This document shows, piece by piece, positions 1 through 64,000 of a stretch of 64,000 nucleotides of DNA. The stretch is taken from positions 1 to 64,000 of the IMG/VR virus record IMGVR_UViG_3300017492_000028; one strand, written 5' to 3'. The notes beneath the pieces were generated by a model that was not told the origin of the DNA, searched no databases, and saw only the letters and a program-made list of their open reading frames with translations. Both the position numbers and the translations under genes were made by a program. The stretch comes from a virus (lineage: Duplodnaviria; Caudoviricetes). Every line of letters starts with the position of its first letter. Position 1 is the stretch's first letter.

Positions 1-3000
1 ACATTGGAGTATCAAGTCGTCCGTCAGGAGTTCTTCTTTCAAATCTATCAATAATAGCTAGATTCTTATTAAGTTGGTCTTCAAAACCAAATTCGGCACT
101 ATATTTAAAATACTTTTGATTAAGAGCTTGCATAGCATTGATGTATTTTTTAAGTGCCCTATAACTAGCATTACTGTAAATTACAGCTTTACGATATGCT
201 TCTTCATTTTTTCTTCTATCTGGTAATGGATTTCTATAAGGGTCATATTCTTCACGAGGAACATAATTTCCGTCATCATCAATAAACATTGGATTAGTAA
301 GTCTATCTAATTCTTTATTAATTTGACTTAGTTCATCAACGTATGCTGGATCAAGATTTCCTTGTGCATCAATATGACTTCTTAATTCATATTGTTTATT
401 TCTTAATCTATTATATTCTTCAAGAACAAGTCTGTGAGCTTTATATCTCTCATCAGTTTCTATTTCTGCATCAGGGTCTTCTTCATCAAAAGGAGATTTA
501 ATTTTATCAACTCCTATCATATCATTAAGAATAGCAAGTCTGGCTTTATAATAATCATCAACTAATGGTTGTTCTGTATGAAGAAGTTTAAATTTGTCAT
601 ATTTATATTTAGCTAATGTTGCGGCTGTAGTCCAACTGCCATTTTCAGAAGCAATCCTAATATTTTCTCTTAATTGCTCAAGTTTTGTTTTAAATGCTTC
701 ACTATATTTTGTATGACGTTTGCCCTCTCTATTTACTATTTTATTAAAATCAATACTAACTCCAGCAGATTTAGCTTTACGCTCAAGTTCTTTATACCAC
801 CTATCAAGTTTAACACATTCGTCTTTGGCTTTCATTTCAGCTGCACGAACTGTTTTCATTGTTTCTTTTGTAATAACTTGAACAAGAGGATTTCCGCTTT
901 CTTGTAAACCGTTTATCCAAGCATTTATCATACTTGTTCCATGATAACCGTCAAAAATAGTAAGTAAATCAGATTTGATATTAGGGTTACTGCTTAATTT
1001 GGCAAGATATTCATTACCAAAATTAATATATGCCTGACTAAGTAAAGAATTACTGCTAAAATCATTAATTAAATCTTTAATCTTTTTAAGGTCATTATTT
1101 AAGTCCTCATCTTCTGAACTAACATTTAAGTCAGAATAAATACTAAGATTCTGAATAAGGGCTTTACTACTAAGAATAAGTTTTAAAAAACGAAGTTTCT
1201 CAGCAGGATTAGATTTAATAACTTGGATAAGACGAGGATCTCCTATGTTGAGATAACCTCCCGTAGAAGAATCTGCAGTAAAATACATAAATTGCTCTTC
1301 AAAGTCTTTAACAGCATTAGTCACAAATTCAGCTGTGGCTTTGATAATTTTAGCTTGGTCTCTATCATTAACTTCTTCTTGCTCATCACCTACGATATTA
1401 TTTATCTTTTTATTTGCATCCTTAGCAGAATCAAGACCTTGTTTAGACAAGTTTCTAATTGCTTTTAATCCGGCTTCTTCTACTTCAGCAATAGACGAAG
1501 CATGAACAGTACTTTCTTCTATTTCAGGGGCTACAATGTAAACATCAGAATAACCAAGATTTTTACCAAGAGAATTTACATCTTCCTGTAACGATTTAAT
1601 GACATTATATTTGCTTGTACCACTAGCATCCTTAATATATTCAATATCGTCACCACGATGATCATATTGAAGATATGTAGAATATTCTCTAAATGGGGCT
1701 TTATATATTCTATACATACCGTCAAGACCATTTATCTTAACAATAGCCCCATTATCTCTTCCTGTTCTATTTATGACTTGCTGTAAAGCAATACTACGAA
1801 GATATAGGGAATGCCTGGATTCTTCTCCTGTAAAATGATCAATAATAGATTGTTTAACTCTATTAAGACCGTCTTTTACAACTCTACCATTAATTTGTTC
1901 TGGTATATTATTTAAATCAAGTTTCTGATTAGGAACAACTGAAAAACGTTTATAAATTGTTGATGAATCTTTTGTAGCATCTGGCGCAAGATATTCATTT
2001 TTACGTTTTTCAAATTCTTGCATAAATTCTTCATCCGTTGTAACAGCAATACCACTTTCATACTCTGTCATCATATCGAGATAATATTGCATGTCAGGAT
2101 ATTCATTATTAGCTGGATTAGAACTAAATTTGCTATTTTCATTAATTTCAAGTTTGTTAATGGGAATGAGCCAAATATTATTACCACGTTGACATATTTT
2201 ATAAAGAGTATGGTCATTCTTTTTATTAAATCTAAGTTTAACATAAGCATGTAATGGTCCATAAGCAAAACCGTTATCTCCATCTATCTCTTGCTCCCAT
2301 TCAAACTCACCTATTTGATATTTATTGATTAAATCAATATTATCTTTACTCATTTCAATACGTATTGCACCGTCATATTTAGGACTAAGCTCGAAATCCG
2401 AGTTATTGTGTTTCTGTACGTCAAATGCCGAAATACCCCTTAAATTTGTGCTTTGCCGTACAAAATTGTGTCGGATGAGTAATCTATCATCCCTTGAGAT
2501 AGAACTCTGCAAATCGGAAAATAAATTATTAAGTTCCCTAGTAAATCCTATACCATATTCAATAGCACCGTCATTTTCCCTATCACTATACAGCAAATCA
2601 TTAGGTACATATTTGCTAATACTATTATTTCTCATCTTAAATCCTTCAACAACAAACGCATACTTTATTATATCAATAGCTGTAGCTTGTATTAAAGGGT
2701 TAGTATTATTAAACATCTTTCTAAATTCAGAAAACATTAATTCTGAATTAACAGAGTCATCTACTATTTTTAAAGTTTGAGCACCAAGTCTATCACTACC
2801 AGAATTATTGAAATTAGTAGTAATATAATTAGTAAGTATTCCGTCAGAAAAATTATAACGAATAAACTCTAATTTTTGAGCAGGACTAAGTTTAAGGAAA
2901 GCATCTATGTCTTCTCTACGGGGGGCGTTTACATCAGTAATTATAACCTGATGTGATTTACCTTCTTCATCTGTATATGAAAAATCCGCTGGATAATCAA

Positions 3001-6000
3001 AACCAAATAAACGTTTTCTTTCAGCAGCAACAATATCTATATTGGATTCATTTTCATAAGTTGGTCTATTTGGATAGAATTTGCCATTTTTATAAACAAG
3101 AGGATATTTAATACTTTCAACTTGATTATAAAGATAATTAAGTATGTAAGTTTGATATTCGTTATATGCTTTTTCAGTTATGTCAAATCTACCTTTATTT
3201 AAAGCATACTCTAAGTCATAAAGCATAGTTTTAAAGTCACCACGTCTAGTAGGAAATAATAAGTCATTAACCTTAACACTAGTAGCACTAACATATTTAA
3301 GAAAAGCATTTACCATAGGATAAGCACTTTCTTCAGTGTTTCTGCCGTCAGAAAAGTCAGGATAAATAGCATCTAAAAGATTATTATCACCGACACGAAG
3401 ACAAATTGGGTTACCATCTGCTTCTTGAGATTGCAGATATTCCATATCATCAAATACCTTTTGGGTAGCAAACAGACTTTGTTTAGCACCAAATTTGTCA
3501 GGCTTAGTAAGCATAACAAGCTGATTAATTTTATCTCCTAGTGTTTTAAGACTTTTAAACCTAAGTATAGTTCTTAAATCATATAATATATTATCCGCAT
3601 TATTACCACTATTAAGTCTATCAATTTGGCGTTCTGCGTCAAGAACTGCTGGAGTAAGCTTTTCTATATGAAAATAATCTTTTACTGCTTCTGTTATATC
3701 CTTAATAGAACTATATTCTGTGAATTTATTTCCATTTATATCTCTTATAGGCAGTTGCAAAGCAATTTGTCTAAATGCTGCATCAATAGGATTAAAACTA
3801 GCATTAGAATATATTGAATTAGATCTATTATACTGATTTACTATAGCACTAATCCCAGGCAATGCTAAGAAACTAATAGCGGTGTCATAATTACTACCAA
3901 TATCTAATATTGTTTTGAATGCATTAAAAGTATAATCATTTTCATTAAATATAGCTCCTTCTTTAATTGCGTCAAGAATGTGAGCAGTAGTCTCAGAACT
4001 ATAGCATGTAATAAGTTTACCGTCAACATTAAGATTGTCATTACTCCAGCCAAACATTTTATGCTTAACCAGAATTTTACCATTATTAAGAACTTCAGCA
4101 TTACCAAATCTAGCCTCAAGTTCTTCTTTTGTATATTTATTAGCAGAATAATAAACAGAAATAGTATAGTTACTACTTAATGTAGCATGGCAAGTATTAC
4201 AAATAGAAGTAAACGCATCTCTATTAACGCTAATCGCTTTAAGAGCTGCACCACCCATTGCATCAGTTTGATATGCAGCCTGGTCAAAAAAACTATATGG
4301 AGAACGAGATTTCTTAGCTTGACTAATACGACTTGGTTCACAACGCATTTTAGCAGACGTAATGTCATCAAAATTACTACGAGAAAGATTTTCTTCAAGA
4401 GTATTTGGATCCATCATTATATCAAGCATTATTTGCACAAGTTCATTATCTCGTTCTTCACGAGCAGTGTTTGTTATATTAAATTCCTCTTCAGAAAGTA
4501 AATCGTTTTGAGCAGCATAATTTCTCCAATTAAATTTAGGGTCATTAGATAATTCTTTATCTTCATCAGTCATATTACGACGAAGATAATATTTATAAGA
4601 ACCTTTTACTTTATGAATATACCCTTCTTTATCTAAATATGAATTAAACTGTATTCCATAAACAGAGTCAATATCAAAGTCAGAACCTGTTTGAGTAACC
4701 CAACCGTCAGGAACAATAATAGTAGAGCCATAAGCGTCATCAGTAAAACCAACAACTTTCATTACGCATATTGATTGCTTACCCTCTGTAGGTATACGAT
4801 AACCAATTATAGTATCAAGACCTGCATCACGTAATTCTTTGAGTAAATCTTCGTCACTCTTTAAAGTTCCGTCTGGGCGAGTATATTTTAATCCAAAATT
4901 AGATTTTGGAAGCATAACTTCAATATATGGAGCAGTTTTCTTTTTAAGATTCTCTTTTTTATCTGAAGAAAGATTTTTATATTCTTCTTCTGAGTACCAC
5001 TTTTTACCGTCTGTCCAAGCCTCTGGATGATATGCAAGTTCTCTACTATAAATAGCATTTTCAACTTGATCACTTATAGGTTTCCAGCCAATACCTGTAA
5101 CCTGAGCGACATGAAAACCCGGAAGTTTTTGTCTAGTAATATTATTATTAAACAATGCTTGAGCCATATTTTCTAGTTTTCTAGAAACAGTACTCATATA
5201 CATTGGCATAATAGTAGCAGGAATTTTAGTAGCACCATCACTTATAAGAGTAAAGTAGTCCATCATATTACTATCAAGATTCTGACGGACAGCTTCATCT
5301 TTAAGCATATCGTATAATTTCTTAAAATCTAGTCCTTTAATATTACCATTTTCATCTAAATCAAAAGTTCCATTATCTTTTAGCTTAACACCTAAATTAG
5401 TCATTAAAGATTGAAAACTATATCTGATATTAGCTTCATAAACTTTAAAAAATCTCTTTTTATAAGGATTAGCAGAATCTAAATTATTTAGTATTTTCCT
5501 CATAATTTGATTACTTGCTTTATTCTTAGCATTAAGATGCTCAGGTGTTTCTTGCTGTGTATAAAGATAATTATAATTATATGCTTCAGTAGCATATTCT
5601 ATATTCTTCGCAAAATCACTGTTTTGTGTTCCATTTTGCGCATCTTGTATGATTTGCTCGTTAATGTTACCTTTATTATCCCAAAGAGTAAGAACATTAT
5701 GCTTACCTGCTTTAGAAGTTTCTTCTGTATTAAGCTGGTCAATATTATATTTTTTCATAATATTAGCAACAGCCTCAAGTTGAGTACCTCTAACAAGTCT
5801 AGGAACTAATACAAATTCAGCATTTTTAATTTGTCTAGGAGCGCAAACGTTAAGATTTCCGTCATAACTTAAATCATAATAGAAATTCTTTTGAACTTTA
5901 ATAAATTCTCCAATAGTTTTTGCATCAAGCGGTTTGCTTTCATCAAGTATTGCATCTATAAGAGGTTTATATTGTTTTAACTGACCTTTGGCAGCAATAC

Positions 6001-9000
6001 GCCTAATCCACTCATCAAAACTTATATAGGATTGTGCATCATTAGCCTTAGTAGCTTCACCGTAAAAACCGTGCATTAAAGCTTGTGCCTTAAAAGTAAA
6101 TTTGGCTCTAGCATTTGCTGATTTATCTTTAGATTGACTTATCCAATTTTCTACTAAAGCGTCAACTAATCTACCATTTGGACCAGTAACAGGGTCAACA
6201 CGAACTGTATTCTTAATAGTTACAGCTCTAAATCTATCATATTGCTTAACTCTATATCCACCAAAAAACTCAGTTTTATCAAGTTCAGTATTTTTCAGTA
6301 CATGTTCTTCTTTATTTTTATCTTGACTATCAAAGAAAAGATTAGTATTGACTATACCAAATGGAAGACCGCTACCTTGAACTTCTTTTGCTCGTTTAAG
6401 TTCATCTTGACTACTCTTATAAAATTTACTATCACCCTCAAACAAATCATTAAACGACATAAAGGCAAGAGCATAATTAAGAGCAAAATTCGTAATATGC
6501 GCATCATCGACTGTAGTCCCATCAAGAAAATCTCTGTAACTATTAATTTCTCGTCTAGCAACATTTATAGTAGCTTGTATATAATCCGCAATAGCTTTAT
6601 CAACAGTTTCAGTTTGCTCAACAGTAAGACGTGGAACTCCATTGCTATCAACATGAAGATAACTATTTGTGTCTAGCCCCCCGTAGAGAAGATTGATATG
6701 TCCTGCATCACCTCCTGTAAAATCTTCATTAAATACTTTATCTAAGAAGTTAACACCAAGAACAGTAAATTTATCAGAATGAAACACGTTTCCTGTAAGT
6801 TTACCACGTTCAATTATTTCACCTTTATAATGATATTGTTTGTATAATCTATTTTTATCTTTTGCAACATCTTTAATTCTATTTGGATCAACAACCATTC
6901 CGTCAGATGTTGTTTCAAATATTAAATTTAAGGCGTCATGAGCATCTCTAAGTTCTTGTATAAACTGTTTTTTAAACAACCTAAATACAGGATGTTGTCT
7001 ATTTACAGTAAATTTAAGTTCATTATTAGCTATTGCATCTGCTTTAAACTTAGTTCTAACACCTTGCAGCAGTGTTTCATTCCAAGCATAATTATTTAAT
7101 GCTGTACCAACTAATTGAACATCTGTTATTCTATAATTACCATTAGATTCTTGGATAGGTTTACCTTTAATAACAATAACCTGAGAACCCTTACCGTTAT
7201 TATAAGTACAATAAACACTTACATTACCGTCTTTATCCTTATTGTGCATAAACTGATAACTTTTAACGCTTATATCACCTATCTTTTTAGATGTTAAAGC
7301 TGATATAGCTTGTTTAGTTGTAAGTTTATGCTCTACACCGAAGTTATATAATGCTTCTTCTGCCGAAGTTAACACAGGAATACTATTAACTTTAGCTTCT
7401 ATTGTTCTATTAAATTCATCCTCATTTTCTATAGTATATATGCCCTCTGTATCATATCTTACACTAGTTACTTGGTAATTCTTTGGTGCATCAGAGGGTG
7501 TTCGCATGAAGTAAGTTGCAGTTTTGTAACCTCTTTCTTTAAGCAGCATATCAGCAGCTTTATTGCCATGAAAGAAATTAATATAACCAGTAGCAATATA
7601 ATCACCTGTACTCATTTTAGAATACATAACATGACGTTGATTACCACGATTTGTTGCACCATTAAACAAAGAAATACTTATTAGTCTGCTAGCATATTCT
7701 GTTGGAACAATATTTCCATTTTCATCCTTTCTAAACAGTCCGGGATTTATTGGACTTTCCATAAGAATATTACTGAAATCGTATTGATGACTTAAAAATT
7801 TAATTTTAGCAAAACTATTAAGCGCGTCCTTGGATTTAAGTAATCTTCTAATGTTTGTTATAAGACTATCATTAAGCACATTACTTGATTTGTTACCCTC
7901 TACGTTTATAGAATTAAGTTCTGTATCTTCAACAACAAAATCTTTAATCAAATAAGCTATCTGCTGTGCAGCATTATCCGCATTTACTTCAACATACGGT
8001 TCGGAGTATATTGCTGATAAACTTTTATAATCTGACTTTGTAGGAAATTCACCATTAGAATATTTATTCCAAATTTCCTGTCGTTTTTCAAAATCTTTAT
8101 TTTTTGAGTTAGTCAGTAAATCATTTATTCTTTTAGCTTCAAATAATCTAGCTTGTCTATCTTCATATTGTAATTGTGTTTTCTTTACACCTTGTAATAT
8201 AGTAGCTAGATTGCCCATAAGAAGCTGGAAGTTCTTTTTAGTATTTACTACACCGTCAATTTTATGATTACGAATATAATAAGCTAATGTAGCATCTGTA
8301 ATACTAGGCATTACAGATTGTATTAAACTAGTAACTTTTTCTAATAAATGAGCTTCAGCTTTGGGGTTTTTAGCTTTACCTTGTTTATTAAATGTAAGTT
8401 CAATTAAACCAAGTTGTTTATTTGGATTTCCTGCAGCATTTACACTATCACCAGTTATGTCAGAATAAATATTGTCTAAATAATCAAAGTCTGTAGTAAT
8501 CAACGAATTGGATAGTTGATTACGTAATTTATATCCTAATGAAGTAACTTTGTCGGATTGAGCATTTCTAACACGAACTGTAGAATCAGCGCCATTAACT
8601 ACAGTTTCTGTTTTAACCATTATCTGCTTTCTGAATGTTCTAAAGAATTTAATAGCAAAATCTGCATCTTTCTCACATTGTCTAGCAATCATTTCAAGAG
8701 CACCAAATTCTGGTATTGCTTCAGCTTTACCATGTAAACTATTTATCATACTTGATATATCAGTATAATCAATAGTACTTCCGTCGTAAAGCAGCTCACA
8801 CCATTTATGAGCACCCAAAGCTCTAACTTGTCCTATATCATTAGAATAATCATAATCCCATTTAGTAATACCTTTTGGTGTAACACCTAAATCTTTTGAA
8901 CTTTTTAATACAGGGAGCATAGCAAGATATACAGATATTTCTTCAGGGATATGCTCTTCAAATGTCTTAAATTCTCCACTGTGATTATCAAAGTTTTTAA

Positions 9001-9799
9001 TACTTTCGTCTTTAGTTTCTTCACTTATAGATTGCTCATCCCCCGATAAAGTATCATCATCCTCAATTTCTTCATTATATTCCTCTTCTCGTTTATCCTC
9101 CTCAGATTTTTCTTTTTCTATAGCGCGAAGTTCTTTAGTCATAAACACCGTATCAAATAAATCTTGTGATACAGTTTTATCATGGTCATCGCTAAGTCTT
9201 ACACCACTAAATGCTTCTTTAAATAAAGCATAAAGGTTTTTATCTTGATAAGTAGCATTTTCAGAATCAAATATTTCATCTATTACATTAAAATCTTTTT
9301 TGGCCCATATAGCATTTATTTCTTCCAATGACTTACCTGTTATATCAATAGCTCTACGCTTAATTGCTTTTCTTAAATTTACTTTAGCCATTCCAATATA
9401 ATGGTCTCTAGCATCACTTTTAGGAACACTGCCATTTAGTTTGTCATTAAGATAATTGGTAGCAATAGTATAGCGTAAAAACTCTATACCGTCTTGACGT
9501 CCTTTGTCAGTAACATAACCTTGTATTTTTCCGGTATATTGATTTTTAACAGTTGCACGAGCATTAGGAACTTTATAATAATAATACTCTCTAATATCGC
9601 TAGCCATTTGACGACTATTAGGGGTATTAAAATTAGGCTCCTTATTATACTTTGCTTTATACCAATCTTTAAACCCTTGCAACGGAGTTCCGTTACTAGC
9701 CATAGCCTCACAAATGTAATTACTTAGGGTTGTTTCATTACATGTTTTTGCAAGTGAGAGAAAGGCTTTAGTACTTTTTTGTTCTAAACTACAATACAT
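1..9799 (-). CDS. Virion RNA polymerase (crAss-like, phi14:2 gp66-type), 3'-partial, >=3266 aa
   Basis: Not in ORF track (no stop in window). ATG at 9799 (MYCSLEQKSTKAF...). Frame checked open at 9799-9250, ~6680, ~4670, ~2915, ~1260 and 1-90, not codon by codon throughout. GYRIPTEGKQS...PDGWVTQTGSDFDIDSVYG with catalytic DFDID at 4667-4681. Confidence 0.93.
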   Translation of the reverse strand, partial: MYCSLEQKSTKAFLSLAKTCNETTLSNYICEAMASNGTPLQGFKDWYKAKYNKEPNFNTPNSRQMASDIREYYYYKVPNARATVKNQYTGKIQGYVTDKGRQDGIEFLRYTIATNYLNDKLNGSVPKSDARDHYIGMAKVNLRKAIKRRAIDITGKSLEEINAIWAKKDFNVIDEIFDSENATYQDKNLYALFKEAFSGVRLSDDHDKTVSQDLFDTVFMTKELRAIEKEKSEEDKREEEYNEEIEDDDTLSGDEQSISEETKDESIKNFDNHSGEFKTFEEHIPEEISVYLAMLPVLKSSKDLGVTPKGITKWDYDYSNDIGQVRALGAHKWCELLYDGSTIDYTDISSMINSLHGKAEAIPEFGALEMIARQCEKDADFAIKFFRTFRKQIMVKTETVVNGADSTVRVRNAQSDKVTSLGYKLRNQLSNSLITTDFDYLDNIYSDITGDSVNAAGNPNKQLGLIELTFNKQGKAKNPKAEAHLLEKVTSLIQSVMPSITDATLAYYIRNHKIDGVVNTKKNFQLLMGNLATILQGVKKTQLQYEDRQARLFEAKRINDLLTNSKNKDFEKRQEIWNKYSNGEFPTKSDYKSLSAIYSEPYVEVNADNAAQQIAYLIKDFVVEDTELNSINVEGNKSSNVLNDSLITNIRRLLKSKDALNSFAKIKFLSHQYDFSNILMESPINPGLFRKDENGNIVPTEYASRLISISLFNGATNRGNQRHVMYSKMSTGDYIATGYINFFHGNKAADMLLKERGYKTATYFMRTPSDAPKNYQVTSVRYDTEGIYTIENEDEFNRTIEAKVNSIPVLTSAEEALYNFGVEHKLTTKQAISALTSKKIGDISVKSYQFMHNKDKDGNVSVYCTYNNGKGSQVIVIKGKPIQESNGNYRITDVQLVGTALNNYAWNETLLQGVRTKFKADAIANNELKFTVNRQHPVFRLFKKQFIQELRDAHDALNLIFETTSDGMVVDPNRIKDVAKDKNRLYKQYHYKGEIIERGKLTGNVFHSDKFTVLGVNFLDKVFNEDFTGGDAGHINLLYGGLDTNSYLHVDSNGVPRLTVEQTETVDKAIADYIQATINVARREINSYRDFLDGTTVDDAHITNFALNYALAFMSFNDLFEGDSKFYKSSQDELKRAKEVQGSGLPFGIVNTNLFFDSQDKNKEEHVLKNTELDKTEFFGGYRVKQYDRFRAVTIKNTVRVDPVTGPNGRLVDALVENWISQSKDKSANARAKFTFKAQALMHGFYGEATKANDAQSYISFDEWIRRIAAKGQLKQYKPLIDAILDESKPLDAKTIGEFIKVQKNFYYDLSYDGNLNVCAPRQIKNAEFVLVPRLVRGTQLEAVANIMKKYNIDQLNTEETSKAGKHNVLTLWDNKGNINEQIIQDAQNGTQNSDFAKNIEYATEAYNYNYLYTQQETPEHLNAKNKASNQIMRKILNNLDSANPYKKRFFKVYEANIRYSFQSLMTNLGVKLKDNGTFDLDENGNIKGLDFKKLYDMLKDEAVRQNLDSNMMDYFTLISDGATKIPATIMPMYMSTVSRKLENMAQALFNNNITRQKLPGFHVAQVTGIGWKPISDQVENAIYSRELAYHPEAWTDGKKWYSEEEYKNLSSDKKENLKKKTAPYIEVMLPKSNFGLKYTRPDGTLKSDEDLLKELRDAGLDTIIGYRIPTEGKQSICVMKVVGFTDDAYGSTIIVPDGWVTQTGSDFDIDSVYGIQFNSYLDKEGYIHKVKGSYKYYLRRNMTDEDKELSNDPKFNWRNYAAQNDLLSEEEFNITNTAREERDNELVQIMLDIMMDPNTLEENLSRSNFDDITSAKMRCEPSRISQAKKSRSPYSFFDQAAYQTDAMGGAALKAISVNRDAFTSICNTCHATLSSNYTISVYYSANKYTKEELEARFGNAEVLNNGKILVKHKMFGWSNDNLNVDGKLITCYSSETTAHILDAIKEGAIFNENDYTFNAFKTILDIGSNYDTAISFLALPGISAIVNQYNRSNSIYSNASFNPIDAAFRQIALQLPIRDINGNKFTEYSSIKDITEAVKDYFHIEKLTPAVLDAERQIDRLNSGNNADNILYDLRTILRFKSLKTLGDKINQLVMLTKPDKFGAKQSLFATQKVFDDMEYLQSQEADGNPICLRVGDNNLLDAIYPDFSDGRNTEESAYPMVNAFLKYVSATSVKVNDLLFPTRRGDFKTMLYDLEYALNKGRFDITEKAYNEYQTYILNYLYNQVESIKYPLVYKNGKFYPNRPTYENESNIDIVAAERKRLFGFDYPADFSYTDEEGKSHQVIITDVNAPRREDIDAFLKLSPAQKLEFIRYNFSDGILTNYITTNFNNSGSDRLGAQTLKIVDDSVNSELMFSEFRKMFNNTNPLIQATAIDIIKYAFVVEGFKMRNNSISKYVPNDLLYSDRENDGAIEYGIGFTRELNNLFSDLQSSISRDDRLLIRHNFVRQSTNLRGISAFDVQKHNNSDFELSPKYDGAIRIEMSKDNIDLINKYQIGEFEWEQEIDGDNGFAYGPLHAYVKLRFNKKNDHTLYKICQRGNNIWLIPINKLEINENSKFSSNPANNEYPDMQYYLDMMTEYESGIAVTTDEEFMQEFEKRKNEYLAPDATKDSSTIYKRFSVVPNQKLDLNNIPEQINGRVVKDGLNRVKQSIIDHFTGEESRHSLYLRSIALQQVINRTGRDNGAIVKINGLDGMYRIYKAPFREYSTYLQYDHRGDDIEYIKDASGTSKYNVIKSLQEDVNSLGKNLGYSDVYIVAPEIEESTVHASSIAEVEEAGLKAIRNLSKQGLDSAKDANKKINNIVGDEQEEVNDRDQAKIIKATAEFVTNAVKDFEEQFMYFTADSSTGGYLNIGDPRLIQVIKSNPAEKLRFLKLILSSKALIQNLSIYSDLNVSSEDEDLNNDLKKIKDLINDFSSNSLLSQAYINFGNEYLAKLSSNPNIKSDLLTIFDGYHGTSMINAWINGLQESGNPLVQVITKETMKTVRAAEMKAKDECVKLDRWYKELERKAKSAGVSIDFNKIVNREGKRHTKYSEAFKTKLEQLRENIRIASENGSWTTAATLAKYKYDKFKLLHTEQPLVDDYYKARLAILNDMIGVDKIKSPFDEEDPDAEIETDERYKAHRLVLEEYNRLRNKQYELRSHIDAQGNLDPAYVDELSQINKELDRLTNPMFIDDDGNYVPREEYDPYRNPLPDRRKNEEAYRKAVIYSNASYRALKKYINAMQALNQKYFKYSAEFGFEDQLNKNLAIIDRFERRTPDGRLDTPM

Positions 9800-9821
9800 A
9801 ATATTATTTATTAAATTAATA

Positions 9822-9847
9822 GCAGGAGCAATTTGAATTACCCCTGC
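9822..9847 (-). terminator. Possible intrinsic terminator/hairpin upstream of the vRNAP gene
   Basis: GCAGGGG...CTCCTGC stem on the minus strand; weak U-tract. Confidence 0.35.
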
Positions 9848-9853
9848 CGTATA

Positions 9854-12800
9854 TTATTTACATTTAATGCTTATATTTCCACTATCTATTAAATCTATCA
9901 TTTGCTCTTTAGATGAATTTGGAAGACTGTCAATATATGCTCCAATGCTAGGATGTTCACCTATTCTAGAACCTAATATATCATCATCATCATCACTGGC
10001 AAAAATATCATCTTCGTATTCAATGCCCTCTGTTTTTTCTGTTTGTGTTTCAGTTGTATCTTCTGTGTCAGTTGTGTCTTCTGTTTGTGAAAACAAATCA
10101 TTTGTTTTAATTAAATCTCCAAGAGCAATAAATTCTTTTTCTCTAAGACTATTCTTTTTAATATCCCAACCAAATACATCAGATATAATTTCAAGTATTT
10201 TTTGAAATAGTGTTTTGGACGTTGCTTTGTTATCTACAACTGCTGAAGTTTCATTAAGTAATTGAACAAGATTTGAATTAGTCAAACTTTCAACTAAAAA
10301 CTCCTCAATTCCGTATTTAGTAAATTCTTTAGCTATACTATTGCCTTTCCACTTACCACTATCAACTTCTTTTTTAAAGTCATCAAATACCTCATTTACT
10401 TTATTAAGTATTTTATCCTTTTTACCACTATCATGTAGAATCTTATGTAGTTGCTCATGAATAAGCTTGCGTACTGCTTCATTTCTTCTACGGGGGGTTA
10501 GACATAAGCCAATCCACTTATTACTTACATATATATTGCCTGTTTTCTCATCATAAGCAGCATACGCATCTTTAAGTTTTTTATCTATATTACCTATATT
10601 TTCTACAAATATAATATTTTTTGGTAACAATCCAAATCCCTGTATAGGCAATATTAAATTTTTAACTTTTTTAATCTCATCCTTGCCTAGAAGAATATTA
10701 GCAAGTGCTACACCTTTATCAGTATTATCACTTTGTAATATATTCCTAACATCAGATTCAATTTTATCAGATTCCAAATTGATTTCTGATTGGCTTTCTG
10801 TAGAATTTTCATTTTCACTTTCTTCAGCAAATTCTTCTTTAGGGGTTATTTTTACATAAAATGACTGATTAGCTATTTGTTCTTCATTGTCAAATGAATA
10901 AAAGTTAGTTTCGTCCCCATTATAATTTTTGCTCTTAGCAACATTTACTCTAATAAGATTATTATCTAGAATAAAACTTTTATAGGATATAATATTATGT
11001 ACATGAGGATTGGCTTTATCTTTTGAATTAGGTATTTCTATTCTAAAACTACCATCTGGATTAGCTTTAAAGAAACCATTAAGTTCTCTTTTTTTATTAC
11101 TTTCATAATCTAATGCTCCATAATTAAGCTCATAAGTAGAAACTGCAAATGCTTCTTTAAAAAACTCTTTCAGTTGTTTCTTTATGTCATCAGCTTGGTC
11201 TTTGCTAACTTTACTAAGATTAACAGCTCTATTGTCATTAGGAAGTTTTACAGCATAACTAGGAGCAATTCCTGTAGTTTTAAATATTCTAACATATTTT
11301 TTATTTGGAAGAGATATTAAAACGCCTATATCAACACCATTATTATTAGTAATGTGATGAATTAGTGGACCACCAAATATATGACGATTGTTATTCTTTA
11401 CTTTACCATTTCTCCAAAGATTGTCAATAAAATCTATTAAATTAGTTCCACTTCCGTCTTCTTGATTGAAATAATCATCAACCAAGTTTTGAAGTTCTTC
11501 AAATAATTCTTTAGATATTTGTTTAGCCTCTTTACCAACACAACTATCTTTAGTTAAAACAGAAAAAGCAGAAGTAAGTCGTGTTTCACCATTTCCATTA
11601 GTTAATGCAATCATTGTAGTACCAGGCTTTATCTGACTAGTATCTGATAAATAAAGTTTACTACCATTGCTTAGTTGCATAGAATATCTATCAATGTTAC
11701 CGTTTTCATCAACGCTCATTGGTTTATAAGCAATCTCAAATGACTGTTGATTGTCAATAGTAAGGGATTCAGCTATAGGAGTTGCTTTACTTCTTACTTC
11801 GGCAATATTTGTTCCATTATAACGAACATTCTCTCTTATTCTAGGACTATTAATTCTAGATATAGTAAAGTCAAAATGACTAACTGATTTGCCAACATTA
11901 TAAATGGTATTATAACTTGTTTTTAATTTATCAAACCAATTATCAAGACTATTACTTATAGCAAGATTAATTCTTTCACGAGAAACTGTTGCAGAAGTAC
12001 CAACATATCTCCATAATTTAACAACTGAATTAACAATAATACTTGGGTCTATACTGTCATCAATTAATTCATCACTTATAGCTTTTTTAATAGCATTGGT
12101 ATTCATGAAATGCTTTAAATCAGCTTTACTTATTTCTTTCTTATTACATAGTTCAAATATAAGCTGATTAATTTTTTTCGCATCATCTGTTTCTTCAGAA
12201 AGCCAACTATTGAATCTATCTTTAAGAGGTGATTCTCCAGTGTTGCAATTTATTTCATAATTCCAACCCTCATTTCTAACGAAATAAGTATCTGGTTTAC
12301 TTACTTTAGGAATAGACATATAAGCAATTACTTGCCCATTTACCTCAAGTGCAATTTGATTACCTATTTTTCGAGTAGATAATTTATCTCCAACTTTCAA
12401 ATGTTCAAGAACATTATAAAGATTATTAAGACGTTCTGTATCTAGACTTCTTTGAAATGCAGAAATTACAGTGTTAACACCAATTCGATGCTCTTCTATA
12501 AAACCAAGTTTATCTACATTAGCTGTAGGTATATCTTTTTTAGCTCTAGCAAGTATTGCATCTTGTGAATCAAATTTGTCCATAACTATATATTCATAAT
12601 TAGGATTTTTAGATTGTTCCTCAAGATACGACTTAATAACTGAATACATTGCATCAGCCGTAGTATCATTATTGCTTACTTCATTACACCACCTAAGCAA
12701 GTTTTCTAGACTAATAATCTTCTTTGTTATACCGTCAGAATTGGTAAACACATAAGAATTAGTAGCAGCAATATATTTAGTAAGCATATCACTAGCTGCA

Positions 12801-15800
12801 CTATTTAATAAATCCAAAGCAGCAGTAACATCCTCAGCATTAGTTGCTTCTTCTAACAACCTACTAGCCATAAGAACATCACCAACAGAAAATTTAGCTT
12901 TCAGAGCAGGTTCAAGACCTTTAATCAAAGCCTCTACTGCTTCTTGGTCTGGGTCATCTTTAAATTCTTCTTTTAAAGCGGTAATAACATCATCATAATT
13001 ACCTTGACCATTAAAATTCTTAATAATGGTAACTGCTCTGTTATTACGATTGACAATTTCATCTCCCTCTGACATACCCCCCGTAGAAGAATTGCTGGTT
13101 GTTCCATTACTAGGAGTTGGTGATGTTGGCTTATCATTTGCAACTTCAGTTTTCTTTTGATTCGCAAGTTGTTCTAAAGGAGTAGGAGCCGGAGTTGAAG
13201 TTTCTGTGGCAGGTATTTCTTCTACGGGGGTGCTATTATTAGCATTTACAATCTTACCTTTTTCCCAATTAATAGTTACATTACCAAATTTGTCAGTATA
13301 TGTTATTTGCTTTGGCTTAACTATAACTTTAAGTTGGGCATTATCATCTAGCAGATTAACATCTCTATCTAAATCAAATAATTCTGAATATTTGTATTCA
13401 TCCTCTGTAGCTTCATAGGTTCTAACATAAGTAGTACCATTTGAATCGGTATTACCATGCGCTTCAGAAAAATTACCTTTAAGTTCAACAGTAGAGCCGT
13501 CATCAAGCTTGAATAACAAGCCCTGTTTTGAGGATTGGTTATTTGTTGTGTCTTGTTTTTGCCTTGTTGCTTGCTCCGTGTTCGATTGTGGTACTGTCTG
13601 TGATGAATTGGTAGGCTGTGGGTTTTGAGTTGTTTGTGATGAATTTGAATTTGTGGAATTTAATTCTTTTTCATCTTCACTATCAACTCGTTCAGTAGTT
13701 TCTTCTGTAGCTTTAGCTTGTTTATTATTAGCCTTTTCTCTGGCAGCAAACATTACCTGAAGACTACGATATAAGGGTGTGTTAGCCTTGTTTGCAAAAT
13801 TAAATATTTCAATTGCTTCTTTAAACTGCTTACGTTCTTCTTCATTCATGTCTGAAGATGCAATATTGAAATCATTTTCATTACCGTCATATAATGCGGC
13901 AATAGAACCCTCAACTACATCTCTGCCATACTTATCAAACAGATTTTCAATAGTAACAGAAGCGTCTTTTAAAGCATTAATTCGTGCTTCATTTAATGTG
14001 TTATTTACTCGTGTAAGATAATTCTGTAATTGATCTTTAGTTTGAACAAGATTAGAAGCAAGAAGTTTATTTTGATATTGTAATTGAATGTAAGCTCTAT
14101 AATTATCGGCTGCATCCGGTGCTACTTGATTAATACCTTGCTTACCACGTATTGCTTCACGTGTTTCGGCTTGTATTTTCTTATATTCTTGCTGAAATGC
14201 AAGTCTATCTACGGTACTAGCAGAATTTATTGTAGATTTATAATCACTATCAAATAACTTATATAAACTTTTAAAATCTTGTTTTTCTGAAGCATCAGTA
14301 ATAGCTTTATCCATTTCAGTAACATCTTCTAATGCAGTTTCAGTTCCAAGTAACTTGAGATTATCACTCACGTTACTCATAGTATAAAGCATTTTAGATA
14401 TACTAAATTCTTCTTCAGAAGCAACTAAAGAACGCTTTACTGATTTGATTTGAGTATCAATATTTTGCAGTGCAATACGCTTAGCAAGAGTATCACCGTT
14501 TTTAATACTCTCACGCAGTTTTGCACGTTCTACATAAAGGTCTTGAAGTATGGCAGTATAAGTAGTTAGCTCAAGTGCACTTCGGTAATTAAGTTCAGGA
14601 TTTAATACAGGTGCGTCAGGATTAGATTTTCTGCCAATTTCATCTTCATAAGCACTAAGATACTTTTGAGCATTTTTATTATTTTCTTCTATCTGAAGTT
14701 CACGATAAACATTGTCTGTAGCAGCCATTTGAATTGCTTCAATAGCTATGTATTTACCTTTATCTTCGCTATCAATATTGGCAGCTTGTCTATCAAGATT
14801 AATTATATTTCTATTATATCTATCTTGTATATCTTTAATGTCTTTTTTCATCTGCATTTGCCATTCGTCAGCATCTTTTTGATTAATAATCCCTTTATCA
14901 ATCATAGCCTTTTTAACATTATCAGATTCAACAAAGCCATCAAGCAAATCCACAGTGCCGTCATTAATACTTCTAAGAACAATATCTGCTTTAGTTCTAT
15001 TTCGAATGTCATCTATTTGTTGCTCCTTTTCAAAATCACTAAATTTATCATTATCCTTTACTTGCTGAATTGCATCTTCAGCCATATTCATTTTAATTTG
15101 TGCATCCCAAATAGAAGCAACTTTACGTTTAACTTCTGGTAGTTGAGTTAAACCTTTCCAACTTGTTTCAGCTTTTTGCTCACCTGTTTTTTCATTATCT
15201 TTATTTTTATTTTCTTTTTCAGCTGCCGCATCCTCTAAAGTAAGTTGCACACGCTTAAATCCACTACCTACTTTTTGAAATACAACTCCACCCAATGCAC
15301 CCCAAAAAGCACTTTCCCATAATTGAGGCGCATTAAGATAACTTATCATACGAGTATCAAACGAAGAATAATCATCTTTACCAAGAAGCTGTTTGCCTAA
15401 GTGCATACCCTCTTCTTGGGCAACATAGTTAATTGCTTCCTCAGCACCTTCACTAAGCTGACTTCCAACAGTAAATGCTTCACCAGGAACAAAATCACTT
15501 ATAAAATCTGCTGTTTTTTGACCAAAACTACGGGCTTTTTCTAATTGCCTAACTTGTTCTGTAATAGTTTTCTCGTCAACACCTTTAAGCTGGTCAGCAT
15601 ATCTTGCTCTTTGACGAGCTGCTTTACGAATAGAATATGATGAGTTTTTACCCAGCATACCTTTGCCAAATGAATTTCTAAGTCCATATAATTCAACAAT
15701 ATCAAATCCTATGTTACTCATATCTATAGCAAAAGTCCTATCAGCTGCTTCTTTAGCAAGTCGTTTAGCTACAGCATCTTTATTTGACGTGTCTATACCT

Positions 15801-16690
15801 TGAAGTATATCTGCATTACGCTCTACTAAACGCGCGTATTCTTCATCAGACATTTGAGCTATTACATCTATATTATCATTATATTGGTCTTTCCAAACTT
15901 GACTTGATTCTTGATAATTTTCCATTATACGAGAACTAGCTGCGGTAAGACCATTTTCAATAAACCTGTTAACAGTATTAATTGTACCAGGTTTATTAAT
16001 TGCTATATCAATGCCTTTACCTATATTTCCTTGTTGAGCTAATGCCTTACCCATAGTTGATACGGCTTTGCGAGTATAACTATTAAGTTTAGTAGCTTTA
16101 CCTAGCCAACTAAGCCCTTTAACAAAACCTGTACTAGGAAGAAGAAGTGTAAGACTACTAGCAATACTAGGAATATTTTTAGCCCACCAACCAACATCAG
16201 TAAGACCACCATTAGATATATCTAAATCCGGGTCTGCATATATTGGAGCAATTTCATTATCAAACTTATCTTGTAATGACTGTATATATTGTGATACAGG
16301 ATTTGAATAATCATTATCATTTCTAAATGCAGCACCTGTAAGATAATCTGTCATATCTGATATACCTCTAAACGTTCCAAGTCCTACTTCAGATACAAGT
16401 GTTTGTGCTAAAGCATTTCCTATTTTAGCCCAATCAGATTGAGCATTAGATAATTCTTTAGCAGGATTAAGCCCAGGTCTAACAGTTATATTATATGGAT
16501 TATATTTTTCTGTATCACGAACAGTAAAATTATTATTGGCATTTCTATAAAACAAGTCAGCCACAGGATTATATTCTCTATCATCCTGTGTCTGAATGTA
16601 TGGTGCTTGTCTATTTCTTTTAGCTTTTGGATTGTATGCTGGATTAGGAATTAGATAGCTACCTCTATTGAACAGCTCTTCGACATTCAT
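9854..16690 (-). CDS. Large virion cargo/ejection protein (RNAP-cluster protein) with C-terminal zincin-like HExxH
   Basis: 2278 aa next to vRNAP; LIHEQLHKILH motif; N-terminal hydrophobic helices; Q/T/S/N-rich linker. Confidence 0.7.
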   Translation of the reverse strand: MNVEELFNRGSYLIPNPAYNPKAKRNRQAPYIQTQDDREYNPVADLFYRNANNNFTVRDTEKYNPYNITVRPGLNPAKELSNAQSDWAKIGNALAQTLVSEVGLGTFRGISDMTDYLTGAAFRNDNDYSNPVSQYIQSLQDKFDNEIAPIYADPDLDISNGGLTDVGWWAKNIPSIASSLTLLLPSTGFVKGLSWLGKATKLNSYTRKAVSTMGKALAQQGNIGKGIDIAINKPGTINTVNRFIENGLTAASSRIMENYQESSQVWKDQYNDNIDVIAQMSDEEYARLVERNADILQGIDTSNKDAVAKRLAKEAADRTFAIDMSNIGFDIVELYGLRNSFGKGMLGKNSSYSIRKAARQRARYADQLKGVDEKTITEQVRQLEKARSFGQKTADFISDFVPGEAFTVGSQLSEGAEEAINYVAQEEGMHLGKQLLGKDDYSSFDTRMISYLNAPQLWESAFWGALGGVVFQKVGSGFKRVQLTLEDAAAEKENKNKDNEKTGEQKAETSWKGLTQLPEVKRKVASIWDAQIKMNMAEDAIQQVKDNDKFSDFEKEQQIDDIRNRTKADIVLRSINDGTVDLLDGFVESDNVKKAMIDKGIINQKDADEWQMQMKKDIKDIQDRYNRNIINLDRQAANIDSEDKGKYIAIEAIQMAATDNVYRELQIEENNKNAQKYLSAYEDEIGRKSNPDAPVLNPELNYRSALELTTYTAILQDLYVERAKLRESIKNGDTLAKRIALQNIDTQIKSVKRSLVASEEEFSISKMLYTMSNVSDNLKLLGTETALEDVTEMDKAITDASEKQDFKSLYKLFDSDYKSTINSASTVDRLAFQQEYKKIQAETREAIRGKQGINQVAPDAADNYRAYIQLQYQNKLLASNLVQTKDQLQNYLTRVNNTLNEARINALKDASVTIENLFDKYGRDVVEGSIAALYDGNENDFNIASSDMNEEERKQFKEAIEIFNFANKANTPLYRSLQVMFAAREKANNKQAKATEETTERVDSEDEKELNSTNSNSSQTTQNPQPTNSSQTVPQSNTEQATRQKQDTTNNQSSKQGLLFKLDDGSTVELKGNFSEAHGNTDSNGTTYVRTYEATEDEYKYSELFDLDRDVNLLDDNAQLKVIVKPKQITYTDKFGNVTINWEKGKIVNANNSTPVEEIPATETSTPAPTPLEQLANQKKTEVANDKPTSPTPSNGTTSNSSTGGMSEGDEIVNRNNRAVTIIKNFNGQGNYDDVITALKEEFKDDPDQEAVEALIKGLEPALKAKFSVGDVLMASRLLEEATNAEDVTAALDLLNSAASDMLTKYIAATNSYVFTNSDGITKKIISLENLLRWCNEVSNNDTTADAMYSVIKSYLEEQSKNPNYEYIVMDKFDSQDAILARAKKDIPTANVDKLGFIEEHRIGVNTVISAFQRSLDTERLNNLYNVLEHLKVGDKLSTRKIGNQIALEVNGQVIAYMSIPKVSKPDTYFVRNEGWNYEINCNTGESPLKDRFNSWLSEETDDAKKINQLIFELCNKKEISKADLKHFMNTNAIKKAISDELIDDSIDPSIIVNSVVKLWRYVGTSATVSRERINLAISNSLDNWFDKLKTSYNTIYNVGKSVSHFDFTISRINSPRIRENVRYNGTNIAEVRSKATPIAESLTIDNQQSFEIAYKPMSVDENGNIDRYSMQLSNGSKLYLSDTSQIKPGTTMIALTNGNGETRLTSAFSVLTKDSCVGKEAKQISKELFEELQNLVDDYFNQEDGSGTNLIDFIDNLWRNGKVKNNNRHIFGGPLIHHITNNNGVDIGVLISLPNKKYVRIFKTTGIAPSYAVKLPNDNRAVNLSKVSKDQADDIKKQLKEFFKEAFAVSTYELNYGALDYESNKKRELNGFFKANPDGSFRIEIPNSKDKANPHVHNIISYKSFILDNNLIRVNVAKSKNYNGDETNFYSFDNEEQIANQSFYVKITPKEEFAEESENENSTESQSEINLESDKIESDVRNILQSDNTDKGVALANILLGKDEIKKVKNLILPIQGFGLLPKNIIFVENIGNIDKKLKDAYAAYDEKTGNIYVSNKWIGLCLTPRRRNEAVRKLIHEQLHKILHDSGKKDKILNKVNEVFDDFKKEVDSGKWKGNSIAKEFTKYGIEEFLVESLTNSNLVQLLNETSAVVDNKATSKTLFQKILEIISDVFGWDIKKNSLREKEFIALGDLIKTNDLFSQTEDTTDTEDTTETQTEKTEGIEYEDDIFASDDDDDILGSRIGEHPSIGAYIDSLPNSSKEQMIDLIDSGNISIKCK

Positions 16691-16693
16691 AAA

Positions 16694-18619
16694 TTATAAA
16701 TTTAATTGTTCTAGTATTCTTTGATATATTTCAAGTTTCTTATGTGTAAGCTCATCATAATCATTTCTTTCTTGATCGGTAGCATCAACTTTTTGCTTTT
16801 GTATTTCAGCTGCACGAAGTTTAGAATAAACAGAAGAATACTCTGGATATAATTCCATAACTGCTGCATCAGCTATATTTTCAATTTGAGCATTTATTTG
16901 TTCCATATTAACTTTACCACGAATACCGTCTGGACCAAATACTGATTTATTTGCTGCTTCAGCTGCATTTTGAATAATAAAATCTTCATTAAGAAGTTTA
17001 AGAGCTTCTTCTCTATTTGGAAGTGGAACAATTCTACCAGTTTTGTTATTCTGATAAGCAAGAGCTATATCACCATTTGGTAACTGTTGTGTAACGATTT
17101 TATTACCATTACTTAAATCATAATCATAATTATATGCCTCCATATTAGCAAGCTCTTTTTGTGCTTGGGTTTTTGTACTCATTTCAAAGGCTTGTTGAGC
17201 TTCATCAGTCCAAAGACTAGGTATAAACAACATTACTGCATCTTCTTTTCCGTCACTAATATGCTTACCATTCATACCTGTACGCTGGTCTTTATAAATC
17301 TTAATATAAGCACCACTTTTATCTCCAGACATACCAAGAAAACAATCAATGTTTTTTCCAAATGTTGACATATCATCTGTTTCACGTAATACAGAATCTT
17401 TTAAACGATTCAGCTCATGAAGTTTATCAGCATCTGTAATACGAGTTAATACTTGTTTGCCTGTATCATCATATTCAGCAGCCCATATTTCTTGGTTCTC
17501 AAGATTAATTCCACGTAATGCGCGTTTACGCATAGATGTATCTTTTTCAACACCTGTATCATCGCCTCGTAAATAACATTGCGCAGCATAAGCACTTGCA
17601 AACGGAATAAATGTACCACCAACAGTTATTTGAGTATCGTCATTAGGCGTTGTATATTTATTATAAACTTTTTTAGCTTCATCTACCGTTTTATAGGCAT
17701 TAAGAAATTCATCTTTTGTTCTGTCAGGAGTCATATACTGACTAAATGTTACAGTAGAAGTCATCATTTCACCTTTACTTACACGATTATCGTTTTCGTC
17801 TGTGCCATATAAGTTATAATGAACTCCTCTATCTTCAGCTTTCTTTAATGCTTGATAAACTTTATATACATTAGGGTTAGTTTTATCAAAATAAAGTTTA
17901 GTTTCACCATCAACTTTCTCAATTTTTACACCCATTTTTTGAAGTTCTTTCCAGCCATAGCCTGTAACAGTTTTAAATTGGTTATAATTAGATAAAGATT
18001 TAGTTTTATCATTTTGACCTGTAATATTATTCCAAATGCCTTCAGCTATACCTTTAATTGCTCCTACTGCTCCACCAATAACTCCGCCAATAAGTGCTCC
18101 AGTACCTGTGCCTAATGCTGTACCAGCAGGTCCAACAGCTGTACCTACTGCACCTCCACCTATTGCTCCTATACCAGAACCAGCAGCAGCTCCCCAGCCT
18201 ATATTATCCTTAATTCCTTGACCAATATTTGAAAGTTGTTCACCAAGACTTAACCCGTCAAAAGTAACAACAAATCCTGTAGCATCTTTACCTCCAGCTT
18301 TATTTATATTGTTAACAAACTGCTGTGTATAAATATTATTATTTGCATTTGGCAATAAAGGATTTGAATCAGTCATAGCACTGTAAAATGCAATAGCCTG
18401 CCGTTCATTAACATTAGCTCTAGACATTATCGCATCCCATTTACGCCCTGTAGATTGAAGTTCTTTAATCTTATTATTTAAGGCAGCTTGTGTATAATAG
18501 TCATCTGCATAAAAACCTTTTAAAGTATTGGCTAAACCAAAATAATCATGATTTTGTTTATATGTATTAAACATATAAAAATCATTATTATTAAGTGTAT
18601 TTATATTTCTTAAATCCAT
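16694..18619 (-). CDS. Putative ejected cargo protein with glycine-zipper membrane segment
   Basis: 641 aa; GWGAAAGSGIGAIGGGAVGTAVGPAGTALGTGTGALIGGVIGGAVGAIKG; position in cargo cluster. Confidence 0.55.
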   Translation of the reverse strand: MDLRNINTLNNNDFYMFNTYKQNHDYFGLANTLKGFYADDYYTQAALNNKIKELQSTGRKWDAIMSRANVNERQAIAFYSAMTDSNPLLPNANNNIYTQQFVNNINKAGGKDATGFVVTFDGLSLGEQLSNIGQGIKDNIGWGAAAGSGIGAIGGGAVGTAVGPAGTALGTGTGALIGGVIGGAVGAIKGIAEGIWNNITGQNDKTKSLSNYNQFKTVTGYGWKELQKMGVKIEKVDGETKLYFDKTNPNVYKVYQALKKAEDRGVHYNLYGTDENDNRVSKGEMMTSTVTFSQYMTPDRTKDEFLNAYKTVDEAKKVYNKYTTPNDDTQITVGGTFIPFASAYAAQCYLRGDDTGVEKDTSMRKRALRGINLENQEIWAAEYDDTGKQVLTRITDADKLHELNRLKDSVLRETDDMSTFGKNIDCFLGMSGDKSGAYIKIYKDQRTGMNGKHISDGKEDAVMLFIPSLWTDEAQQAFEMSTKTQAQKELANMEAYNYDYDLSNGNKIVTQQLPNGDIALAYQNNKTGRIVPLPNREEALKLLNEDFIIQNAAEAANKSVFGPDGIRGKVNMEQINAQIENIADAAVMELYPEYSSVYSKLRAAEIQKQKVDATDQERNDYDELTHKKLEIYQRILEQLNL

Positions 18620-18641
18620 AGTATCTTATTTTAAATGATTA

Positions 18642-19841
18642 TTACCTATATAACACACGATTAATATTTAGCAAATTATTACTACCACTAATCAAAGGTC
18701 TCATATTAAAGGATTGTTCATAGTCTGTACTACCTAAATTTGCAAATCGAGCAGGCATTGTAGCACTTGTTATTTGACGACCATTAATTCCCTGTAATGC
18801 CATACCAAGTGCACCGCTAACATTATTATATCCTCCATAATTATCAGGAGCATCACTTGTTATAGTATGAGTATTAGTGCTATCTTGTCTATAAGTATAA
18901 GCAAAATTATTTATAACTGTTTCATATCTATTATAAAAAGAATCAAATGCTCCTTTAGAAACAATACCGTTTCTATCACTAATAGCCTGTTTATATCTGT
19001 TTGCCTTTATTTGCAAATCTTCTCTATCACTATCACTCAAACCAGGATTATTCAGTTTTGCCTCAACATTATTATAAAGAGTTTTATACTTTTTATAAGT
19101 CCATTCTACCCAATTAGCAAGTTCGGGATTTTGCTCAACATAATTTTTAAGTTGTTCCTTAATTCGTTCCTTACTAAGTTCTTGAATATTATGTGTGTAT
19201 GTTCCACCTTTGTCACTACTTGAACCATCACTCTTTGTATGTGCAGTTCTACTACCAGTAGTTTTATCATTTTTATATGGGGCAATTAATGAAATAGCTT
19301 TATGTATTTCGTCTATTTCATTAATTGCTTTTGGAATATAATCAGCTTCCCATTTACTTCCACCAATTATAATACCTTGTGAATCAGTTTTATCTTGATA
19401 CTTATAAGGATTTAATAAATTCCATGCTTCAATATCTTCAGAATTTAAATCATTTCTGGATTTAAGTTCTTTAAGTTGTTGTTCTCTATCAGCATGTGCT
19501 TTTGCTCTGCCAAGTAATTCTGGAGAACTAACTGCTGTACCAGCAAGCATTGTTGCTGTAGTTAAAGCTGTACTATAATCCCCGTATTTAGCTTGTTCAT
19601 TTATTTGGTCTCTAATATTTTGAGCATAATTGGCTTTCCATTCATCCTCACTGCTATCAAGTTCAATTTGACTAAGTGCAAGGTCTATTGCACTCATTTT
19701 TTCAACAGCTTTTTGATGACGTTCATCTATTTTATTAATAGAATTAGCCCATTGGTCAAGATACCAATTATGTTTAAGTGGTCCAGCAACATCCCCACCA
19801 AAACCAATATCTATACTGTTTGCATTATATTGTTGTGCCAT
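18642..19841 (-). CDS. Conserved crAss-like cargo-cluster protein
   Basis: 399 aa, helical; synteny between cargo protein 1 and the RNAP cluster. Confidence 0.55.
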   Translation of the reverse strand: MAQQYNANSIDIGFGGDVAGPLKHNWYLDQWANSINKIDERHQKAVEKMSAIDLALSQIELDSSEDEWKANYAQNIRDQINEQAKYGDYSTALTTATMLAGTAVSSPELLGRAKAHADREQQLKELKSRNDLNSEDIEAWNLLNPYKYQDKTDSQGIIIGGSKWEADYIPKAINEIDEIHKAISLIAPYKNDKTTGSRTAHTKSDGSSSDKGGTYTHNIQELSKERIKEQLKNYVEQNPELANWVEWTYKKYKTLYNNVEAKLNNPGLSDSDREDLQIKANRYKQAISDRNGIVSKGAFDSFYNRYETVINNFAYTYRQDSTNTHTITSDAPDNYGGYNNVSGALGMALQGINGRQITSATMPARFANLGSTDYEQSFNMRPLISGSNNLLNINRVLYR

Positions 19842-19857
19842 ATTTATAATATGTTAT

Positions 19858-22176
19858 TTAAAACAATCTAAGAGAATTTAATGTTTGTCTCTTTCTAAGC
19901 ATATCATTATTATATTTCTTTCTTGCATTGGAATATGCAGTTGTATCAAGAACACCGTCTTTCATATAATCTTCTTTGTTAGGTTCTTTGATATTGTTAT
20001 AATAACTCCAATCATCAACAAGAGAATTATATAATCTATTACGCATATCCTTGCTAAATGGAACACCCATACTTGCTAATCTTGCAGGAGTACCATGCTC
20101 AGAACCAGCAAGTAACACTGCCTTAGCAATATCGCCTTCATATCTATCAGTGCCAGATTGCAAAAAATTAGTAACAGCATTACTTAACCCACTAAAGCTT
20201 GCATTAAGTGCTTTTGCTCTAGCAAGTTTATAAGCATTATTTTGGTCTTGTTCTCTATTCTTAATCTCTGCAACATCTTTAGACCACTGATTACGAGCAG
20301 CAGCATTTCTACTACGAACAGCTTGTTCATTTTCAGCTTGTCTATTCCTAAGTTCAGCTTCTTTATTAAATTTGGTATCCCAAAGTTTGTTAGCTTCTAT
20401 TGCAGTATTTGTATTATTTGTCTGCATAGCATTTTGAGCAGCCTGCGAGCTAACGGTATTAGAAGCAATAGCTCTATTATTATTAAGTCTTGCTCTTTCA
20501 AGTTCCGCAAGTTGAGCACCAATTCTATATCTTGTATCAAACGGCACTGCCATTTCACTTACAAACTGTGGTGTCTGATAATCTGCTTTAAGATTCTTAT
20601 AAGCATTTGCATTAAACAATCCAAGACTTAATGAACCTAGTGTATCAACTCCTAGTTTTAGATAATCAGAATAATTAAATCTAGCTCCCCATTTATTATC
20701 CTTTACAGGTCGCTTTTTAAAATCTTCTGTTTTATCATCTGTTGGTGTATCAGCAGATTTTTCTTTTGCAGAAAGTTGAGGATAATCTTTTGCTGTTAAA
20801 GCGTTACCATTAATATCACAACCATATATATTCCAATTTTTATTATCATTATAGCCAACAAGTGCTTTAGGTCTTCCACCATATCGCATTGCTATCCTTA
20901 ATTTCTCTACAGGGCGTCTATATAAAAGTGGCACTTCATCTTCAAGTACTTCACCACCATTACGCTTTTTAGTTCCGTCATCATTAATACCATACATTTG
21001 TTTATATAACTCTTGCATAGCAAAAACTTGACTAGGGTTAGCGCCATTAATAACTGCATCAGCTGGACTTATACCATTAAATATAGGCTGAGCAGAGAAT
21101 ATCTTAACATTGGTTGGAGTCTTTTGCATAACCTCGTTATTCTCTGCCTCTATTTCTTTATTACCTACTTTAATGCCAATACCAGTTTTACCATTATGCA
21201 CTTGTTCATGGGTAGCCCCCCGTAGAAGAGATAGATGATTATGACCGAGTGGCATAGCTACTCCTCCGTCTATAACTTTTGTATTACTACCTTGCTTGCT
21301 ACCACCATTTCTATATGTAAGCTCTGGAGCAAAATCAGATTCATTATAACCTGACATGAAACTATTAAAAGCATTGCTTCTGCTCATTGCAGTAGTTCTC
21401 TCTGCGTTTTCCATAGCTTCTTTATTCTTTCTTCTTTGTTCACGAAGAATAGCTTTCTTTTTAGAATTAGCAGAAATCAATGCACCAGCTCCACTAATTA
21501 AAGAACCAAGAAATGCACGATTTCTTGGATAACGTCTAAGTATGCCATAACGAGCAACCATTGGTTTATCTGATAGAATAGTGGAGCTCATTAAACCACT
21601 TGTAGGATTACTAGTTTGTATGCCACTATTACCAGCATCCATATTAGTGTCAGTGCTTGTAGGTGTTGTAGAATCGGATGAATTATCATTGCTATCATCA
21701 CCGTTATTATCACTACCGTCTTTCTTTTTAAACAAACTTCCAATTTTACCTGTAAGCCAACTGTCAATTCCACTATTTGTAACAGCTGCGCCAACGCCTT
21801 GAGTAAATGCTCCCCAAAAATCTCCACCCATTCCAAGATGAGGTCTAATAGTGCTCAATCCACCATTAGGTAAATCTGGTTGACCAAATGTTGTAGGCAT
21901 AGCTTGTTGCTGTGCTTGTGCATCTTTAGCTTTTTGTGCAGCAGCTTGTTGTGCAAGACTACCTTGTTTGCTGCCTTGAGATGCTTGTAATTGCGCTGCT
22001 GCCATATTAGCTTGATTGACACGTTCATCTGCGTCAGCTTGCTTTTGTGCTCCAGCTACTTTAGAACCAGCTATTGCGTTCATTGCGGCACCAGCTATTT
22101 GGCTTGCCGCATTTACAGCCATACCAATAAAAGCCTTATCTCTTCTACCACCATATTTTAATCTTCTGTGGTTCAT
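19858..22176 (-). CDS. Cargo protein 1-like internal virion protein
   Basis: 772 aa directly after the muzzle gene; recurring YGG/NGG/MGG motifs plus Ala/Gly-rich hydrophobic helices. Confidence 0.6.
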   Translation of the reverse strand: MNHRRLKYGGRRDKAFIGMAVNAASQIAGAAMNAIAGSKVAGAQKQADADERVNQANMAAAQLQASQGSKQGSLAQQAAAQKAKDAQAQQQAMPTTFGQPDLPNGGLSTIRPHLGMGGDFWGAFTQGVGAAVTNSGIDSWLTGKIGSLFKKKDGSDNNGDDSNDNSSDSTTPTSTDTNMDAGNSGIQTSNPTSGLMSSTILSDKPMVARYGILRRYPRNRAFLGSLISGAGALISANSKKKAILREQRRKNKEAMENAERTTAMSRSNAFNSFMSGYNESDFAPELTYRNGGSKQGSNTKVIDGGVAMPLGHNHLSLLRGATHEQVHNGKTGIGIKVGNKEIEAENNEVMQKTPTNVKIFSAQPIFNGISPADAVINGANPSQVFAMQELYKQMYGINDDGTKKRNGGEVLEDEVPLLYRRPVEKLRIAMRYGGRPKALVGYNDNKNWNIYGCDINGNALTAKDYPQLSAKEKSADTPTDDKTEDFKKRPVKDNKWGARFNYSDYLKLGVDTLGSLSLGLFNANAYKNLKADYQTPQFVSEMAVPFDTRYRIGAQLAELERARLNNNRAIASNTVSSQAAQNAMQTNNTNTAIEANKLWDTKFNKEAELRNRQAENEQAVRSRNAAARNQWSKDVAEIKNREQDQNNAYKLARAKALNASFSGLSNAVTNFLQSGTDRYEGDIAKAVLLAGSEHGTPARLASMGVPFSKDMRNRLYNSLVDDWSYYNNIKEPNKEDYMKDGVLDTTAYSNARKKYNNDMLRKRQTLNSLRLF

Positions 22177-22177
22177 A

Positions 22178-25100
22178 TTAATATTGATTTAAGTTTATAT
22201 TTAATGTTTCTAGCATAAAATCTTTGCGTCTGTCAATTATCAAACGCACGACTATATATTTACCGTATATTACTGATTTATTATCAGAGCCTTTAAGTTC
22301 ATCATCAGTTTTCTTTAATGCTTGTTGCTTGCGCAATTCTTCCATTGATATTTCTTTTGTAATGAAATTACCATTTTCGTCTTGCGCGACAATAGTTGTT
22401 TTTAATTCTTCTACATTGTTTACTTCTAAATCATCTGTTGACAATCTGTTTCTGAAGTAATTAATATTCCATGTACCTTTATTATAGAACGGATATTTAT
22501 AATTATTCATTACATTTATATTCTTATTATCAACATAAATGTCAAGCAAACCGCTATAACAACTATCACTGTAAACAGTCAAAGCATTTCCGCTATATTT
22601 TCTGTATCTGTCAACATTGTCAAACATACCAAGAGATTTATCTATCGTATTAAGTATGTAATTAATACTTTCAATACACTTGGTTGTTTCATAAGCATTA
22701 TTGACAATAACATCTACATAAGATGCAAATACTCCATCAACCTTAAACGAAGGAATATAGCTATGCTCTGTATCTGTAAGTTCAAGATAATCATAACTGT
22801 TTTTATCAAATACAAACAGTTTATTATTAGCTTTTACTTCATTATACAAATAAAGTTTATTATATGTATTATAACCACGAGTAAATGAAAAATCATGCAA
22901 ACTTATATATTTATGCAGATTTAAATCATAACTAAGAGTTATTGTTTGACACATTGATAACTCGCGTTTGGCACTACCATTTGGAACATACCAAATACAT
23001 ATTAGTAACCTGTTTGTAAAATCATAAGCAAATCTAACACTTACAATATCAAGTTTTTTAAGAAATTGGTCTATATCAGATGACAATATCTTAGGTGTGC
23101 TTTCATCAAATCTAAATATATTCTTTGTAAGGTGGTCATACCAAATATATCCAGCAGGACAAAGAAGACAATCATAATTATCTTGTAATCCACCCCAACC
23201 ATTTTGCGTTGGAAACAACTCTGAATATTGTACATCAAATGTATCTTTTATTTCTGGAGTAAGTTTTGATGAAAGACGTGGAGACCTATCAAATTGAAAT
23301 ATAGAATTTTCAGTATGAATTAACAACGTAGTACCAACACCGATAATGTTTGTAATTTCTCCTTTGTTTTCATGTATAATTCTATATTGGTCTGTTTCAA
23401 ATTGTCTAAATCTATTTTCATAGCTTTCATCACTTATTTGATTACTTCTCCAAATGGTTGTTGGGAATGTATTAAGATATTGCTGTTCTCTATAATTAGT
23501 GTACGTTTTACTTGGTTTAGCAGTATATGCTGCCTGTATTTCAAGAAAATCACCAATTTTATTTGGAAGAATTACATTACTTGTATATGTACCAATAAGT
23601 TTATTACTTGCATCTATAAACGTTTGTTGTATAATTTCATAATCCTGTTTTACATTATAAGTATAAATTGGAATATCACTATAAACATAATCTGTAGCAT
23701 TTGCTATATCATAATCAACTTGTGATTGCGATAAAGAAGTAATACTAAGACTATCTGCATTTGCTATAATATTTTGCGCATAAAGAATACTAACTTCTCT
23801 ATTTATAAATCCATGCAAATATTCATTAGTCCAATTATGCTTTTTCTTAGTAAAATAACGAGGAGTTAATTGATATAATGTTTTTACATCGTTTTTATAT
23901 TCAACATCTTTTGTTGTATAAATTATATCCCCATCGGTAGCATTAACGGATTCTACTTCTATAGCATTTTCTGATAATTTATTAAACTTATCATATTTAT
24001 AAGTTACAGTTGTTGTAGTTCCAGCCGTGCCTCCAGCAATATTTGGAAAATGATAAATTAAATCATCATATATTACTCTGCAATTAGTGAAGTAATAACT
24101 ACTGTCTATTTGAGTATAAATATTCCAATTAACAGATTTAATTATATCTTCATAAGTATAAAAATAACCTATATAATTATCATTATAATATTTCTCATTA
24201 TCAGCTGTAAACTTATATATTGTATTTGGATTACATTCTCTTACAAGTGTTTCACATGTTACAGGATAACCAAGTGTTACAGTATAATCAGAACGTATAA
24301 AATGCTTGAATATATTATAATTCTGATAAGGCAGGAGTGTACGAGGTATGTTTATATTATCAGTAACTTTATACTTGCTTGGTACATTAGTTATGTTTAC
24401 ATTATTTTTAATGCTATCAGCTTTTTCATTTTTATCTTCCTTTAATGATATTTCAGCACTACATTTAAGTTTTGCATTACTAAATTTAGCAGGTTGATAT
24501 TCCCAAGCATGAGTATTCGTAGAAAGAGTTTTATCTGCATTTTGATAAATTAAACGTGGAACCCATCTATCCCAAGCCTCTTTACGGTCACCTTTTTTAT
24601 TCATCTTAAACTGTTCTGAAGCAAGATATATAGTTTCACCGTCTAGAGTTGCATTTCTAGCACCACTTAAATGTAAAGCTCTATATGATAAGGCAACAGT
24701 CATATTATAATTATTAACTGATGTGAGAAACACAGCTTGAGGGGCTGAAGTGCCGTATTTCATAGCTCGTAATGGGGCTATAGCATTATGATGTTTGCCT
24801 ACAACTTGTGCAAAAGTTTTATCTAATAATGCTACTTCATTATCTTTGTTAACATATAATTCAAAAGCTGGAATAGGATTTGTTTCTGCATCACTTTTAT
24901 CACGACTATATGTTTCACAGGCATTTTTATAATTAGAATCAAGATTACTATTCCAAACTAATTCATCTATGTCTGGATAATCTAGATTCTCGCTATATAA
25001 CATTTTTCCTTGAAATATATTATCATCATTATTTGTTTTTGCATCAACATCCGCTTTTACATAATCAGCACATTTATCTGATAACTTAGTCATAGTTCTA

Positions 25101-26674
25101 ACTTTACCATTCCACCATAATACAATTCCTGTAGGAGTACTACGTCTAGAACAAACACTAAGCAAAACTGAAAGTTTAACTATAACGTTTTTATCAGCAT
25201 CATCGCTACTTTTACCGGGATTTTCTTGACAATATATTTGATCGCAAGCATAAGCACCATTTACAAGATTCTCTAGTTTATTAGCATCATTTTGTGATGC
25301 AGAATTATCAGAATAATCTATAACATAATTACTGAACATTTCATTAAATATGTCATAGACATCACTAGGATTAACTTGATACCAAGTACCGATTAATCCA
25401 TAATCATCCAATCCTGTAACTTTACTAATTTCTACAGTTTTTTCTAGTGATATATTATCACTATGATACATGAAATCAAAATATAAAGTAACAGTATCAT
25501 TATTTATATTTCCTGTATTTATAGAATTATTATAGTAAGTAGTAGTTTTATCAGCTGTTGCTCCCGTTTCAAGATAACCCTCTACTTCAGATTTCGTTTC
25601 ATCATAATGTGTAAAATAATTAGCACAATATAATCTATTACTATAATTGCATAATGATTTTACATTAAATATTGCAGACGGAGAACGTAATAAATCATCT
25701 ATAGAAACTTCTGTGATATATTCATTATTATATAAAGAAAATTGCAAAAAGTTATCTGTCAGCTTTAAATCAAGAAAATATCTACCAACTACATTTGCTT
25801 CATGTTTAAATATGTAAGCAACTTCAGCAACACTATATTTCCAGCTTTCATCAATATTTTCTAATTGTATTGTTATTAAATAAGGACTATATCCCTCTTT
25901 ATTAACAATATATGATTTGAACTTTTGAGTATTAGCACTATCGAGAGCAAATCCTATCTGATAAAAATGCTTTGGCTTTTTCTTTTGATTATTATTAGTA
26001 ATTATAATATCATCGGTTAATTGAAACCAATTAGTATAATCATAATTATTAATTTTAAATCTGATAAAGAAAGTATATACACCTGTTATAAGATTTCCAC
26101 CATTTCTAATATATCTATCAATATTAAATCTTGGAATATCAGGATTTATTTTGAGTATATTATTATCATTATATTTAACTAATCCATTAGAACTTTGCTC
26201 TTCATAATCATCATTTGTAATAAGCGTCCAAGAGCGTAATGGATATTTTGTATAATTGGTTTTATCGCAGTCTTCTGCATATTCACAAACAGCAACAATA
26301 TATCTGCCAGCAGGGTCAGTTGTATAATCACCAATAAATCTTGTATTGCCTACATGTTTCCAATCATGTTCGCACTCATTAATAGTACGTTTGCCATTTG
26401 TATCAATTTCATTATTTACAATATAGATATGACTTTTGTCATTATCCTCGTCATAAGTAAATATAATTAGGTCTTTTACTGTTGGTATCACTCCAACAAT
26501 ATAACCCTCGATTTTACTATCATTAATAAGATTGGCAAGCACATCTTTAAAACCAGGCTCTCGTATGATATTTATAGTATCAGAGTCTATACAAATATTC
26601 CTAGCGGCAACAAGACTACCGTTAGGAACTGATTTATATGATTTACCAAGTGAAAGTTCTTTATTTATATCCAT
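22178..26674 (-). CDS. Tail muzzle / stabilization protein (P22 gp10-like)
   Basis: 1498 aa; typical N-terminus and C-terminal SELFPTQNGWGGLQ...GYIWYD region; synteny. Confidence 0.75.
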   Translation of the reverse strand: MDINKELSLGKSYKSVPNGSLVAARNICIDSDTINIIREPGFKDVLANLINDSKIEGYIVGVIPTVKDLIIFTYDEDNDKSHIYIVNNEIDTNGKRTINECEHDWKHVGNTRFIGDYTTDPAGRYIVAVCEYAEDCDKTNYTKYPLRSWTLITNDDYEEQSSNGLVKYNDNNILKINPDIPRFNIDRYIRNGGNLITGVYTFFIRFKINNYDYTNWFQLTDDIIITNNNQKKKPKHFYQIGFALDSANTQKFKSYIVNKEGYSPYLITIQLENIDESWKYSVAEVAYIFKHEANVVGRYFLDLKLTDNFLQFSLYNNEYITEVSIDDLLRSPSAIFNVKSLCNYSNRLYCANYFTHYDETKSEVEGYLETGATADKTTTYYNNSINTGNINNDTVTLYFDFMYHSDNISLEKTVEISKVTGLDDYGLIGTWYQVNPSDVYDIFNEMFSNYVIDYSDNSASQNDANKLENLVNGAYACDQIYCQENPGKSSDDADKNVIVKLSVLLSVCSRRSTPTGIVLWWNGKVRTMTKLSDKCADYVKADVDAKTNNDDNIFQGKMLYSENLDYPDIDELVWNSNLDSNYKNACETYSRDKSDAETNPIPAFELYVNKDNEVALLDKTFAQVVGKHHNAIAPLRAMKYGTSAPQAVFLTSVNNYNMTVALSYRALHLSGARNATLDGETIYLASEQFKMNKKGDRKEAWDRWVPRLIYQNADKTLSTNTHAWEYQPAKFSNAKLKCSAEISLKEDKNEKADSIKNNVNITNVPSKYKVTDNINIPRTLLPYQNYNIFKHFIRSDYTVTLGYPVTCETLVRECNPNTIYKFTADNEKYYNDNYIGYFYTYEDIIKSVNWNIYTQIDSSYYFTNCRVIYDDLIYHFPNIAGGTAGTTTTVTYKYDKFNKLSENAIEVESVNATDGDIIYTTKDVEYKNDVKTLYQLTPRYFTKKKHNWTNEYLHGFINREVSILYAQNIIANADSLSITSLSQSQVDYDIANATDYVYSDIPIYTYNVKQDYEIIQQTFIDASNKLIGTYTSNVILPNKIGDFLEIQAAYTAKPSKTYTNYREQQYLNTFPTTIWRSNQISDESYENRFRQFETDQYRIIHENKGEITNIIGVGTTLLIHTENSIFQFDRSPRLSSKLTPEIKDTFDVQYSELFPTQNGWGGLQDNYDCLLCPAGYIWYDHLTKNIFRFDESTPKILSSDIDQFLKKLDIVSVRFAYDFTNRLLICIWYVPNGSAKRELSMCQTITLSYDLNLHKYISLHDFSFTRGYNTYNKLYLYNEVKANNKLFVFDKNSYDYLELTDTEHSYIPSFKVDGVFASYVDVIVNNAYETTKCIESINYILNTIDKSLGMFDNVDRYRKYSGNALTVYSDSCYSGLLDIYVDNKNINVMNNYKYPFYNKGTWNINYFRNRLSTDDLEVNNVEELKTTIVAQDENGNFITKEISMEELRKQQALKKTDDELKGSDNKSVIYGKYIVVRLIIDRRKDFMLETLNINLNQY

Positions 26675-26677
26675 ACT

Positions 26678-27445
26678 TTAATTATTTCTTGGGTCAAATG
26701 TACTATTATAAAAGAAATTGCGCCAACCCTCATCTTTATTCATTTTAGCTTTTGCAGAAGCAGCAGCTTTCGGTCTAAGGGTATTCCACTGTAAATAAGG
26801 ATTTGTAACAGGTGAATTAGATTTTAAATCATATACAGGATGATGACTACCTCTACTAAGGTGTTTAAATAGAATATACCATGCTAGTGCTTCTAGCAAA
26901 AGACCATCATCATAAATATACGGAACTTCACAATTAAAATAATCATCATAATAAGTAGCAACTTCGTTTGTTTCAACTGTGATACTATCTGTATCAAAGT
27001 TTAACTCAATGCTATTTCCAGAAACAACAAAGTTTCTACTTGAATCATTAGATATTACACTTGCTACTCGCATAAAATTAGTCCCTGTAGTATTGGTGTC
27101 ATCAATAATAGCAATGACATCTTCACTAGTTTGTGTGGAACCCCCCGTAGAAGAATTGTTGCATGAACAATTACTTGATGAGCTATCATTAGCTGCTTCT
27201 ATTTCACAGCCATTTTCATCATATACCTTAATGTCATTAGCATCTAATGAACAAGGAAATGTAGCAATTTTATCTGTAACCTCAAGAGTACGTTTCTTAC
27301 GTTCTCTAGGCAAACATTTCATTTGGCTAAGAGCGTCTATAACCCATGCAGCACAACGCGGTATCCAATCACTTTCACTAATATTAAAGTCATTATCTAC
27401 CTTCGCTACAAGCCTTTGCATACTTATATATGTATTGATTTTCAT
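26678..27445 (-). CDS. Tail tubular / ring protein (P22 gp4-like)
   Basis: Start moved to MKINTY at 27445; upstream of muzzle as in crAss-like tail modules. Confidence 0.6.
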   Translation of the reverse strand: MKINTYISMQRLVAKVDNDFNISESDWIPRCAAWVIDALSQMKCLPRERKKRTLEVTDKIATFPCSLDANDIKVYDENGCEIEAANDSSSSNCSCNNSSTGGSTQTSEDVIAIIDDTNTTGTNFMRVASVISNDSSRNFVVSGNSIELNFDTDSITVETNEVATYYDDYFNCEVPYIYDDGLLLEALAWYILFKHLSRGSHHPVYDLKSNSPVTNPYLQWNTLRPKAAASAKAKMNKDEGWRNFFYNSTFDPRNN

Positions 27446-28340
27446 TTCTAATAAATTTAGTATATTCCTGTGGATAACGTTTAAGATATAATGTAAGTTT
27501 CTTTGCAATGTCAAGTGGAAGATTTAATATATCATCTTTGGTTTTGCAAGTTGCAAGTATTTCATCATACGACATATTTTTATAATTACGACCAATATAT
27601 TCTGTACGGAATATTTTTACTGAATGTCCATGAGTTACTCTACAATTTATTAATATTAGCTCATACGCATGATCTCCTGTAAGATAAATACGTGGGTCTT
27701 CTGCGTCATATTCAATGCCATATTTCTTGCACCAAAGATATGTTTCTCTATCCCAAACTTTACCACCATTAGCTTTTATTTCTGCTTTTCGTTTATTTGT
27801 TTCTCGAAAATTTATTGCCTTACGATTACCTTTTAGTTTGAATCGATTAAACAACATACATCCAAGCATACCACTCATTACATATCCATTTCCATTATCA
27901 ATCATCTCTTTGTGAACCTGCGAATAATATACACGAAGAATATCTCTATACTTAAAATAATCCAAGTCATATTTCTTTTCTTCTAACGCAAGTTTATCTT
28001 CATCCTCTTTAAGAGCTTTTTGAAAAGAAGCTAATTTATAAATATCTAGTAGTTCCATTACTACTTGATATTGATTTTTCTTATTCATAAAAAGAGCTTT
28101 AGCTGCTTTAAGGAATGTACCGTCTGTATATTTATTATCTTGATACTCGTCATAGTCATAAGGGTTAAAATGATAGTGAGTATTTACAAAATCAGTACTT
28201 TTCTCTACTTTAGCTTTAAGTTCTTCTATTCTATTTTCTAGTGCCTGTATTTTCTCTTTGTATCTTTTAATTGTGATTTTGGCTCTAATATGAAACCATT
28301 TATAATAATCACTAATACCTATAGGCAGTTCTTCAATCAT
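27393..28340 (-). CDS. Conserved crAss-like basic protein (IHF/HU-related gene 53 position)
   Basis: 315 aa, K/Y-rich; synteny only. Confidence 0.45.
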   Translation of the reverse strand: MIEELPIGISDYYKWFHIRAKITIKRYKEKIQALENRIEELKAKVEKSTDFVNTHYHFNPYDYDEYQDNKYTDGTFLKAAKALFMNKKNQYQVVMELLDIYKLASFQKALKEDEDKLALEEKKYDLDYFKYRDILRVYYSQVHKEMIDNGNGYVMSGMLGCMLFNRFKLKGNRKAINFRETNKRKAEIKANGGKVWDRETYLWCKKYGIEYDAEDPRIYLTGDHAYELILINCRVTHGHSVKIFRTEYIGRNYKNMSYDEILATCKTKDDILNLPLDIAKKLTLYLKRYPQEYTKFIRNENQYIYKYAKACSEGR

Positions 28341-28343
28341 ACT

Positions 28344-29033
28344 TTAATTGAATTTAATATTATTTTGAATCTCATCTGTTTCACGATGAGTTTGTACCAA
28401 ATTACGCTTATATATAATTTCTGTAATCTGACCTATCATATCCTCTGGGAGAAGCCATTCATTTTCATCCATTGCAATATCCCATTTATCGGTTTCACCA
28501 TTATTTGCTTCAATAACATTAGGATGTTCAAAAGCAGACTCAATAACTATTGCTCCCTGCTCAAAAGGATAATTATCAGCAGGAAATATATAAATAAACC
28601 CATTAATATAATCATATCTAGGCATAGCACACATACCCGGCAAACTACTTGTAAACCGTGCAGCTGCTTCTTTAATAAATGGTATTTCTCGATTCGTTTT
28701 ATAACCTACTGTAGAAACTCTATCAAATGGCAGATTATTAGTCAAACGAACAGGACGTGGAACTTTTTGTTGTGTTCTTTTAATGGTTTCTATATCTGAC
28801 GTATCAATATCTAATCCGTCAAGATTTGGATCACCGTCAGGAACATCAATAAGACTAACTTTATATCTTTGAGTTAGTCCTTTATCAACATAACCATGAT
28901 TTTCATAGCTATGTCTGATAAGCTCGTTTCTTGTATGTATTATAAGGAGCTTAAGATTTTCTCTAAGTGCTCTATTATTAGGTTGTCCCAGAGAATGACT
29001 TAACTCACTTACTAGTTGCGCAATACTAGCCAT
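28344..29033 (-). CDS. Conserved tail structural protein (ring/hub)
   Basis: 229 aa; first gene of the tail operon. Confidence 0.5.
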   Translation of the reverse strand: MASIAQLVSELSHSLGQPNNRALRENLKLLIIHTRNELIRHSYENHGYVDKGLTQRYKVSLIDVPDGDPNLDGLDIDTSDIETIKRTQQKVPRPVRLTNNLPFDRVSTVGYKTNREIPFIKEAAARFTSSLPGMCAMPRYDYINGFIYIFPADNYPFEQGAIVIESAFEHPNVIEANNGETDKWDIAMDENEWLLPEDMIGQITEIIYKRNLVQTHRETDEIQNNIKFN

Positions 29034-29063
29034 ATATTTATGTTTAAATTGTTATTCAAGAAA

Positions 29064-29186
29064 ACGCTCCACAGAAGCGTTATGAAGAAAACTTTAAATC
29101 AAAACAAATTACTATCATTAACCCTAAAATTCAAAAATACGAAAACTAATTCAAACTCAATCATTAACATTACTTCTGTGGAGCGT
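29064..29186. repeat. Perfect 14-bp inverted repeat enclosing 95 nt
   Basis: ACGCTCCACAGAAG 29064-29077; CTTCTGTGGAGCGT 29173-29186. Confidence 0.9.
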
Positions 29187-29250
29187 GGAGATAAACTAAC
29201 ATCATCACTGACATTAATGTTATCCCTATAATAAAAACTCATCGCAAAGA

Positions 29251-29281
29251 CAAATATAGCATTTTTATTTGTACCAACAAA
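29251..29281 (-). promoter_or_regulatory. Bacteroidota sigma70-type promoter for the tail/cargo/RNAP operon
   Basis: TTTG(29281-78)-19 nt-TATATTTG(29258-51), matching TTTG-N19-21-TAnnTTTG. Confidence 0.75.
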
Positions 29282-29408
29282 ACAGCATACTTGAGTATAT
29301 GGCACTGTGTGCGCACACAATTACAGAAAAATAGCCGTCATAATAGATTAATCGACTGAAAACCAAACGCTTACAAAAATAAAATTAAACTACTGAAACT
29401 ATCAGTAC

Positions 29409-29446
29409 AAAATAAAGGAGTATCAATATTGCTATCAATACTCCTT
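29409..29446 (-). terminator. Intrinsic terminator ending the accessory cassette
   Basis: AAGGAGTAT...ATACTCCTT stem followed by TATTTTG on the minus strand. Confidence 0.7.
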
Positions 29447-29457
29447 AAACAAACAAC

Positions 29458-29922
29458 TTAAAGAACACTATACCAATCTATAGGCTCACCTTTTCTACAC
29501 ATATCTGCATACCAACGATTAAACGGTAAACCGTCATATCCGTCTGCGTCATCAAGAACATCTCTAATATAATAACATAGATGAGCATCATCGGGAATAC
29601 TACTTCCTAGAAAATCTGCTTTGCACTGATTAGCAAGATAAACATAATCATATAAAACATTATTTTCTAAAGTTACTCCATATAAATGAAGTTTTTTGTC
29701 AACGTCATCTTTTGTTAATATTTTAATACGATTATTATTTTTATCAGTCATAAGATTAACTGCATAATCACAAAGTTTGTGATTGAAATGTCTGCCATTA
29801 TGACGAAGATAATTAATCATATCTTCAGGAAGTTCATCATATATATCAAGGGAATCTTTACCAATCATATCTATGTGATATATTCCTTCTACGGGGGGTA
29901 TAGTCTGAATTGTCATATTCAC
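29458..29922 (-). CDS. Hypothetical protein (conserved gut-phage cassette gene)
   Basis: 154 aa; YLRHNGRHFN..LC.YA and DYVYLANQCKADF..SS..D motifs; start uncertain (overlaps upstream gene). Confidence 0.7.
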   Translation of the reverse strand: MNMTIQTIPPVEGIYHIDMIGKDSLDIYDELPEDMINYLRHNGRHFNHKLCDYAVNLMTDKNNNRIKILTKDDVDKKLHLYGVTLENNVLYDYVYLANQCKADFLGSSIPDDAHLCYYIRDVLDDADGYDGLPFNRWYADMCRKGEPIDWYSVL

Positions 29923-30052
29923 TCGTATTTCTACTGCGAGAATATGTTTCTTCTTCCATACAATCTTCTATGTCGCAAAGCATGTCTTTTATCTTATTAA
30001 CATACTGTGTAACTTTATTTGTATTACTTCTATGTTCTACCATAATTATCAT
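29858..30052 (-). CDS. Small hypothetical protein (cassette)
   Basis: 64 aa, charged, ends in RRR..RY. Confidence 0.6.
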   Translation of the reverse strand: MIIMVEHRSNTNKVTQYVNKIKDMLCDIEDCMEEETYSRSRNTSEYDNSDYTPRRRNISHRYDW

Positions 30053-30519
30053 ACTGTTTTATTTTGTTTATTAAACATTTCCAGCAATTTGTCAAGTTTA
30101 TTTTCTAGATTATCAATCTTTTCATCACGAGCTTTATCTTTAGCAAATTGTGGATTAAGGTCTTTAAGTATTGCTTCACAAGCAGTTATATTATCTTTAT
30201 ACATGTCTATATTATTAATAATATCTCTACTATTTTGAAGTAATGCTTCTACTTCATTTTGAAGACCTTGTTTAGTTTCACTTAAAACTAATTTACCATT
30301 ATTATAAGTAACACTACTTGCATCACCGGGAATGTTACAATAATCAAATACAGCTCCATTAGTTTTAACTTTAATATTAATTGTAGGAGTTAATGTGTAA
30401 CCCCCCGTAGAAGAAATGTTTGATGATTGAACACTTGTTACTTCTCCTATTTTAATTACAGGTTTAGCTGTTTTATCAAGAATATAAACAGAATTACCTT
30501 GACAAATTGTTGAAAACAT
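30049..30519 (-). CDS. Hypothetical protein with C-terminal coiled coil (cassette)
   Basis: 156 aa; ILKDLNPQFAKDKARDEKI. Confidence 0.7.
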   Translation of the reverse strand: MFSTICQGNSVYILDKTAKPVIKIGEVTSVQSSNISSTGGYTLTPTINIKVKTNGAVFDYCNIPGDASSVTYNNGKLVLSETKQGLQNEVEALLQNSRDIINNIDMYKDNITACEAILKDLNPQFAKDKARDEKIDNLENKLDKLLEMFNKQNKTV

Positions 30520-30521
30520 AA

Positions 30522-30836
30522 TTATACTATTAATTGAAGTTTATTACTTGGTTTATCAAAAAGTAAAATATGAATACCTGCTGTAAGTGCAGTTACTGCC
30601 TCATCATTATTACTTGTTAACGCAAGACTTGAATCATTAACCGTTATATTTATTCCTGTTGCAGTTGTAACAGCTGCACTAAAATTAACAACAATCAATC
30701 CACGAAGTCCTACAAATCTAAAAGTATGATTGGGCATTGTATAAGCTGCATCGGTAGTTGAACTACCAGCACTTGATTGAGTAGCATTTCCTATTGGAAT
30801 ACCACCTCTATTGCCGATGAACTCATTTGTAATCAT
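30522..30836 (-). CDS. Hypothetical beta-rich protein (cassette)
   Basis: Start moved to MITNEF at 30836, with GGAGGAG upstream. Confidence 0.65.
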   Translation of the reverse strand: MITNEFIGNRGGIPIGNATQSSAGSSTTDAAYTMPNHTFRFVGLRGLIVVNFSAAVTTATGINITVNDSSLALTSNNDEAVTALTAGIHILLFDKPSNKLQLIV

Positions 30837-30849
30837 ATTTACTCCTCCA

Positions 30850-31806
30850 TTAATACCAAAATCCTGTAGCACCTGTACCATATATACCATATTGTGCAGC
30901 AACACAATTAGGTACTGCAACAAATGGCTGATAAGGTGTTGTTATAGTAGCAGGCTGAGCTGCTTTAATTTCAGCTACAGTTTGAGCCACAGGGTTAACT
31001 GCTGCTGCAATCTGTTGCGCCGTAATAGCATTTTGGTGTTCAAGATTAAGCTGTGTAGTAAGTGTTGACTTAGCCTCTTGAAGCGCATCAATCTTAGCTT
31101 GAAGTGAACTACGCTCCATGCTATCAAGTTTAGCAATAATCTGCTGAGTATTAGCAGTTGCATTATCTTTAAGACTTTGAGCATTATTGCTAACATTCTG
31201 ATTAATATCACATGTTTGCTGCTGTGTAGCATAAGCAACACTTGAGAAACCACGCTCTTGACCAGTTGCAACATTGTTAATCTTATCCGCAAGCTGATAA
31301 GTCTGATTACTAATACTTTCACGAAGATTACAGCAGCAAGTAGAAAGCTGACTAGCAAGTGTCATATTACCTTGCTGAATACTATTTTTAACTTGTTCTG
31401 CTGTAAGGTCAGTCTTTGCACCAACATTGGCAACAGCAGTATTCAAATTAGCAATAGCTAACTGAATATTATCAGTAGAAGTATTAAGCATAGTTGCAAG
31501 ACTTGAAATAGAATCAGCATTACGATTAATAGCAGACATTAACAACTCTCGTCCATTATCATTGTTAATAAGATTGCCAAGAGGACCAAGTCCACTACCG
31601 CTACCATTACCCATATTACCAAACAAACCACCATTTCTAAGAAGAGGATATAAGAAGAACAAGAAGATTACCCAAAGGAAACCTCCACCACCAAAACCAT
31701 TACCGCCATTATTCATCATGGCAAGTAACAGCGCAGGATCTACACTGCTATTAGAATTACCATTAGACCTACTATCAGGTATCATAAAGATATTACTCTC
31801 TGGCAT
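30850..31806 (-). CDS. Membrane-anchored coiled-coil protein with Gly-rich N-terminus and CCC motif
   Basis: 318 aa; NNGGNGFGGGGFLWVIFLFFLYP TM segment; STCCCNL; long Q/N/A coiled coil. Confidence 0.75.
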   Translation of the reverse strand: MPESNIFMIPDSRSNGNSNSSVDPALLLAMMNNGGNGFGGGGFLWVIFLFFLYPLLRNGGLFGNMGNGSGSGLGPLGNLINNDNGRELLMSAINRNADSISSLATMLNTSTDNIQLAIANLNTAVANVGAKTDLTAEQVKNSIQQGNMTLASQLSTCCCNLRESISNQTYQLADKINNVATGQERGFSSVAYATQQQTCDINQNVSNNAQSLKDNATANTQQIIAKLDSMERSSLQAKIDALQEAKSTLTTQLNLEHQNAITAQQIAAAVNPVAQTVAEIKAAQPATITTPYQPFVAVPNCVAAQYGIYGTGATGFWY

Positions 31807-31873
31807 AACATTTAAATTTTTAATTAATACTTTAGTTAATACTTACTTTGTAACGTTACGTCAGCAAAAGTGC

Positions 31874-31912
31874 AAAAAAAAACACTTAGAATTTGAACAA
31901 TCCTAAGTGTTT
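31874..31912 (-). terminator. Intrinsic terminator after the HTH gene
   Basis: AAACACTTAG/CTAAGTGTTT stem plus T-run on the minus strand. Confidence 0.7.
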
Positions 31913-31934
31913 AATTTAAATAGTTGAAATACAA

Positions 31935-32231
31935 CTACTTGTGTTTAGTAACATATTCGTCTAATACTGATTTGCTCCATGATAATTCTTTAAAACCAAC
32001 ATCTTTACGTCCTTTTGGTAGTTTACCGTCATGAACTAAATTATCAAATGTTGCTCTGCTTACATGCAAATATCTACATGCTTGTTCTTTACTTAGCCTT
32101 GTTGAAGTTATTTCATTAAGACAAGACAATATCATTTGTCCGTCAGCTTCACTAATTGTAGAATTGCCTGCATCTATATCATCAACGAGTTTAGCAAGTA
32201 TGTTACGAATTACATGTATCATTATACACAA
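31935..32231 (-). CDS. Excisionase/MerR-like HTH DNA-binding protein
   Basis: RLSKEQACRYLHVSRATFDNLVHDGKLPKGRK. Confidence 0.75.
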   Translation of the reverse strand: MCIMIHVIRNILAKLVDDIDAGNSTISEADGQMILSCLNEITSTRLSKEQACRYLHVSRATFDNLVHDGKLPKGRKDVGFKELSWSKSVLDEYVTKHK

Positions 32232-33085
32232 ATAGTATTAATCTCATCATCTGTTATAGCTACCATTGCATCAAGACTTGCCTGCAACTCTGCTTCAGCC
32301 GCTTTAGCACGAGCAATTTCTGCTGTCAAACTAGCATTCAAATTAGAAATATTAGTAGTATTGGTAGCAATATTAGTCTTATTAGTTGCAATATTTGTTG
32401 CATTAGCACTTTCAGCAGCTTTAGCACGAGTTGTTTCAGTACTTATTGCGTCTGCATTAGTCTGCTCTGCTGCTTTAGCGCGTGTAACTTCGTCAGACAA
32501 ATCAGAAGTAAGAGTATTCTCTGCCGTCTGTGCGCGAGTAGTCTCTGTTGAAATTGCAGTAGCATTTGTTGACTCTGCTGCTTTAGCACGAGTTACTTCA
32601 TTATCAAGATTGGTCTGAACTGCTGCAATCTTATTAGTAATAGTAGATGCAAAATTCGCATCATCACCAAGTGCATCAGCCAACTCTTTCAATGTATCAA
32701 GAGCCTCTGGGGCAGCACCAACCACGTTCTCAATAGCAGTAGTAACTTCAGTTTTTGTCTGATACTCACTGTCATTCTCAAGCTGAGAAACCTTAGTTAC
32801 ATTCTTAGCATTAGCCTCAATTCCGTCAAGTTTAGCCTTGTAAGCATCAGTAAAATCATTAGCAGAAAGAGCTTTTCCCTCTACCTTATCAACTTTAGTT
32901 GCTTCAGCTGCTGTAGCACGAGTTTGCTCTGCTGCTATTGCATCAGAGTTCTTAGTCTCTGCTGTTGTAGCACGAGTAATCTCGTTACTGAGAGCTGTCG
33001 TAAGAGAGCTATTAAGATTAGATACCTGTGTTTTAATTAAATTCCAAAGGGTTTTAAGACCAGTTTCATTAAGATATTTAGCCAT
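32222..33085 (-). CDS. Coiled-coil fibre/needle-like protein with N- and C-terminal conserved motifs
   Basis: KYLNETGLKTLWNLIK; repeated E(V/T)TRAxAAE; ends AITDDEINTICV. Confidence 0.7.
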   Translation of the reverse strand: MAKYLNETGLKTLWNLIKTQVSNLNSSLTTALSNEITRATTAETKNSDAIAAEQTRATAAEATKVDKVEGKALSANDFTDAYKAKLDGIEANAKNVTKVSQLENDSEYQTKTEVTTAIENVVGAAPEALDTLKELADALGDDANFASTITNKIAAVQTNLDNEVTRAKAAESTNATAISTETTRAQTAENTLTSDLSDEVTRAKAAEQTNADAISTETTRAKAAESANATNIATNKTNIATNTTNISNLNASLTAEIARAKAAEAELQASLDAMVAITDDEINTICV

Positions 33086-33118
33086 AATGATATTATTTTT
33101 AAATTGTTTATTATTAAT

Positions 33119-33703
33119 TTATTGACAAATTGTTATAACTTCCGCAGAAGATATTGCGGTAATTGCATTAATTTTAGCAGTATTTGTATCTATACCATTT
33201 TGAAGTACCAAATGTTCAGCTGCTGCTGATAACTGTGTTTCAAAAATAGTATCACTTTGTTCTTTATTGTAATAATCTGCAAGGTCTATTTCAGACCTAA
33301 AATCACCAAGTTTCTCGTAATCATTAATTGTGTTAGAAGAACCATCACCACGATAAAGATACTCTGTATAGAGATTATTTTCACTATCTGCGGTTTTAAG
33401 AAGATAAACCTTATTAGTATCTGGTTCATCCACAGGAATTGATGATACAACATTGAAAAGCTCTTTATTTACCAAATCAATGTTTTCTCCTGTTAACAAA
33501 CTTTTTCCATTAATCGTTGCAATGTTGACATTATCAACAAGATTATCTTGCTTTGTTTCAGCAAGTGTTGCAATGTCATTTTCATTGGTTGTGATTTCAC
33601 TACTAATTTCGTCAAACAACTTGCTTAGCTGATATTTTTGTGCATCACTAAGATTAATTGAATTAAGCTTGTTAAAAAAATAACTTAAACTACTATTCTC
33701 CAT
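33119..33703 (-). CDS. Fibre-associated protein
   Basis: KQDNLV...INGKSLL; VYL...NNLYTEYLY domain; ends AISSAEVITICQ. Confidence 0.6.
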   Translation of the reverse strand: MENSSLSYFFNKLNSINLSDAQKYQLSKLFDEISSEITTNENDIATLAETKQDNLVDNVNIATINGKSLLTGENIDLVNKELFNVVSSIPVDEPDTNKVYLLKTADSENNLYTEYLYRGDGSSNTINDYEKLGDFRSEIDLADYYNKEQSDTIFETQLSAAAEHLVLQNGIDTNTAKINAITAISSAEVITICQ

Positions 33704-34016
33704 TTTTTACAAGACTTTTATAATCTATATTATATTTCTTACATATAGGTTTAATAATCCAACTCCATGAAACAGGTGATACAATAGATGAATTAAGAAG
33801 AACTAGCTTGTTTTCATAATCACCAATGTACAGGTAACATCCTGCTATAATTACTATACTGCATACAAGTAGCACACGTTTCGTAAAAGTTGAAACTACT
33901 TTTGCCCCATTAAGATAATCTACAATGTTAATCAATATATATGTTAATACATTTACTATTAAAATAAATGTAAAATCAAAATTATTGAATACTTTTTGTA
34001 TTATTTCATCTATCAT
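33693..34016 (-). CDS. Putative holin
   Basis: ~107 aa, 2-3 TM helices, basic C-terminus; start moved to MIDEII. Confidence 0.55.
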   Translation of the reverse strand: MIDEIIQKVFNNFDFTFILIVNVLTYILINIVDYLNGAKVVSTFTKRVLLVCSIVIIAGCYLYIGDYENKLVLLNSSIVSPVSWSWIIKPICKKYNIDYKSLVKNGE

Positions 34017-34027
34017 AATTATGACTA

Positions 34028-34783
34028 CTAAGTTGCCGCACAAACAGCCCGAACATATTTTACCCAATCTTTATTACCAGCATATTGACCTGTAGAACCA
34101 TTTGGTTCTAGTCGCCAAGCATACGCTGTATCAAATTGTGTTGATGACCAATAAGCCTCATTTGAAGCAATCTCTGTACCTCCAACAAGAGTAAGAGCAC
34201 TGTTAAGGTCTGTTGAAAAACAATCCATACTATACAACTCTGTTATTGTTGGCAAATAACCATTCTTACCATTTGGAAACACATAGTTTTTACATTCATA
34301 AGCCGCATAACCGTCAGCAGAAGTTCCTTGCGCTGCAATGATTGCATCGGTATTAGCTTCTCCGGCAACATCATACGATCGTCTAGCCACAGTTACACTA
34401 CCTGTAGCAGTACTATCATCATATATAGTTGTACAACCGTCTATTAATAATTTTCTACTTCCCCATGCTCTTTTTGTGCAATCAGTTAATGCTACAATAA
34501 AAGCAAAATACGTAGTAGGAGTATAAGAAATTTCGTTATGTCCTCTAATGTCAACAACTGCAATTCCAACTACATTGTCATTATTCGTTGTGTCCCATTC
34601 TGCTGGCTTAGTATAATTGCCGTCCATATCATAAACATAAACACCTCTAATTTTAGGATATTTAGTTCCATGATATTTATCAATTTGTTCATCAACATAC
34701 TCTTTAGTTACGCATATATCGGCTGCATAACCTTTTAGCTTACTCCAAAATGTTTCTACACCATGTTTATCTAAGTACTTCAT
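34028..34783 (-). CDS. Putative receptor-binding protein with C-type-lectin fold (DUF1566/Lcl-like)
   Basis: KYLDKHGVETFWSKLK; YLPTITEL...YWSSTQ...AW...VRAV. Confidence 0.7.
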   Translation of the reverse strand: MKYLDKHGVETFWSKLKGYAADICVTKEYVDEQIDKYHGTKYPKIRGVYVYDMDGNYTKPAEWDTTNNDNVVGIAVVDIRGHNEISYTPTTYFAFIVALTDCTKRAWGSRKLLIDGCTTIYDDSTATGSVTVARRSYDVAGEANTDAIIAAQGTSADGYAAYECKNYVFPNGKNGYLPTITELYSMDCFSTDLNSALTLVGGTEIASNEAYWSSTQFDTAYAWRLEPNGSTGQYAGNKDWVKYVRAVCAAT

Positions 34784-34794
34784 GAATATATGTT

Positions 34795-34923
34795 TTAAGT
34801 TGTACTAGAATGATATTTGCTTATTTGCTCATCAACATAGTCTTTAGTAGCATAATTATTGTCAATAAACTCTTTTACTTTAGCCCAAAGAGTTGCAAGA
34901 CCTTGTTCATCTAAATATTCCAT
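34795..34923 (-). CDS. 42-aa mini-protein consisting mainly of the N-terminal fibre motif
   Basis: Hand translation MEYLDEQGLATLWAKVKEFIDNNYATKDYVDEQISKYHSSTT*; fills the gap between neighbouring genes. Confidence 0.8.
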   Translation of the reverse strand: MEYLDEQGLATLWAKVKEFIDNNYATKDYVDEQISKYHSSTT

Positions 34924-34935
34924 ATATATATATAT
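34922..34935. repeat. (AT)7 microsatellite at a translation start
   Basis: Abuts the ATG of the 42-aa ORF. Confidence 0.85.
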
Positions 34936-34939
34936 TATA

Positions 34940-35554
34940 TTATATTTTCTTTATGCGAATATAGTCTATTTGCCCTATGGCATATCTTTGCAAAGTACTA
35001 CCGTCGCTGCCATAAGCAGCCCCAAGAACAATATTATTATCAAAGTTTATACTATGCTTATAAACAAGAGTATCATGACCCGTGTAACCAGTACTACAAT
35101 TAAAATAAGATACATCACCTATTTTAGTCCATTTTACAATAAGTGGATAATAAGCTTCACCGTCATTATAATCAATACTAATATACTTTGTAGATTCATC
35201 AAAATTAAGCTCAACAGCATAATGCCCTGTACTTTCATTAGCTGCATAAGCTCTGCGAATGTTAATACCTGCATAAGCACCACTTACTTCATTATACGCA
35301 CTAAATATGGTAGAATAATCACCGTCGGCATTAGCATCAGGATCGAATCTCATAAGCATAGTACACTCAAAGTTTGGTGCGTCAGTAGCAAAAGGCTTAA
35401 ACGGTACTTCTATTGCATTTGTTCCGTCAAACTCTAAACTATTGTTTTTATAGATTGTAGCACTTTCGCTTTCATCACTCAATGTATAGTCTTGAATAGT
35501 AGTTTTAATCTTTGCCCATAGGGTATTTAAACCATGCTCATCTAAAAACTTCAT
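34940..35554 (-). CDS. Putative receptor-binding protein, LamG/ConA-like beta-sandwich
   Basis: KFLDEHGLNTLWAKIK; TIFSAY...LVLGAAY...GQIDYIRI. Confidence 0.55.
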   Translation of the reverse strand: MKFLDEHGLNTLWAKIKTTIQDYTLSDESESATIYKNNSLEFDGTNAIEVPFKPFATDAPNFECTMLMRFDPDANADGDYSTIFSAYNEVSGAYAGINIRRAYAANESTGHYAVELNFDESTKYISIDYNDGEAYYPLIVKWTKIGDVSYFNCSTGYTGHDTLVYKHSINFDNNIVLGAAYGSDGSTLQRYAIGQIDYIRIKKI

Positions 35555-35925
35555 TTATCACATTTTAAATATATTATTAACGTTACAACCATTAATACAA
35601 AATAGCATATAACGTTCACTATCAAAAGTTCTAAATTTGATATTGGAATACCAATGTAATAATCATAATACGTAAGTATATTATTTATTACAACATAATG
35701 CAGAAACATTCTGTGATATTCACAATATCTAAATACATAAGAACTAACATATAAGAATACCAAAGGTATAATACCTGTACCACTAAGAATAGATATTAAT
35801 TGACAATCAATATTAAAATAAGATAGAACCGTATTAATTGCATACGAAGTTGCCAATATAAAAGGCATTATTTTTAATAGTATCAATTCTATTTTATATA
35901 ATATTTTACTTTGTCTAACTTCCAT
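35551..35925 (-). CDS. Multi-TM membrane protein
   Basis: 124 aa, ~4 hydrophobic helices. Confidence 0.65.
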   Translation of the reverse strand: MEVRQSKILYKIELILLKIMPFILATSYAINTVLSYFNIDCQLISILSGTGIIPLVFLYVSSYVFRYCEYHRMFLHYVVINNILTYYDYYIGIPISNLELLIVNVICYFVLMVVTLIIYLKCDK

Positions 35926-36082
35926 ATCTAAATACTCTTCTTGTTTTGGTAACTCCTGCCTTTTGAACTACAGGGTTTGGTCTGCCATTTGGCTTATTCA
36001 CAAATTTAATCGGTTCTCTTTTAGGACTATCTCTATTTGAAACAAATCCTTTTTTTACTAACTTAATTACTTTGTTAGGCAT
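35915..36082 (-). CDS. Small basic protein (55 aa)
   Basis: Hand translation MPNKVIKLVKKGF...AGVTKTRRVFRYGS*; abuts upstream stop. Confidence 0.6.
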   Translation of the reverse strand: MPNKVIKLVKKGFVSNRDSPKREPIKFVNKPNGRPNPVVQKAGVTKTRRVFRYGS

Positions 36083-39000
36083 TTAATCTGTATCTTTTGT
36101 AAACCATGTTTCTGGATTATCTATTAAACCTTGAAATGTAGGTCTATCATTTTCAATACTAGCTACTATATCCCCATTAGCATAATATATGTCATAATCA
36201 CCCTTAATGGTATTTCCTTTATAAAAAGATGCACCATTGCAAAATACTAGATAGCAACTTGTATCTATTTCATACGGTACAAAGAAAGTACCATTTAATT
36301 CATATTGCTCAACACCGTCTTTACAATATACTAGTGATATGTTACTATAATATTGACCGCTAACATTAAGATTATTATCATTATAATTACCTGTGGTTAT
36401 AGTTGGCTGTTGCTTACTATAAAAACCATTTGCTAAATACGTAGGATAGCAACCATTATCTCCATTAACGGTATCTTGTCTAGTACATATTTTAGAAGTA
36501 TAGGAACTATCTCCTGTATCATGCGCTGCAAAAATATAGAGATAACCTGCTGCTGTAGTTTTAAGGTTCATTAGTATAGCATTTACATAAGCATTTAGAG
36601 TAACCGTTGAGTTTAGCGAGTTTATTGTATATATGGACGAGAATAAAGTGAAACTATAAGGTATAGTTTTATTTAATCCCGTCCATTTCTGAAAATTTAC
36701 AATATACCAGCCTCCGTCATCAGGATTTTTCATTGCAAGCTGACAGCCACTACCAGTGGTAAAAAAGCCTGCTACAGTTTCTCCAGCAGAATTTTTAAAT
36801 TTATACGCTAAACTATCTTCTGATATAGCTGTTTCACTTCCTGCATTAAGTGTAGTACTTATACTATTTGCAGTAACATTACCTTCATTATCAACAATAA
36901 ATTTGTCATTGTAATTAATACTACTATCACTACCAGTGTTTATAGCAATACCGTTTTCAGTGAGTGTTACATTGCCATATTGTGTACCTTTTTGAACACA
37001 AGCCGCAATTTTATTATCATACTGTGTAATACTACTCTGCGCGGTTGTAAGACCTTTTTCTGTAGCAGTTATACGAGTTTCAAAACTATTTGCAGTTTGG
37101 GTTAGCTTACTTACGCTACCTTTTACAGTAGTTACTTCACCTGTTAGATTATTATATTCAGTCTGCAAGCTAGCTACATTAGTACTGATTTCATTTGCTT
37201 TTTCACTAATACTACTGTAATTTTCTGATACTTCTGTAATTTTATCTGTATTAGTATCTACAGAAGTTTGCAACTCTTTTACCTGTGTTTGTATTTTATT
37301 CGCTTGCTGTGTAATATTACTATAATTAGAAGTTAACGTTGCTACATTACCAGAAACTGTGTTTATACTACTTTGCATAGATTTGCTAAATATTATAGCA
37401 TTATCTATTACACTATTACTATAATTCGTTGATTCTGTAGTAAACGTTACATGGGCTGAATAAAGATGACTATCAACATTGACTGATACATCATATCCGC
37501 CACTATTCATTGGAATAGTTAAGTCTATCTTATCACCACTCGAATTATAAGTACCGTCAGTAACAACCTGTGTAGGAACATTAGTAATTTCAATATATCC
37601 ACAATAGTTATCACCAGAAGAATTTACAAACTTTGTTGAACAATTACTTTCATTGCTTATTGCAACATCACTATTGGCTATACTCAGCAGTGTTGTTCCC
37701 TTATATGCAACAATATAACTACGTGCGTCATCAAGATCAGCTGAATAAACCCCCTCCGTTGCACCTGCTTCAAGTGGAAGAACAAGGGATGTTGGTGAAA
37801 TACCAATTACAAGCTGTTCAGAACCACTGTCCCCACTATTAGTAGCAGTTCCAGCAATCATCACAGCACTCATTGTTCCATATAATGTAACAGTGGTATT
37901 ATTACTAGCATCTTCTGCATAATAGGCTTCAACAGTAAAAGGAATCTCATAACTTCCAAGACTAAGACCACTATAAGGTTTAGCTGTTATACTGTCGCTA
38001 GTTGACGTTACATCAATATACTGTGTAGGCAATGAATCTGTGTCAACTGTAATGCTTTTTATAGTAGCATTGCTTACAGTAACTGCATCATTGCTGTCAA
38101 CAGTTGCACGACTAACAGTAATCTTGTTTTTCAAACTAGTTGGAGTAATACTTATGGTATCATCACTTTCAGTTTTTACAAAAACGGCTATTGGAGAACT
38201 CTGGTTAAGAGTAAATGAAGAAGTACTTGCTTCATTAGCACTATCAGCATCATCAATTCTTTGAGGAGAAGTCCAACCACTTATTGTTCCGTCACTTTTT
38301 GCAATAGCAGTACTCATCCATACACCCTTGCTATAATCATCAACAACTTCATACCAACCTGTAGGATAAGTAACAGTTAGTGTAGTCCAATTAAAGCTTC
38401 CTCCTGTAGGAGTTGCAGGTTTAGTATCACTGTTACAGAAAGCAGTAATATTGACGTAAGCTGCTGCATCACCACCTGTATTCTTTCCGTCATAAGCATA
38501 ACGAGTCCAAAGAGCAGCTTTTCCTGTATCAGCATTACCTTTAAAATTACCCCAAACACCGTCTGTTTGTTTTCTAAGACAAACCCATTCATAGCAATTA
38601 GTTTCATCAACACCCTGTGGATTATCAGTCCAACCAGTAGGAACATAATCATCCTTGTTTACACTTGTTGGAATATTTGGTGCATCGTTGCTTGTAGTAC
38701 GAGTAAATATATACTCAATACTATCACCGTCAGTACCTTGTTTTCCATAAACGCTCCACCTTGCTGGAGTTGACCAACTCCCCCAAGTTCCGTCTGTCTT
38801 TACTCTTTGGCATATCCACTCTACGGGGGAGCTTTCTGTAATCCCTTGCGCTCTATCAGTCCAACCTGTAGGAACAAAATCATCAGTGTCTTCATTTTCT
38901 GTTGGAGTACTTACAACAGTATCATAACTGTTAACAAGTTTATAAATAAACTCATAGCCTTTTCCGTCAGTTCCTGCACTACCCTCACCACCACTTGATG

Positions 39001-39868
39001 AGCCATCAACAGCAGTAATTCTTACAGGAGTTGACCAAGCAGTATTTTGCTTACCTGTTGTAATATTCCAATCAGCACTACTCATATAAGTAATCTTACC
39101 CTCAATATGAGTTAAATCCCAGCCACTTGGAGGAGTAAGAGTAGCGGTACTAGTATTGTAAGTACCCCCCGTAGGAGAAGTGATTGTGTCATCAATAACA
39201 CTTGAGACATTCTTATAAATAAACTTAGACACAATGACATCTACACTGCCAGCAGCAGTTCCCGGGTCGCCTTTATCTCCTTTATCACCCTTATCACCTT
39301 TGTCTCCTTTGTCTCCTTTGTTTCCTTTATCGCCTTTATCACCTTTATCACCCTTTGTTCCTTTTGCGCCTGCTGGAATACCAAATGAAAAATTCAGCGT
39401 ATCATCGTTCATTGTTACATGCGCTTCGGCTGTACTTGCTTCATGAGCAGTAGCAACAGCTGATACATCGCCAAATTGCACACCGTCTTTTCCAGCAGGA
39501 ATTGCAAATTCAAAACTAAGTTTATTATCTTCTACATCAACATAAGCTGCTGCTTGTTCAGCACTAACAGCTGTTGCTTCAACCTCAATATCACTAAGTT
39601 TAAATTTTGGAACTCCAATATTAAGGTCAATAGACTTTTTATCAGTTTTTGCAAAAGTACTTAGCTCATCACTTTCTTGTGCGGTAAAGTTTACTTGCAC
39701 ATCAGATAAATCTGTTTCGATAGCAATATCTCCACTACCTAAAATAGATTCTCCATTAATGGTCTTAATATTCTCACCAGAAACAAGTTTATCTTGCTTC
39801 TTACTAAGTAGAACTTTTAGTTCTTCCCAAAAGACTTTAAGACCACATATATCTAATAACTTGACCAT
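36083..39868 (-). CDS. Large tail fibre/spike protein with collagen-like segment
   Basis: 1261 aa; KLLDICGLKVFWEELK; (GDK)n; repeated YEFIY..PT...DDFVPTGWTD blocks; C-terminal coiled coil and head domain. Confidence 0.75.
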   Translation of the reverse strand: MVKLLDICGLKVFWEELKVLLSKKQDKLVSGENIKTINGESILGSGDIAIETDLSDVQVNFTAQESDELSTFAKTDKKSIDLNIGVPKFKLSDIEVEATAVSAEQAAAYVDVEDNKLSFEFAIPAGKDGVQFGDVSAVATAHEASTAEAHVTMNDDTLNFSFGIPAGAKGTKGDKGDKGDKGNKGDKGDKGDKGDKGDKGDPGTAAGSVDVIVSKFIYKNVSSVIDDTITSPTGGTYNTSTATLTPPSGWDLTHIEGKITYMSSADWNITTGKQNTAWSTPVRITAVDGSSSGGEGSAGTDGKGYEFIYKLVNSYDTVVSTPTENEDTDDFVPTGWTDRAQGITESSPVEWICQRVKTDGTWGSWSTPARWSVYGKQGTDGDSIEYIFTRTTSNDAPNIPTSVNKDDYVPTGWTDNPQGVDETNCYEWVCLRKQTDGVWGNFKGNADTGKAALWTRYAYDGKNTGGDAAAYVNITAFCNSDTKPATPTGGSFNWTTLTVTYPTGWYEVVDDYSKGVWMSTAIAKSDGTISGWTSPQRIDDADSANEASTSSFTLNQSSPIAVFVKTESDDTISITPTSLKNKITVSRATVDSNDAVTVSNATIKSITVDTDSLPTQYIDVTSTSDSITAKPYSGLSLGSYEIPFTVEAYYAEDASNNTTVTLYGTMSAVMIAGTATNSGDSGSEQLVIGISPTSLVLPLEAGATEGVYSADLDDARSYIVAYKGTTLLSIANSDVAISNESNCSTKFVNSSGDNYCGYIEITNVPTQVVTDGTYNSSGDKIDLTIPMNSGGYDVSVNVDSHLYSAHVTFTTESTNYSNSVIDNAIIFSKSMQSSINTVSGNVATLTSNYSNITQQANKIQTQVKELQTSVDTNTDKITEVSENYSSISEKANEISTNVASLQTEYNNLTGEVTTVKGSVSKLTQTANSFETRITATEKGLTTAQSSITQYDNKIAACVQKGTQYGNVTLTENGIAINTGSDSSINYNDKFIVDNEGNVTANSISTTLNAGSETAISEDSLAYKFKNSAGETVAGFFTTGSGCQLAMKNPDDGGWYIVNFQKWTGLNKTIPYSFTLFSSIYTINSLNSTVTLNAYVNAILMNLKTTAAGYLYIFAAHDTGDSSYTSKICTRQDTVNGDNGCYPTYLANGFYSKQQPTITTGNYNDNNLNVSGQYYSNISLVYCKDGVEQYELNGTFFVPYEIDTSCYLVFCNGASFYKGNTIKGDYDIYYANGDIVASIENDRPTFQGLIDNPETWFTKDTD
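39260..39370 (-). repeat. Collagen-like Gly-X-Y repeat
   Basis: GAKGTKGDKGDKGDKGNKGDKGDKGDKGDKGDKGDPG. Confidence 0.95.
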
Positions 39869-39869
39869 A

Positions 39870-39887
39870 ATATATATATATATATAT
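39870..39887. repeat. (AT)9 microsatellite spanning the stop-to-start spacer
   Basis: Fills 39870-39886 between the stop at 39887-89 and the ATG at 39868. Confidence 0.9.
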
Positions 39888-39973
39888 TAGTTTGAACTTA
39901 ACTTTTTATCAGCATACGCCTTTATTTTCTCGATGATTATCTTCAAATCATCATAATCTACAAATTCTGTCAT
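39887..39973 (-). CDS. 28-aa mini-protein, diverged fibre N-terminal motif
   Basis: MTEFVDYDDLKIIIEKIKAYADKKLSSN* (alternative start 39979). Confidence 0.6.
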   Translation of the reverse strand: MTEFVDYDDLKIIIEKIKAYADKKLSSN

Positions 39974-39987
39974 AATCATAAAGTTTA

Positions 39988-40019
39988 AAACTAGGAGGAG
40001 AATTAACTCCACCTAGTTT
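39988..40019 (-). terminator. Hairpin/terminator after the 40026 gene
   Basis: AAACTAGG-AGGAG / CTCC-A-CCTAGTTT. Confidence 0.6.
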
Positions 40020-40025
40020 GATTGT

Positions 40026-41618
40026 TTAACCTAATATACTTGTACACAAACTCTCTATATCTGAAGTAGAAATTGCACTATCGGTAGTACCTGTATCGGT
40101 ATCTTTTTCACAGTACAAAGTATAACTATTATTATCTACTTTAATTGTTGCTATCTTTGTTCCGCTAGTCAAGATAGGATTAACAGTTACAGTAGAACCA
40201 CCTAGATTATTTACGTCAATCTTATCCAACTTAGCCTTATCACTTGCGCTCATCAAACCAGCTGTTGAAGTAGTAGCTGCCGAATATGTGGTATCAGTAA
40301 ACTTTGCATTAGCAGGAACACTTGCACCAAGAGTATAAGTACAAGCTACAGGAACTCCGTTTGCAAAATATACAGGCTGTGTAGCAGAACCAGCACTTGT
40401 ACTAAGCTTACTTGCGGTAGTAGCAGTAGTGGCACTAGTAGCACTGGTTGCACTATCTGCACTACCAGCTTTAGTTGCGTAGCTTACACTTGTTGGGGTT
40501 GGAATAGTAACTTTAGAAGTTGAGCTATCACTACCCGTCAACGTAACTACTTGCCCGCTTATAGACAACTCATAAGTAGTATTACCGTCACCGCCAGCTG
40601 CACTAGTAATCTCACTTACTTTATTATCTACATAAGATTTTGTAGCATAAATTGGAGTATAAATCGTATGTGCTGTACCGTCAACCGTAATGATAGCAAT
40701 AGAATCTCCGCTATTATATTCTGTTGCAACACTTACGATTGAACCGCTATTACCACTACTTGGAGCAGACGGCATTACTACAGTAATATCTGTTCCAGCA
40801 ACAGTTGCAATAGTATGACTAGACCCAAATGAAAGTGTTGCGTTTTTGTTAGTAACACTTACAGAAGTTGTACCACTACTACTACCTCCGCTTATTGTAC
40901 CATAAGTAAATACTATCTTACCTGTTGAACTATCAATACTAACACCAGTTATTGCGTTGCCACTGCCACTAGTAGTTACATTAGATATTTCAACATAATC
41001 TGATAAATCACTAGTTTTTGCATAACTTGACAAATCACTAGTTTTTGCATAAGCCGCTAAATCTGTAAGTTTTGCATATCCACTAAGGTCAACCGTTCCA
41101 CCACTACTTGCACTTGCAACAGCTGAATCAACATAAGATTTAGTGGCAATAGTACTCGTATCAACGCTTATAGTGGTACCACTAATGCTTATACCTGTGC
41201 CAGCACTATATGTAATAGGTTCAGAACTGCTTGTACCAGGAGTATATCCAAGTGCATCAATTATAGCGCTCTTAGTAAGAGTATAACTATATGTACAACT
41301 AATCTTTCTATTGGATATGCTTATATAATTACCTGCTGTATAGGTAGCTTGTGCTGTAGTAGCATAAGTACTACTAGCAGTACTCTTAGTAAGATATATA
41401 CTACTTGCATCAGTTTTAGTAAGATACGTACTTGATGCAGCAGATGTAGTAAGATAACTATTGAGTTTAGTAGTTAAATCTGTAGTAGTAACATAGGTAT
41501 TAGCTATTGTTTTACTAAGATTATTAATTTTGGTATCTACCTCATCACTTTGGTCACCAAACTTATCTACGATTTTAGACCAAAGAGTATTAAGACCATT
41601 AATATCTAAATATTCCAT
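40026..41618 (-). CDS. Ser/Thr-rich fibre protein
   Basis: Start MEYLDINGLNTLWSKI at 41618; DLSxYAKTS and TYLTKxxASS repeats; SAGSATQPVYFANGVP; ends AISTSDIESLC. Confidence 0.75.
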   Translation of the reverse strand: MEYLDINGLNTLWSKIVDKFGDQSDEVDTKINNLSKTIANTYVTTTDLTTKLNSYLTTSAASSTYLTKTDASSIYLTKSTASSTYATTAQATYTAGNYISISNRKISCTYSYTLTKSAIIDALGYTPGTSSSEPITYSAGTGISISGTTISVDTSTIATKSYVDSAVASASSGGTVDLSGYAKLTDLAAYAKTSDLSSYAKTSDLSDYVEISNVTTSGSGNAITGVSIDSSTGKIVFTYGTISGGSSSGTTSVSVTNKNATLSFGSSHTIATVAGTDITVVMPSAPSSGNSGSIVSVATEYNSGDSIAIITVDGTAHTIYTPIYATKSYVDNKVSEITSAAGGDGNTTYELSISGQVVTLTGSDSSTSKVTIPTPTSVSYATKAGSADSATSATSATTATTASKLSTSAGSATQPVYFANGVPVACTYTLGASVPANAKFTDTTYSAATTSTAGLMSASDKAKLDKIDVNNLGGSTVTVNPILTSGTKIATIKVDNNSYTLYCEKDTDTGTTDSAISTSDIESLCTSILG

Positions 41619-41629
41619 GGTATTAAACT

Positions 41630-42277
41630 TTAAACACAAATTTTATCTATTTGATCATTGGTAATAGGAGTGTCGGGATTAGCAATATAAATATAAGTAC
41701 TTCCACTCCAGCGATAACTATAGTTGGTGTCTTTAGCTATATATATTTTACCTGTTTCTCCTGTTGCAGGAAAATCATTAAGAGTATCATATTCCAACAC
41801 GTCATCAACATAAGAAGGAAGTTGAGAAGAAGGAACTTTACCTGACCCGTCAAGACTTGCAACTCCGTTAGCTTGCCCAACAGAACTCTTATCAACCTTT
41901 TTATCAAGAGCTGCTTGTGTAGCAGTTGATATAGGCTTGTCAAGGTCCGATGTATTATCTACGTTACCAAGACCAACATCACCCTTTGTAATAGTTACGT
42001 TGCCGTCAAGTGCATGACCATTAATTGTAGTGGTCTTGTCAACTTTCTTATCAAGAGCAGCTTGTACTTTATCACTTATAGGTGCGTCTTTTGAAGAAAC
42101 ATTATCAACATTGCCCAAACCAACATCAGCTTTAGTAAGAACAGGATTCTCACTAATCTTATATCCGTTGATAGTATAATTATCAATAGTTTTCTTCAAG
42201 TTTGCAATACATTCTGCTATATACTTTTTAATTTTACTCCAAAAGTATATAACACCATCATAGTTTAAATACTCCAT
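41630..42277 (-). CDS. Fibre protein with duplicated TING...DVGLGNVDN repeat
   Basis: EYLNYDGVIYFWSKIK; NGVASLDGSGKVPSSQLPSYVDDVLEY; ends PITNDQIDKICV. Confidence 0.75.
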   Translation of the reverse strand: MEYLNYDGVIYFWSKIKKYIAECIANLKKTIDNYTINGYKISENPVLTKADVGLGNVDNVSSKDAPISDKVQAALDKKVDKTTTINGHALDGNVTITKGDVGLGNVDNTSDLDKPISTATQAALDKKVDKSSVGQANGVASLDGSGKVPSSQLPSYVDDVLEYDTLNDFPATGETGKIYIAKDTNYSYRWSGSTYIYIANPDTPITNDQIDKICV

Positions 42278-42984
42278 TATTCCTTACTTATTATTTGTTC
42301 AACAATCTCTTTTCTAATAGGAAAATCACACTCGCAATCATGGTGGTGATGATGATGAGAATGAATATCATGATGATGCCTATAAAAATCTAACAAATAT
42401 TTAATTTGCTCATCAGTTAATTCCTGTTTTTCATCATCAGTGTTGCTATCAGAATCACTGCCAGTGTCAGTGTCTGTAGTAGTATCATCCGTAGTGTCAT
42501 CTTTCTTATCTTCTAACTCTTTAATTGGGTCACTCATTATACGCCATAAATCACCAAGATCTATAAGTCCTGGTTCATCACAGCAATGAGGATGATGATG
42601 ATGTTCATAACAAGGTATTGGGTCTGGTACACCAGGAGTAAGACAAGGATGTTCTTCATGTACAGGACAATCCTTAAATTCTCTACCTTCGTACCATGCT
42701 TTACTTACGCAATGACGCTTGCCTAAAAGAATCTCATCAAGCATAATCCTCGGTATAGGCTTAGCTTCAAGTTTACCGTCTATAAAACAAGCAGTAGGAA
42801 GCCAATATCTATCATCAGTAATATCTATGCCAGCAGGCACAGGCTTTCTTGATATATAAGTCCTAAAATGTATAGGGTCAAACTTGTATGTAACAACACA
42901 AAGTCTGTTATAGGAATTACGTTTATCCCAATAACCCTCCACAGTAGGAGAAACTTTACCAAGATTTTCAATCTGTAGTTTCAT
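42277..42984 (-). CDS. crAss tail-fibre N-terminal anchor domain plus His/Cys-rich region
   Basis: LGKVSPTVEGYWD...YISRKPVPAGIDITDDRYW; HHHHPHCC; HHDIHSHHHHHHDCEC. Confidence 0.55.
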   Translation of the reverse strand: MKLQIENLGKVSPTVEGYWDKRNSYNRLCVVTYKFDPIHFRTYISRKPVPAGIDITDDRYWLPTACFIDGKLEAKPIPRIMLDEILLGKRHCVSKAWYEGREFKDCPVHEEHPCLTPGVPDPIPCYEHHHHPHCCDEPGLIDLGDLWRIMSDPIKELEDKKDDTTDDTTTDTDTGSDSDSNTDDEKQELTDEQIKYLLDFYRHHHDIHSHHHHHHDCECDFPIRKEIVEQIISKE

Positions 42985-43717
42985 ACTTAATTGATTTTGT
43001 TAATACTTTGGTTACATGTTTATATATGACAACTACTACAAATTCATGCAAACCTCTTGAAACTTCTCCAACATCCTCATATTGTTTAACTGGATGACCG
43101 TCAAAATAAAGTTCTATTGTTGCTTCTTTATAATCAATTTCAGTTCCATTATATTTAACTGTCAAATCGCCACAAGGAAGTACATGGTCATCAACAACTT
43201 CAAATCTTGCAAAGAAAGTAAGTTCAAGTAACTCTGGGTCAATATCACATTTGCTACCACCACCTTTATCTTCTTCACCTAATTCATATCTATCGTTATG
43301 TTCAGAATTAAGATAATGGTGTTTATAAAGGTTCATATCATCAGAATTAATCTCAAACAGAGGATGCTCACCGCAACTAACAAAAGCCTTAATATAGCCA
43401 TTCTCATCAACAGGAAACACAAAACTTGTAGAGTTATCTTTACCTTTATATATTTGATTAATCTTTGCTTTTATATATTTAATAATAGTTTCTGCTAACT
43501 TATCTTTACCAAGTTTTCTAGCAGCAACGGCACTATTAAACATATTGAAGCACTCAATTATATTACTATTCCTATCTGTACAGTTTGCTTTACAGTCTTT
43601 AAGCATTTCTTCACCATAATCAGCCAACATAGCTATTATCTTATGATAAACACAAATATACTCCGCAGGAATAGTTAAATAAACATATTCGGGTTCAATA
43701 GGAATTAGTTTAATCAT
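42968..43717 (-). CDS. Conserved tail (hub-like) protein
   Basis: 249 aa; synteny. Confidence 0.45.
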   Translation of the reverse strand: MIKLIPIEPEYVYLTIPAEYICVYHKIIAMLADYGEEMLKDCKANCTDRNSNIIECFNMFNSAVAARKLGKDKLAETIIKYIKAKINQIYKGKDNSTSFVFPVDENGYIKAFVSCGEHPLFEINSDDMNLYKHHYLNSEHNDRYELGEEDKGGGSKCDIDPELLELTFFARFEVVDDHVLPCGDLTVKYNGTEIDYKEATIELYFDGHPVKQYEDVGEVSRGLHEFVVVVIYKHVTKVLTKSIKYETTD

Positions 43718-43947
43718 ACCTTAAATAAATTATTATAAAGACGTTCTACACTAGCCTGTTGTTCTTCACTTAATATATTTAAGTTTTCAAGAGCATGAAT
43801 AAGAATGGAAGTCCACTCTACCTTATTTCTCTTAGCTTTATTAACAACATATCCTTGTTGAGTAAGTACCATTGTTGTATTAACAACATTTAGTAACTTA
43901 TCAGCAAGGTCATCTATAGCTTTGTTAGAAAAGTTTGTATCATACAT
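43714..43947 (-). CDS. Hypothetical protein
   Basis: 77 aa, tight gene packing. Confidence 0.6.
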   Translation of the reverse strand: MYDTNFSNKAIDDLADKLLNVVNTTMVLTQQGYVVNKAKRNKVEWTSILIHALENLNILSEEQQASVERLYNNLFKV

Positions 43948-43959
43948 AAGAACATCTTA

Positions 43960-44601
43960 TTAATGATTAAATATTTTATTCATTGTATATACGGAATAAT
44001 TATTAATTATAACTTGAAGTTTTGCGTGAAGCTGCCCAACTCTGATTACGCTATCTTGTCCGTTGTAAATTATTCCTATACACTCATTAGTAATCTCCGT
44101 TATCCATTCTTCTTTTAAACGGCTTGACAGATTTTTGTTGTCAAATTCGTATGCTGACAGAAGCGAATATAATTTGTAATATTCAGTATTGACAAATTTA
44201 GAAATATTAGATTTAATGGTTTCGACACTATTATGAATATTATTATGTATGACTATTCCAATACAGTAATCATTAATATTAAATTCAAAACTATCAAACG
44301 CTAAATTAATTATATTTCTACAATTTTGTGCTTCTTTAGCTTCAGCATTTCTGAAAGTTCTATCTAGTACATTATTTAGTTTAACTACGTTTTCACTGAC
44401 TTCCTTAATAGCATTTGCCATTTCAATTAATGGCTTGTTTCTATGCTTGGATTTAATAAGTTCAACACCGCGAATAATAAGTGTGTATAATATAAAAACA
44501 CAACTACTAATCAGAACGGTTGTATAAGAAGAATCTTTAATGGCATTACTAATAACATCATTTACTGCTGTAAATTCGTTCATTTGATAATGTTTAAGCA
44601 T
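43960..44601 (-). CDS. Conserved membrane-anchored protein
   Basis: N-terminal TM (TTVLISSCVFILYTLII) plus coiled coil; probable start 44583. Confidence 0.55.
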   Translation of the reverse strand: MLKHYQMNEFTAVNDVISNAIKDSSYTTVLISSCVFILYTLIIRGVELIKSKHRNKPLIEMANAIKEVSENVVKLNNVLDRTFRNAEAKEAQNCRNIINLAFDSFEFNINDYCIGIVIHNNIHNSVETIKSNISKFVNTEYYKLYSLLSAYEFDNKNLSSRLKEEWITEITNECIGIIYNGQDSVIRVGQLHAKLQVIINNYSVYTMNKIFNH

Positions 44602-44651
44602 AATCGCTCATTTAAGAACGATTATGCTATTAGTAATACCTTGCTTGCGAA

Positions 44652-45584
44652 CTACTCCCCCGTAGAAGAATCAATGCAAACCTTATCATCGCCTCCGTCA
44701 ACAGAAGTTGTAGAAGCACCACTTGCGTCAGATGAACTACCGTCATCAAACAGCGCAAGAACATCATCAAAATTATCCTCTGGTGCAACAATATGAACAA
44801 CCTGTGTTACAGGCTCATCACCTTGATACTTAAACTGCTTTGCTGTAGCAAAACGAAGAGTTACCATACCATACTTCTTATCCTCAACTGGCTCTGGATA
44901 ACCTGGATAAATAGTATCACCATCACGATAAGTATATTGATAACCCTTATCAGCAGCACACATTGAAGCAAGATGGCGAATATAAGCCGCATCAACACAA
45001 GCGTGCTCAGCTTCAGTAATAGTAACTTCCTCACCATAAAGTGCATCACCAGCAGTCAAAGTCCAAGCATCACCAGGAATAAGACCCTCAACAGTAACCT
45101 TTGCACCGTCAGCAGTTGCTTTAATTGGAAGAGCACCAGTATCACCCATTGCTTGGAACTGATTTGCAAGAGACTTTGCAATCTCTTCAGCAGTCTTATC
45201 AACACCAATAGGAACGAACTCGGTTACAGTCCAATTAGAACGCTCATTAAATACAACACCTTTCTTAGTAAGAACAAGCGTATAATCGCGTCCGTATTTA
45301 GGCTCTGGTATAGTAACCTCTGCCTTGAACTTAACTGCATCATCCTCATTAGGCTCTGTTACACGTACTTGAAGCGTGTGAACATCTACCTCCGGAATAA
45401 CCAATGCAGGAGAATTATTACCACGACCAAGAGCTATGGCAAAATTCTTTTTGGGAAGAGAAGAAGCAACCTTATTATCATCAGGCGTAAAAACCAAAAG
45501 GTCACCAGCTTTCATTTCAGAAAGGTCTGTAGGCTCTACACCATTAATGGTAGCATCACTCTTTACTATAAGTAAATGTTTCAT
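44652..45584 (-). CDS. Capsid-module structural protein (auxiliary capsid-like)
   Basis: 310 aa, beta-rich; conserved position downstream of MCP. Confidence 0.5.
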   Translation of the reverse strand: MKHLLIVKSDATINGVEPTDLSEMKAGDLLVFTPDDNKVASSLPKKNFAIALGRGNNSPALVIPEVDVHTLQVRVTEPNEDDAVKFKAEVTIPEPKYGRDYTLVLTKKGVVFNERSNWTVTEFVPIGVDKTAEEIAKSLANQFQAMGDTGALPIKATADGAKVTVEGLIPGDAWTLTAGDALYGEEVTITEAEHACVDAAYIRHLASMCAADKGYQYTYRDGDTIYPGYPEPVEDKKYGMVTLRFATAKQFKYQGDEPVTQVVHIVAPEDNFDDVLALFDDGSSSDASGASTTSVDGGDDKVCIDSSTGE

Positions 45585-45599
45585 TGTTTAAAAATTAGT

Positions 45600-46445
45600 T
45601 TAACTATTATTACTATCGTTAGCAGGAGAATAATTATTCCTCGTATTTTCTTGCTGTTGCTGTTGCTGTGCAGCTTGTGCTGCATGTAAACTACCTTGTA
45701 ATGCAATGTGATATAAGTCAACAGCGTGTTTAACTATGTCAACGTGCATATAATCTGGTAAATCACAATCAACATTCTCAAGTCCATTATCCTCATTATA
45801 AGATACTTTAGCAGGTTTGCTAAGATAAGCAACTCTGAATATATTTGGTATCAAACCATTTGAAAGTTCTATATCATCACCTACATAATTACCTTTATCG
45901 ATATGGATTAAAAAGGTTGAAGCATCAGCATTTGTTTCTTTATTACCATATATTGTCAGAATGGGAGACCTAAACCGTGGCGAAAGAACAAAGTCATTAA
46001 GTACATCTGCAAGATAAATATCATCAATAAGACGAACAGGAAAGAAGTTTGTATAAAAATTATCACCTCTTTTATAATTAAGACTAAAATCTACTAGAAA
46101 TAGATAATTAGGAATATTACTTTCAGAAGCAAGTCCTAGTGAGTAAGCTGTAGCTTCCCAACTAGGAGTATAAGTATGCTTCTTTGAAGGTGTAAATTTA
46201 TCAAATTCAACGTCCTTTGTCTTATATAAACTACGAAGAGTATTAAGCTGACCTACTTTAGAATTGTCAGTGATAACTCTATCAGAAGTAACACCAACAT
46301 TCTCTTTAATCATTTGATTGACCGTATCTGAAATGCTCGTATTAATCAGTATGTCAATCTGTTCGGGAAGAATTGCACGAACATTTTGCATACCCATTTG
46401 CTGAGCATACTGACGAAACCAAACGTGCATATCATGTATATTCAT
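45600..46445 (-). CDS. Capsid-module conserved protein (ring/head-completion)
   Basis: 281 aa; DCDLPDYMHVDIVKHAV; synteny. Confidence 0.55.
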   Translation of the reverse strand: MNIHDMHVWFRQYAQQMGMQNVRAILPEQIDILINTSISDTVNQMIKENVGVTSDRVITDNSKVGQLNTLRSLYKTKDVEFDKFTPSKKHTYTPSWEATAYSLGLASESNIPNYLFLVDFSLNYKRGDNFYTNFFPVRLIDDIYLADVLNDFVLSPRFRSPILTIYGNKETNADASTFLIHIDKGNYVGDDIELSNGLIPNIFRVAYLSKPAKVSYNEDNGLENVDCDLPDYMHVDIVKHAVDLYHIALQGSLHAAQAAQQQQQQENTRNNYSPANDSNNS

Positions 46446-46457
46446 ACTATCAATCTA

Positions 46458-47594
46458 TTAAAATAGTTTCAGTTTATTTTCGTAAGCAGTACGAACATCT
46501 TTATTTTCGGGATTATTGAAATAAGCTATTGCTTCATTCATGTTAGCACCAATAAATGTGCCCTCTGCTGTAGAAATTTGTTGATTATAAGATGACCTAG
46601 TAAGTTCACCACGACTAATCAAAGTTTCAATAAATGCTTTAACAGCAAGATTTCTATCCTTGATAATCTTATTGAATCTATCAGGTGAGTTATTAACAAA
46701 CTTCATAACAATTTCAGTCTTTTCATCTCTTTGCTTGAGAAGTGCTGATGCAAGGTTTTCATTATTATAAACAACCACTGCAACAAATACTGCATTAAAC
46801 TTCTTATCGTCAGTAGATATATTGACAAAGTTACGCATAGCAACAAGACGCTCTTCAGTAATCTGCTTACGCTTACTTGCCTCCTTAGCTTCATCTTTAA
46901 TATAAAAACGATAAGTATCATCTGAATTAATCAGTGCAGAATCTTTAGCAACTTCGGGATAAAGAAGACAATGACGATAGATAAGATATTCTTCAGCATT
47001 TTCTGGTCTTCCATACTGATATTTAGAACTCTCCAAATCATTCAGCGCATTAATACGTGTTTTAAGAGCTTTCTTAATTTCAGAAGTATCAGACCTATCA
47101 ACTGCATCATAAGCCTTTTCTATCTCTGCTTCTTTCTTAGCTATTTTAAGAAAATCAGACTTTTTGTTATAAATAAAAGAAGCATTAAGATGTGCATCTT
47201 CATTGCTAACAACAAACCTAATATTACTAAGCCATGCTTTAACTCTTGTAATAAACTCTGGATTATTATATGCAAGACCAACTATTGCAGGAAAGTATGC
47301 TTCAATTTCTCCTTTATGGGAAGAAAGAATACGACAAGAAGTAACAGAACTACCAATAGTTTCTGTTCTATGTCCCAATGCTTTCAAATTAGCCTTACGA
47401 TAAGCAGAATAATTATGAACAAGTGATATAACTATATCTCGCTTGTCAACATATTCTTTATCCAAGTCATCATCGCCAAACGTATTTACCTTGACTGTGG
47501 CTTGCTCATCAGTCTTTATTTCTTCTTTTTCAACAGTTCCTGCATTACTTGCAGCATTAGTATTATCTGTTGCAGAATTAATCTTTATATCCAT
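46458..47594 (-). CDS. Conserved protein downstream of MCP
   Basis: 378 aa; synteny. Confidence 0.55.
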   Translation of the reverse strand: MDIKINSATDNTNAASNAGTVEKEEIKTDEQATVKVNTFGDDDLDKEYVDKRDIVISLVHNYSAYRKANLKALGHRTETIGSSVTSCRILSSHKGEIEAYFPAIVGLAYNNPEFITRVKAWLSNIRFVVSNEDAHLNASFIYNKKSDFLKIAKKEAEIEKAYDAVDRSDTSEIKKALKTRINALNDLESSKYQYGRPENAEEYLIYRHCLLYPEVAKDSALINSDDTYRFYIKDEAKEASKRKQITEERLVAMRNFVNISTDDKKFNAVFVAVVVYNNENLASALLKQRDEKTEIVMKFVNNSPDRFNKIIKDRNLAVKAFIETLISRGELTRSSYNQQISTAEGTFIGANMNEAIAYFNNPENKDVRTAYENKLKLF

Positions 47595-47608
47595 AGTTTA
47601 AACAGTTA

Positions 47609-49084
47609 TTAGAGTACACACTTTAATTGGAACATCTTGGTTGCATTGTTTACCTGCAAACCATAAGAGTTCATAATCTCATAAGCACTTGCATCAACAC
47701 GAGTAGAAATAGAAAGCTGCGGAACAGCACCCCAAGAAGCAGGTATATCAGCAAGTCCTTTATAAATACCTACCTTATAAATCTTACCCTTTAGACGAAC
47801 CTTACGAACATTACGCTGTCCCTCATAAGTACTCATATCAATCAAAAATGCTTGATGTGAAGTAATAGGCAAACCTGTACGAGGATGTATCATACCATTA
47901 GCTTTAGCATTTTCTGCTATAGTTCCGTGGTCAAGGAAAGGAAGTGCTTTTACAGTAATGGTATGACCGTCAACAGTCTTATAACGACGGAAATACTTAC
48001 CATAAGAAAGACCACCCTCAAAATCCTCAATCATCTTATCGCCAAGCGGAGTAGCAAAACCCTCTGAACGAGCATCGTTACGCATAGCCATATCAAAGTC
48101 CTGCATAAAGCCTTTACCACCCATGAGAACAACCTCCATTGAACCTGTATCAGTATCCTTATTAAGAACATCACCTACAGTACGCTCAATCTTGTTAAGA
48201 GTAAGAACTTCTCCATAAGTATCGTAATTGCTTTCACGACATATCTCCATCATACCTGCAGTATGAGGAATTGGTTTACCATTATCAACATCCTGAAGAA
48301 TTATCTCACCATTCTCTGTACGGTTATATTCAGCAAGCCACAGACGCTCCTCATCCATAACACGCTTAGTAATATCAAATTGACGCATTTCCTCATTAAT
48401 CCAAAGATTGGTTGTACCACCACCTTTAGTCTTAAACTGATACGTTACAACTTGATTAGCAAGGTCACCACCAATCTCTTTAGAATAACGATGAAGTTCA
48501 AGCTGTGAGGTCATCTTTCCAGGACCCATAACATTACTTCTATTACCCTTAGAATAAGACTGTGATACAGTAGGAGCAGTCATACTCCAATACTTACCCT
48601 TTTTAAGATTATCAAGGTCGCAATAAAGATTAGGATTAGGAGATGTAAGTTTAAGACGATAAACATAACCGCCATGAGTACCCTCACCAAGATCTTTCAT
48701 AATACGTACCTGCGTATGTCCGTCTGGAGCTATCAAACCATACTGCTCAATAAGCCAATGAGTAGCAAACTCAACATCAAACATAGCACCACCTTTACCA
48801 GGTGTCTTATTACTCTCATCTACCCACAGAACATAATCATTAAACTTCATACGTCCCATAGTTTTCCAAGTCCACTGAACCTTGTCAATATCAACAACTC
48901 CAGCAGTACCTTGACCCTCTGTCAAGAATGTAAGCGGAAACCTGTCATCATCCATACCATAAGTATAGGTAAGAATGTTATTAATTTCCGCAGGTTTTTG
49001 AAGCATAAGATGAGCAAGAGTCTCTTCATTAGAATAGCCTCTATCATCATATTGCCCACGTGAAATTTCTCTAAGTTTGTACAT
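47609..49084 (-). CDS. Major capsid protein (HK97 fold)
   Basis: 491 aa MYKLREISRGQYDDRGYSNEET...QLKCVL, recalled as very similar to the crAssphage MCP. Confidence 0.92.
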   Translation of the reverse strand: MYKLREISRGQYDDRGYSNEETLAHLMLQKPAEINNILTYTYGMDDDRFPLTFLTEGQGTAGVVDIDKVQWTWKTMGRMKFNDYVLWVDESNKTPGKGGAMFDVEFATHWLIEQYGLIAPDGHTQVRIMKDLGEGTHGGYVYRLKLTSPNPNLYCDLDNLKKGKYWSMTAPTVSQSYSKGNRSNVMGPGKMTSQLELHRYSKEIGGDLANQVVTYQFKTKGGGTTNLWINEEMRQFDITKRVMDEERLWLAEYNRTENGEIILQDVDNGKPIPHTAGMMEICRESNYDTYGEVLTLNKIERTVGDVLNKDTDTGSMEVVLMGGKGFMQDFDMAMRNDARSEGFATPLGDKMIEDFEGGLSYGKYFRRYKTVDGHTITVKALPFLDHGTIAENAKANGMIHPRTGLPITSHQAFLIDMSTYEGQRNVRKVRLKGKIYKVGIYKGLADIPASWGAVPQLSISTRVDASAYEIMNSYGLQVNNATKMFQLKCVL

Positions 49085-49119
49085 AAAACAATTAGTTAAT
49101 TGATTAATAATTCCTTGAT

Positions 49120-50445
49120 TTAAAGTAATATATCATTAATGTCTGCTTTCTTCGCTGATTTAGACACGAACTTAATAGGCTTTGCAATACGTTGTTCCTT
49201 AGACTTTAAACGTAATTGATTAACCTTGTTTTCTTGAATTGACATATTAGCCAAATCTTTATAAGTTCCACCTGTAAACATTAGCCATGCAGCAAGAAGG
49301 TCTCTTTGCGTAAGTTCTTCTTCTGACATATTATTCAAATCTCTTTCGTATGCAGTAATTTTATTTCCATTTTCATCTGCTATATTTTTCCTTGAAAGAT
49401 AATCAAAAAAGTCATTAGGAGTATAAATAAGTTTTTTACCATTTTGTTCTTTAGTAAAACTCTCTGGAATTTTAAATCCTGCAATAGTTCTACTATCAAT
49501 AATCTTATTTACATTCTCCCAATACTTGGTAATAGCTTGTTGCTCTTGTTCTCTTTGTGCAGCAGCTTCTTTTTGCATATTCTCCATATACTGTTTGTCT
49601 TTAGCCACAAGGTTTTTAAGTTGAACTTGTGCTTCATCAAACAAACCACCGCTATCTTTCAAGTACTTAATATAATTATCATTCAAAGAAGCATTACCAA
49701 ACTCTTTAGCAGCTATACGTATAACAGCTTCAAGTTGTGCTTCATTATCCTTATTAAGCTCTATATTGCTTCTATCAGGAATTTGTCCAAAACCTACTGG
49801 ACTACCATTAACCTTGCAATAATCTATAAATTGAGGAATAATTGGATTAGCTTCCATAAAACGATTGAGTGTAGCATTTGCTATTTCAGTCGATTTAATA
49901 TCCATTACAGAATCAACATACGCTTTAACGCCAGCTATTGAATTTTCAAATTCAACAGGCTTACCGTCCTCACCTGTAACCTCTATTCCAATTTCATCTT
50001 GAAGTTTCTTGATGTCAAAAGTGTCTTCTTTCTCATCTTTAACATCATCTTCCTTTTGAACAGTCTCAAGCCATTCCTTAACTTGGGCAGCAGCTTTAAA
50101 AACAGTTCCATTCTTATCTACAATGTCACCGTTTTCTGCTACTTTATAAGTCTGTCCCTCATATTCTATTTCAGTTCCTGCTGTTAGTTGAGAGCTAGCA
50201 TCTTCGTTATTATGCTCCTCTTCTTTTTTCTTGTTATCATCATTATTATTGGCATTGCTATCCCCATTATTGTTAGCAGTAGTATCACCACTTTTATTTG
50301 TTATATCAGGGTTTCCCTTATCGCCATTAATAGACGCTGCATCAGCTTCTTTATTAGCTAATTGCTCACCACTGGGTTCATTGGTGTTACTGTTTTGTAC
50401 ATCAGTATCTTTAACACCATCTCCAAAATCAATGTCTAAAGCCAT
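49120..50445 (-). CDS. Acidic scaffold-like protein between portal and MCP
   Basis: 441 aa, D/N/E-rich disordered N-terminus; synteny. Confidence 0.55.
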   Translation of the reverse strand: MALDIDFGDGVKDTDVQNSNTNEPSGEQLANKEADAASINGDKGNPDITNKSGDTTANNNGDSNANNNDDNKKKEEEHNNEDASSQLTAGTEIEYEGQTYKVAENGDIVDKNGTVFKAAAQVKEWLETVQKEDDVKDEKEDTFDIKKLQDEIGIEVTGEDGKPVEFENSIAGVKAYVDSVMDIKSTEIANATLNRFMEANPIIPQFIDYCKVNGSPVGFGQIPDRSNIELNKDNEAQLEAVIRIAAKEFGNASLNDNYIKYLKDSGGLFDEAQVQLKNLVAKDKQYMENMQKEAAAQREQEQQAITKYWENVNKIIDSRTIAGFKIPESFTKEQNGKKLIYTPNDFFDYLSRKNIADENGNKITAYERDLNNMSEEELTQRDLLAAWLMFTGGTYKDLANMSIQENKVNQLRLKSKEQRIAKPIKFVSKSAKKADINDILL

Positions 50446-50485
50446 AAAATTAATGTTTTAATTATTACTATATGTTAGTTTGATG

Positions 50486-50517
50486 CAAATATAATATAAT
50501 TATGTATATCATGCAAT
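50486..50517 (-). promoter_or_regulatory. Bacteroidota-type promoter of the capsid operon
   Basis: TATATTTG at 50493-86 with ATTG 20 nt upstream; 40 nt before the ATG. Confidence 0.65.
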
Positions 50518-50771
50518 GGTTCACTATTATCATTAACATTAATTTTATTACTAGCTTTATCAACAATAATTATTTACAGTTAATTTGAAAATCATCTAAA
50601 TCCCTATCAAAAGCATTATTTTGCCATGCAAACTATGCACAAACCACTATACGCAAAATATAGCCTATATTCCTCTCTACGGGGGTGCTAAAACAAACCA
50701 AATTTATTGTCCGATTAACTAATCAGCCATTAAAAATTTAACACGGTACAAATGATTTCCAAAGTGCAATA

Positions 50772-50819
50772 TAAAATAAAATGTCCTCAATCATAGCTTA
50801 CATTACTATGTTGAGGACA
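50772..50819 (-). terminator. Intrinsic terminator after portal
   Basis: TGTCCTCAA-CATAG / CTATG-A-TTGAGGACA plus TTTTATTTT. Confidence 0.75.
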
Positions 50820-50843
50820 AGAAGTAGTCTGGGAATGTACTAC

Positions 50844-53261
50844 TTATTTATCATACCTATTCTTATTAGTCTTAGCTATTTTAAGATTAGTATCAATTTC
50901 GTGCATTTTAACTTGCCTATCAGCAGCTTTAGAATAAGTATCTGCCATTAGTTTTTGACGTTCTATATTCAGCTTTGATTGTTCAATAGCACGTTTATTA
51001 TCTTCACTCATTTGAGCAAGATTAGCTTTGATAGTTTGATCTTCGCCCCCCGTAGAAGAAATTGCTGCATCCAATTCCATACCTTTTAGTTGCATCTCAT
51101 ATTGATACTTCAATTCTTGCGTAAGTCTATCTTGCTCACCCTTAGCTGCAATCTCTTGAAGTTTATTTTGTATTTCTTCTTGCTTCAGCATCTGTTCCAT
51201 TTGCTGCATTTGCTCCTCATGCTGGCGTTTGATTTCACTAAACTTCTCTACAGATGCTTTTATTTGAGTAACATTATCTCCTGTAATTGCTGCAAGAGCC
51301 ATATCCAAATCACCATTCTGTGCTGCACTAAACGCCCATTGACGAAGTTGTTGAACTTTATCAACTTCTTTAGTATCATTACGAACCGTAGTTGAATAAT
51401 CAGAATTTACAAAAGAATTAACATCAAGAGAAATATATCTTTTTCTTGCAAGTTCATCCCAATAAGAAGTGTCAAGTCCGTCAACATACGCTAGCTTAGC
51501 ATAATCCAAATCACGATTATAATCATGAACACGGAACTCATCAAACATTTGATTAATAACAACAGAACCCATACTTGATTGAGCAATCGCATTTTGGGTT
51601 GTAGTAGCTCCTGCTGATTGTGCTATTTGTCCATAGCGTTGAGCGTTCATATCAACAAGCTCACGAGCTTCTACTTTAATACTTTCAATAAGATTTGTAA
51701 GTTCTGTTATATACTGACCCATATTAGCATTAAGAAGTCTTATTTGTTGGGCTTTAAGTGAGTTAGTATCTTCACTGTCATCAATAAATAATACTCCATC
51801 AGCTGCCATTTTATAGATTTTATCTTCTGTATCAGAAGCAACAAGACTTTCAGGTAGTAACAATATTAGCATTTTGTTCTTTGCTATTACCATTTCTCTG
51901 TGAAAGTATATGATGTTTCTTAATATCTGATATGGCAATATTATCTTTACTATACTAAATTTACCCATAAAAGGCAGTACTTCCATAATACCATTATAAG
52001 GCAATTTACCATTACGATTAAATGGAACTGGACGTGCCTTTACAGGATAAACAGCAGTATAACGTGTACCTATACGATAACCCTCATATACTTGAGGCTC
52101 ATAAGCCCATTCAATAGATATATCACCTTGCTCTGGATTAACAACATAATTTTCATCAACTACTCTTGTTGTTTGCATACCAAGCTGGTTTATATATGTG
52201 AGAATACCACGTCTTGCTTCTCCTCTCCAAACAACATGCCAAACTTCATATAGCATGTTATTATCTTCATACATGGATATAGGAGAGTTTTTAAAGAAGT
52301 TTCTTTCTTCGTTAGTAAACTTTGAACATACATCTGCATAAGTTTCAAAATATTTACTATAAAGAAGCTGTCGTGTGGCATTACTGTTTTCCTGCCCATA
52401 ATATGTTTCAAGAAAATTCCTATCTTCATCAGTAAGATTATCATCAAAGAAATCAAGTATTTGCTGATAACTCATCATCATCTTTCTTGCAAACATATCA
52501 TGGTCTTCAACAAAGTAGTTTGAATTAGGAATAGGATATGCTTCAGTAACAGGTATTGATTCTTTAACTATTTTATCACCACGAACATCCGTATATGTAT
52601 AGCACTCACCAAGAGCCACATAATTAAAATATGCTGATAAATAAACAAGATTGTCATCAGTCATTGCTCGAATGTATCCAAGCACATCTTGACCTTGTTT
52701 GCTTTCAGTATCAATATAATTACGATTAAAATTATCCATAAATTCCTTTGCATCAGGCATTGCTTGAGAGGGATCTACAGATTCTGCTGGCTGACCTTGT
52801 TGAGCAGCTTCATTAATCATTTGTTCATATCTTTTTTGGAACTCCTGTTGAAATGCTTGCTCAGCAGCTTGCATAATGCTTTCTTTAAGCTTAGCATTTT
52901 TATTTATTACTATATCAGGATTACTAGCTCCAACTATAAACTCATGAACACCTTTAAAATACTCTGATACATATCTTCTTACAACATCATTCATAATATC
53001 ATAATTACGAAGCGTTGCAGGAAAACGTGTATATTTTTCTTTACTAGAATTATAAGGATTTAATGTTTTCTTATAAAACTTATCTGGCATATTACCATGA
53101 AGACAATTAAGCTGCAATTCTGTATCTTGTCTATCATTATAACCTATACCAACACTTATTATATAATCTATGCAATTAGCATACCATTCAGCTTTTTGTT
53201 TTTCAGCACCACTAACTCTTTGCTTAGGAAAATTAGCTTGCCATGTGGGAAATCCATTCAT
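50844..53261 (-). CDS. Portal protein
   Basis: 805 aa directly after terminase; typical crAss portal N-terminus and Q/E-rich C-terminus. Confidence 0.88.
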   Translation of the reverse strand: MNGFPTWQANFPKQRVSGAEKQKAEWYANCIDYIISVGIGYNDRQDTELQLNCLHGNMPDKFYKKTLNPYNSSKEKYTRFPATLRNYDIMNDVVRRYVSEYFKGVHEFIVGASNPDIVINKNAKLKESIMQAAEQAFQQEFQKRYEQMINEAAQQGQPAESVDPSQAMPDAKEFMDNFNRNYIDTESKQGQDVLGYIRAMTDDNLVYLSAYFNYVALGECYTYTDVRGDKIVKESIPVTEAYPIPNSNYFVEDHDMFARKMMMSYQQILDFFDDNLTDEDRNFLETYYGQENSNATRQLLYSKYFETYADVCSKFTNEERNFFKNSPISMYEDNNMLYEVWHVVWRGEARRGILTYINQLGMQTTRVVDENYVVNPEQGDISIEWAYEPQVYEGYRIGTRYTAVYPVKARPVPFNRNGKLPYNGIMEVLPFMGKFSIVKIILPYQILRNIIYFHREMVIAKNKMLILLLPESLVASDTEDKIYKMAADGVLFIDDSEDTNSLKAQQIRLLNANMGQYITELTNLIESIKVEARELVDMNAQRYGQIAQSAGATTTQNAIAQSSMGSVVINQMFDEFRVHDYNRDLDYAKLAYVDGLDTSYWDELARKRYISLDVNSFVNSDYSTTVRNDTKEVDKVQQLRQWAFSAAQNGDLDMALAAITGDNVTQIKASVEKFSEIKRQHEEQMQQMEQMLKQEEIQNKLQEIAAKGEQDRLTQELKYQYEMQLKGMELDAAISSTGGEDQTIKANLAQMSEDNKRAIEQSKLNIERQKLMADTYSKAADRQVKMHEIDTNLKIAKTNKNRYDK

Positions 53262-53273
53262 AATTATATTATT

Positions 53274-55553
53274 TTAAAACCAATCTCTTTTCATTATACT
53301 ATTATCGTCATAATCTTCTTCTTTAATCTTTTTTCTATGCTCTAATTCTTTAGCTGCTTCAACGTTTTGACTTCTCCATTGTAACCCTCTAATTATCATT
53401 TCTGATACTCTATCATAGTTACCAATATTATTCCACATCTTTAATTCTACAATACTTTGGTAATCGTATATTGTGCGAAATAATCTTATAGGTCTATCAA
53501 GTTCATCTCTACCAACTTCAGAATAAAGCATTTCTTTAAGAATACGCAATCCTTCAAGTTTCTTAGCTTCAGTACCCATATTGACACCATAGCTACCAAC
53601 AACTTTACCTTTAATACTATTATCCCATATTTCAACAGGGTCTTTCATTAAGTATTTCAATGCTTTCCATTTAGTAAAGTTACTAATAGTTTCACCACGG
53701 TTAACCTCAACTCCTGTAGTACCAATACAATTATAATACTTTGCTAAAAGCAATAATATTCTATCTGCTTCTTCAAGTGTTTCTGGACGACCATAATAAC
53801 TTGCAACACACGCTGTTTTAAAGTTATTATATTTAGTTGGATTCATCCAAACTTTAATGCTATTATGTGAATGTTTAAGAGTAATACCTTTTGTATCTTT
53901 ATTTATACCAACAGGGTCATAACTAATAGAATATAAGCCAGGAGGAGTACCATTTATTTGATTACCATGCACATCCCTATATATTATTTTTAACGGACTA
54001 AACCATTTGCGAATACAACCGTGTGGATGTTCATGTTCCTTTCTTGGAACACCTGTAATATAATCAAAATAATCTATATTATATCTTCCTCCCTCTGCTG
54101 CTATACGAGCATTTGTTCTAAACTCTACATTACCTCCTTTTTCAAACAGCATACCGTCAACATAGAAATTATATGCTGAATCATTGCGAAGTATCTCTTC
54201 CCAAATCATTAGCTCTTCACTACTAAAAATATTTTCAATAGCAGAACTAAAACTTTCAGCTGGCTGCAAAGCATATTGCCCAAGATAATTAATATAATCT
54301 GCAAATGACTTAGCATTTTCTTTTTGATATTGTCGTTGCTTAAAAGCAAGATGCAAACCAACATTTAAGTCAGAATTGCCATCTTTATCCATTGCCCAAG
54401 CATCCCCAAGCTTACCTTGAAGTCCCCAAGCATAAGGTTTGAAAAAACCACAAACTTCATGTCTGCAATCTTTATCCCAAACATTTTCAAAAGCAAGACA
54501 ATTAAATGATTTAGGATTATAGAAATTACTAGCAAATGTTTGCATATCACCAGAGGTAGCAGTTCCCCAAGCAAATAAATTACCAGTAACATAAGCACCA
54601 CTAGTCATTGCAGGAACTGTTGCATTCATAAACGCATCATAATTATCCATAGTGGAAACCTCCTCTACTTTAACTTTTAATGCGTCCTTACCAATAGCAC
54701 AATCGGGGTTATTTTGAGCAGACACAGAAAATAACGCGCTGTTCCATGCAGTTGGAGCAACTGTTCCATTAGGAAGTTTATAACCTAGTACAAAATTTTC
54801 TTTATCACTTGTTAGAATACCTCGTTTAAAGAAAGTTTTAGTTTCATAAAATAGCAAATTTGCAATAGCAAAATCTGTAAGTCCACCTTTCTTTGTAAGA
54901 TACTTCTTATCGATAGCTACATGTATATCAGTTTTATGAGGATTTAAGTTAACATCATTGGCACTATCACTAGCCATGATATAAGAAAATCCTCCACGAC
55001 GTGTTTTATCTATGATAAGATTTTTACCATTAAGAACCGCAAATTCCATAACAGCAAACGTCCAAAACTGTGCATCTATAAAATTAGGAAAATCATAAAA
55101 TTTCTTAGCAGTTGCTATACCTCCTGTAGTATTAATGGTACTTTCATCTACTTTCTCCATTAATGTATAATTAAGATAATTATACATGGCACCGCTAATA
55201 TGTACATCTTGAAGTTTACCATTACGCAAAAGACAAGGCGCACTAAAGCCATGTCTTCTACGATATTCTTCTCTTTTTCTTAATTGTCTATAAGGAATAC
55301 TATCTTCCTTATAATTAGTATATTTTTTATTGGCTCTATAAAAATCTGCCATTTCAGTAAAAAGATGAGTATTAACAAACTTATCCCCAATCTGAATATT
55401 AAATAGCAAACCCCCACTTTCACCAACTAAAAAATTATCATAAGGGTCATTCCACCCTGCATCTTTTGCATGAGTGTATTTAGTCTTATCCTCATTTATA
55501 TAATTAAGAAAAGAATATTCATTAATAAATCTTTCAAAACTTACTTCTATCAT
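53274..55553 (-). CDS. terL: Terminase large subunit
   Basis: KTRRGGFSY (Walker A), VEEVS (Walker B), C-terminal nuclease (SYDP...NYDRVS). Confidence 0.92.
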   Translation of the reverse strand: MIEVSFERFINEYSFLNYINEDKTKYTHAKDAGWNDPYDNFLVGESGGLLFNIQIGDKFVNTHLFTEMADFYRANKKYTNYKEDSIPYRQLRKREEYRRRHGFSAPCLLRNGKLQDVHISGAMYNYLNYTLMEKVDESTINTTGGIATAKKFYDFPNFIDAQFWTFAVMEFAVLNGKNLIIDKTRRGGFSYIMASDSANDVNLNPHKTDIHVAIDKKYLTKKGGLTDFAIANLLFYETKTFFKRGILTSDKENFVLGYKLPNGTVAPTAWNSALFSVSAQNNPDCAIGKDALKVKVEEVSTMDNYDAFMNATVPAMTSGAYVTGNLFAWGTATSGDMQTFASNFYNPKSFNCLAFENVWDKDCRHEVCGFFKPYAWGLQGKLGDAWAMDKDGNSDLNVGLHLAFKQRQYQKENAKSFADYINYLGQYALQPAESFSSAIENIFSSEELMIWEEILRNDSAYNFYVDGMLFEKGGNVEFRTNARIAAEGGRYNIDYFDYITGVPRKEHEHPHGCIRKWFSPLKIIYRDVHGNQINGTPPGLYSISYDPVGINKDTKGITLKHSHNSIKVWMNPTKYNNFKTACVASYYGRPETLEEADRILLLLAKYYNCIGTTGVEVNRGETISNFTKWKALKYLMKDPVEIWDNSIKGKVVGSYGVNMGTEAKKLEGLRILKEMLYSEVGRDELDRPIRLFRTIYDYQSIVELKMWNNIGNYDRVSEMIIRGLQWRSQNVEAAKELEHRKKIKEEDYDDNSIMKRDWF

Positions 55554-55559
55554 ATCATA

Positions 55560-55898
55560 TCATTTAAATAACAATATTATCAAAGTGGCTAACAATCCAC
55601 CACCAACAATACTTAATATATTTCTTTGCGTTTTATATTCTTTTGCAACAGTTTTATAATGCTCTATTTGAATACTATCATTTGCAATAATACTATCCTT
55701 TTTTGCATCTATTTGTTTAAGATATTTAAGTTCAGTCATCTTAATAACTGCTTTACGTAAATCAGAAACAGAAACAGTTACACTATCTCGTGTTATACCC
55801 CCCGTAGAGAGAATATGTGCATTACTCGCTGATAAGTTTATAGAACAAACTAACAACGCTATCGTTATCAATGCTTTGAATTTGTATAATTTCTGCAT
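55560..55898 (-). CDS. Spanin-like membrane protein
   Basis: N-terminal signal plus C-terminal TM; overlaps upstream gene; follows lysin. Confidence 0.45.
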   Translation of the reverse strand: MQKLYKFKALITIALLVCSINLSASNAHILSTGGITRDSVTVSVSDLRKAVIKMTELKYLKQIDAKKDSIIANDSIQIEHYKTVAKEYKTQRNILSIVGGGLLATLIILLFK

Positions 55899-56097
55899 CT
55901 TTTACACTATCTAGTTTTTTTATATCAATTACTAAACTATCATTTCGTTTTTGAATAGTTTGTATTTCTTCAGTGTTTATGTCTATCACATTCTCTTCTA
56001 CGGGGGTGCTAGAACAACAATGCGAGATAGTAATAGCTATTAATAGCACTAATGCAAAACCAAACACTATTACTAGTATATTATTAAATTCTTTCAT
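55822..56097 (-). CDS. Spanin-like (inner membrane) protein
   Basis: N-terminal TM, CC pair, coiled coil. Confidence 0.45.
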   Translation of the reverse strand: MKEFNNILVIVFGFALVLLIAITISHCCSSTPVEENVIDINTEEIQTIQKRNDSLVIDIKKLDSVKDAEIIQIQSIDNDSVVSLFYKLISE

Positions 56098-56705
56098 ATT
56101 ATATCATCCTCCGTAAGAAGTGTGTAAGTAAATGTACTGCCATTGCCACACTCTATCTGCTTATTACAAGCTGTCATGAATGTATTAAAATCATCTCGTT
56201 TGGCAAAGACTTGGCAACCTGCGCTCCAACCGTCAACTATTATAGACGAAGTGCCAGCTTTATGAATATTAATTCCAAATATGCCAGTATCAATAGTACT
56301 AGGATTAAAATCATATTTGTCATCTTTATTATTATCCCTATAAACAGGTAATGGCTTAGCTTGGCAAAGAGCTTTATACTTACCCTTATGAAGTCCTATT
56401 TTATAAGCACTTCTATATTGACCAGGAACAAGTATAGCACATCCTTTATAATTTTGAATTTGTTTAAGAGATTTAAGACCTGGAGTAGTAGTAATTGGAA
56501 ATACTTTTCTTACAAGTCTATCATCTTTATCTTTGTACTCTAATATTAGAGCATCGTTAAAATCGTTTGTACAAACGTTGCCATTACGCCGTACACCAAC
56601 AATATTAAGATTATAATTTCCTTTTTCAAAATAGGCATAGCCTTTATTCTTCAATATTTCTTTAAGATTAATACCATTACAAATAGGTATAATATTCGTC
56701 TTCAT
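56094..56705 (-). CDS. Putative endolysin with L,D-transpeptidase (YkuD)-like motif
   Basis: GINIHKAGTSSIIVDGWSAGCQV (H...SxGC). Confidence 0.65.
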   Translation of the reverse strand: MKTNIIPICNGINLKEILKNKGYAYFEKGNYNLNIVGVRRNGNVCTNDFNDALILEYKDKDDRLVRKVFPITTTPGLKSLKQIQNYKGCAILVPGQYRSAYKIGLHKGKYKALCQAKPLPVYRDNNKDDKYDFNPSTIDTGIFGINIHKAGTSSIIVDGWSAGCQVFAKRDDFNTFMTACNKQIECGNGSTFTYTLLTEDDII

Positions 56706-57695
56706 TTAAAATAAATTTAATTCTTTATTAACATTTGCAGCTTGTAGTTCAAGTCTCCTATCTTCAAGTACTGCACAAGCTTCTTGTCTAAGATAATTAA
56801 TTCTAAACCATTTTACAGTTTCTTCACCATTTGGATCTATACGATAAATAGGTGCATTATTAAACCTTTGTGGTTGACCCCAAGCGTTCTTAATAAAAGG
56901 ACTGCCAATATGACATAATCCTAAGCCAATACAAGGTATTCCAAGAATAAGCTCAACCATTAACGCATACATGCTTAATTGCATTGAATAGTGCATACCA
57001 TTACAATTAGGGAGATGAGTTAATGGAGGTAGCATTGATTCAGTCTTATCTACCCATTCATTAGTAAGCTGATTAGGATTTGTATGTTTATCTTTTTTAT
57101 AATAACCACTTGTAAATTGTAAACCTTGTCTATTAGTTTTCCAATCTAGAATAACAAAATTTTCAGGTTTATAGCATAATATATCAATAGTTCCACTAAT
57201 ACAATAGTCCATAAGATAAGCACCAATTTCAGAATAAATTGTGTAACCTTTGGATGTATAATAGTCAAATACTCTATAAATTTCCGCATATTTATAATTT
57301 GTAGCTTCTTTAAATTCACCTATATTAAGAGGTTTAGGAATAAGATTTGGAATATCAGCTACAGTAATCTTTCTTCCTGTTTTCACATCAATAAGATATT
57401 TGATTGCATCTTCAAACATACTTGTTGATTTAATGGCGTCCTCTATACCATTATGAGTAGCTGTACCTCTAGTACATGCTTCATCTGTAATATCCTGCCA
57501 TTGTTTAGCAAGAGCTTTTTCTGTTGTATTTAATTCCCTAGCTTTCTTATGAAGCCAATATGCTTTATCAAACTTAGGAACATATTTATCATGTATAAGA
57601 GTAGTTACACTTGTATATTGATTACCAAGTGAATCATAATATTTATGACCGTCTTCTTCAAAATAAAGAAAATTACTGTTATATCTCTCGTCCAT
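56706..57695 (-). CDS. PD-(D/E)XK exonuclease (RecB/Cas4-like)
   Basis: SVTT..., GTATH, SGTIDIL, ILDWKT, QLSMY. Confidence 0.85.
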   Translation of the reverse strand: MDERYNSNFLYFEEDGHKYYDSLGNQYTSVTTLIHDKYVPKFDKAYWLHKKARELNTTEKALAKQWQDITDEACTRGTATHNGIEDAIKSTSMFEDAIKYLIDVKTGRKITVADIPNLIPKPLNIGEFKEATNYKYAEIYRVFDYYTSKGYTIYSEIGAYLMDYCISGTIDILCYKPENFVILDWKTNRQGLQFTSGYYKKDKHTNPNQLTNEWVDKTESMLPPLTHLPNCNGMHYSMQLSMYALMVELILGIPCIGLGLCHIGSPFIKNAWGQPQRFNNAPIYRIDPNGEETVKWFRINYLRQEACAVLEDRRLELQAANVNKELNLF

Positions 57696-57696
57696 A

Positions 57697-58311
57697 TTAT
57701 ATTCCTACATCTTCAGCGTTCATAGAACTAGTTACTGCTTGACCACCACGTGCTATCTCTGTTTCACGCTCATAAAGTAAGTTCTCCTTAGCTTCTGTTA
57801 GCTTTTTCATAATAGCTGGCAGGTCTGTTGCTTTTTTATTAACATCGTTAATGAGTTGCATAATTGTTGGAATTTCCTCTAAAGTCATTTGTGAATTAAG
57901 CTTCTCATTAATAAGATTATTTATTGCACTAACAGCAAGATTAATGTTGTGAATACCTTGCATGATATTCTCAACAACTTTACCTGCTTCAGTTATATTT
58001 TGCTCATAATATTTTTTAATAAGTCGAAGTACAAGTGTGTCAGGCAGGTAAGTAGCAGCTAACCCCGCCTGTTCATTAGCAAGTTTAAGACACTCCGGCT
58101 CACTTAGTCCTGCTTGTCTTGCAGGTGATTTTGGATCACCAAGATAATATATTATAATACATTCTGCAATATACTTAGTTTTATCTGGTGAAGTATCTCT
58201 TGCCCAAAGCTGGCGTAAATCTTTATCTACAAGTTGTCTAACAGTTGGTGCTTGAGGCATACCTGTATTATCAAGATTAAGCATATCATCTATTAATAAT
58301 TTTCTGCTCAT
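57697..58311 (-). CDS. Conserved crAss-like hypothetical protein
   Basis: 204 aa, helical. Confidence 0.6.
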   Translation of the reverse strand: MSRKLLIDDMLNLDNTGMPQAPTVRQLVDKDLRQLWARDTSPDKTKYIAECIIIYYLGDPKSPARQAGLSEPECLKLANEQAGLAATYLPDTLVLRLIKKYYEQNITEAGKVVENIMQGIHNINLAVSAINNLINEKLNSQMTLEEIPTIMQLINDVNKKATDLPAIMKKLTEAKENLLYERETEIARGGQAVTSSMNAEDVGI

Positions 58312-58322
58312 ATAATTCTTAT

Positions 58323-58811
58323 TTAATAAGTATCTACTTGCCTAAAAGTACTACTATAACCTGCCATGTGAATATTAGCTATACTAACACCACGTCTAAG
58401 ACACCAAGTATGATAAGCGTCAACATGTTTTCTGGCATTAACTGCAATGATATATCTTAAATATCTTTCATGCTCTCTACGTCTAGCTTCGTAATCAGTA
58501 GTTTGTTTTCTAAAAACAATATATTCTTTCTTAGTTAAAGTGCGTCTTGCTTCTTTAATCATTTCAGCATAACCAGGTCTAAAATAAAAAGGAGCTTTAA
58601 CATCGCTATAACGTAATGTACAGCAATAAGGAATACCTACCCACTTATTATGAACAAGCACCTTAGCTGCATCAGTTTCAAGCTGTTCAACAATTTCTAC
58701 AGCAAGTTCTTTGTCGATAATATTATCGTCAATTGTTTTTAATATATCCTCTTTTCTTACAACAGTAATAGGTCTTTCAGTACCCGGATATTTATATTCA
58801 TCTTTTGCCAT
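58323..58811 (-). CDS. HU/IHF-like DNA-binding protein (tentative)
   Basis: 162 aa, basic; KEDILKTI...VGIPYCCTL; synteny. Confidence 0.45.
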   Translation of the reverse strand: MAKDEYKYPGTERPITVVRKEDILKTIDDNIIDKELAVEIVEQLETDAAKVLVHNKWVGIPYCCTLRYSDVKAPFYFRPGYAEMIKEARRTLTKKEYIVFRKQTTDYEARRREHERYLRYIIAVNARKHVDAYHTWCLRRGVSIANIHMAGYSSTFRQVDTY

Positions 58812-58823
58812 AGAATTAATATT

Positions 58824-58860
58824 AAAAGAAATACGGAGGGTTTGTGTCTAACCCCCCGTA
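58824..58860 (-). terminator. Intrinsic terminator whose 5' stem arm is a copy of the dispersed motif
   Basis: Minus strand: TACGGGGGG-TTAGACACAAA-CCCTCCGTA-TTTCTTTT. Confidence 0.7.
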
Positions 58861-58876
58861 GAAAGAATATGAATTG

Positions 58877-59446
58877 TTAGTTATTAGTATCAGCTTCCTC
58901 TTCTGTTTCAACAGAAATAAAAGGAGAGTCATAATTATTTTGAACGGTAGAAACTACTTCTGCGTGTATATTGCAGTTAGGTATTAGCTTAAACTCAACA
59001 AAATAATAATAGTTATCATCCTTTAAAGCCTCCATATAAATATCCTTGTCATCCTTGCACAGATTAACAACACTAGCTATTGACAAAACATTAATGGGAG
59101 AATTAATCTGATAACCCAATGCTAAATCAGAACCAGCAATAATAACAGGATTGCCCAAAGTAAGACCATTACAAAAATCACTCTCTGATTCACCACTACA
59201 AACAAACAGAGGCACTACAGAAGAAGTAATGTTCTTATTCTCTTTGACACTGTTAAGAACTATTGCAAGCTTCTCACGATAACAAAGGGCAATAATAGAA
59301 TACTCTGGTGCAGGCTGAAGATGCTCAACACAACTCCGAAGATAATCAGCAGTAATTTCAGTAACATCCGTTGGAAGTTTAAGAACTACTTTTCCTGCTT
59401 TACCATTAACTTTGAATGGTTCTCCATTGATTTTAAATGCTTTCAT
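58877..59446 (-). CDS. Conserved hypothetical protein, first gene of the late strand
   Basis: 189 aa. Confidence 0.65.
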   Translation of the reverse strand: MKAFKINGEPFKVNGKAGKVVLKLPTDVTEITADYLRSCVEHLQPAPEYSIIALCYREKLAIVLNSVKENKNITSSVVPLFVCSGESESDFCNGLTLGNPVIIAGSDLALGYQINSPINVLSIASVVNLCKDDKDIYMEALKDDNYYYFVEFKLIPNCNIHAEVVSTVQNNYDSPFISVETEEEADTNN

Positions 59447-59525
59447 ACTTTGATGTACTTTAATAGTTAAATATAATTTTTTATTTTAGCAGGAGAGCTT
59501 TTAATAAAGAAACAACTCCTGTTGG

Positions 59526-59533
59526 CAAAGATA
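59526..59533 (-). promoter_or_regulatory. -7 element (TATCTTTG) of the late-strand promoter
   Basis: 80 nt upstream of the ATG at 59446; no clear -33 element. Confidence 0.6.
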
Positions 59534-59655
59534 ATATTAATATTACACAAGGTGATAATCATAATGATTAAAAACGTTAAATTTAATATTTATTCTATTT
59601 TGAATAAATATTTGTTAAACCCCTATATATAATAATGTACGTGTACATTATTTAT

Positions 59656-59663
59656 TATATTTG
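59656..59663 (+). promoter_or_regulatory. -7 element TATATTTG, divergent promoter
   Basis: Consensus match; no clear -33 element. Confidence 0.5.
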
Positions 59664-59669
59664 CAGATG

Positions 59670-59917
59670 GTTAGTAAATAATTAGTAAAGTGTACTGCAA
59701 ATAACGTAGCAAATGACTTTATTAAATGTGAGTTGTAACATATTTCATTTGATTAATTCGAGGTTTTATAAGGTTATTTTTCTCGTCTGATGTTCACTTG
59801 ATAGAAAGCGAACTTAGATTCTAAAACGTAAAAGTACAACGATTTTTGAAGATTTAATCAATAGCGATTGATTGAATGACGGCATTAGTTGAGAAACTAG
59901 TGCCGTTGTTTGTTTTT
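59670..59917 (+). ncRNA. Candidate ~250-nt structured small RNA
   Basis: Between promoter-like element and strong terminator; no ORF >25 aa seen; several hairpins. Confidence 0.4.
59879..59917 (+). terminator. Intrinsic terminator with GNRA loop
   Basis: ACGGCATTAGTT-GAGA-AACTAGTGCCGT plus TGTTTGTTTTT. Confidence 0.8.
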
Positions 59918-59980
59918 GTAAGCAATAGAAAAATTGTTTTTTTTTTGCAGTCAAAATACAAGTAACAAAATAAATAATGC

Positions 59981-59988
59981 TATATTTG
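59981..59988 (+). promoter_or_regulatory. -7 element TATATTTG upstream of the 60009 gene
   Basis: 20 nt before the ATG. Confidence 0.6.
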
Positions 59989-60008
59989 CATAATTAAATT
60001 ATTTAATT

Positions 60009-60401
60009 ATGGCAGAATATGTGGATAAAGCAGGCATTACAGTATGCCTTAATAAACTGAAAGATTATATAGATACAACCGCTGAAAACGCAGATACGGC
60101 AATAAGCGACTATTGCTCACCAACTTGCAGCTTCCGAACTCTTACAAAAGGCAGTACATTTAATTTTAAAAGTGGTATATATTTTATTTGTGATGCAAAC
60201 TGTACTAAAACTTATCCAAATCTTAGTGAAGTTACACATGTTATAATAAGTGAAGGTTATGTCGATAATGCTAATATGGTAAATCATAGTACTGGTAATA
60301 TACTTTTTACTATAACTGCTTCTAGTAATCATTATGTTTTAACAGCAAAAAGTGATATATACATAACGAATATAACAAATTTTACAGGATTGGGATATTA
60401 A
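60009..60401 (+). CDS. Orphan member of the fibre N-terminal-motif family
   Basis: MAEYVDKAGITVCLNKLKDYID. Confidence 0.65.
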   Translation: MAEYVDKAGITVCLNKLKDYIDTTAENADTAISDYCSPTCSFRTLTKGSTFNFKSGIYFICDANCTKTYPNLSEVTHVIISEGYVDNANMVNHSTGNILFTITASSNHYVLTAKSDIYITNITNFTGLGY

Positions 60402-60469
60402 ATTGATATTATTAATATTATTATAATAGCTCTAAGAGAAAATCTTAGAGCTATTTTTGTATAAGTATA

Positions 60470-60822
60470 AATGGTAGTGAAAGGAAAATAAGGAAAATGA
60501 ATGAGGAAGAACGAAAGAAAAAGAAAGGAATAAATAAAATGAGATATAAATAAAATGCAAAAGAAAAGAATAAAGAAGAATGAGTAAAAAATAAAGAAGT
60601 TGAAATGAGAAAAGAAATGGAAAGAAGAGTAAGGAAGAAAGAGTAAGGAAGAAAGAAAATAAAATATTAAAGAAATATAACGAGAAGAAGAATAATAGAA
60701 AATTTTGATGTATAGGTAAGAGAGGGAAGATAAAAGAGAAAAGGAAGAGTGAGGTAAAAGAGAAAGAAAGTTAAGAAGAGGAGAAAATTTGAAATTTTTA
60801 ATGTATAAATAAGAGAGGGAGG
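60470..60822 (+). repeat. Purine-rich (A/G) low-complexity tract
   Basis: ~350 nt almost devoid of C. Confidence 0.85.
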
Positions 60823-60899
60823 TATTGTAGCTGAACCCCCGCCAGTTCATAAGTAAGTCAAACCACCCCCGCCATGTCAAGCAAAAGAGACTCCTTTTC

Positions 60900-61204
60900 C
60901 TCTTGAAAACAAAGCGAATTTCTCATCAAAACAAAACGAATTTTGGATTAAAAATTACAATTATGAAGAATATTAAAAACAAAGTGGTTAGCCACATCAT
61001 TGAGAATGGTTTTGGCTATATTCTGGTAGCAGGAATTGTTGCACTTGCAGTGCTACAGATTATCAGGGGTGAGTGCATCTATTGAGCATGGTAATGGCAA
61101 ATGGTAGCATTGTGACACAACGTGTCATGGTGCTGCCGTTTGTTACACACTTCCCACTCATCAAAACAAAACGAATTTTGCTCATTAAAACAAAACGAAT
61201 TTTG
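60900..61204 (+). repeat. Two tandem pairs of 24-bp iteron-like repeats CTCATCAAAACAAAACGAATTTTG
   Basis: 60900-60921 (degenerate), 60922-60945, 61157-61180, 61181-61204. Confidence 0.9.
60963..61085 (+). CDS. 40-aa single-TM peptide
   Basis: MKNIKNKVVSHIIENGFGYILVAGIVALAVLQIIRGECIY; start moved downstream of the repeats. Confidence 0.45.
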   Translation: MKNIKNKVVSHIIENGFGYILVAGIVALAVLQIIRGECIY

Positions 61205-61360
61205 GTGTGATAGTGGTACTGTAGCACGTAACGCATTATGCTATACTTGATAGAGTTGACAGCCATATCAAGATAGGTAATGACGTATGATGTTTACTTT
61301 ACTCACTTGTTGCCCATTTACTTATTCATTTATTTATTAATCATTTAATTCATTACAAAC

Positions 61361-61849
61361 ATGAAACATTCAGAAATTATCGAGAGTATGATTAAGAAAG
61401 GTGCAACCAAGCTGGCTGATACTTTTCAAGTGTTGAACGTCAATGTTAAGGAGGAGGACAACTACACACGTCTGACCCTTACACTTGACAAGGAGTTTGA
61501 TGCAATGGTGAGGCAGGAGGACGGCACTCGCAAGCTGCAAAAGACGAATGTACTGTTCACAAGCACGTACAGCGTTGCAGGCTTGATGAAAACGAATCCA
61601 AAGCTTTCACTTGCGGCAGGTCATTGTCTTGAGCACGTTAACGCATTTAAGGCAGTTCTTGCAGGTGTTAAACTTCAGCTTCTTCAAGAAAAGGTCAAGG
61701 AGGGTACTGATTACGTTAGTCCTTTCGCTTCAGACCAGAGCAACAAGAAACATTACGACCACGATACCATTATTACTCACATTATTGGTATTGACAACGT
61801 TAATGAGGTCATTCTTGCGCAAATCACTAACTATATCCTGTTTGGATAG
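61361..61849 (+). CDS. crAss-like early protein, annotated in relatives as putative ssDNA-binding protein
   Basis: LNVNVKEEDNYTRLTLTL...LFTSTYSV...YDHDTIITHI, recalled similarity. Confidence 0.55.
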   Translation: MKHSEIIESMIKKGATKLADTFQVLNVNVKEEDNYTRLTLTLDKEFDAMVRQEDGTRKLQKTNVLFTSTYSVAGLMKTNPKLSLAAGHCLEHVNAFKAVLAGVKLQLLQEKVKEGTDYVSPFASDQSNKKHYDHDTIITHIIGIDNVNEVILAQITNYILFG

Positions 61850-62253
61850 TAGATAGTATAAACCGCTTGTTCGTGGCAGTGTGCTGCGGACAAGCGGCGA
61901 TTTTGTGATTCTGCAAAATATTACAACCTGTTACACATAAGTGTTCCATTGAAACATTGTGCTGAATCATTTTACACGTGATTTTGACAGTTAGCGAAAC
62001 CTGAACGGGGAGCATTTGCTCATAATAGTATAAATAATGATGATAGTATTAATCTAGAATAAATAAGTGTTTTATAATTTCACTTTCTTCTTTATTACTA
62101 TTATTATTACTATTATTATTGTCAAAATAAAATGCTCAAATATGACTTAAATCATCATATCGAGCATTAGGAGGTGCACCTCGACCTGGGGTGGGAAGAT
62201 GAGATTGAAGATTATTATTATTAGAATTTCCTATCGTTTCTACATGCAAAATA

Positions 62254-62314
62254 TGTAACTTTGCTACGCTGCGTGTAAGCTCGCTTACTTACGCTAGCGT
62301 AACGCAAAGTTACA
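62254..62314. repeat. 61-bp imperfect palindrome/hairpin
   Basis: TGTAACTTTGC-TACGCT-GCGT-GTAAGC [TC] GCTTAC-(TT)-ACGC-(T)-AGCGTA-(AC)-GCAAAGTTACA. Confidence 0.9.
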
Positions 62315-62574
62315 CTTTTTGAATGAGAAAACAATGGAATTAACAATCTTTCGTGCTATTTGTTAATGACAATTAACAATTATGCACCTTGACTGTCAAA
62401 ACTATTATGAGGAAGAGTTCTATTAAGTGATAAGTCTATATCAAAATCTATATTGTCAGTAACATTTGTTCACAATTTAAATGGACATCTAGAGCTGGAA
62501 AGTGATTAGATGAGGCTTTAAGTGTAGGTTTAGGAGTATCAAAATCATTAGTTCCCCCTTATCAGTCGCTATAT

Positions 62575-62690
62575 CATCTTCTCTCCTCATTCTTCCTCAC
62601 TTCCATTTCTTTTCAGCTTATCCCTCCTCACTCTTCATTCTCTTTCCTCATTCTTCCTTACAACTATCATCTAACTCAACACTTCGTCTT
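62575..62690 (+). repeat. Pyrimidine-rich (C/T) tract
   Basis: CTCCTCATTCTTCCTCAC... with almost no G. Confidence 0.75.
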
Positions 62691-63023
62691 CATCATATTA
62701 TAAATCATACTATATAAGTCATTATAATTTATGACTTTCTATTCCTCATACGTCTCTATAAACACGTTAGGAAAATCATTATGATTTTTATTATGATTAT
62801 GACTACCTGCACTATTCCTGTAAGTCTTTTGGCTGATTTATTTCAGCTAATATAACTTTACTCTCTCTTAATAGAATAAATATAATCAATAATACATTTT
62901 GTTTCAATATGTTTTTCAATATAACATTGTGTTACATCATGTTTTGTTTTTGTATTTAATTCTATTCTATCTTTTCAATTTACAACAATATTCTTAACAC
63001 TTTAAACATTAGGAGGACTAATT

Positions 63024-63257
63024 ATGTTAGTAGCAATACTAGAAGATAAAAATACATCAAGTTATCATATACTTGGCTCTTTATATCGTAACGATATTGA
63101 TAAACTTATTGACAAAATCAATGACCTTTATAAATTGAGTTTGCATGAGGACTTAACTTATAATGGTGATGACGATTACTATGTTTATCACAATCTTAAA
63201 GGTGAAAAACAAATAGATTTGGTTATAACAAATGTTCGCCAATGGCATTTTAATTAA
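63024..63257 (+). CDS. Small early hypothetical protein
   Basis: 77 aa; AGGAGG 7 nt upstream. Confidence 0.65.
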   Translation: MLVAILEDKNTSSYHILGSLYRNDIDKLIDKINDLYKLSLHEDLTYNGDDDYYVYHNLKGEKQIDLVITNVRQWHFN

Positions 63258-63285
63258 AAATTAAATAAAGAAAAGGAGAAATAAA

Positions 63286-63567
63286 ATGAATAAGAAAGTT
63301 TGTGGGGAACCCCCCGTAGAGAAGAAATATGATGATATTCAGCCCATGATATACAACAATCATATACATCATTATGTTCAATCTTATATCGCGTCTATAT
63401 TACAACATCGTGATTTAGGTAAGAACTTTGCAGACCCTCAAGATGTCAAAATATATCATCTTGATAATCATCCTGCATGGGTTAAGGCTATTACTAATTA
63501 TGGCACGTTCACTATTAATAAGCGTGCTATGCTGAATGTTGAATTAACAGCATTAAAATGCTTATGA
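63286..63567 (+). CDS. Small early hypothetical protein
   Basis: 93 aa; AAGGAG 7 nt upstream. Confidence 0.65.
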   Translation: MNKKVCGEPPVEKKYDDIQPMIYNNHIHHYVQSYIASILQHRDLGKNFADPQDVKIYHLDNHPAWVKAITNYGTFTINKRAMLNVELTALKCL

Positions 63568-63734
63568 TTATGAAGTCATCAATAAAACGTAACGTCATTG
63601 CAATTTTGATACTGCTGTTATATGCAGCTGTCATTATTGCTACACTGTGCATGACTGATTCAACAGCAGTTGTTGCATTAGTGTTCTCAATATGTGTATT
63701 ATCATACGCATTAATCTTAACAGATAAATATTAA
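63564..63734 (+). CDS. 56-aa two-TM membrane peptide
   Basis: Hand translation MIMKSSIKRNVIAILILLLYAAVIIATLCMTDSTAVVALVFSICVLSYALILTDKY*; ATGA overlap with upstream gene. Confidence 0.6.
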   Translation: MIMKSSIKRNVIAILILLLYAAVIIATLCMTDSTAVVALVFSICVLSYALILTDKY

Positions 63735-63767
63735 CATCACTAACAACTTAAAATATAATTTATAGCA

Positions 63768-64000
63768 ATGAAAACAACAGATTTAATTCAAACTCTAGAC
63801 GATATAATACGTCTATCAGTACAAACAAAGTCTAAGGTAAATGATTTATCAGACTATGAAAGAGTATGTGTAGTATCTATTAAAGAAACATTAGAATCTT
63901 TATGCTCTACAACAATAGATAAATCCCATTTGCCGCAAACTTATGAAGAGATGTATAAGTCTATTAGTTCTCGTTTGATTAAACTTGAAGAAAGAGTTTC
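63768..64000 (+). CDS. Early hypothetical protein, 3'-partial
   Basis: MKTTDLIQTLDDIIRLS... open to the window end. Confidence 0.6.
   Translation, partial: MKTTDLIQTLDDIIRLSVQTKSKVNDLSDYERVCVVSIKETLESLCSTTIDKSHLPQTYEEMYKSISSRLIKLEERV

Follow-up and report, generated by a model that had tools for sequence, protein, structure and literature searches.

A GC-rich word kept about every 6–8 kb per strand in crAss-like gut phage, even within essential genes

The window (the whole stretch of DNA that was analysed, 64,000 nt) was shown to contain 18 exact copies of the 9-mer CCCCCGTAG, 11 on the plus and seven on the minus strand; the whole record of 72,982 bp contained 21. A search for the 14-mer with up to two mismatches gave 16 occurrences in the window, among them the variant CCTCCCGTAGAAGA at 1257, and the exact 9-mers plus this variant add up to 19 copies (12 plus, seven minus), which reproduced the counts and positions of the initial annotation. 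The word is GC-rich and the genome otherwise has 30% GC. Its constrained core covers about 13 nt (a C-run, GTA, R and AAG), and looser flanks of up to 30–44 nt, common to copies within this genome, widen the core here to roughly TTTGTGTCTAA-CCCCCCGTAG-AAGAAATATG.

Three copies were located in the virion RNA polymerase (vRNAP) gene (1–9799, minus strand): the variant CCTCCCGTAGAAGA (1257–1270, +), read as S-S-T-G-G, a copy in the P-R-R frame (2912–2925, −), and a copy read as L-L-Y-G-G (6677–6690, +) that has the same aligned place and orientation in 10 relatives. The second large gene of the RNAP module (9854–16690, −) carries an exact 14-mer in the P-R-R frame (10484–10497, −). An inverted close pair, 144 bp apart, is formed by an exact 14-mer on the left (13077–13090, +) and a copy on the right (13218–13231, −) that is read as T-P-V-E and is orthologous in three relatives. 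Exact 14-mers were also found in the gene at 19858–22176 (21216–21229, +; orthologous in seven relatives), where L-L-R-G is encoded directly ahead of a HExxH motif, and as S-S-T-G-G in a tail-tubular-like gene (26678–27514, −; copy at 27141–27154, +). A second inverted pair, 513 bp apart, consists of a copy near the start of the ORF at 29458–29922, read as P-P-V-E (29885–29898, −), and an exact 14-mer read as S-S-T-G-G in the ORF at 30049–30519 (30401–30414, +). The copy at 29886 had been described as read in two overlapping genes at once; the copy was confirmed, while the second gene is a 64-aa ORF (29858–30052) whose reality is uncertain. The fibre gene (36083–39868) contains a third pair, 345 bp apart, with a 9-mer copy read as S-P-V-E on the left (38821–38829, −) and a copy read as S-P-T-G-G on the right (39165–39178, +).

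Further along, a copy at 44656–44669 (+) covers the final codons and the stop of the gene at 44652–45584 (S-S-T-G-E-stop). Between the portal gene and a structural gene (49120–50445) lies an intergenic copy (50677–50685, −), at which no stable local fold was found. An exact 14-mer (51046–51059, +) falls into a loop of the portal protein, close to its C-terminus, that is variable and rich in indels; the copy introduces no insertion relative to orthologues. The copy read as L-S-T-G-G in the ORF at 55560–55898 (55799–55807, +; orthologous in 11 relatives) and the copy just past the lipoprotein-type signal of the ORF at 55822–56097, read as S-S-T-P-V-E-E (55994–56007, −), are the right and left cores, respectively, of a shared imperfect inverted repeat of about 45 bp, and this pair is kept in relatives at a spacing of 180–210 bp. 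The other intergenic copy (58852–58865, +) forms part of a hairpin that resembles a terminator and is read on the strand of the genes (58860 to 58832, −), copy and hairpin together covering 58832–58865; the hairpin has an 11-bp stem followed by TTTCTTTT (dG −17.3, z −5.1). The two intergenic copies of the initial annotation, at 50677–50685 and 58853–58861, were thereby recovered. The last copy (63310–63323, +) occupies codons 9–12 of a small early-side ORF (63286–63567) and is read as P-P-V-E.

The word was strongly over-represented. The expected number of CCCCCGTAG in the window was 0.01, and none of 100 dinucleotide shuffles gave more than one copy, which bears out the claim that an exact core in 18 copies is far above expectation. 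When synonymous codons were permuted within each gene (300 rounds), a mean of 0.14 and a maximum of two in-gene copies were obtained compared to 16 observed, so that codon-preserving shuffles do not reproduce the frequency. All five usable reading frames were found (S-T-G, Y-G-G, L-R-G, P-V-E and P-R-R), in agreement with the several frames noted earlier, and the sixth, which would place TAG in frame, never occurs. The rare codons ACG, GGG, CCC and CGG are used at word sites, while the same peptides elsewhere take common codons. A protein motif was rejected.

Related genomes contained the word as well. Eight complete or near-complete genomes had 16–26 copies each, and 135 copies were found in 80 related portal loci (1.31 Mb). 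Its presence in numerous assemblies that were made independently, and in the genomes of isolates, excluded an assembly or adapter artefact. Conservation of positions among orthologues, raised in the initial annotation, held in part: five of the 14 scorable in-gene copies had counterparts in 3–11 relatives that matched in both protein position and orientation, and the rest were lineage-specific. The conservation footprint extends from about −3 to +10, with 93–100% identity compared to 72–80% in the flanks (genome pairs 80% identical), and this footprint of about 13 nt sits inside diverged genes. Orthologous copies hold their orientation across genomes with portal proteins that are only 63–73% identical. 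Single sites turn over, yet the spacing persists. A jumping element was also rejected. Variants of the word were detected in several lineages: CCGCCCCGTARAAG in four related genomes, CCCCTGTARAG in Rudgehvirus jaberico and CCCCCRTARA in crAss002, and crAss001 contained 27 copies of a different word, CTCCAGAAG. Both crAss002 and crAss001 show the same layout, each with its own word. In phi14:2, no clear word was found, though a primase is present. The variants are single-base differences at nearly all sites of a genome, which points to a co-evolving, phage-specific reader.

The copies fall into one series per strand; the two series interleave, and each has an even spacing of about 6–8 kb. For the plus strand of this genome (n = 12), the minimum gap was 3.05 kb and the CV 0.31 compared to 0.90 for random placement (P < 0.001); even per-strand spacing was seen on most strands of nine genomes, and clusters of copies gave a CV of 0.45 compared to 0.91 (P = 0.001). 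Adjacent pairs within 700 bp were inverted in 34 of 34 cases and direct in none. Copies on the same strand are never close, whereas copies on opposite strands can sit side by side, the closest inverted doublet, in a relative, being 32 bp. Relative to genes, copies in coding DNA were oriented 81:54, the same ratio as that of the usable frames (3:2), and intergenic copies 36:23; orientation is therefore not tied to the transcript and tracks transcription only weakly, at about 60:40. Copies were four-fold enriched in intergenic DNA, where some of them are part of terminator-like hairpins, and the two thirds that lie inside genes add no length relative to orthologues. The copies favour intergenic DNA or variable protein loops. 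The even per-strand spacing, the always-inverted close pairs and the lineage-specific variants had been missed in the initial annotation.

These results show that the GC-rich word is a DNA-level signal under selection and a property of this phage lineage. The earlier conclusion that selection acts on the DNA and not on the protein is upheld by the synonymous shuffles, the footprint in diverged genes and the orthologues kept in the same orientation, and the description as a system of cis-acting sites dispersed over the genome, in the manner of Chi or uptake sequences among other signals, is likewise retained. Even spacing per strand, inverted close pairs and the weak transcription bias point to a signal that is read on each DNA strand separately, and it is very probably a DNA signal specific to strand or orientation rather than an RNA, a protein or a mobile element. 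No published description of the word was known to the initial annotation, and none was found in the papers searched.

We propose, with a probability of roughly 0.3, that each copy marks a point on one strand at which DNA synthesis begins, through either priming or nicking. The reader would be a phage-encoded replication enzyme, possibly a DnaG-type primase recognising GTA and the purine-rich 3′ flank and copying the C-run into a G-rich primer that would be stable in an otherwise 30%-GC genome, or alternatively a site-specific nickase. With starts spread evenly along each strand, the stretch of DNA synthesised from any one of them would be limited in length, regardless of fork direction. Lineage variants would reflect co-evolution with the reader, and inverted doublets as well as intergenic copies within hairpins would mostly follow from non-coding DNA being where sites for both strands can be kept at the lowest cost. 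Consistent with such start marks are the enrichment beyond composition and codon usage, the even spacing per strand with 34 of 34 close pairs inverted, and the lineage variants together with the same layout under different words in crAss002 and crAss001. A DnaG-type primase is annotated in all these phages (this record is incomplete and lacks the primase gene), and a parallel is offered by the T7 primase, which selects about 26 strong sites via a pentanucleotide and a 10-nt 3′ flank (PMC12839067). On the other hand, starts every 6–8 kb per strand would give long Okazaki fragments, a sharp GC-skew step was not found at the sites, phi14:2 has a primase without a clear word, and the mild 60:40 bias is opposite to that expected if the C-run served as template on the lagging-strand template of forks moving co-directionally with genes. 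We also know of no DnaG-type primase with a site of 10–14 nt.

Instead, the word may be bound as duplex by a sequence-specific protein, either a genome-wide regulator of the stoperator type or a protein with an architectural or nucleating role in organising, coating or condensing the genome. A footprint of about 13 bp with looser flanks up to 30 bp, some 20–28 sites per genome with four-fold intergenic enrichment, and variants suggestive of co-evolution with a phage protein would all suit this explanation, which we nevertheless consider rather unlikely: such a protein should ignore the strand of a neighbouring site, yet same-strand copies repel each other (none of the 34 close pairs is direct) and opposite-strand copies do not, and orientation does not follow transcription as it does for stoperators. 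Nor was a repressor, an integrase or a conserved HTH protein found, and the binders suggested in the initial annotation did not hold up. The supposed HU/IHF-like product of 58323–58811 gave no Pfam/PHROG match and no HU/IHF structure match and has an all-helical fold, the 'IHF-like' gene at 28344–29033 encodes crAss tail ring protein 2 (PF25702, E 1.7e-49), the neighbouring gene at 27393 contains no HU domain, and the HTH_17 gene at 31935 is present in two of 14 related genomes compared to 14 of 14 for the signal. Recruitment of the vRNAP found no support, the phi14:2 study having seen no common motif upstream of vRNAP transcripts, and parS, matS and SlmA-type sites are poor analogues of a non-palindromic word that is evenly spread rather than clustered and spaced per strand. 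Similarly unlikely, and if anything a little more so, is a phage-private Chi-like mark, an orientation-dependent signal for an enzyme travelling along DNA, whereby a helicase-nuclease (a host AddAB/RecBCD-type enzyme, or a phage RecD-like helicase with a PD-(D/E)XK exonuclease) would be attenuated or switched on meeting the word from one side; phage DNA would then be protected or marked whichever end the enzyme enters. The word is asymmetric, each orientation is evenly spaced by itself, the strands alternate, doublets give both orientations at one place, and a RecD/Dda-like SF1 helicase (AAA_30 plus UvrD_C_2) and a PD-(D/E)XK nuclease (56706–57695) are encoded by the phage. Known Chi sites are only 5–8 nt compared to about 13 constrained positions plus flanks here, mosaicism breakpoints between related genomes did not cluster at the sites, no asymmetry of divergence was found around them, variants shift between closely related phages, as would be expected of a phage reader more than of a host enzyme, and a Gam-like nuclease inhibitor is among the annotations of the relative crAss002.

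Two further explanations fared worse. A selfish or host-derived repeat without phage function, a miniature REP/REPIN- or MITE-like element or its footprint spread by transposition or biased gene conversion, could account for the shared flanks of up to 30–44 nt, the REPIN-like inverted doublets and the GTAG followed by a hairpin arm at some intergenic copies, which recalls REP sequences. It is very unlikely given that two thirds of the copies lie in genes without added length, that orthologous copies persist in the same orientation despite the divergence of the portal proteins, that no transposition process is known to yield even per-strand spacing, that the core is non-palindromic, and that Pfam/PHROG searches in a non-exhaustive genome scan gave no transposase or HUH enzyme. 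Action at the RNA level appears the least probable; here CUCUUC-UACG-GGGGAG would form a small hairpin with a UACG tetraloop and the inverted pairs long-range stems, serving as terminators, processing sites or protein-binding sites in long late transcripts. This would fit the copy at 58853 within its terminator-like hairpin, the pair 55798/56007 that closes a stem (z −6), the unusually stable local folds at 32% of intergenic compared to 13% of coding copies, and the flanking stems of several intergenic copies in relatives, which differ in sequence and still pair. About 40% of copies, however, face the wrong way for a hairpin, in genes and between genes, most coding copies have no fold, the core is invariant without covariation, the CCGCCCC variant loses a stem pair through its G-to-C change and shows no compensating substitution, and even spacing on both strands has no RNA rationale.

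Compared to known systems, the word resembles the uptake sequences of Pasteurellaceae (USS) and Neisseriaceae (DUS) in its core (9–12 nt in USS/DUS) with looser flanks, its presence inside genes, in more than one frame and at places where the protein tolerates it, inverted pairs between genes that also serve as terminators, lineage variants and a spacing more even than chance. Those sequences are found in bacteria with natural competence, where an uptake receptor recognises them, whereas a phage genome has no uptake step; they are also about 3–4 times denser and are not known to follow a spacing rule per strand. Chi (RecBCD/AddAB) is likewise asymmetric, orientation-dependent, over-represented and dispersed, but is a 5–8 nt signal of host genomes skewed with replication direction, unlike a word of about 13 nt that varies among related phages, alternates strands and shows no clustering of mosaic breakpoints. 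The stoperators of Cluster A mycobacteriophages (sites of the L5 gp71 repressor) are similar in being asymmetric, 13–14 bp long, lineage-specific and present genome-wide at 20–35 per genome; they follow transcription, are mostly intergenic and accompany a repressor and integrase in temperate phages, none of which applies here. REP, BIME and REPIN elements share the inverted doublets and, in some intergenic copies, GTAG beside a hairpin arm, but REPs lie outside genes as imperfect palindromes that RAYT transposases mobilise, in contrast to a non-palindromic core found two thirds in genes with no RAYT-type enzyme seen.

Closer to the proposed start of strand synthesis are priming sites. The ssi signals of plasmids such as RSF1010 (ssiA/ssiB) lie on opposite strands in an inverted arrangement, as do the signals described here. 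Trinucleotide specificity is the only kind known to us for DnaG-type primases, the type found in crAss phages. As in T7, where strong sites consist of 5′-(G/T)2GTC-3′ and about 10 nt of 3′ flank (PMC12839067), strand-specific sites are scattered by the few dozen through a phage genome and a short core (GT plus one base) is joined to a longer 3′ flank. The constrained word here, a putative priming site, is longer and far rarer than the T7 sites, and evenly spaced sites through coding DNA have not been described for T7. For the nicking alternative, localized single-strand interruption motifs are present in phages T5/BF23, phiKMV-like phages and Pseudomonas phage tf. T5 nicks are confined to one strand, whereas the putative crAss-like nick sites include close inverted doublets (down to 32 bp in a relative) that would risk double-strand breaks if both were nicked. 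The shared features are a conserved motif of 9–20 nt that recurs, dispersed over the genome of a lytic phage, at no fewer than a dozen sites, one strand per site and, in phage tf, sites on both strands.

The phage in the window was found to belong to Crassvirales, close to Intestiviridae/Crudevirinae. A megablast comparison showed 73–76% identity to crAssphage isolates and 'Rudgehvirus jaberico' across portal and capsid genes, and the closest IMG/VR portal proteins were 73% identical. The record is 72,982 bp long and estimated to be 77% complete, and the window covers bases 1–64000. The GC-rich 9-mer CCCCCGTAG (hereafter the word) was present 18 times in the window, compared to 0.01 copies expected from dinucleotide shuffles. 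The count of 19 copies in the initial annotation, 12 on the plus strand and seven on the minus strand, was borne out as 18 exact copies and a variant at 1257, and 21 copies were found in the whole record. Copies in this genome have looser flanks in common, roughly TTTGTGTCTAA-CCCCCCGTAG-AAGAAATATG.

The initial annotation also proposed that selection acts on the DNA and not on the protein, and synonymous-codon shuffles had been named beforehand as a possible refutation. When synonymous codons were permuted within each gene 300 times, the shuffled genes contained a mean of 0.14 copies (maximum 2) compared to 16 in-gene copies observed, and the proposal was upheld. Five reading frames are in use, translated as STG, YGG, LRG, PVE and PRR; the sixth frame contains TAG in frame and is never used. 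At the word, STG and PVE are encoded with the rare codons ACG, GGG and CCC, whereas common codons are used elsewhere in the proteome. The copy in the portal gene falls in a loop that is variable and rich in indels, without lengthening the protein compared to orthologues. The word is therefore built into tolerant positions rather than inserted. The coding sites in general fall in locally more variable stretches. The footprint is about 13 nt: core positions were 93–100% identical compared to 72–80% for the flanks in genome pairs with 80% identity. In being conserved and asymmetric and in occupying fixed positions dispersed over the genome, the word resembles the localized nick motifs of T5, phiKMV-like phages and phage tf.

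The word was also found in relatives, with 135 copies across 80 related portal loci (1.31 Mb) and 16–26 copies apiece in eight related complete or near-complete genomes. Five of the 14 scorable in-gene copies had counterparts in 3–11 relatives that matched in both aligned protein position and orientation, namely those at 6679 (vRNAP gene), 13221, 21218 (adjoining an HExxH motif), 55800 (lysis-block gene) and 71209 (SNF2-type helicase); the remainder were lineage-specific. The variant CCGCCCCGTA[GA]AAG was detected at 22–26 sites in the four genomes nearest to the relatives G009 and G013 by nucleotide identity, and Rudgehvirus jaberico contained the variant CCCCTGTA[AG]AG. In the cultured crAss002, the variant CCCCC[GA]TA[AG]A was present at 28 sites; genes account for 21 of these, compared to 0.5 in synonymous shuffles. 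The cultured crAss001 (accession no. MH675552.1; Steigviridae) did not contain this word and had its own 9-mer, CTCCAGAAG, present 27 times (approximately 75-fold over the base-composition expectation). Twenty-five of these copies were in genes, compared to 3.65 in synonymous shuffles (maximum 7), in several frames and both orientations, with the strand order -++-++-+-++-++-++-++-+-+-++ and even spacing on the plus strand (CV 0.46, P = 0.001). A crAss001 word with the same layout would extend the system from Intestiviridae to a second Crassvirales family.

Across the nine genomes containing CCCCCGTAG, 68 of 203 copies (33%) were intergenic and 67% coding; intergenic DNA makes up only about 8% of the sequence. 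On the sense strand of genes the reverse form CTACGGGGG occurred 81 times and CCCCCGTAG 54 times, a 3:2 ratio that matches the ratio of usable frames exactly, and between co-directional genes the orientation ratio was 36:23, which shows that orientation is at most weakly linked to transcription. Spacing was more even than under random placement. The gaps between copy clusters in this genome had a CV of 0.45 compared to 0.91 for random placement (P = 0.001), and the widest gap was 8.9 kb compared to a random median of 14.2 kb. The plus strand alone (n = 12) showed gaps of 3.05–8.8 kb (CV 0.31, P < 0.001), and most strands of the nine genomes were likewise evenly spaced. All 34 adjacent pairs less than 700 bp apart were inverted (19 plus then minus, 15 minus then plus), as were 99 of 160 more distant neighbours, and strands alternated at 15 of 20 neighbour transitions in this genome (P = 0.025). 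Kinship of the related genomes means that pooled P-values overstate independence; single-genome tests on this record are unaffected. The layout is most simply described as two interleaved series, one for each strand, in which same-strand copies are spaced apart and opposite-strand copies are not. The word is shown to be a DNA signal that is both phage-lineage-specific and orientation-specific, and selection acts on its spacing strand by strand. Such a signal must serve a directional and range-limited process, either a start on one strand or an agent travelling along the DNA and arriving from either side.

Some copies lie within predicted hairpins. The copy at 58853 is part of a stem of 11 bp, after which TTTCTTTT follows on the gene strand (dG −17.3 kcal/mol, z −5.1). 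The pair at 55798/56007 forms the core of an imperfect inverted repeat of about 45 bp around approximately 190 nt in the lysis block (z −6.0) and is kept in relatives at a spacing of 180–210 bp. Several intergenic copies in relatives have flanking stems that have diverged yet still pair, or are paired with a partial inverted copy, and unusually stable local folds were found for 32% of the intergenic copies compared to 13% of the coding copies. We read this as non-coding DNA probably being the cheapest home for the sites of both strands, where paired sites may double as terminators. That the word is itself an RNA element is highly improbable: about 40% of the copies face the opposite way, the core is invariant without covariation, and the G-to-C change of the CCGCCCC variant, the form found in four related genomes, is uncompensated. 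On the same grounds of orientation, invariant core and uncompensated change, a UACG-tetraloop hairpin was ruled out as a general function.

A duplex-binding regulator or architectural protein that recognizes the word is a rather unlikely explanation, since the different rules for same-strand and opposite-strand copies count against it and a conserved candidate was absent. The binders proposed in the initial annotation did not hold up on closer comparison. The gene at 58323–58811, described as HU/IHF-like, had no family match and a predicted helical fold unlike HU/IHF; the gene at 28344–29033 encodes crAss tail ring protein 2; and the HTH_17 gene at 31935 was present in only two of 14 genomes. 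This small gene of excisionase/AlpA type (31935–32231, minus strand) lies in the middle of the tail module and is probably accessory. It is also unlikely that the word is a phage-private Chi-like mark. Chi is a short word of 5–8 nt that is over-represented and skewed in the host chromosome and stimulates nearby recombination, whereas the crAss word is longer, with about 13 constrained positions, and mosaic breakpoints do not fall at its sites. In indirect tests for a recombination hotspot or module boundary, identity breakpoints showed no clustering at sites (P < 0.01 in one of seven genome pairs) and divergence around sites was not asymmetric. A selfish repeat is very unlikely: no transposase match was found among the proteins scanned, and REP/REPIN or MITE-like repeats, which are extragenic, palindromic and mobilised by a RAYT or other transposase, differ from the crAss copies, two thirds of which are within genes, and which add no length and are orthologous across genomes.

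The reading we prefer, with a probability of roughly 0.3, is that the word may mark where synthesis of a DNA strand starts, through priming or nicking. The core of GT plus one base with its purine-rich 3′ flank is reminiscent of the strong priming sites of T7, where roughly 26 sites are selected by a pentanucleotide ending in GTC and some 10 nt of 3′ flank (PMC12839067). A primer copied from the C-run would be G-rich and stable in a genome of 30% GC. A DnaG-type primase is annotated in relatives, crAss001 and crAss002; the present record ends before its primase gene. The strand-specific sites on both strands every 6–8 kb give intervals compatible with lagging-strand fragments, and no close same-strand pairs occur. 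Against a start mark, no DnaG-type primase is known to us to recognize a site of this length, the implied fragment length is large, and no clear counterpart of the word was found in phi14:2, in which a primase is annotated. The sites also lack a skew signature: an apparent origin-like GC-skew step of 0.02–0.06 fell to 0.01–0.02 and was off-centre after site masking and an offset scan, and the step was absent in the CCGCCCC-variant genomes. A more specific form of the start-mark reading, in which a grid of strand-specific primer or nick sites runs through genes and spacers, strands are made in pieces of about 6–8 kb, and the word co-evolves with a replication enzyme to give a private variant per genus, must be regarded as doubtful.

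A 50-aa early-region protein (YFFxSSRK…GYKGSPVR) is encoded just past the window, at 64083–64235 on the plus strand of the record (4083–4232 of L264, the locus running past the window end). It was the only BLAST family confined to genomes containing CCCCCGTAG. As a protein tracking the word it was rejected, since a profile search detected diverged homologues in the genomes with the other variant; its distribution thus reflects phylogeny only, and nothing ties it to the word. All 13 IMG/VR genomes in the comparison encode the protein, in the relatives G008 and G009 as a fusion with a second copy of itself, and a search of Rudgehvirus jaberico did not reveal it. It belongs to no Pfam or PHROG family. 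The predicted model is confident (pLDDT 94) and has a beta-beta-alpha-beta fold, and its best structural match, to the host-RNA-polymerase inhibitor Gp2 of T7 (TM about 0.6, E 2), is weak and not significant. A RecD/Dda-like SF1 helicase (AAA_30 and UvrD_C_2) is encoded directly upstream of the DNA polymerase gene (66761–68260 of the record, plus strand; L264:6761–8260), and together with the PD-(D/E)XK nuclease at 56706–57695 of the window it possibly forms a phage helicase-nuclease pair.

The lysis block (55560–56705, minus strand), which hosts copies of the word, contains an ORF with an N-terminal lipoprotein-type signal (…ISHCCSS…; 55822–56097) and one with a C-terminal transmembrane helix (55560–55898). 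These ORFs share 77 nt, read in different frames, and could encode a two-part or frameshifted spanin-like protein; they adjoin an endolysin-like gene at 56094–56705 (phrog_3000, phrog_33083). At 60897–61205, where the gene strand switches, a unit of about 28 nt (…CTCATCAAAACAAAACGAATTTTG…) is present four times as two tandem pairs 235 bp apart; these iteron-like units could mark an origin or operator region. In the fibre gene at 36083–39868, a 9-nt period is repeated ten times at 39252–39380 (CCTTTATCx on the plus strand; Gly-Asp-Lys-type triplets on the gene strand). This collagen-like repeat adjoins the copy of the word at 39165. Five fibre-region genes have in common an N-terminal module of about 15 residues, encoded by 45-nt repeats at 34739–34783, 34879–34923, 35510–35554, 41574–41618 and 42233–42277 (repeat family D5), which suggests a shared docking module. 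In two relatives, G010 (for example at 1383, 42263 and 65878) and G014 (for example at 571 and 25788), several intergenic copies are followed by a TAGTAAA-rich repeat (…GATAGTAATAATAGTAAAGATAGTAAA…) that immediately precedes the next start codon and may be a promoter or operator block.

Searches for papers on the word itself or on a crAss promoter, motif or nick found no description of the signal, and no such motif is described in the crAss001 transcriptome paper or the phi14:2 vRNAP preprint. New here are the inverted close-pair rule, the breakpoint and skew nulls, the rejection of the proposed binders, the accounting by frame and synonymous shuffle for this genome, and the crAss001 word. Among the viruses of the human gut, crAss-like phages are the most abundant, and, to our knowledge, almost nothing is known about their replication and DNA handling. 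That some 20–28 evenly spaced strand-specific sites are kept despite the constraint on essential proteins means that a central step must be served. The signal is directly testable, since the cultured crAss002 and crAss001 carry their own versions. The lineage-specific words are practical markers, a quick sequence signature by which metagenomic fragments can be placed in crAss genera, and could help to find the reader that co-evolves with them. Should that reader be a primase or nickase, these genomes would offer a clear example of coding sequence that carries a grid of replication starts.

Compared to known systems of dispersed sites, the analogy with parS, matS and SlmA sites put forward in the initial annotation could not be sustained, nor could one with KOPS. 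Such systems have either palindromic sites concentrated in a single macrodomain or a word with polarity towards a terminus, whereas the crAss word is non-palindromic and evenly spread, and its strands alternate without a polarity switch. The stoperators of Cluster A mycobacteriophages, temperate phages with a cognate immunity repressor, are oriented with transcription, unlike the crAss copies (81:54 in genes, which equals the ratio of usable frames, and 36:23 between them); no repressor or integrase was found here, the sole HTH gene being the one present in two of 14 genomes. Uptake sequences (USS/DUS) are alike in having a core with flanks, in using several frames in genes, and in forming inverted intergenic pairs that serve as terminators, the same economy as that proposed here for the word. 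However, they are found in bacteria that are naturally competent and have an uptake receptor, whereas the genome here is that of a crAss-like phage.

Follow-up and report, generated by a model that had tools for sequence, protein, structure and literature searches.

The long tail fibre of phage T4 is built end to end from several gene products (gp34-gp35-gp36-gp37). Its joints, which involve a monomeric hinge protein, are lineage-specific and lack a shared motif. In KP32, RBP2 has been proven to dock through an N-terminal peptide of 29 aa (PMC13352976), and the socket is an internal T4gp10-like branching domain of RBP1. In crAss001, residues 1-26 of the trimeric fibre gp22 dock in the THA2-THB tail hub and more fibre proteins attach to gp22; contacts between fibres were not resolved (PMC10172136). 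In the TP901-1/Tuc2009 (BppU-BppL) and 80alpha (FibL/FibU) baseplates, the C-terminal part of a baseplate trimer holds the N-termini of separately encoded RBP trimers (PMC7048315), and these proteins have Ig-like or BppU domains.

We analyzed a window of 64,000 nucleotides from a partial crAss-like genome (positions 1 to 64,000 of IMG/VR record IMGVR_UViG_3300017492_000028), in which M-x-[YF]LDxxGLxxLWxKIK (N-motif) is the N-terminal start of seven ORFs and AI[TS]xxEIxxIC (C-motif) the C-terminal end of four, all on the minus strand. We consider it probable, with moderate confidence, that the two motifs together make up a non-covalent trimer-to-trimer joint, each contributing one half. As in KP32, a short conserved N-terminal peptide is present on separately encoded fibres or spikes with exchangeable bodies, and the virion anchor is on the first protein only; the resemblance is in function, the sequences being unrelated. 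The peptide in KP32 is about 29 aa, whereas a motif of 16-20 residues on unrelated bodies is used here, and its proposed partner is not an internal domain but a motif of about 12 residues at the extreme C-terminus. No Gp10-like or other domain was found with Pfam, PHROGs and NCBIfam in the proteins encoded at 42277-42984, 41630-42277, 40026-41618, 33119-33703 and 32222-33085. The KP32 arrangement is a side branch, whereas here the joints would be serial, with up to three to four in a row, and unlike in KP32 they would be shared by phages from many phyla and with different tail types. For KP32 the binding has been proven; the joint described here is known from sequence comparison.

Resemblance to crAss001 includes a crass-type podophage context, multi-protein fibres, lectin- or hydrolase-type tips in the fibre cluster and an N-terminal plug. 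However, no similarity was detectable between the N-motif or the window anchor domain and gp22, gp21 or gp29; hhalign of the anchor profile against gp22 gave a probability of 0.07%, and a PDB profile search returned no crAss001 match. As in T4, serial, separately encoded, mostly trimeric rods would be joined through their termini with gene order equal to assembly order, but here a single short motif pair appears to serve every joint, and it recurs in unrelated phages. Pfam and PHROG searches found no T4-like ends in these proteins. The proposed joint resembles the TP901-1/Tuc2009 and 80alpha baseplates in that a C-terminal part would hold N-termini, but domain searches found no Ig-like or BppU domains here.

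Seven ORFs carry the N-motif at residues 2-18; they start at 42277, 41618, 39868 (a diverged copy, KLLDICGLKVFWEELK), 35554, 34923, 34783 and 33085. Four carry the C-motif, 1-5 residues short of the stop, and end at 41630, 40026, 33119 and 32222. HMM searches of the 73-kb genome gave 30-44 bits for the seven N-motif copies (runner-up 7.6 bits) and 16-25 bits for the four C-motif copies (runner-up 9.7 bits), a gap with some circularity, as those very copies served as the training set. The initial annotation had listed these ORFs, and their positions and minus-strand orientation were confirmed, apart from the ORF at 60009, which is on the plus strand. Its counts of seven and four copies also held, although its literal regular expressions matched only three of each. 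Six window ORFs have all of the invariant residues (L, G, W) and of the near-invariant ones (D, K, K) at the extreme N-terminus; the ORF at 36083-39868 retains L, D, G and W but has E instead of K at one near-invariant position. Two further ORFs, proposed earlier as diverged forms, do not show this full pattern. One, a mini-ORF starting at 39973, lacks G and W and scores just 4 bits, yet it is conserved in a relative. The other, a 130-aa ORF at 60009..60401 on the plus strand, has a weak N-motif-like start (AEYVDKAGITVCLNKLK; 7.6 bits, E = 0.43), and on its sequence its membership of the N-motif family is doubtful. The claim that the bodies are unrelated stood, as no similarity between the proteins was found beyond their first 20-50 residues except in low-complexity coiled coil.

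The first protein of the chain is likely the 235-aa anchor/adaptor protein at 42277..42984 (minus strand), as the initial annotation had suggested. Its sequence combines a crAss anchor domain with a variant C-motif and contains no N-motif. Residues 1-67 share 36-51% identity with 22 crAss records, with 13 invariant columns, and this N-domain of about 65 residues belongs to the Intestiviridae/Suoliviridae fibre-anchor family (crAssphage KP06_gp67 "putative tail protein"; pattern M..LGKV..T...Y..L..V...I...VP...W). Its genome position, after a conserved 249-aa gene, is also shared with that family. A His6-Cys cluster is encoded at about 42328-42363, and the variant C-motif PIRKEIVEQII (42289-42321) is conserved in the relatives L244 and L245, in both of which an N-motif gene comes next. 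A single-sequence scan with the anchor recovered one fragment, and PDB sequence searches with the anchor, the 249-aa neighbor, the N-motif profile and the anchor profile returned nothing relevant. A 14-residue resemblance between the anchor start and crAss001 head-fibre gp29 was rejected as not significant (E = 0.047). Upstream of the anchor are proteins of 249 and 77 aa, which had no sequence match to gp38 or gp39, and hhalign gave no match between the 249-aa family and THA gp38. The AF2 model of the 249-aa protein was too poor to reveal a hub fold (pLDDT 57), with only generic Ig-like matches in a fold search.

From the anchor, the proposed chain would continue on the minus strand through two linkers. 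The first, an "A-type" linker of 215 aa (41630..42277), has its N-motif (EYLNYDGVIYFWSKIK) at 42227-42274 and its C-motif, PITNDQIDKIC, at 41636-41668; homologues in other crAss-like contigs retain both terminal motifs. In the AF2 monomer model of this protein, the N-motif begins a confident 28-residue helix (residues 6-33, pLDDT 89-94) and the C-motif is a short low-confidence helix (residues 207-214, pLDDT about 60). Foldseek with this model found nothing below E = 0.1. The second linker (530 aa, 40026..41618) has its N-motif at 41568-41615 and its C-motif, AISTSDIESLC, at 40044-40076, five residues short of the stop; a homologue with both motifs in L244 is 82% identical. The chain may then end in either of two proteins. 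The 28-aa mini-ORF (39887..39973, minus strand), which directly follows the C-motif gene and a hairpin, is a diverged N-motif alone (MTEFVDYDDLKIIIEKIK, EFVDYDDLKIIIEKIK), and it is kept in L244 with six synonymous and three non-synonymous codon changes. The giant terminal fibre (1261 aa, 36083..39868, minus strand) has a diverged N-motif at 39815-39862 and no C-motif. Pfam confirms the collagen (about aa 165-205) and coiled coil (about aa 800-960) proposed for this protein, whereas the CLec and LamG-like folds proposed for others are language-model leads. The variant socket on the anchor and the two diverged plugs starting at 39973 and 39868 were assigned by eye, position and conservation in two relatives. 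Most neighboring structural genes had no match in PHROGs and Pfam.

A second, inserted module on the same strand would join a 194-aa protein with a C-motif only (33119..33703; AISSAEVITIC at 33125-33157) to a 287-aa coiled-coil linker (32222..33085; N-motif at 33032-33079, C-motif AITDDEINTIC at 32228-32260). The two genes share a frame and are separated by one TAA and 11 codons, and the search for relatives of this module recovered none. The linker is an "orphan socket" because no N-motif gene lies downstream, and its free socket may accept lectin-like tips that have only the N-motif. These are a 204-aa protein (34940..35554, minus strand), possibly ConA/LamG-like by a language-model lead (Laminin_G_3), and a 251-aa protein (34028..34783, minus strand) with a language-model lead to the C-type-lectin-like DUF1566/Lcl_C. 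The first is an "orphan plug" because an upstream C-motif gene is absent. Between them, a 42-aa ORF with the N-motif only (34795..34923, minus strand) is a diverged copy of the start of the next gene (first 40 residues, 50% identity).

Within the window, the gene directly upstream ends in a C-motif for the N-motif ORFs starting at 42277 (variant motif), 41618, 33085 and 39973/39868, and does not for those starting at 35554, 34923 and 34783. The latter three could instead mean that each N-motif protein plugs separately into like sites on the tail (for example, the 12 crassvirus fibre hubs) or capsid, that the C-motif has a separate role in capping or folding the trimer, and that the fibres are parallel alternatives. 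Such a common hub has precedents in crAss001, where the THA2-THB hub receives the 26 N-terminal residues of gp22 (PMC10172136) and head fibres place their N-termini in hexon pockets, and it would suit the close similarity of the window N-motifs to one another. We nevertheless regard it as unlikely in view of the pairing across loci. Across more than 340 loci in phages and prophages, the N-motif opens a gene that begins about 13 nt after one with the C-motif at its end. This adjacency holds for 85-90% of cases in either direction (10-15% deviate), which separate docking to a hub leaves unexplained. By HMM calls, an N-motif ORF follows 211 of 249 C-motif-ending ORFs compared to 50 of 1,797 other ORFs. 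Of 104 downstream genes in an independent scan seeded with the C-motif, about 94 begin with the N-motif or a recognizable variant of it. The virus-trained C-motif HMM picks up 94 of 135 upstream ORFs in prokaryote genomes, where a further set carries the variant IPxxYIxxL. Tal tail-tip proteins and small adaptors bear the C-motif exactly when an N-motif gene follows, and the phages with the motif (contigs of 20-170 kb) include all tail types, whose hubs are unrelated; neither is accounted for by a common hub.

Comparative genomics thus supports the initial proposal that the motifs form a cognate pair at junctions of consecutive fibre genes, and also its division of the proteins, in which those with both motifs would be linkers and those with only the N-motif terminal or receptor-type domains. 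The partners are trimeric parts of the tail: chains begin with a tail-tip or anchor protein (15 of 64 first proteins are Pfam Prophage_tail, Tal), and terminal proteins have Gp10_C, Peptidase_S74 or collagen domains. The initial annotation had suggested a search for both motifs fused in one chain; a single natural protein (P0261), seen in two samples, carries a C-motif, a 14-aa linker and an N-motif. It has no close homologues, and a second fused form was not found. The gap between the two genes has a median of 13 nt and uses all three frame offsets; stop-codon recoding and joining by programmed read-through or frameshift were rejected, as the long ORFs are intact (table 11) and the gaps and frames vary.

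Dedicated chaperones are often required for fibre assembly. Both motifs might be recognized not by each other but by a chaperone, a small adaptor or ribosome-proximal co-translational machinery. Chains often begin with small proteins of 60-100 aa, and the tight 13-nt spacing suggests coupled translation, both of which would fit a third party. We judge this quite improbable: across phyla, the pairs lack a conserved third companion gene, and the natural fusion of C-motif, linker and N-motif argues against it, as does the covariation of the motifs. Three C-motif classes and three N-motif classes pair almost one to one (TNxELExxL with GxL, 40/42; TNxEIDxI with non-GxL, 125/127; IPxxYIxxL with Gx[DT]A, 10/11), counted over unique sequence pairs and not independent evolutionary events. 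An aromatic residue swaps sides, with Y/F at C5 accompanying Ala at N(G+3) (Fisher p = 7e-15, unique pairs), which is most simply direct packing, and the highest mutual information is between C7 and N8 and between C5/C3 and N9. Separate docking to a common hub also leaves this covariation unexplained. Neighboring motifs are closely linked, however, and class associations would likewise arise from a conserved X-A-B gene architecture.

The initial annotation treated the motifs as a feature of one phage, which proved too narrow. The N-motif profile matched 4,312 representative proteins among 1.84 billion, so that the family comprises at least this number of clusters at 50% identity. Judged by sequence, the putative joint is not crAss-specific but is distributed over thousands of phages with hosts in many bacterial phyla; it also occurs in one Methanobrevibacter MAG. 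The motifs are strictly terminal: of the 150 best-matching representatives, 148 have the N-motif starting at residue 1; it lies within 2-5 residues of the start Met in 147 of 158 IMG/VR ORFs, and 104 of the 111 copies of ITNAEIDxI are found 1-7 residues short of the stop. No entry in Pfam, NCBIfam, PHROG or PDB covers either motif. A tblastn search with the 24-aa N-motif against 50,697 deposited phage genomes found three uncultured records only, and a full-text literature search with the motif strings found only frog dermaseptins.

A further possibility is that the ends merely flank interchangeable cassettes, guiding recombination or tolerating swaps, and that the peptides do not bind. In related loci, bodies between identical end motifs vary in length and fold, and the 42-aa ORF at 34795-34923 resembles a leftover N-terminal duplicate. 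The closest relatives of this crAss lineage are without the joint, which suggests horizontal acquisition; the lineage may have acquired it from other phages. We find an exchange boundary alone very improbable. The invariant L, G and K are encoded by all of their synonymous codons, so selection acts on the protein, and an RNA or DNA element was rejected in view of the freely varying synonymous sites. Copies within the genome have only 58-73% DNA identity and no long identical runs. Recombination does not need strictly terminal motifs, and a recombination point between the class-matched halves would uncouple them.

In the favored non-covalent joint, the last 12 or so residues of a fibre or tail protein would form a short amphipathic helix, I-[TSP]-x-x-[E/Y]-[ILV]-x-x-[ILV], that docks on the extreme N-terminus of the protein of the next gene. 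There, M-x-[YF]LD would precede an invariant Gly opening a long helix (GLxxLWxKIK...). Our guess is that three C-terminal helices lie in the grooves of an N-terminal three-helix coiled coil. For this phage, we infer the binding, its geometry, the matching of plugs and sockets, the combinatorial use of tips and a "cap" role for two mini-ORFs. More tentatively, and with greater doubt than for the joint itself, trimeric phage fibres may share a near-universal "snap joint" that comes in at least three mutually orthogonal plug/socket classes and is used by siphophage-type, crAss-type and other tailed phages of more than 10 bacterial phyla. Exchangeable modules would be joined head to tail, and plug-only mini-proteins (28-76 aa) would serve as caps or competitors, determining fibre length or valency.

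Should the joint be real, it would provide a sequence rule, a C-motif before the stop followed by a start with the N-motif, by which annotators could tell which "hypothetical" phage genes make one fibre and in what order. The motif pairs would also be compact, naturally orthogonal connectors for plug-and-play exchange of receptor-binding modules in laboratory phages. The rule would further account for how gut phages, crAss-like ones among them, swap receptor-binding tips and leave the tail untouched.

The source genome is a partial crAss-like phage of 72,982 bp on one contig, with every gene considered here on the minus strand. Its major capsid protein (47609-49084, a match to Pfam Crass_capsid) is 83-85% identical to those of cr271_1 and ctcc615 (Intestiviridae, Obtuvirinae) and 65% identical to that of crAssphage. 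The fibre cluster under study is flanked by the capsid/hub genes on one side and the tail-barrel genes on the other, and ring proteins 1 and 2 are encoded at 26678-29033. Two small multi-pass membrane proteins are scattered among the fibre genes; the one at 35551-35925 keeps its position in ctcc615 and cr271_1, and the one at 33693-34016 is present only inside an inserted second fibre module.

The initial annotation had proposed that these fibre proteins share an N-terminal motif (the "plug", written here as M-x-[YF]LDxxGLxxLWxKIK) and a C-terminal motif (the "socket", here AI[TS]xxEIxxIC) on differing bodies. Both families were confirmed, and HMMs built from the window copies set them apart from the rest of the genome, a partly circular separation. 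The plug begins seven minus-strand ORFs (starts 42277, 41618, 39868, 35554, 34923, 34783, and 33085; 30-44 bits vs 7.6 for the next genome match), and the socket ends four (ends 41630, 40026, 33119, and 32222; 16-25 bits vs 9.7). Similarity between the proteins ends beyond residues 20-50, in agreement with differing bodies. Two diverged plugs had also been listed; the one at 39973 is a 28-aa ORF holding a diverged motif only, and the one at 60009 is a weak match on the opposite strand. The latter ORF (60009-60401, plus strand, 130 aa) lies in the early/late switch region, and its weakly plug-like start (AEYVDKAGITVCLNKLK) is followed by a beta-rich, Cys-containing body. Only two (TA)n runs of at least five repeats occur in the whole 73-kb genome (34923-34935 and 39871-39887). 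They adjoin the start codons of plug ORFs, a 42-aa ORF and the 1261-aa fibre, respectively, and the run preceding the fibre is also found in the relative L244. Such runs might switch expression by slippage, or they might be scars of recombination.

Selection on the motifs is, judging from their coding sequences, at the protein level. In 203 distinct motif-coding sequences taken from other phages, every synonymous codon is used for the invariant L, G, and K, and the window copies have 58-73% DNA identity to one another without a long identical run. Such variation speaks against an RNA or DNA element, and also against gene conversion in the recent past.

The two motifs are linked by gene order. 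Among the IMG/VR matches listed, 88 of 144 plug genes are preceded by an ORF ending in a strict socket, and the remainder are mostly behind visible socket variants (e.g., AIPTSVIDALN, ITNTWMDTNLT, ITNETLEGLLN). A second scan was seeded solely on ITNAEIDxI, which lay 1-7 residues ahead of a stop in 104 of 111 cases; about 94 of the 104 genes that come next start with the plug or an obvious variant. By HMM calls on 5,058 ORFs, a partly circular measure, a plug ORF comes next after 211 of 249 socket-ending ORFs vs 50 of 1,797 others. The rule also holds in a set of prokaryote genomes with the HMM trained on viral data. Paired genes lie 13 nt apart in the median, and every one of the three frame offsets occurs (57/68/77), indicating separate, tightly coupled genes and ruling out frameshift or read-through products.

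Sockets and plugs also fall into matching classes. Among 345 unique pairs (kinship ignored, motifs tightly linked), three socket classes correspond almost one-to-one to three plug classes: TNxELExxL with G-x-L (40/42 cases), TNxEIDxI with non-G-x-L (125/127), and IPxxYIxxL with G-x-[DT]-A (10/11). The mapping is identical in the viral and genome sets. Plug residue Gly+3, usually aromatic, is Ala in 12 of 16 cases with an aromatic socket position 5 vs 4 of 269 (Fisher p = 7e-15, kinship ignored), and corrected mutual information has its maxima at C7-N8 and C3/C5-N9. With protein-body clusters as the unit, the association of classes 1 and 2 persists (7/1 vs 2/27, p = 2.6e-5). Two joints occur in 74 chains, with a systematic difference between first and second joint, and three joints in one chain. 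Orthogonality would be needed to keep a linker bearing both ends from polymerising with itself; orthogonal docking pairs would look like this pattern, which falls short of proof.

Upstream proteins without a plug are tail parts. Fifteen of 64 match Pfam Prophage_tail (the trimeric siphophage tail-tip protein Tal), and others have tail or fibre PHROG matches or are small adaptors of 60-100 aa. Terminal proteins bear Gp10_C, Peptidase_S74, collagen, or fibre repeats. All identifiable partners are known trimers, so a joint would connect one trimer with another.

Across every protein and locus examined, an internal plug occurs just once, in P0261, a 195-aa protein from two samples with the order plug, body, socket (ISSETIDSITS), 14-residue linker, plug, and short tip. 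Its sequence reads as a Rosetta-stone-type fusion of both joint halves, and the rarity of such fusion suggests that free ends are normally required. In the window, 33119-33703 and 32222-33085 share a reading frame, with one TAA and 11 codons between them (33086-33121); one stop-loss mutation there would give a fusion resembling P0261. An AF2 model of the linker 41630-42277 (39 sequences, mean pLDDT 79, pTM 0.34) has residues 1-5 extended and a helix at 6-33 (pLDDT 89-94), which begins two residues before the invariant Gly (residue 8) and contains nearly the whole plug. The socket is modeled as a short helix (207-214, pLDDT about 60), a low confidence as expected for an element predicted to require a partner. 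A fold search with this model gave no significant match.

The crAss anchor domain ascribed to 42277-42984 was recovered as about 65 residues common to Intestiviridae and Suoliviridae fibre genes at the same genome position. The anchor protein ends in PIRKEIVEQII, which is conserved in L244 (anchor protein 89% identical) and recognisable as SIKRDNLNNLL in another relative, L245; a plug gene is next after the anchor in both. Just ahead of the anchor's variant socket, a His6/Cys cluster (42328-42363, HSHHHHHHDCEC) is kept in L244, with CGCD at the equivalent place in L245, and possibly forms a metal site where the trimer ends. Anchor residues 4-17 resemble the N-terminus with which gp29, the dimeric head fibre of crAss001, binds the capsid (L001:15040-15408; NLGKVSPTVEG vs NLGNLSRIVEG). 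At E = 0.047 this match lacks significance, but it prompts one to ask whether the anchor binds the tail or the capsid.

The next protein, 41630-42277, combines a class-1-like plug (GVIYFW) with a class-2-like socket (ITNDQIDKIC). It is a typical "A" linker, as found elsewhere, including other crAss-like contigs arranged as adaptor (67-74 aa), A, B (Peptidase_S74). In one 98-kb crAss-like contig the A-type linker (L235:9001-9864) translates correctly only with TAG as Gln, placing the joint system also in a crassvirus lineage with a recoded stop codon. Both ctcc615 and cr271_1, which are the closest relatives, and 16 of 18 related contigs scanned carry long single fibres that lack joints, which suggests that a joint-type fibre set was grafted onto the crAss anchor in this lineage. 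L244 retains the 28-aa plug-only ORF that follows 40026-41618, with six synonymous and three non-synonymous changes, and this ORF is thus probably expressed. Between it and the stop of 40026-41618 lies an inverted repeat (39980-40025, CTAGGTGGAG...CTCCTCCTAG, then T-rich), which is kept in L244 and missing from the list of the terminator scan. A second set comprises genes 35554-32222, inserted at a point where a membrane-protein gene directly adjoins an HTH gene in relatives. It has a single joint (33119|33085), one socket and two lectin-like plugs that are all free, and the 42-aa plug-only ORF. We speculate that mini-ORFs may cap sockets and that the free plugs of this set may share its free socket.

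The plug is widespread. A degenerate DNA pattern found at least 117 loci in IMG/VR (contigs of 20-170 kb) and at least 120 in GTDB genomes, with hosts among the matches listed including Lachnospiraceae, Oscillospiraceae, Prevotella, Bacteroides, Collinsella, Bifidobacteriaceae, Fibrobacter, Treponema, Saccharibacteria, Campylobacter, and one Methanobrevibacter MAG. Searched exhaustively with a profile, 1.84 billion representatives yielded 4,312 proteins at E <= 0.001, and of the 150 best of these, 148 match from residue 1 onward. The motifs are nearly absent from deposited or cultured phages, no Pfam, NCBIfam, or PHROG annotation or PDB chain covers either one, and no paper on either was found in the literature.

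Docking of the socket with the plug is the best explanation of these data, and we hold it to be somewhat probable. Phage T4 makes serial fibres from several genes. That an N-terminal peptide docks into a socket of the receptor-binding protein before it is an established concept in Klebsiella podophages (PMC13352976), and a fibre N-terminus docks in crAss001 (PMC10172136). The putative socket here is a terminal motif of about 12 residues. This form of socket is new, as are a single motif pair that recurs from joint to joint along a chain, the code of matching classes, and the wide occurrence.
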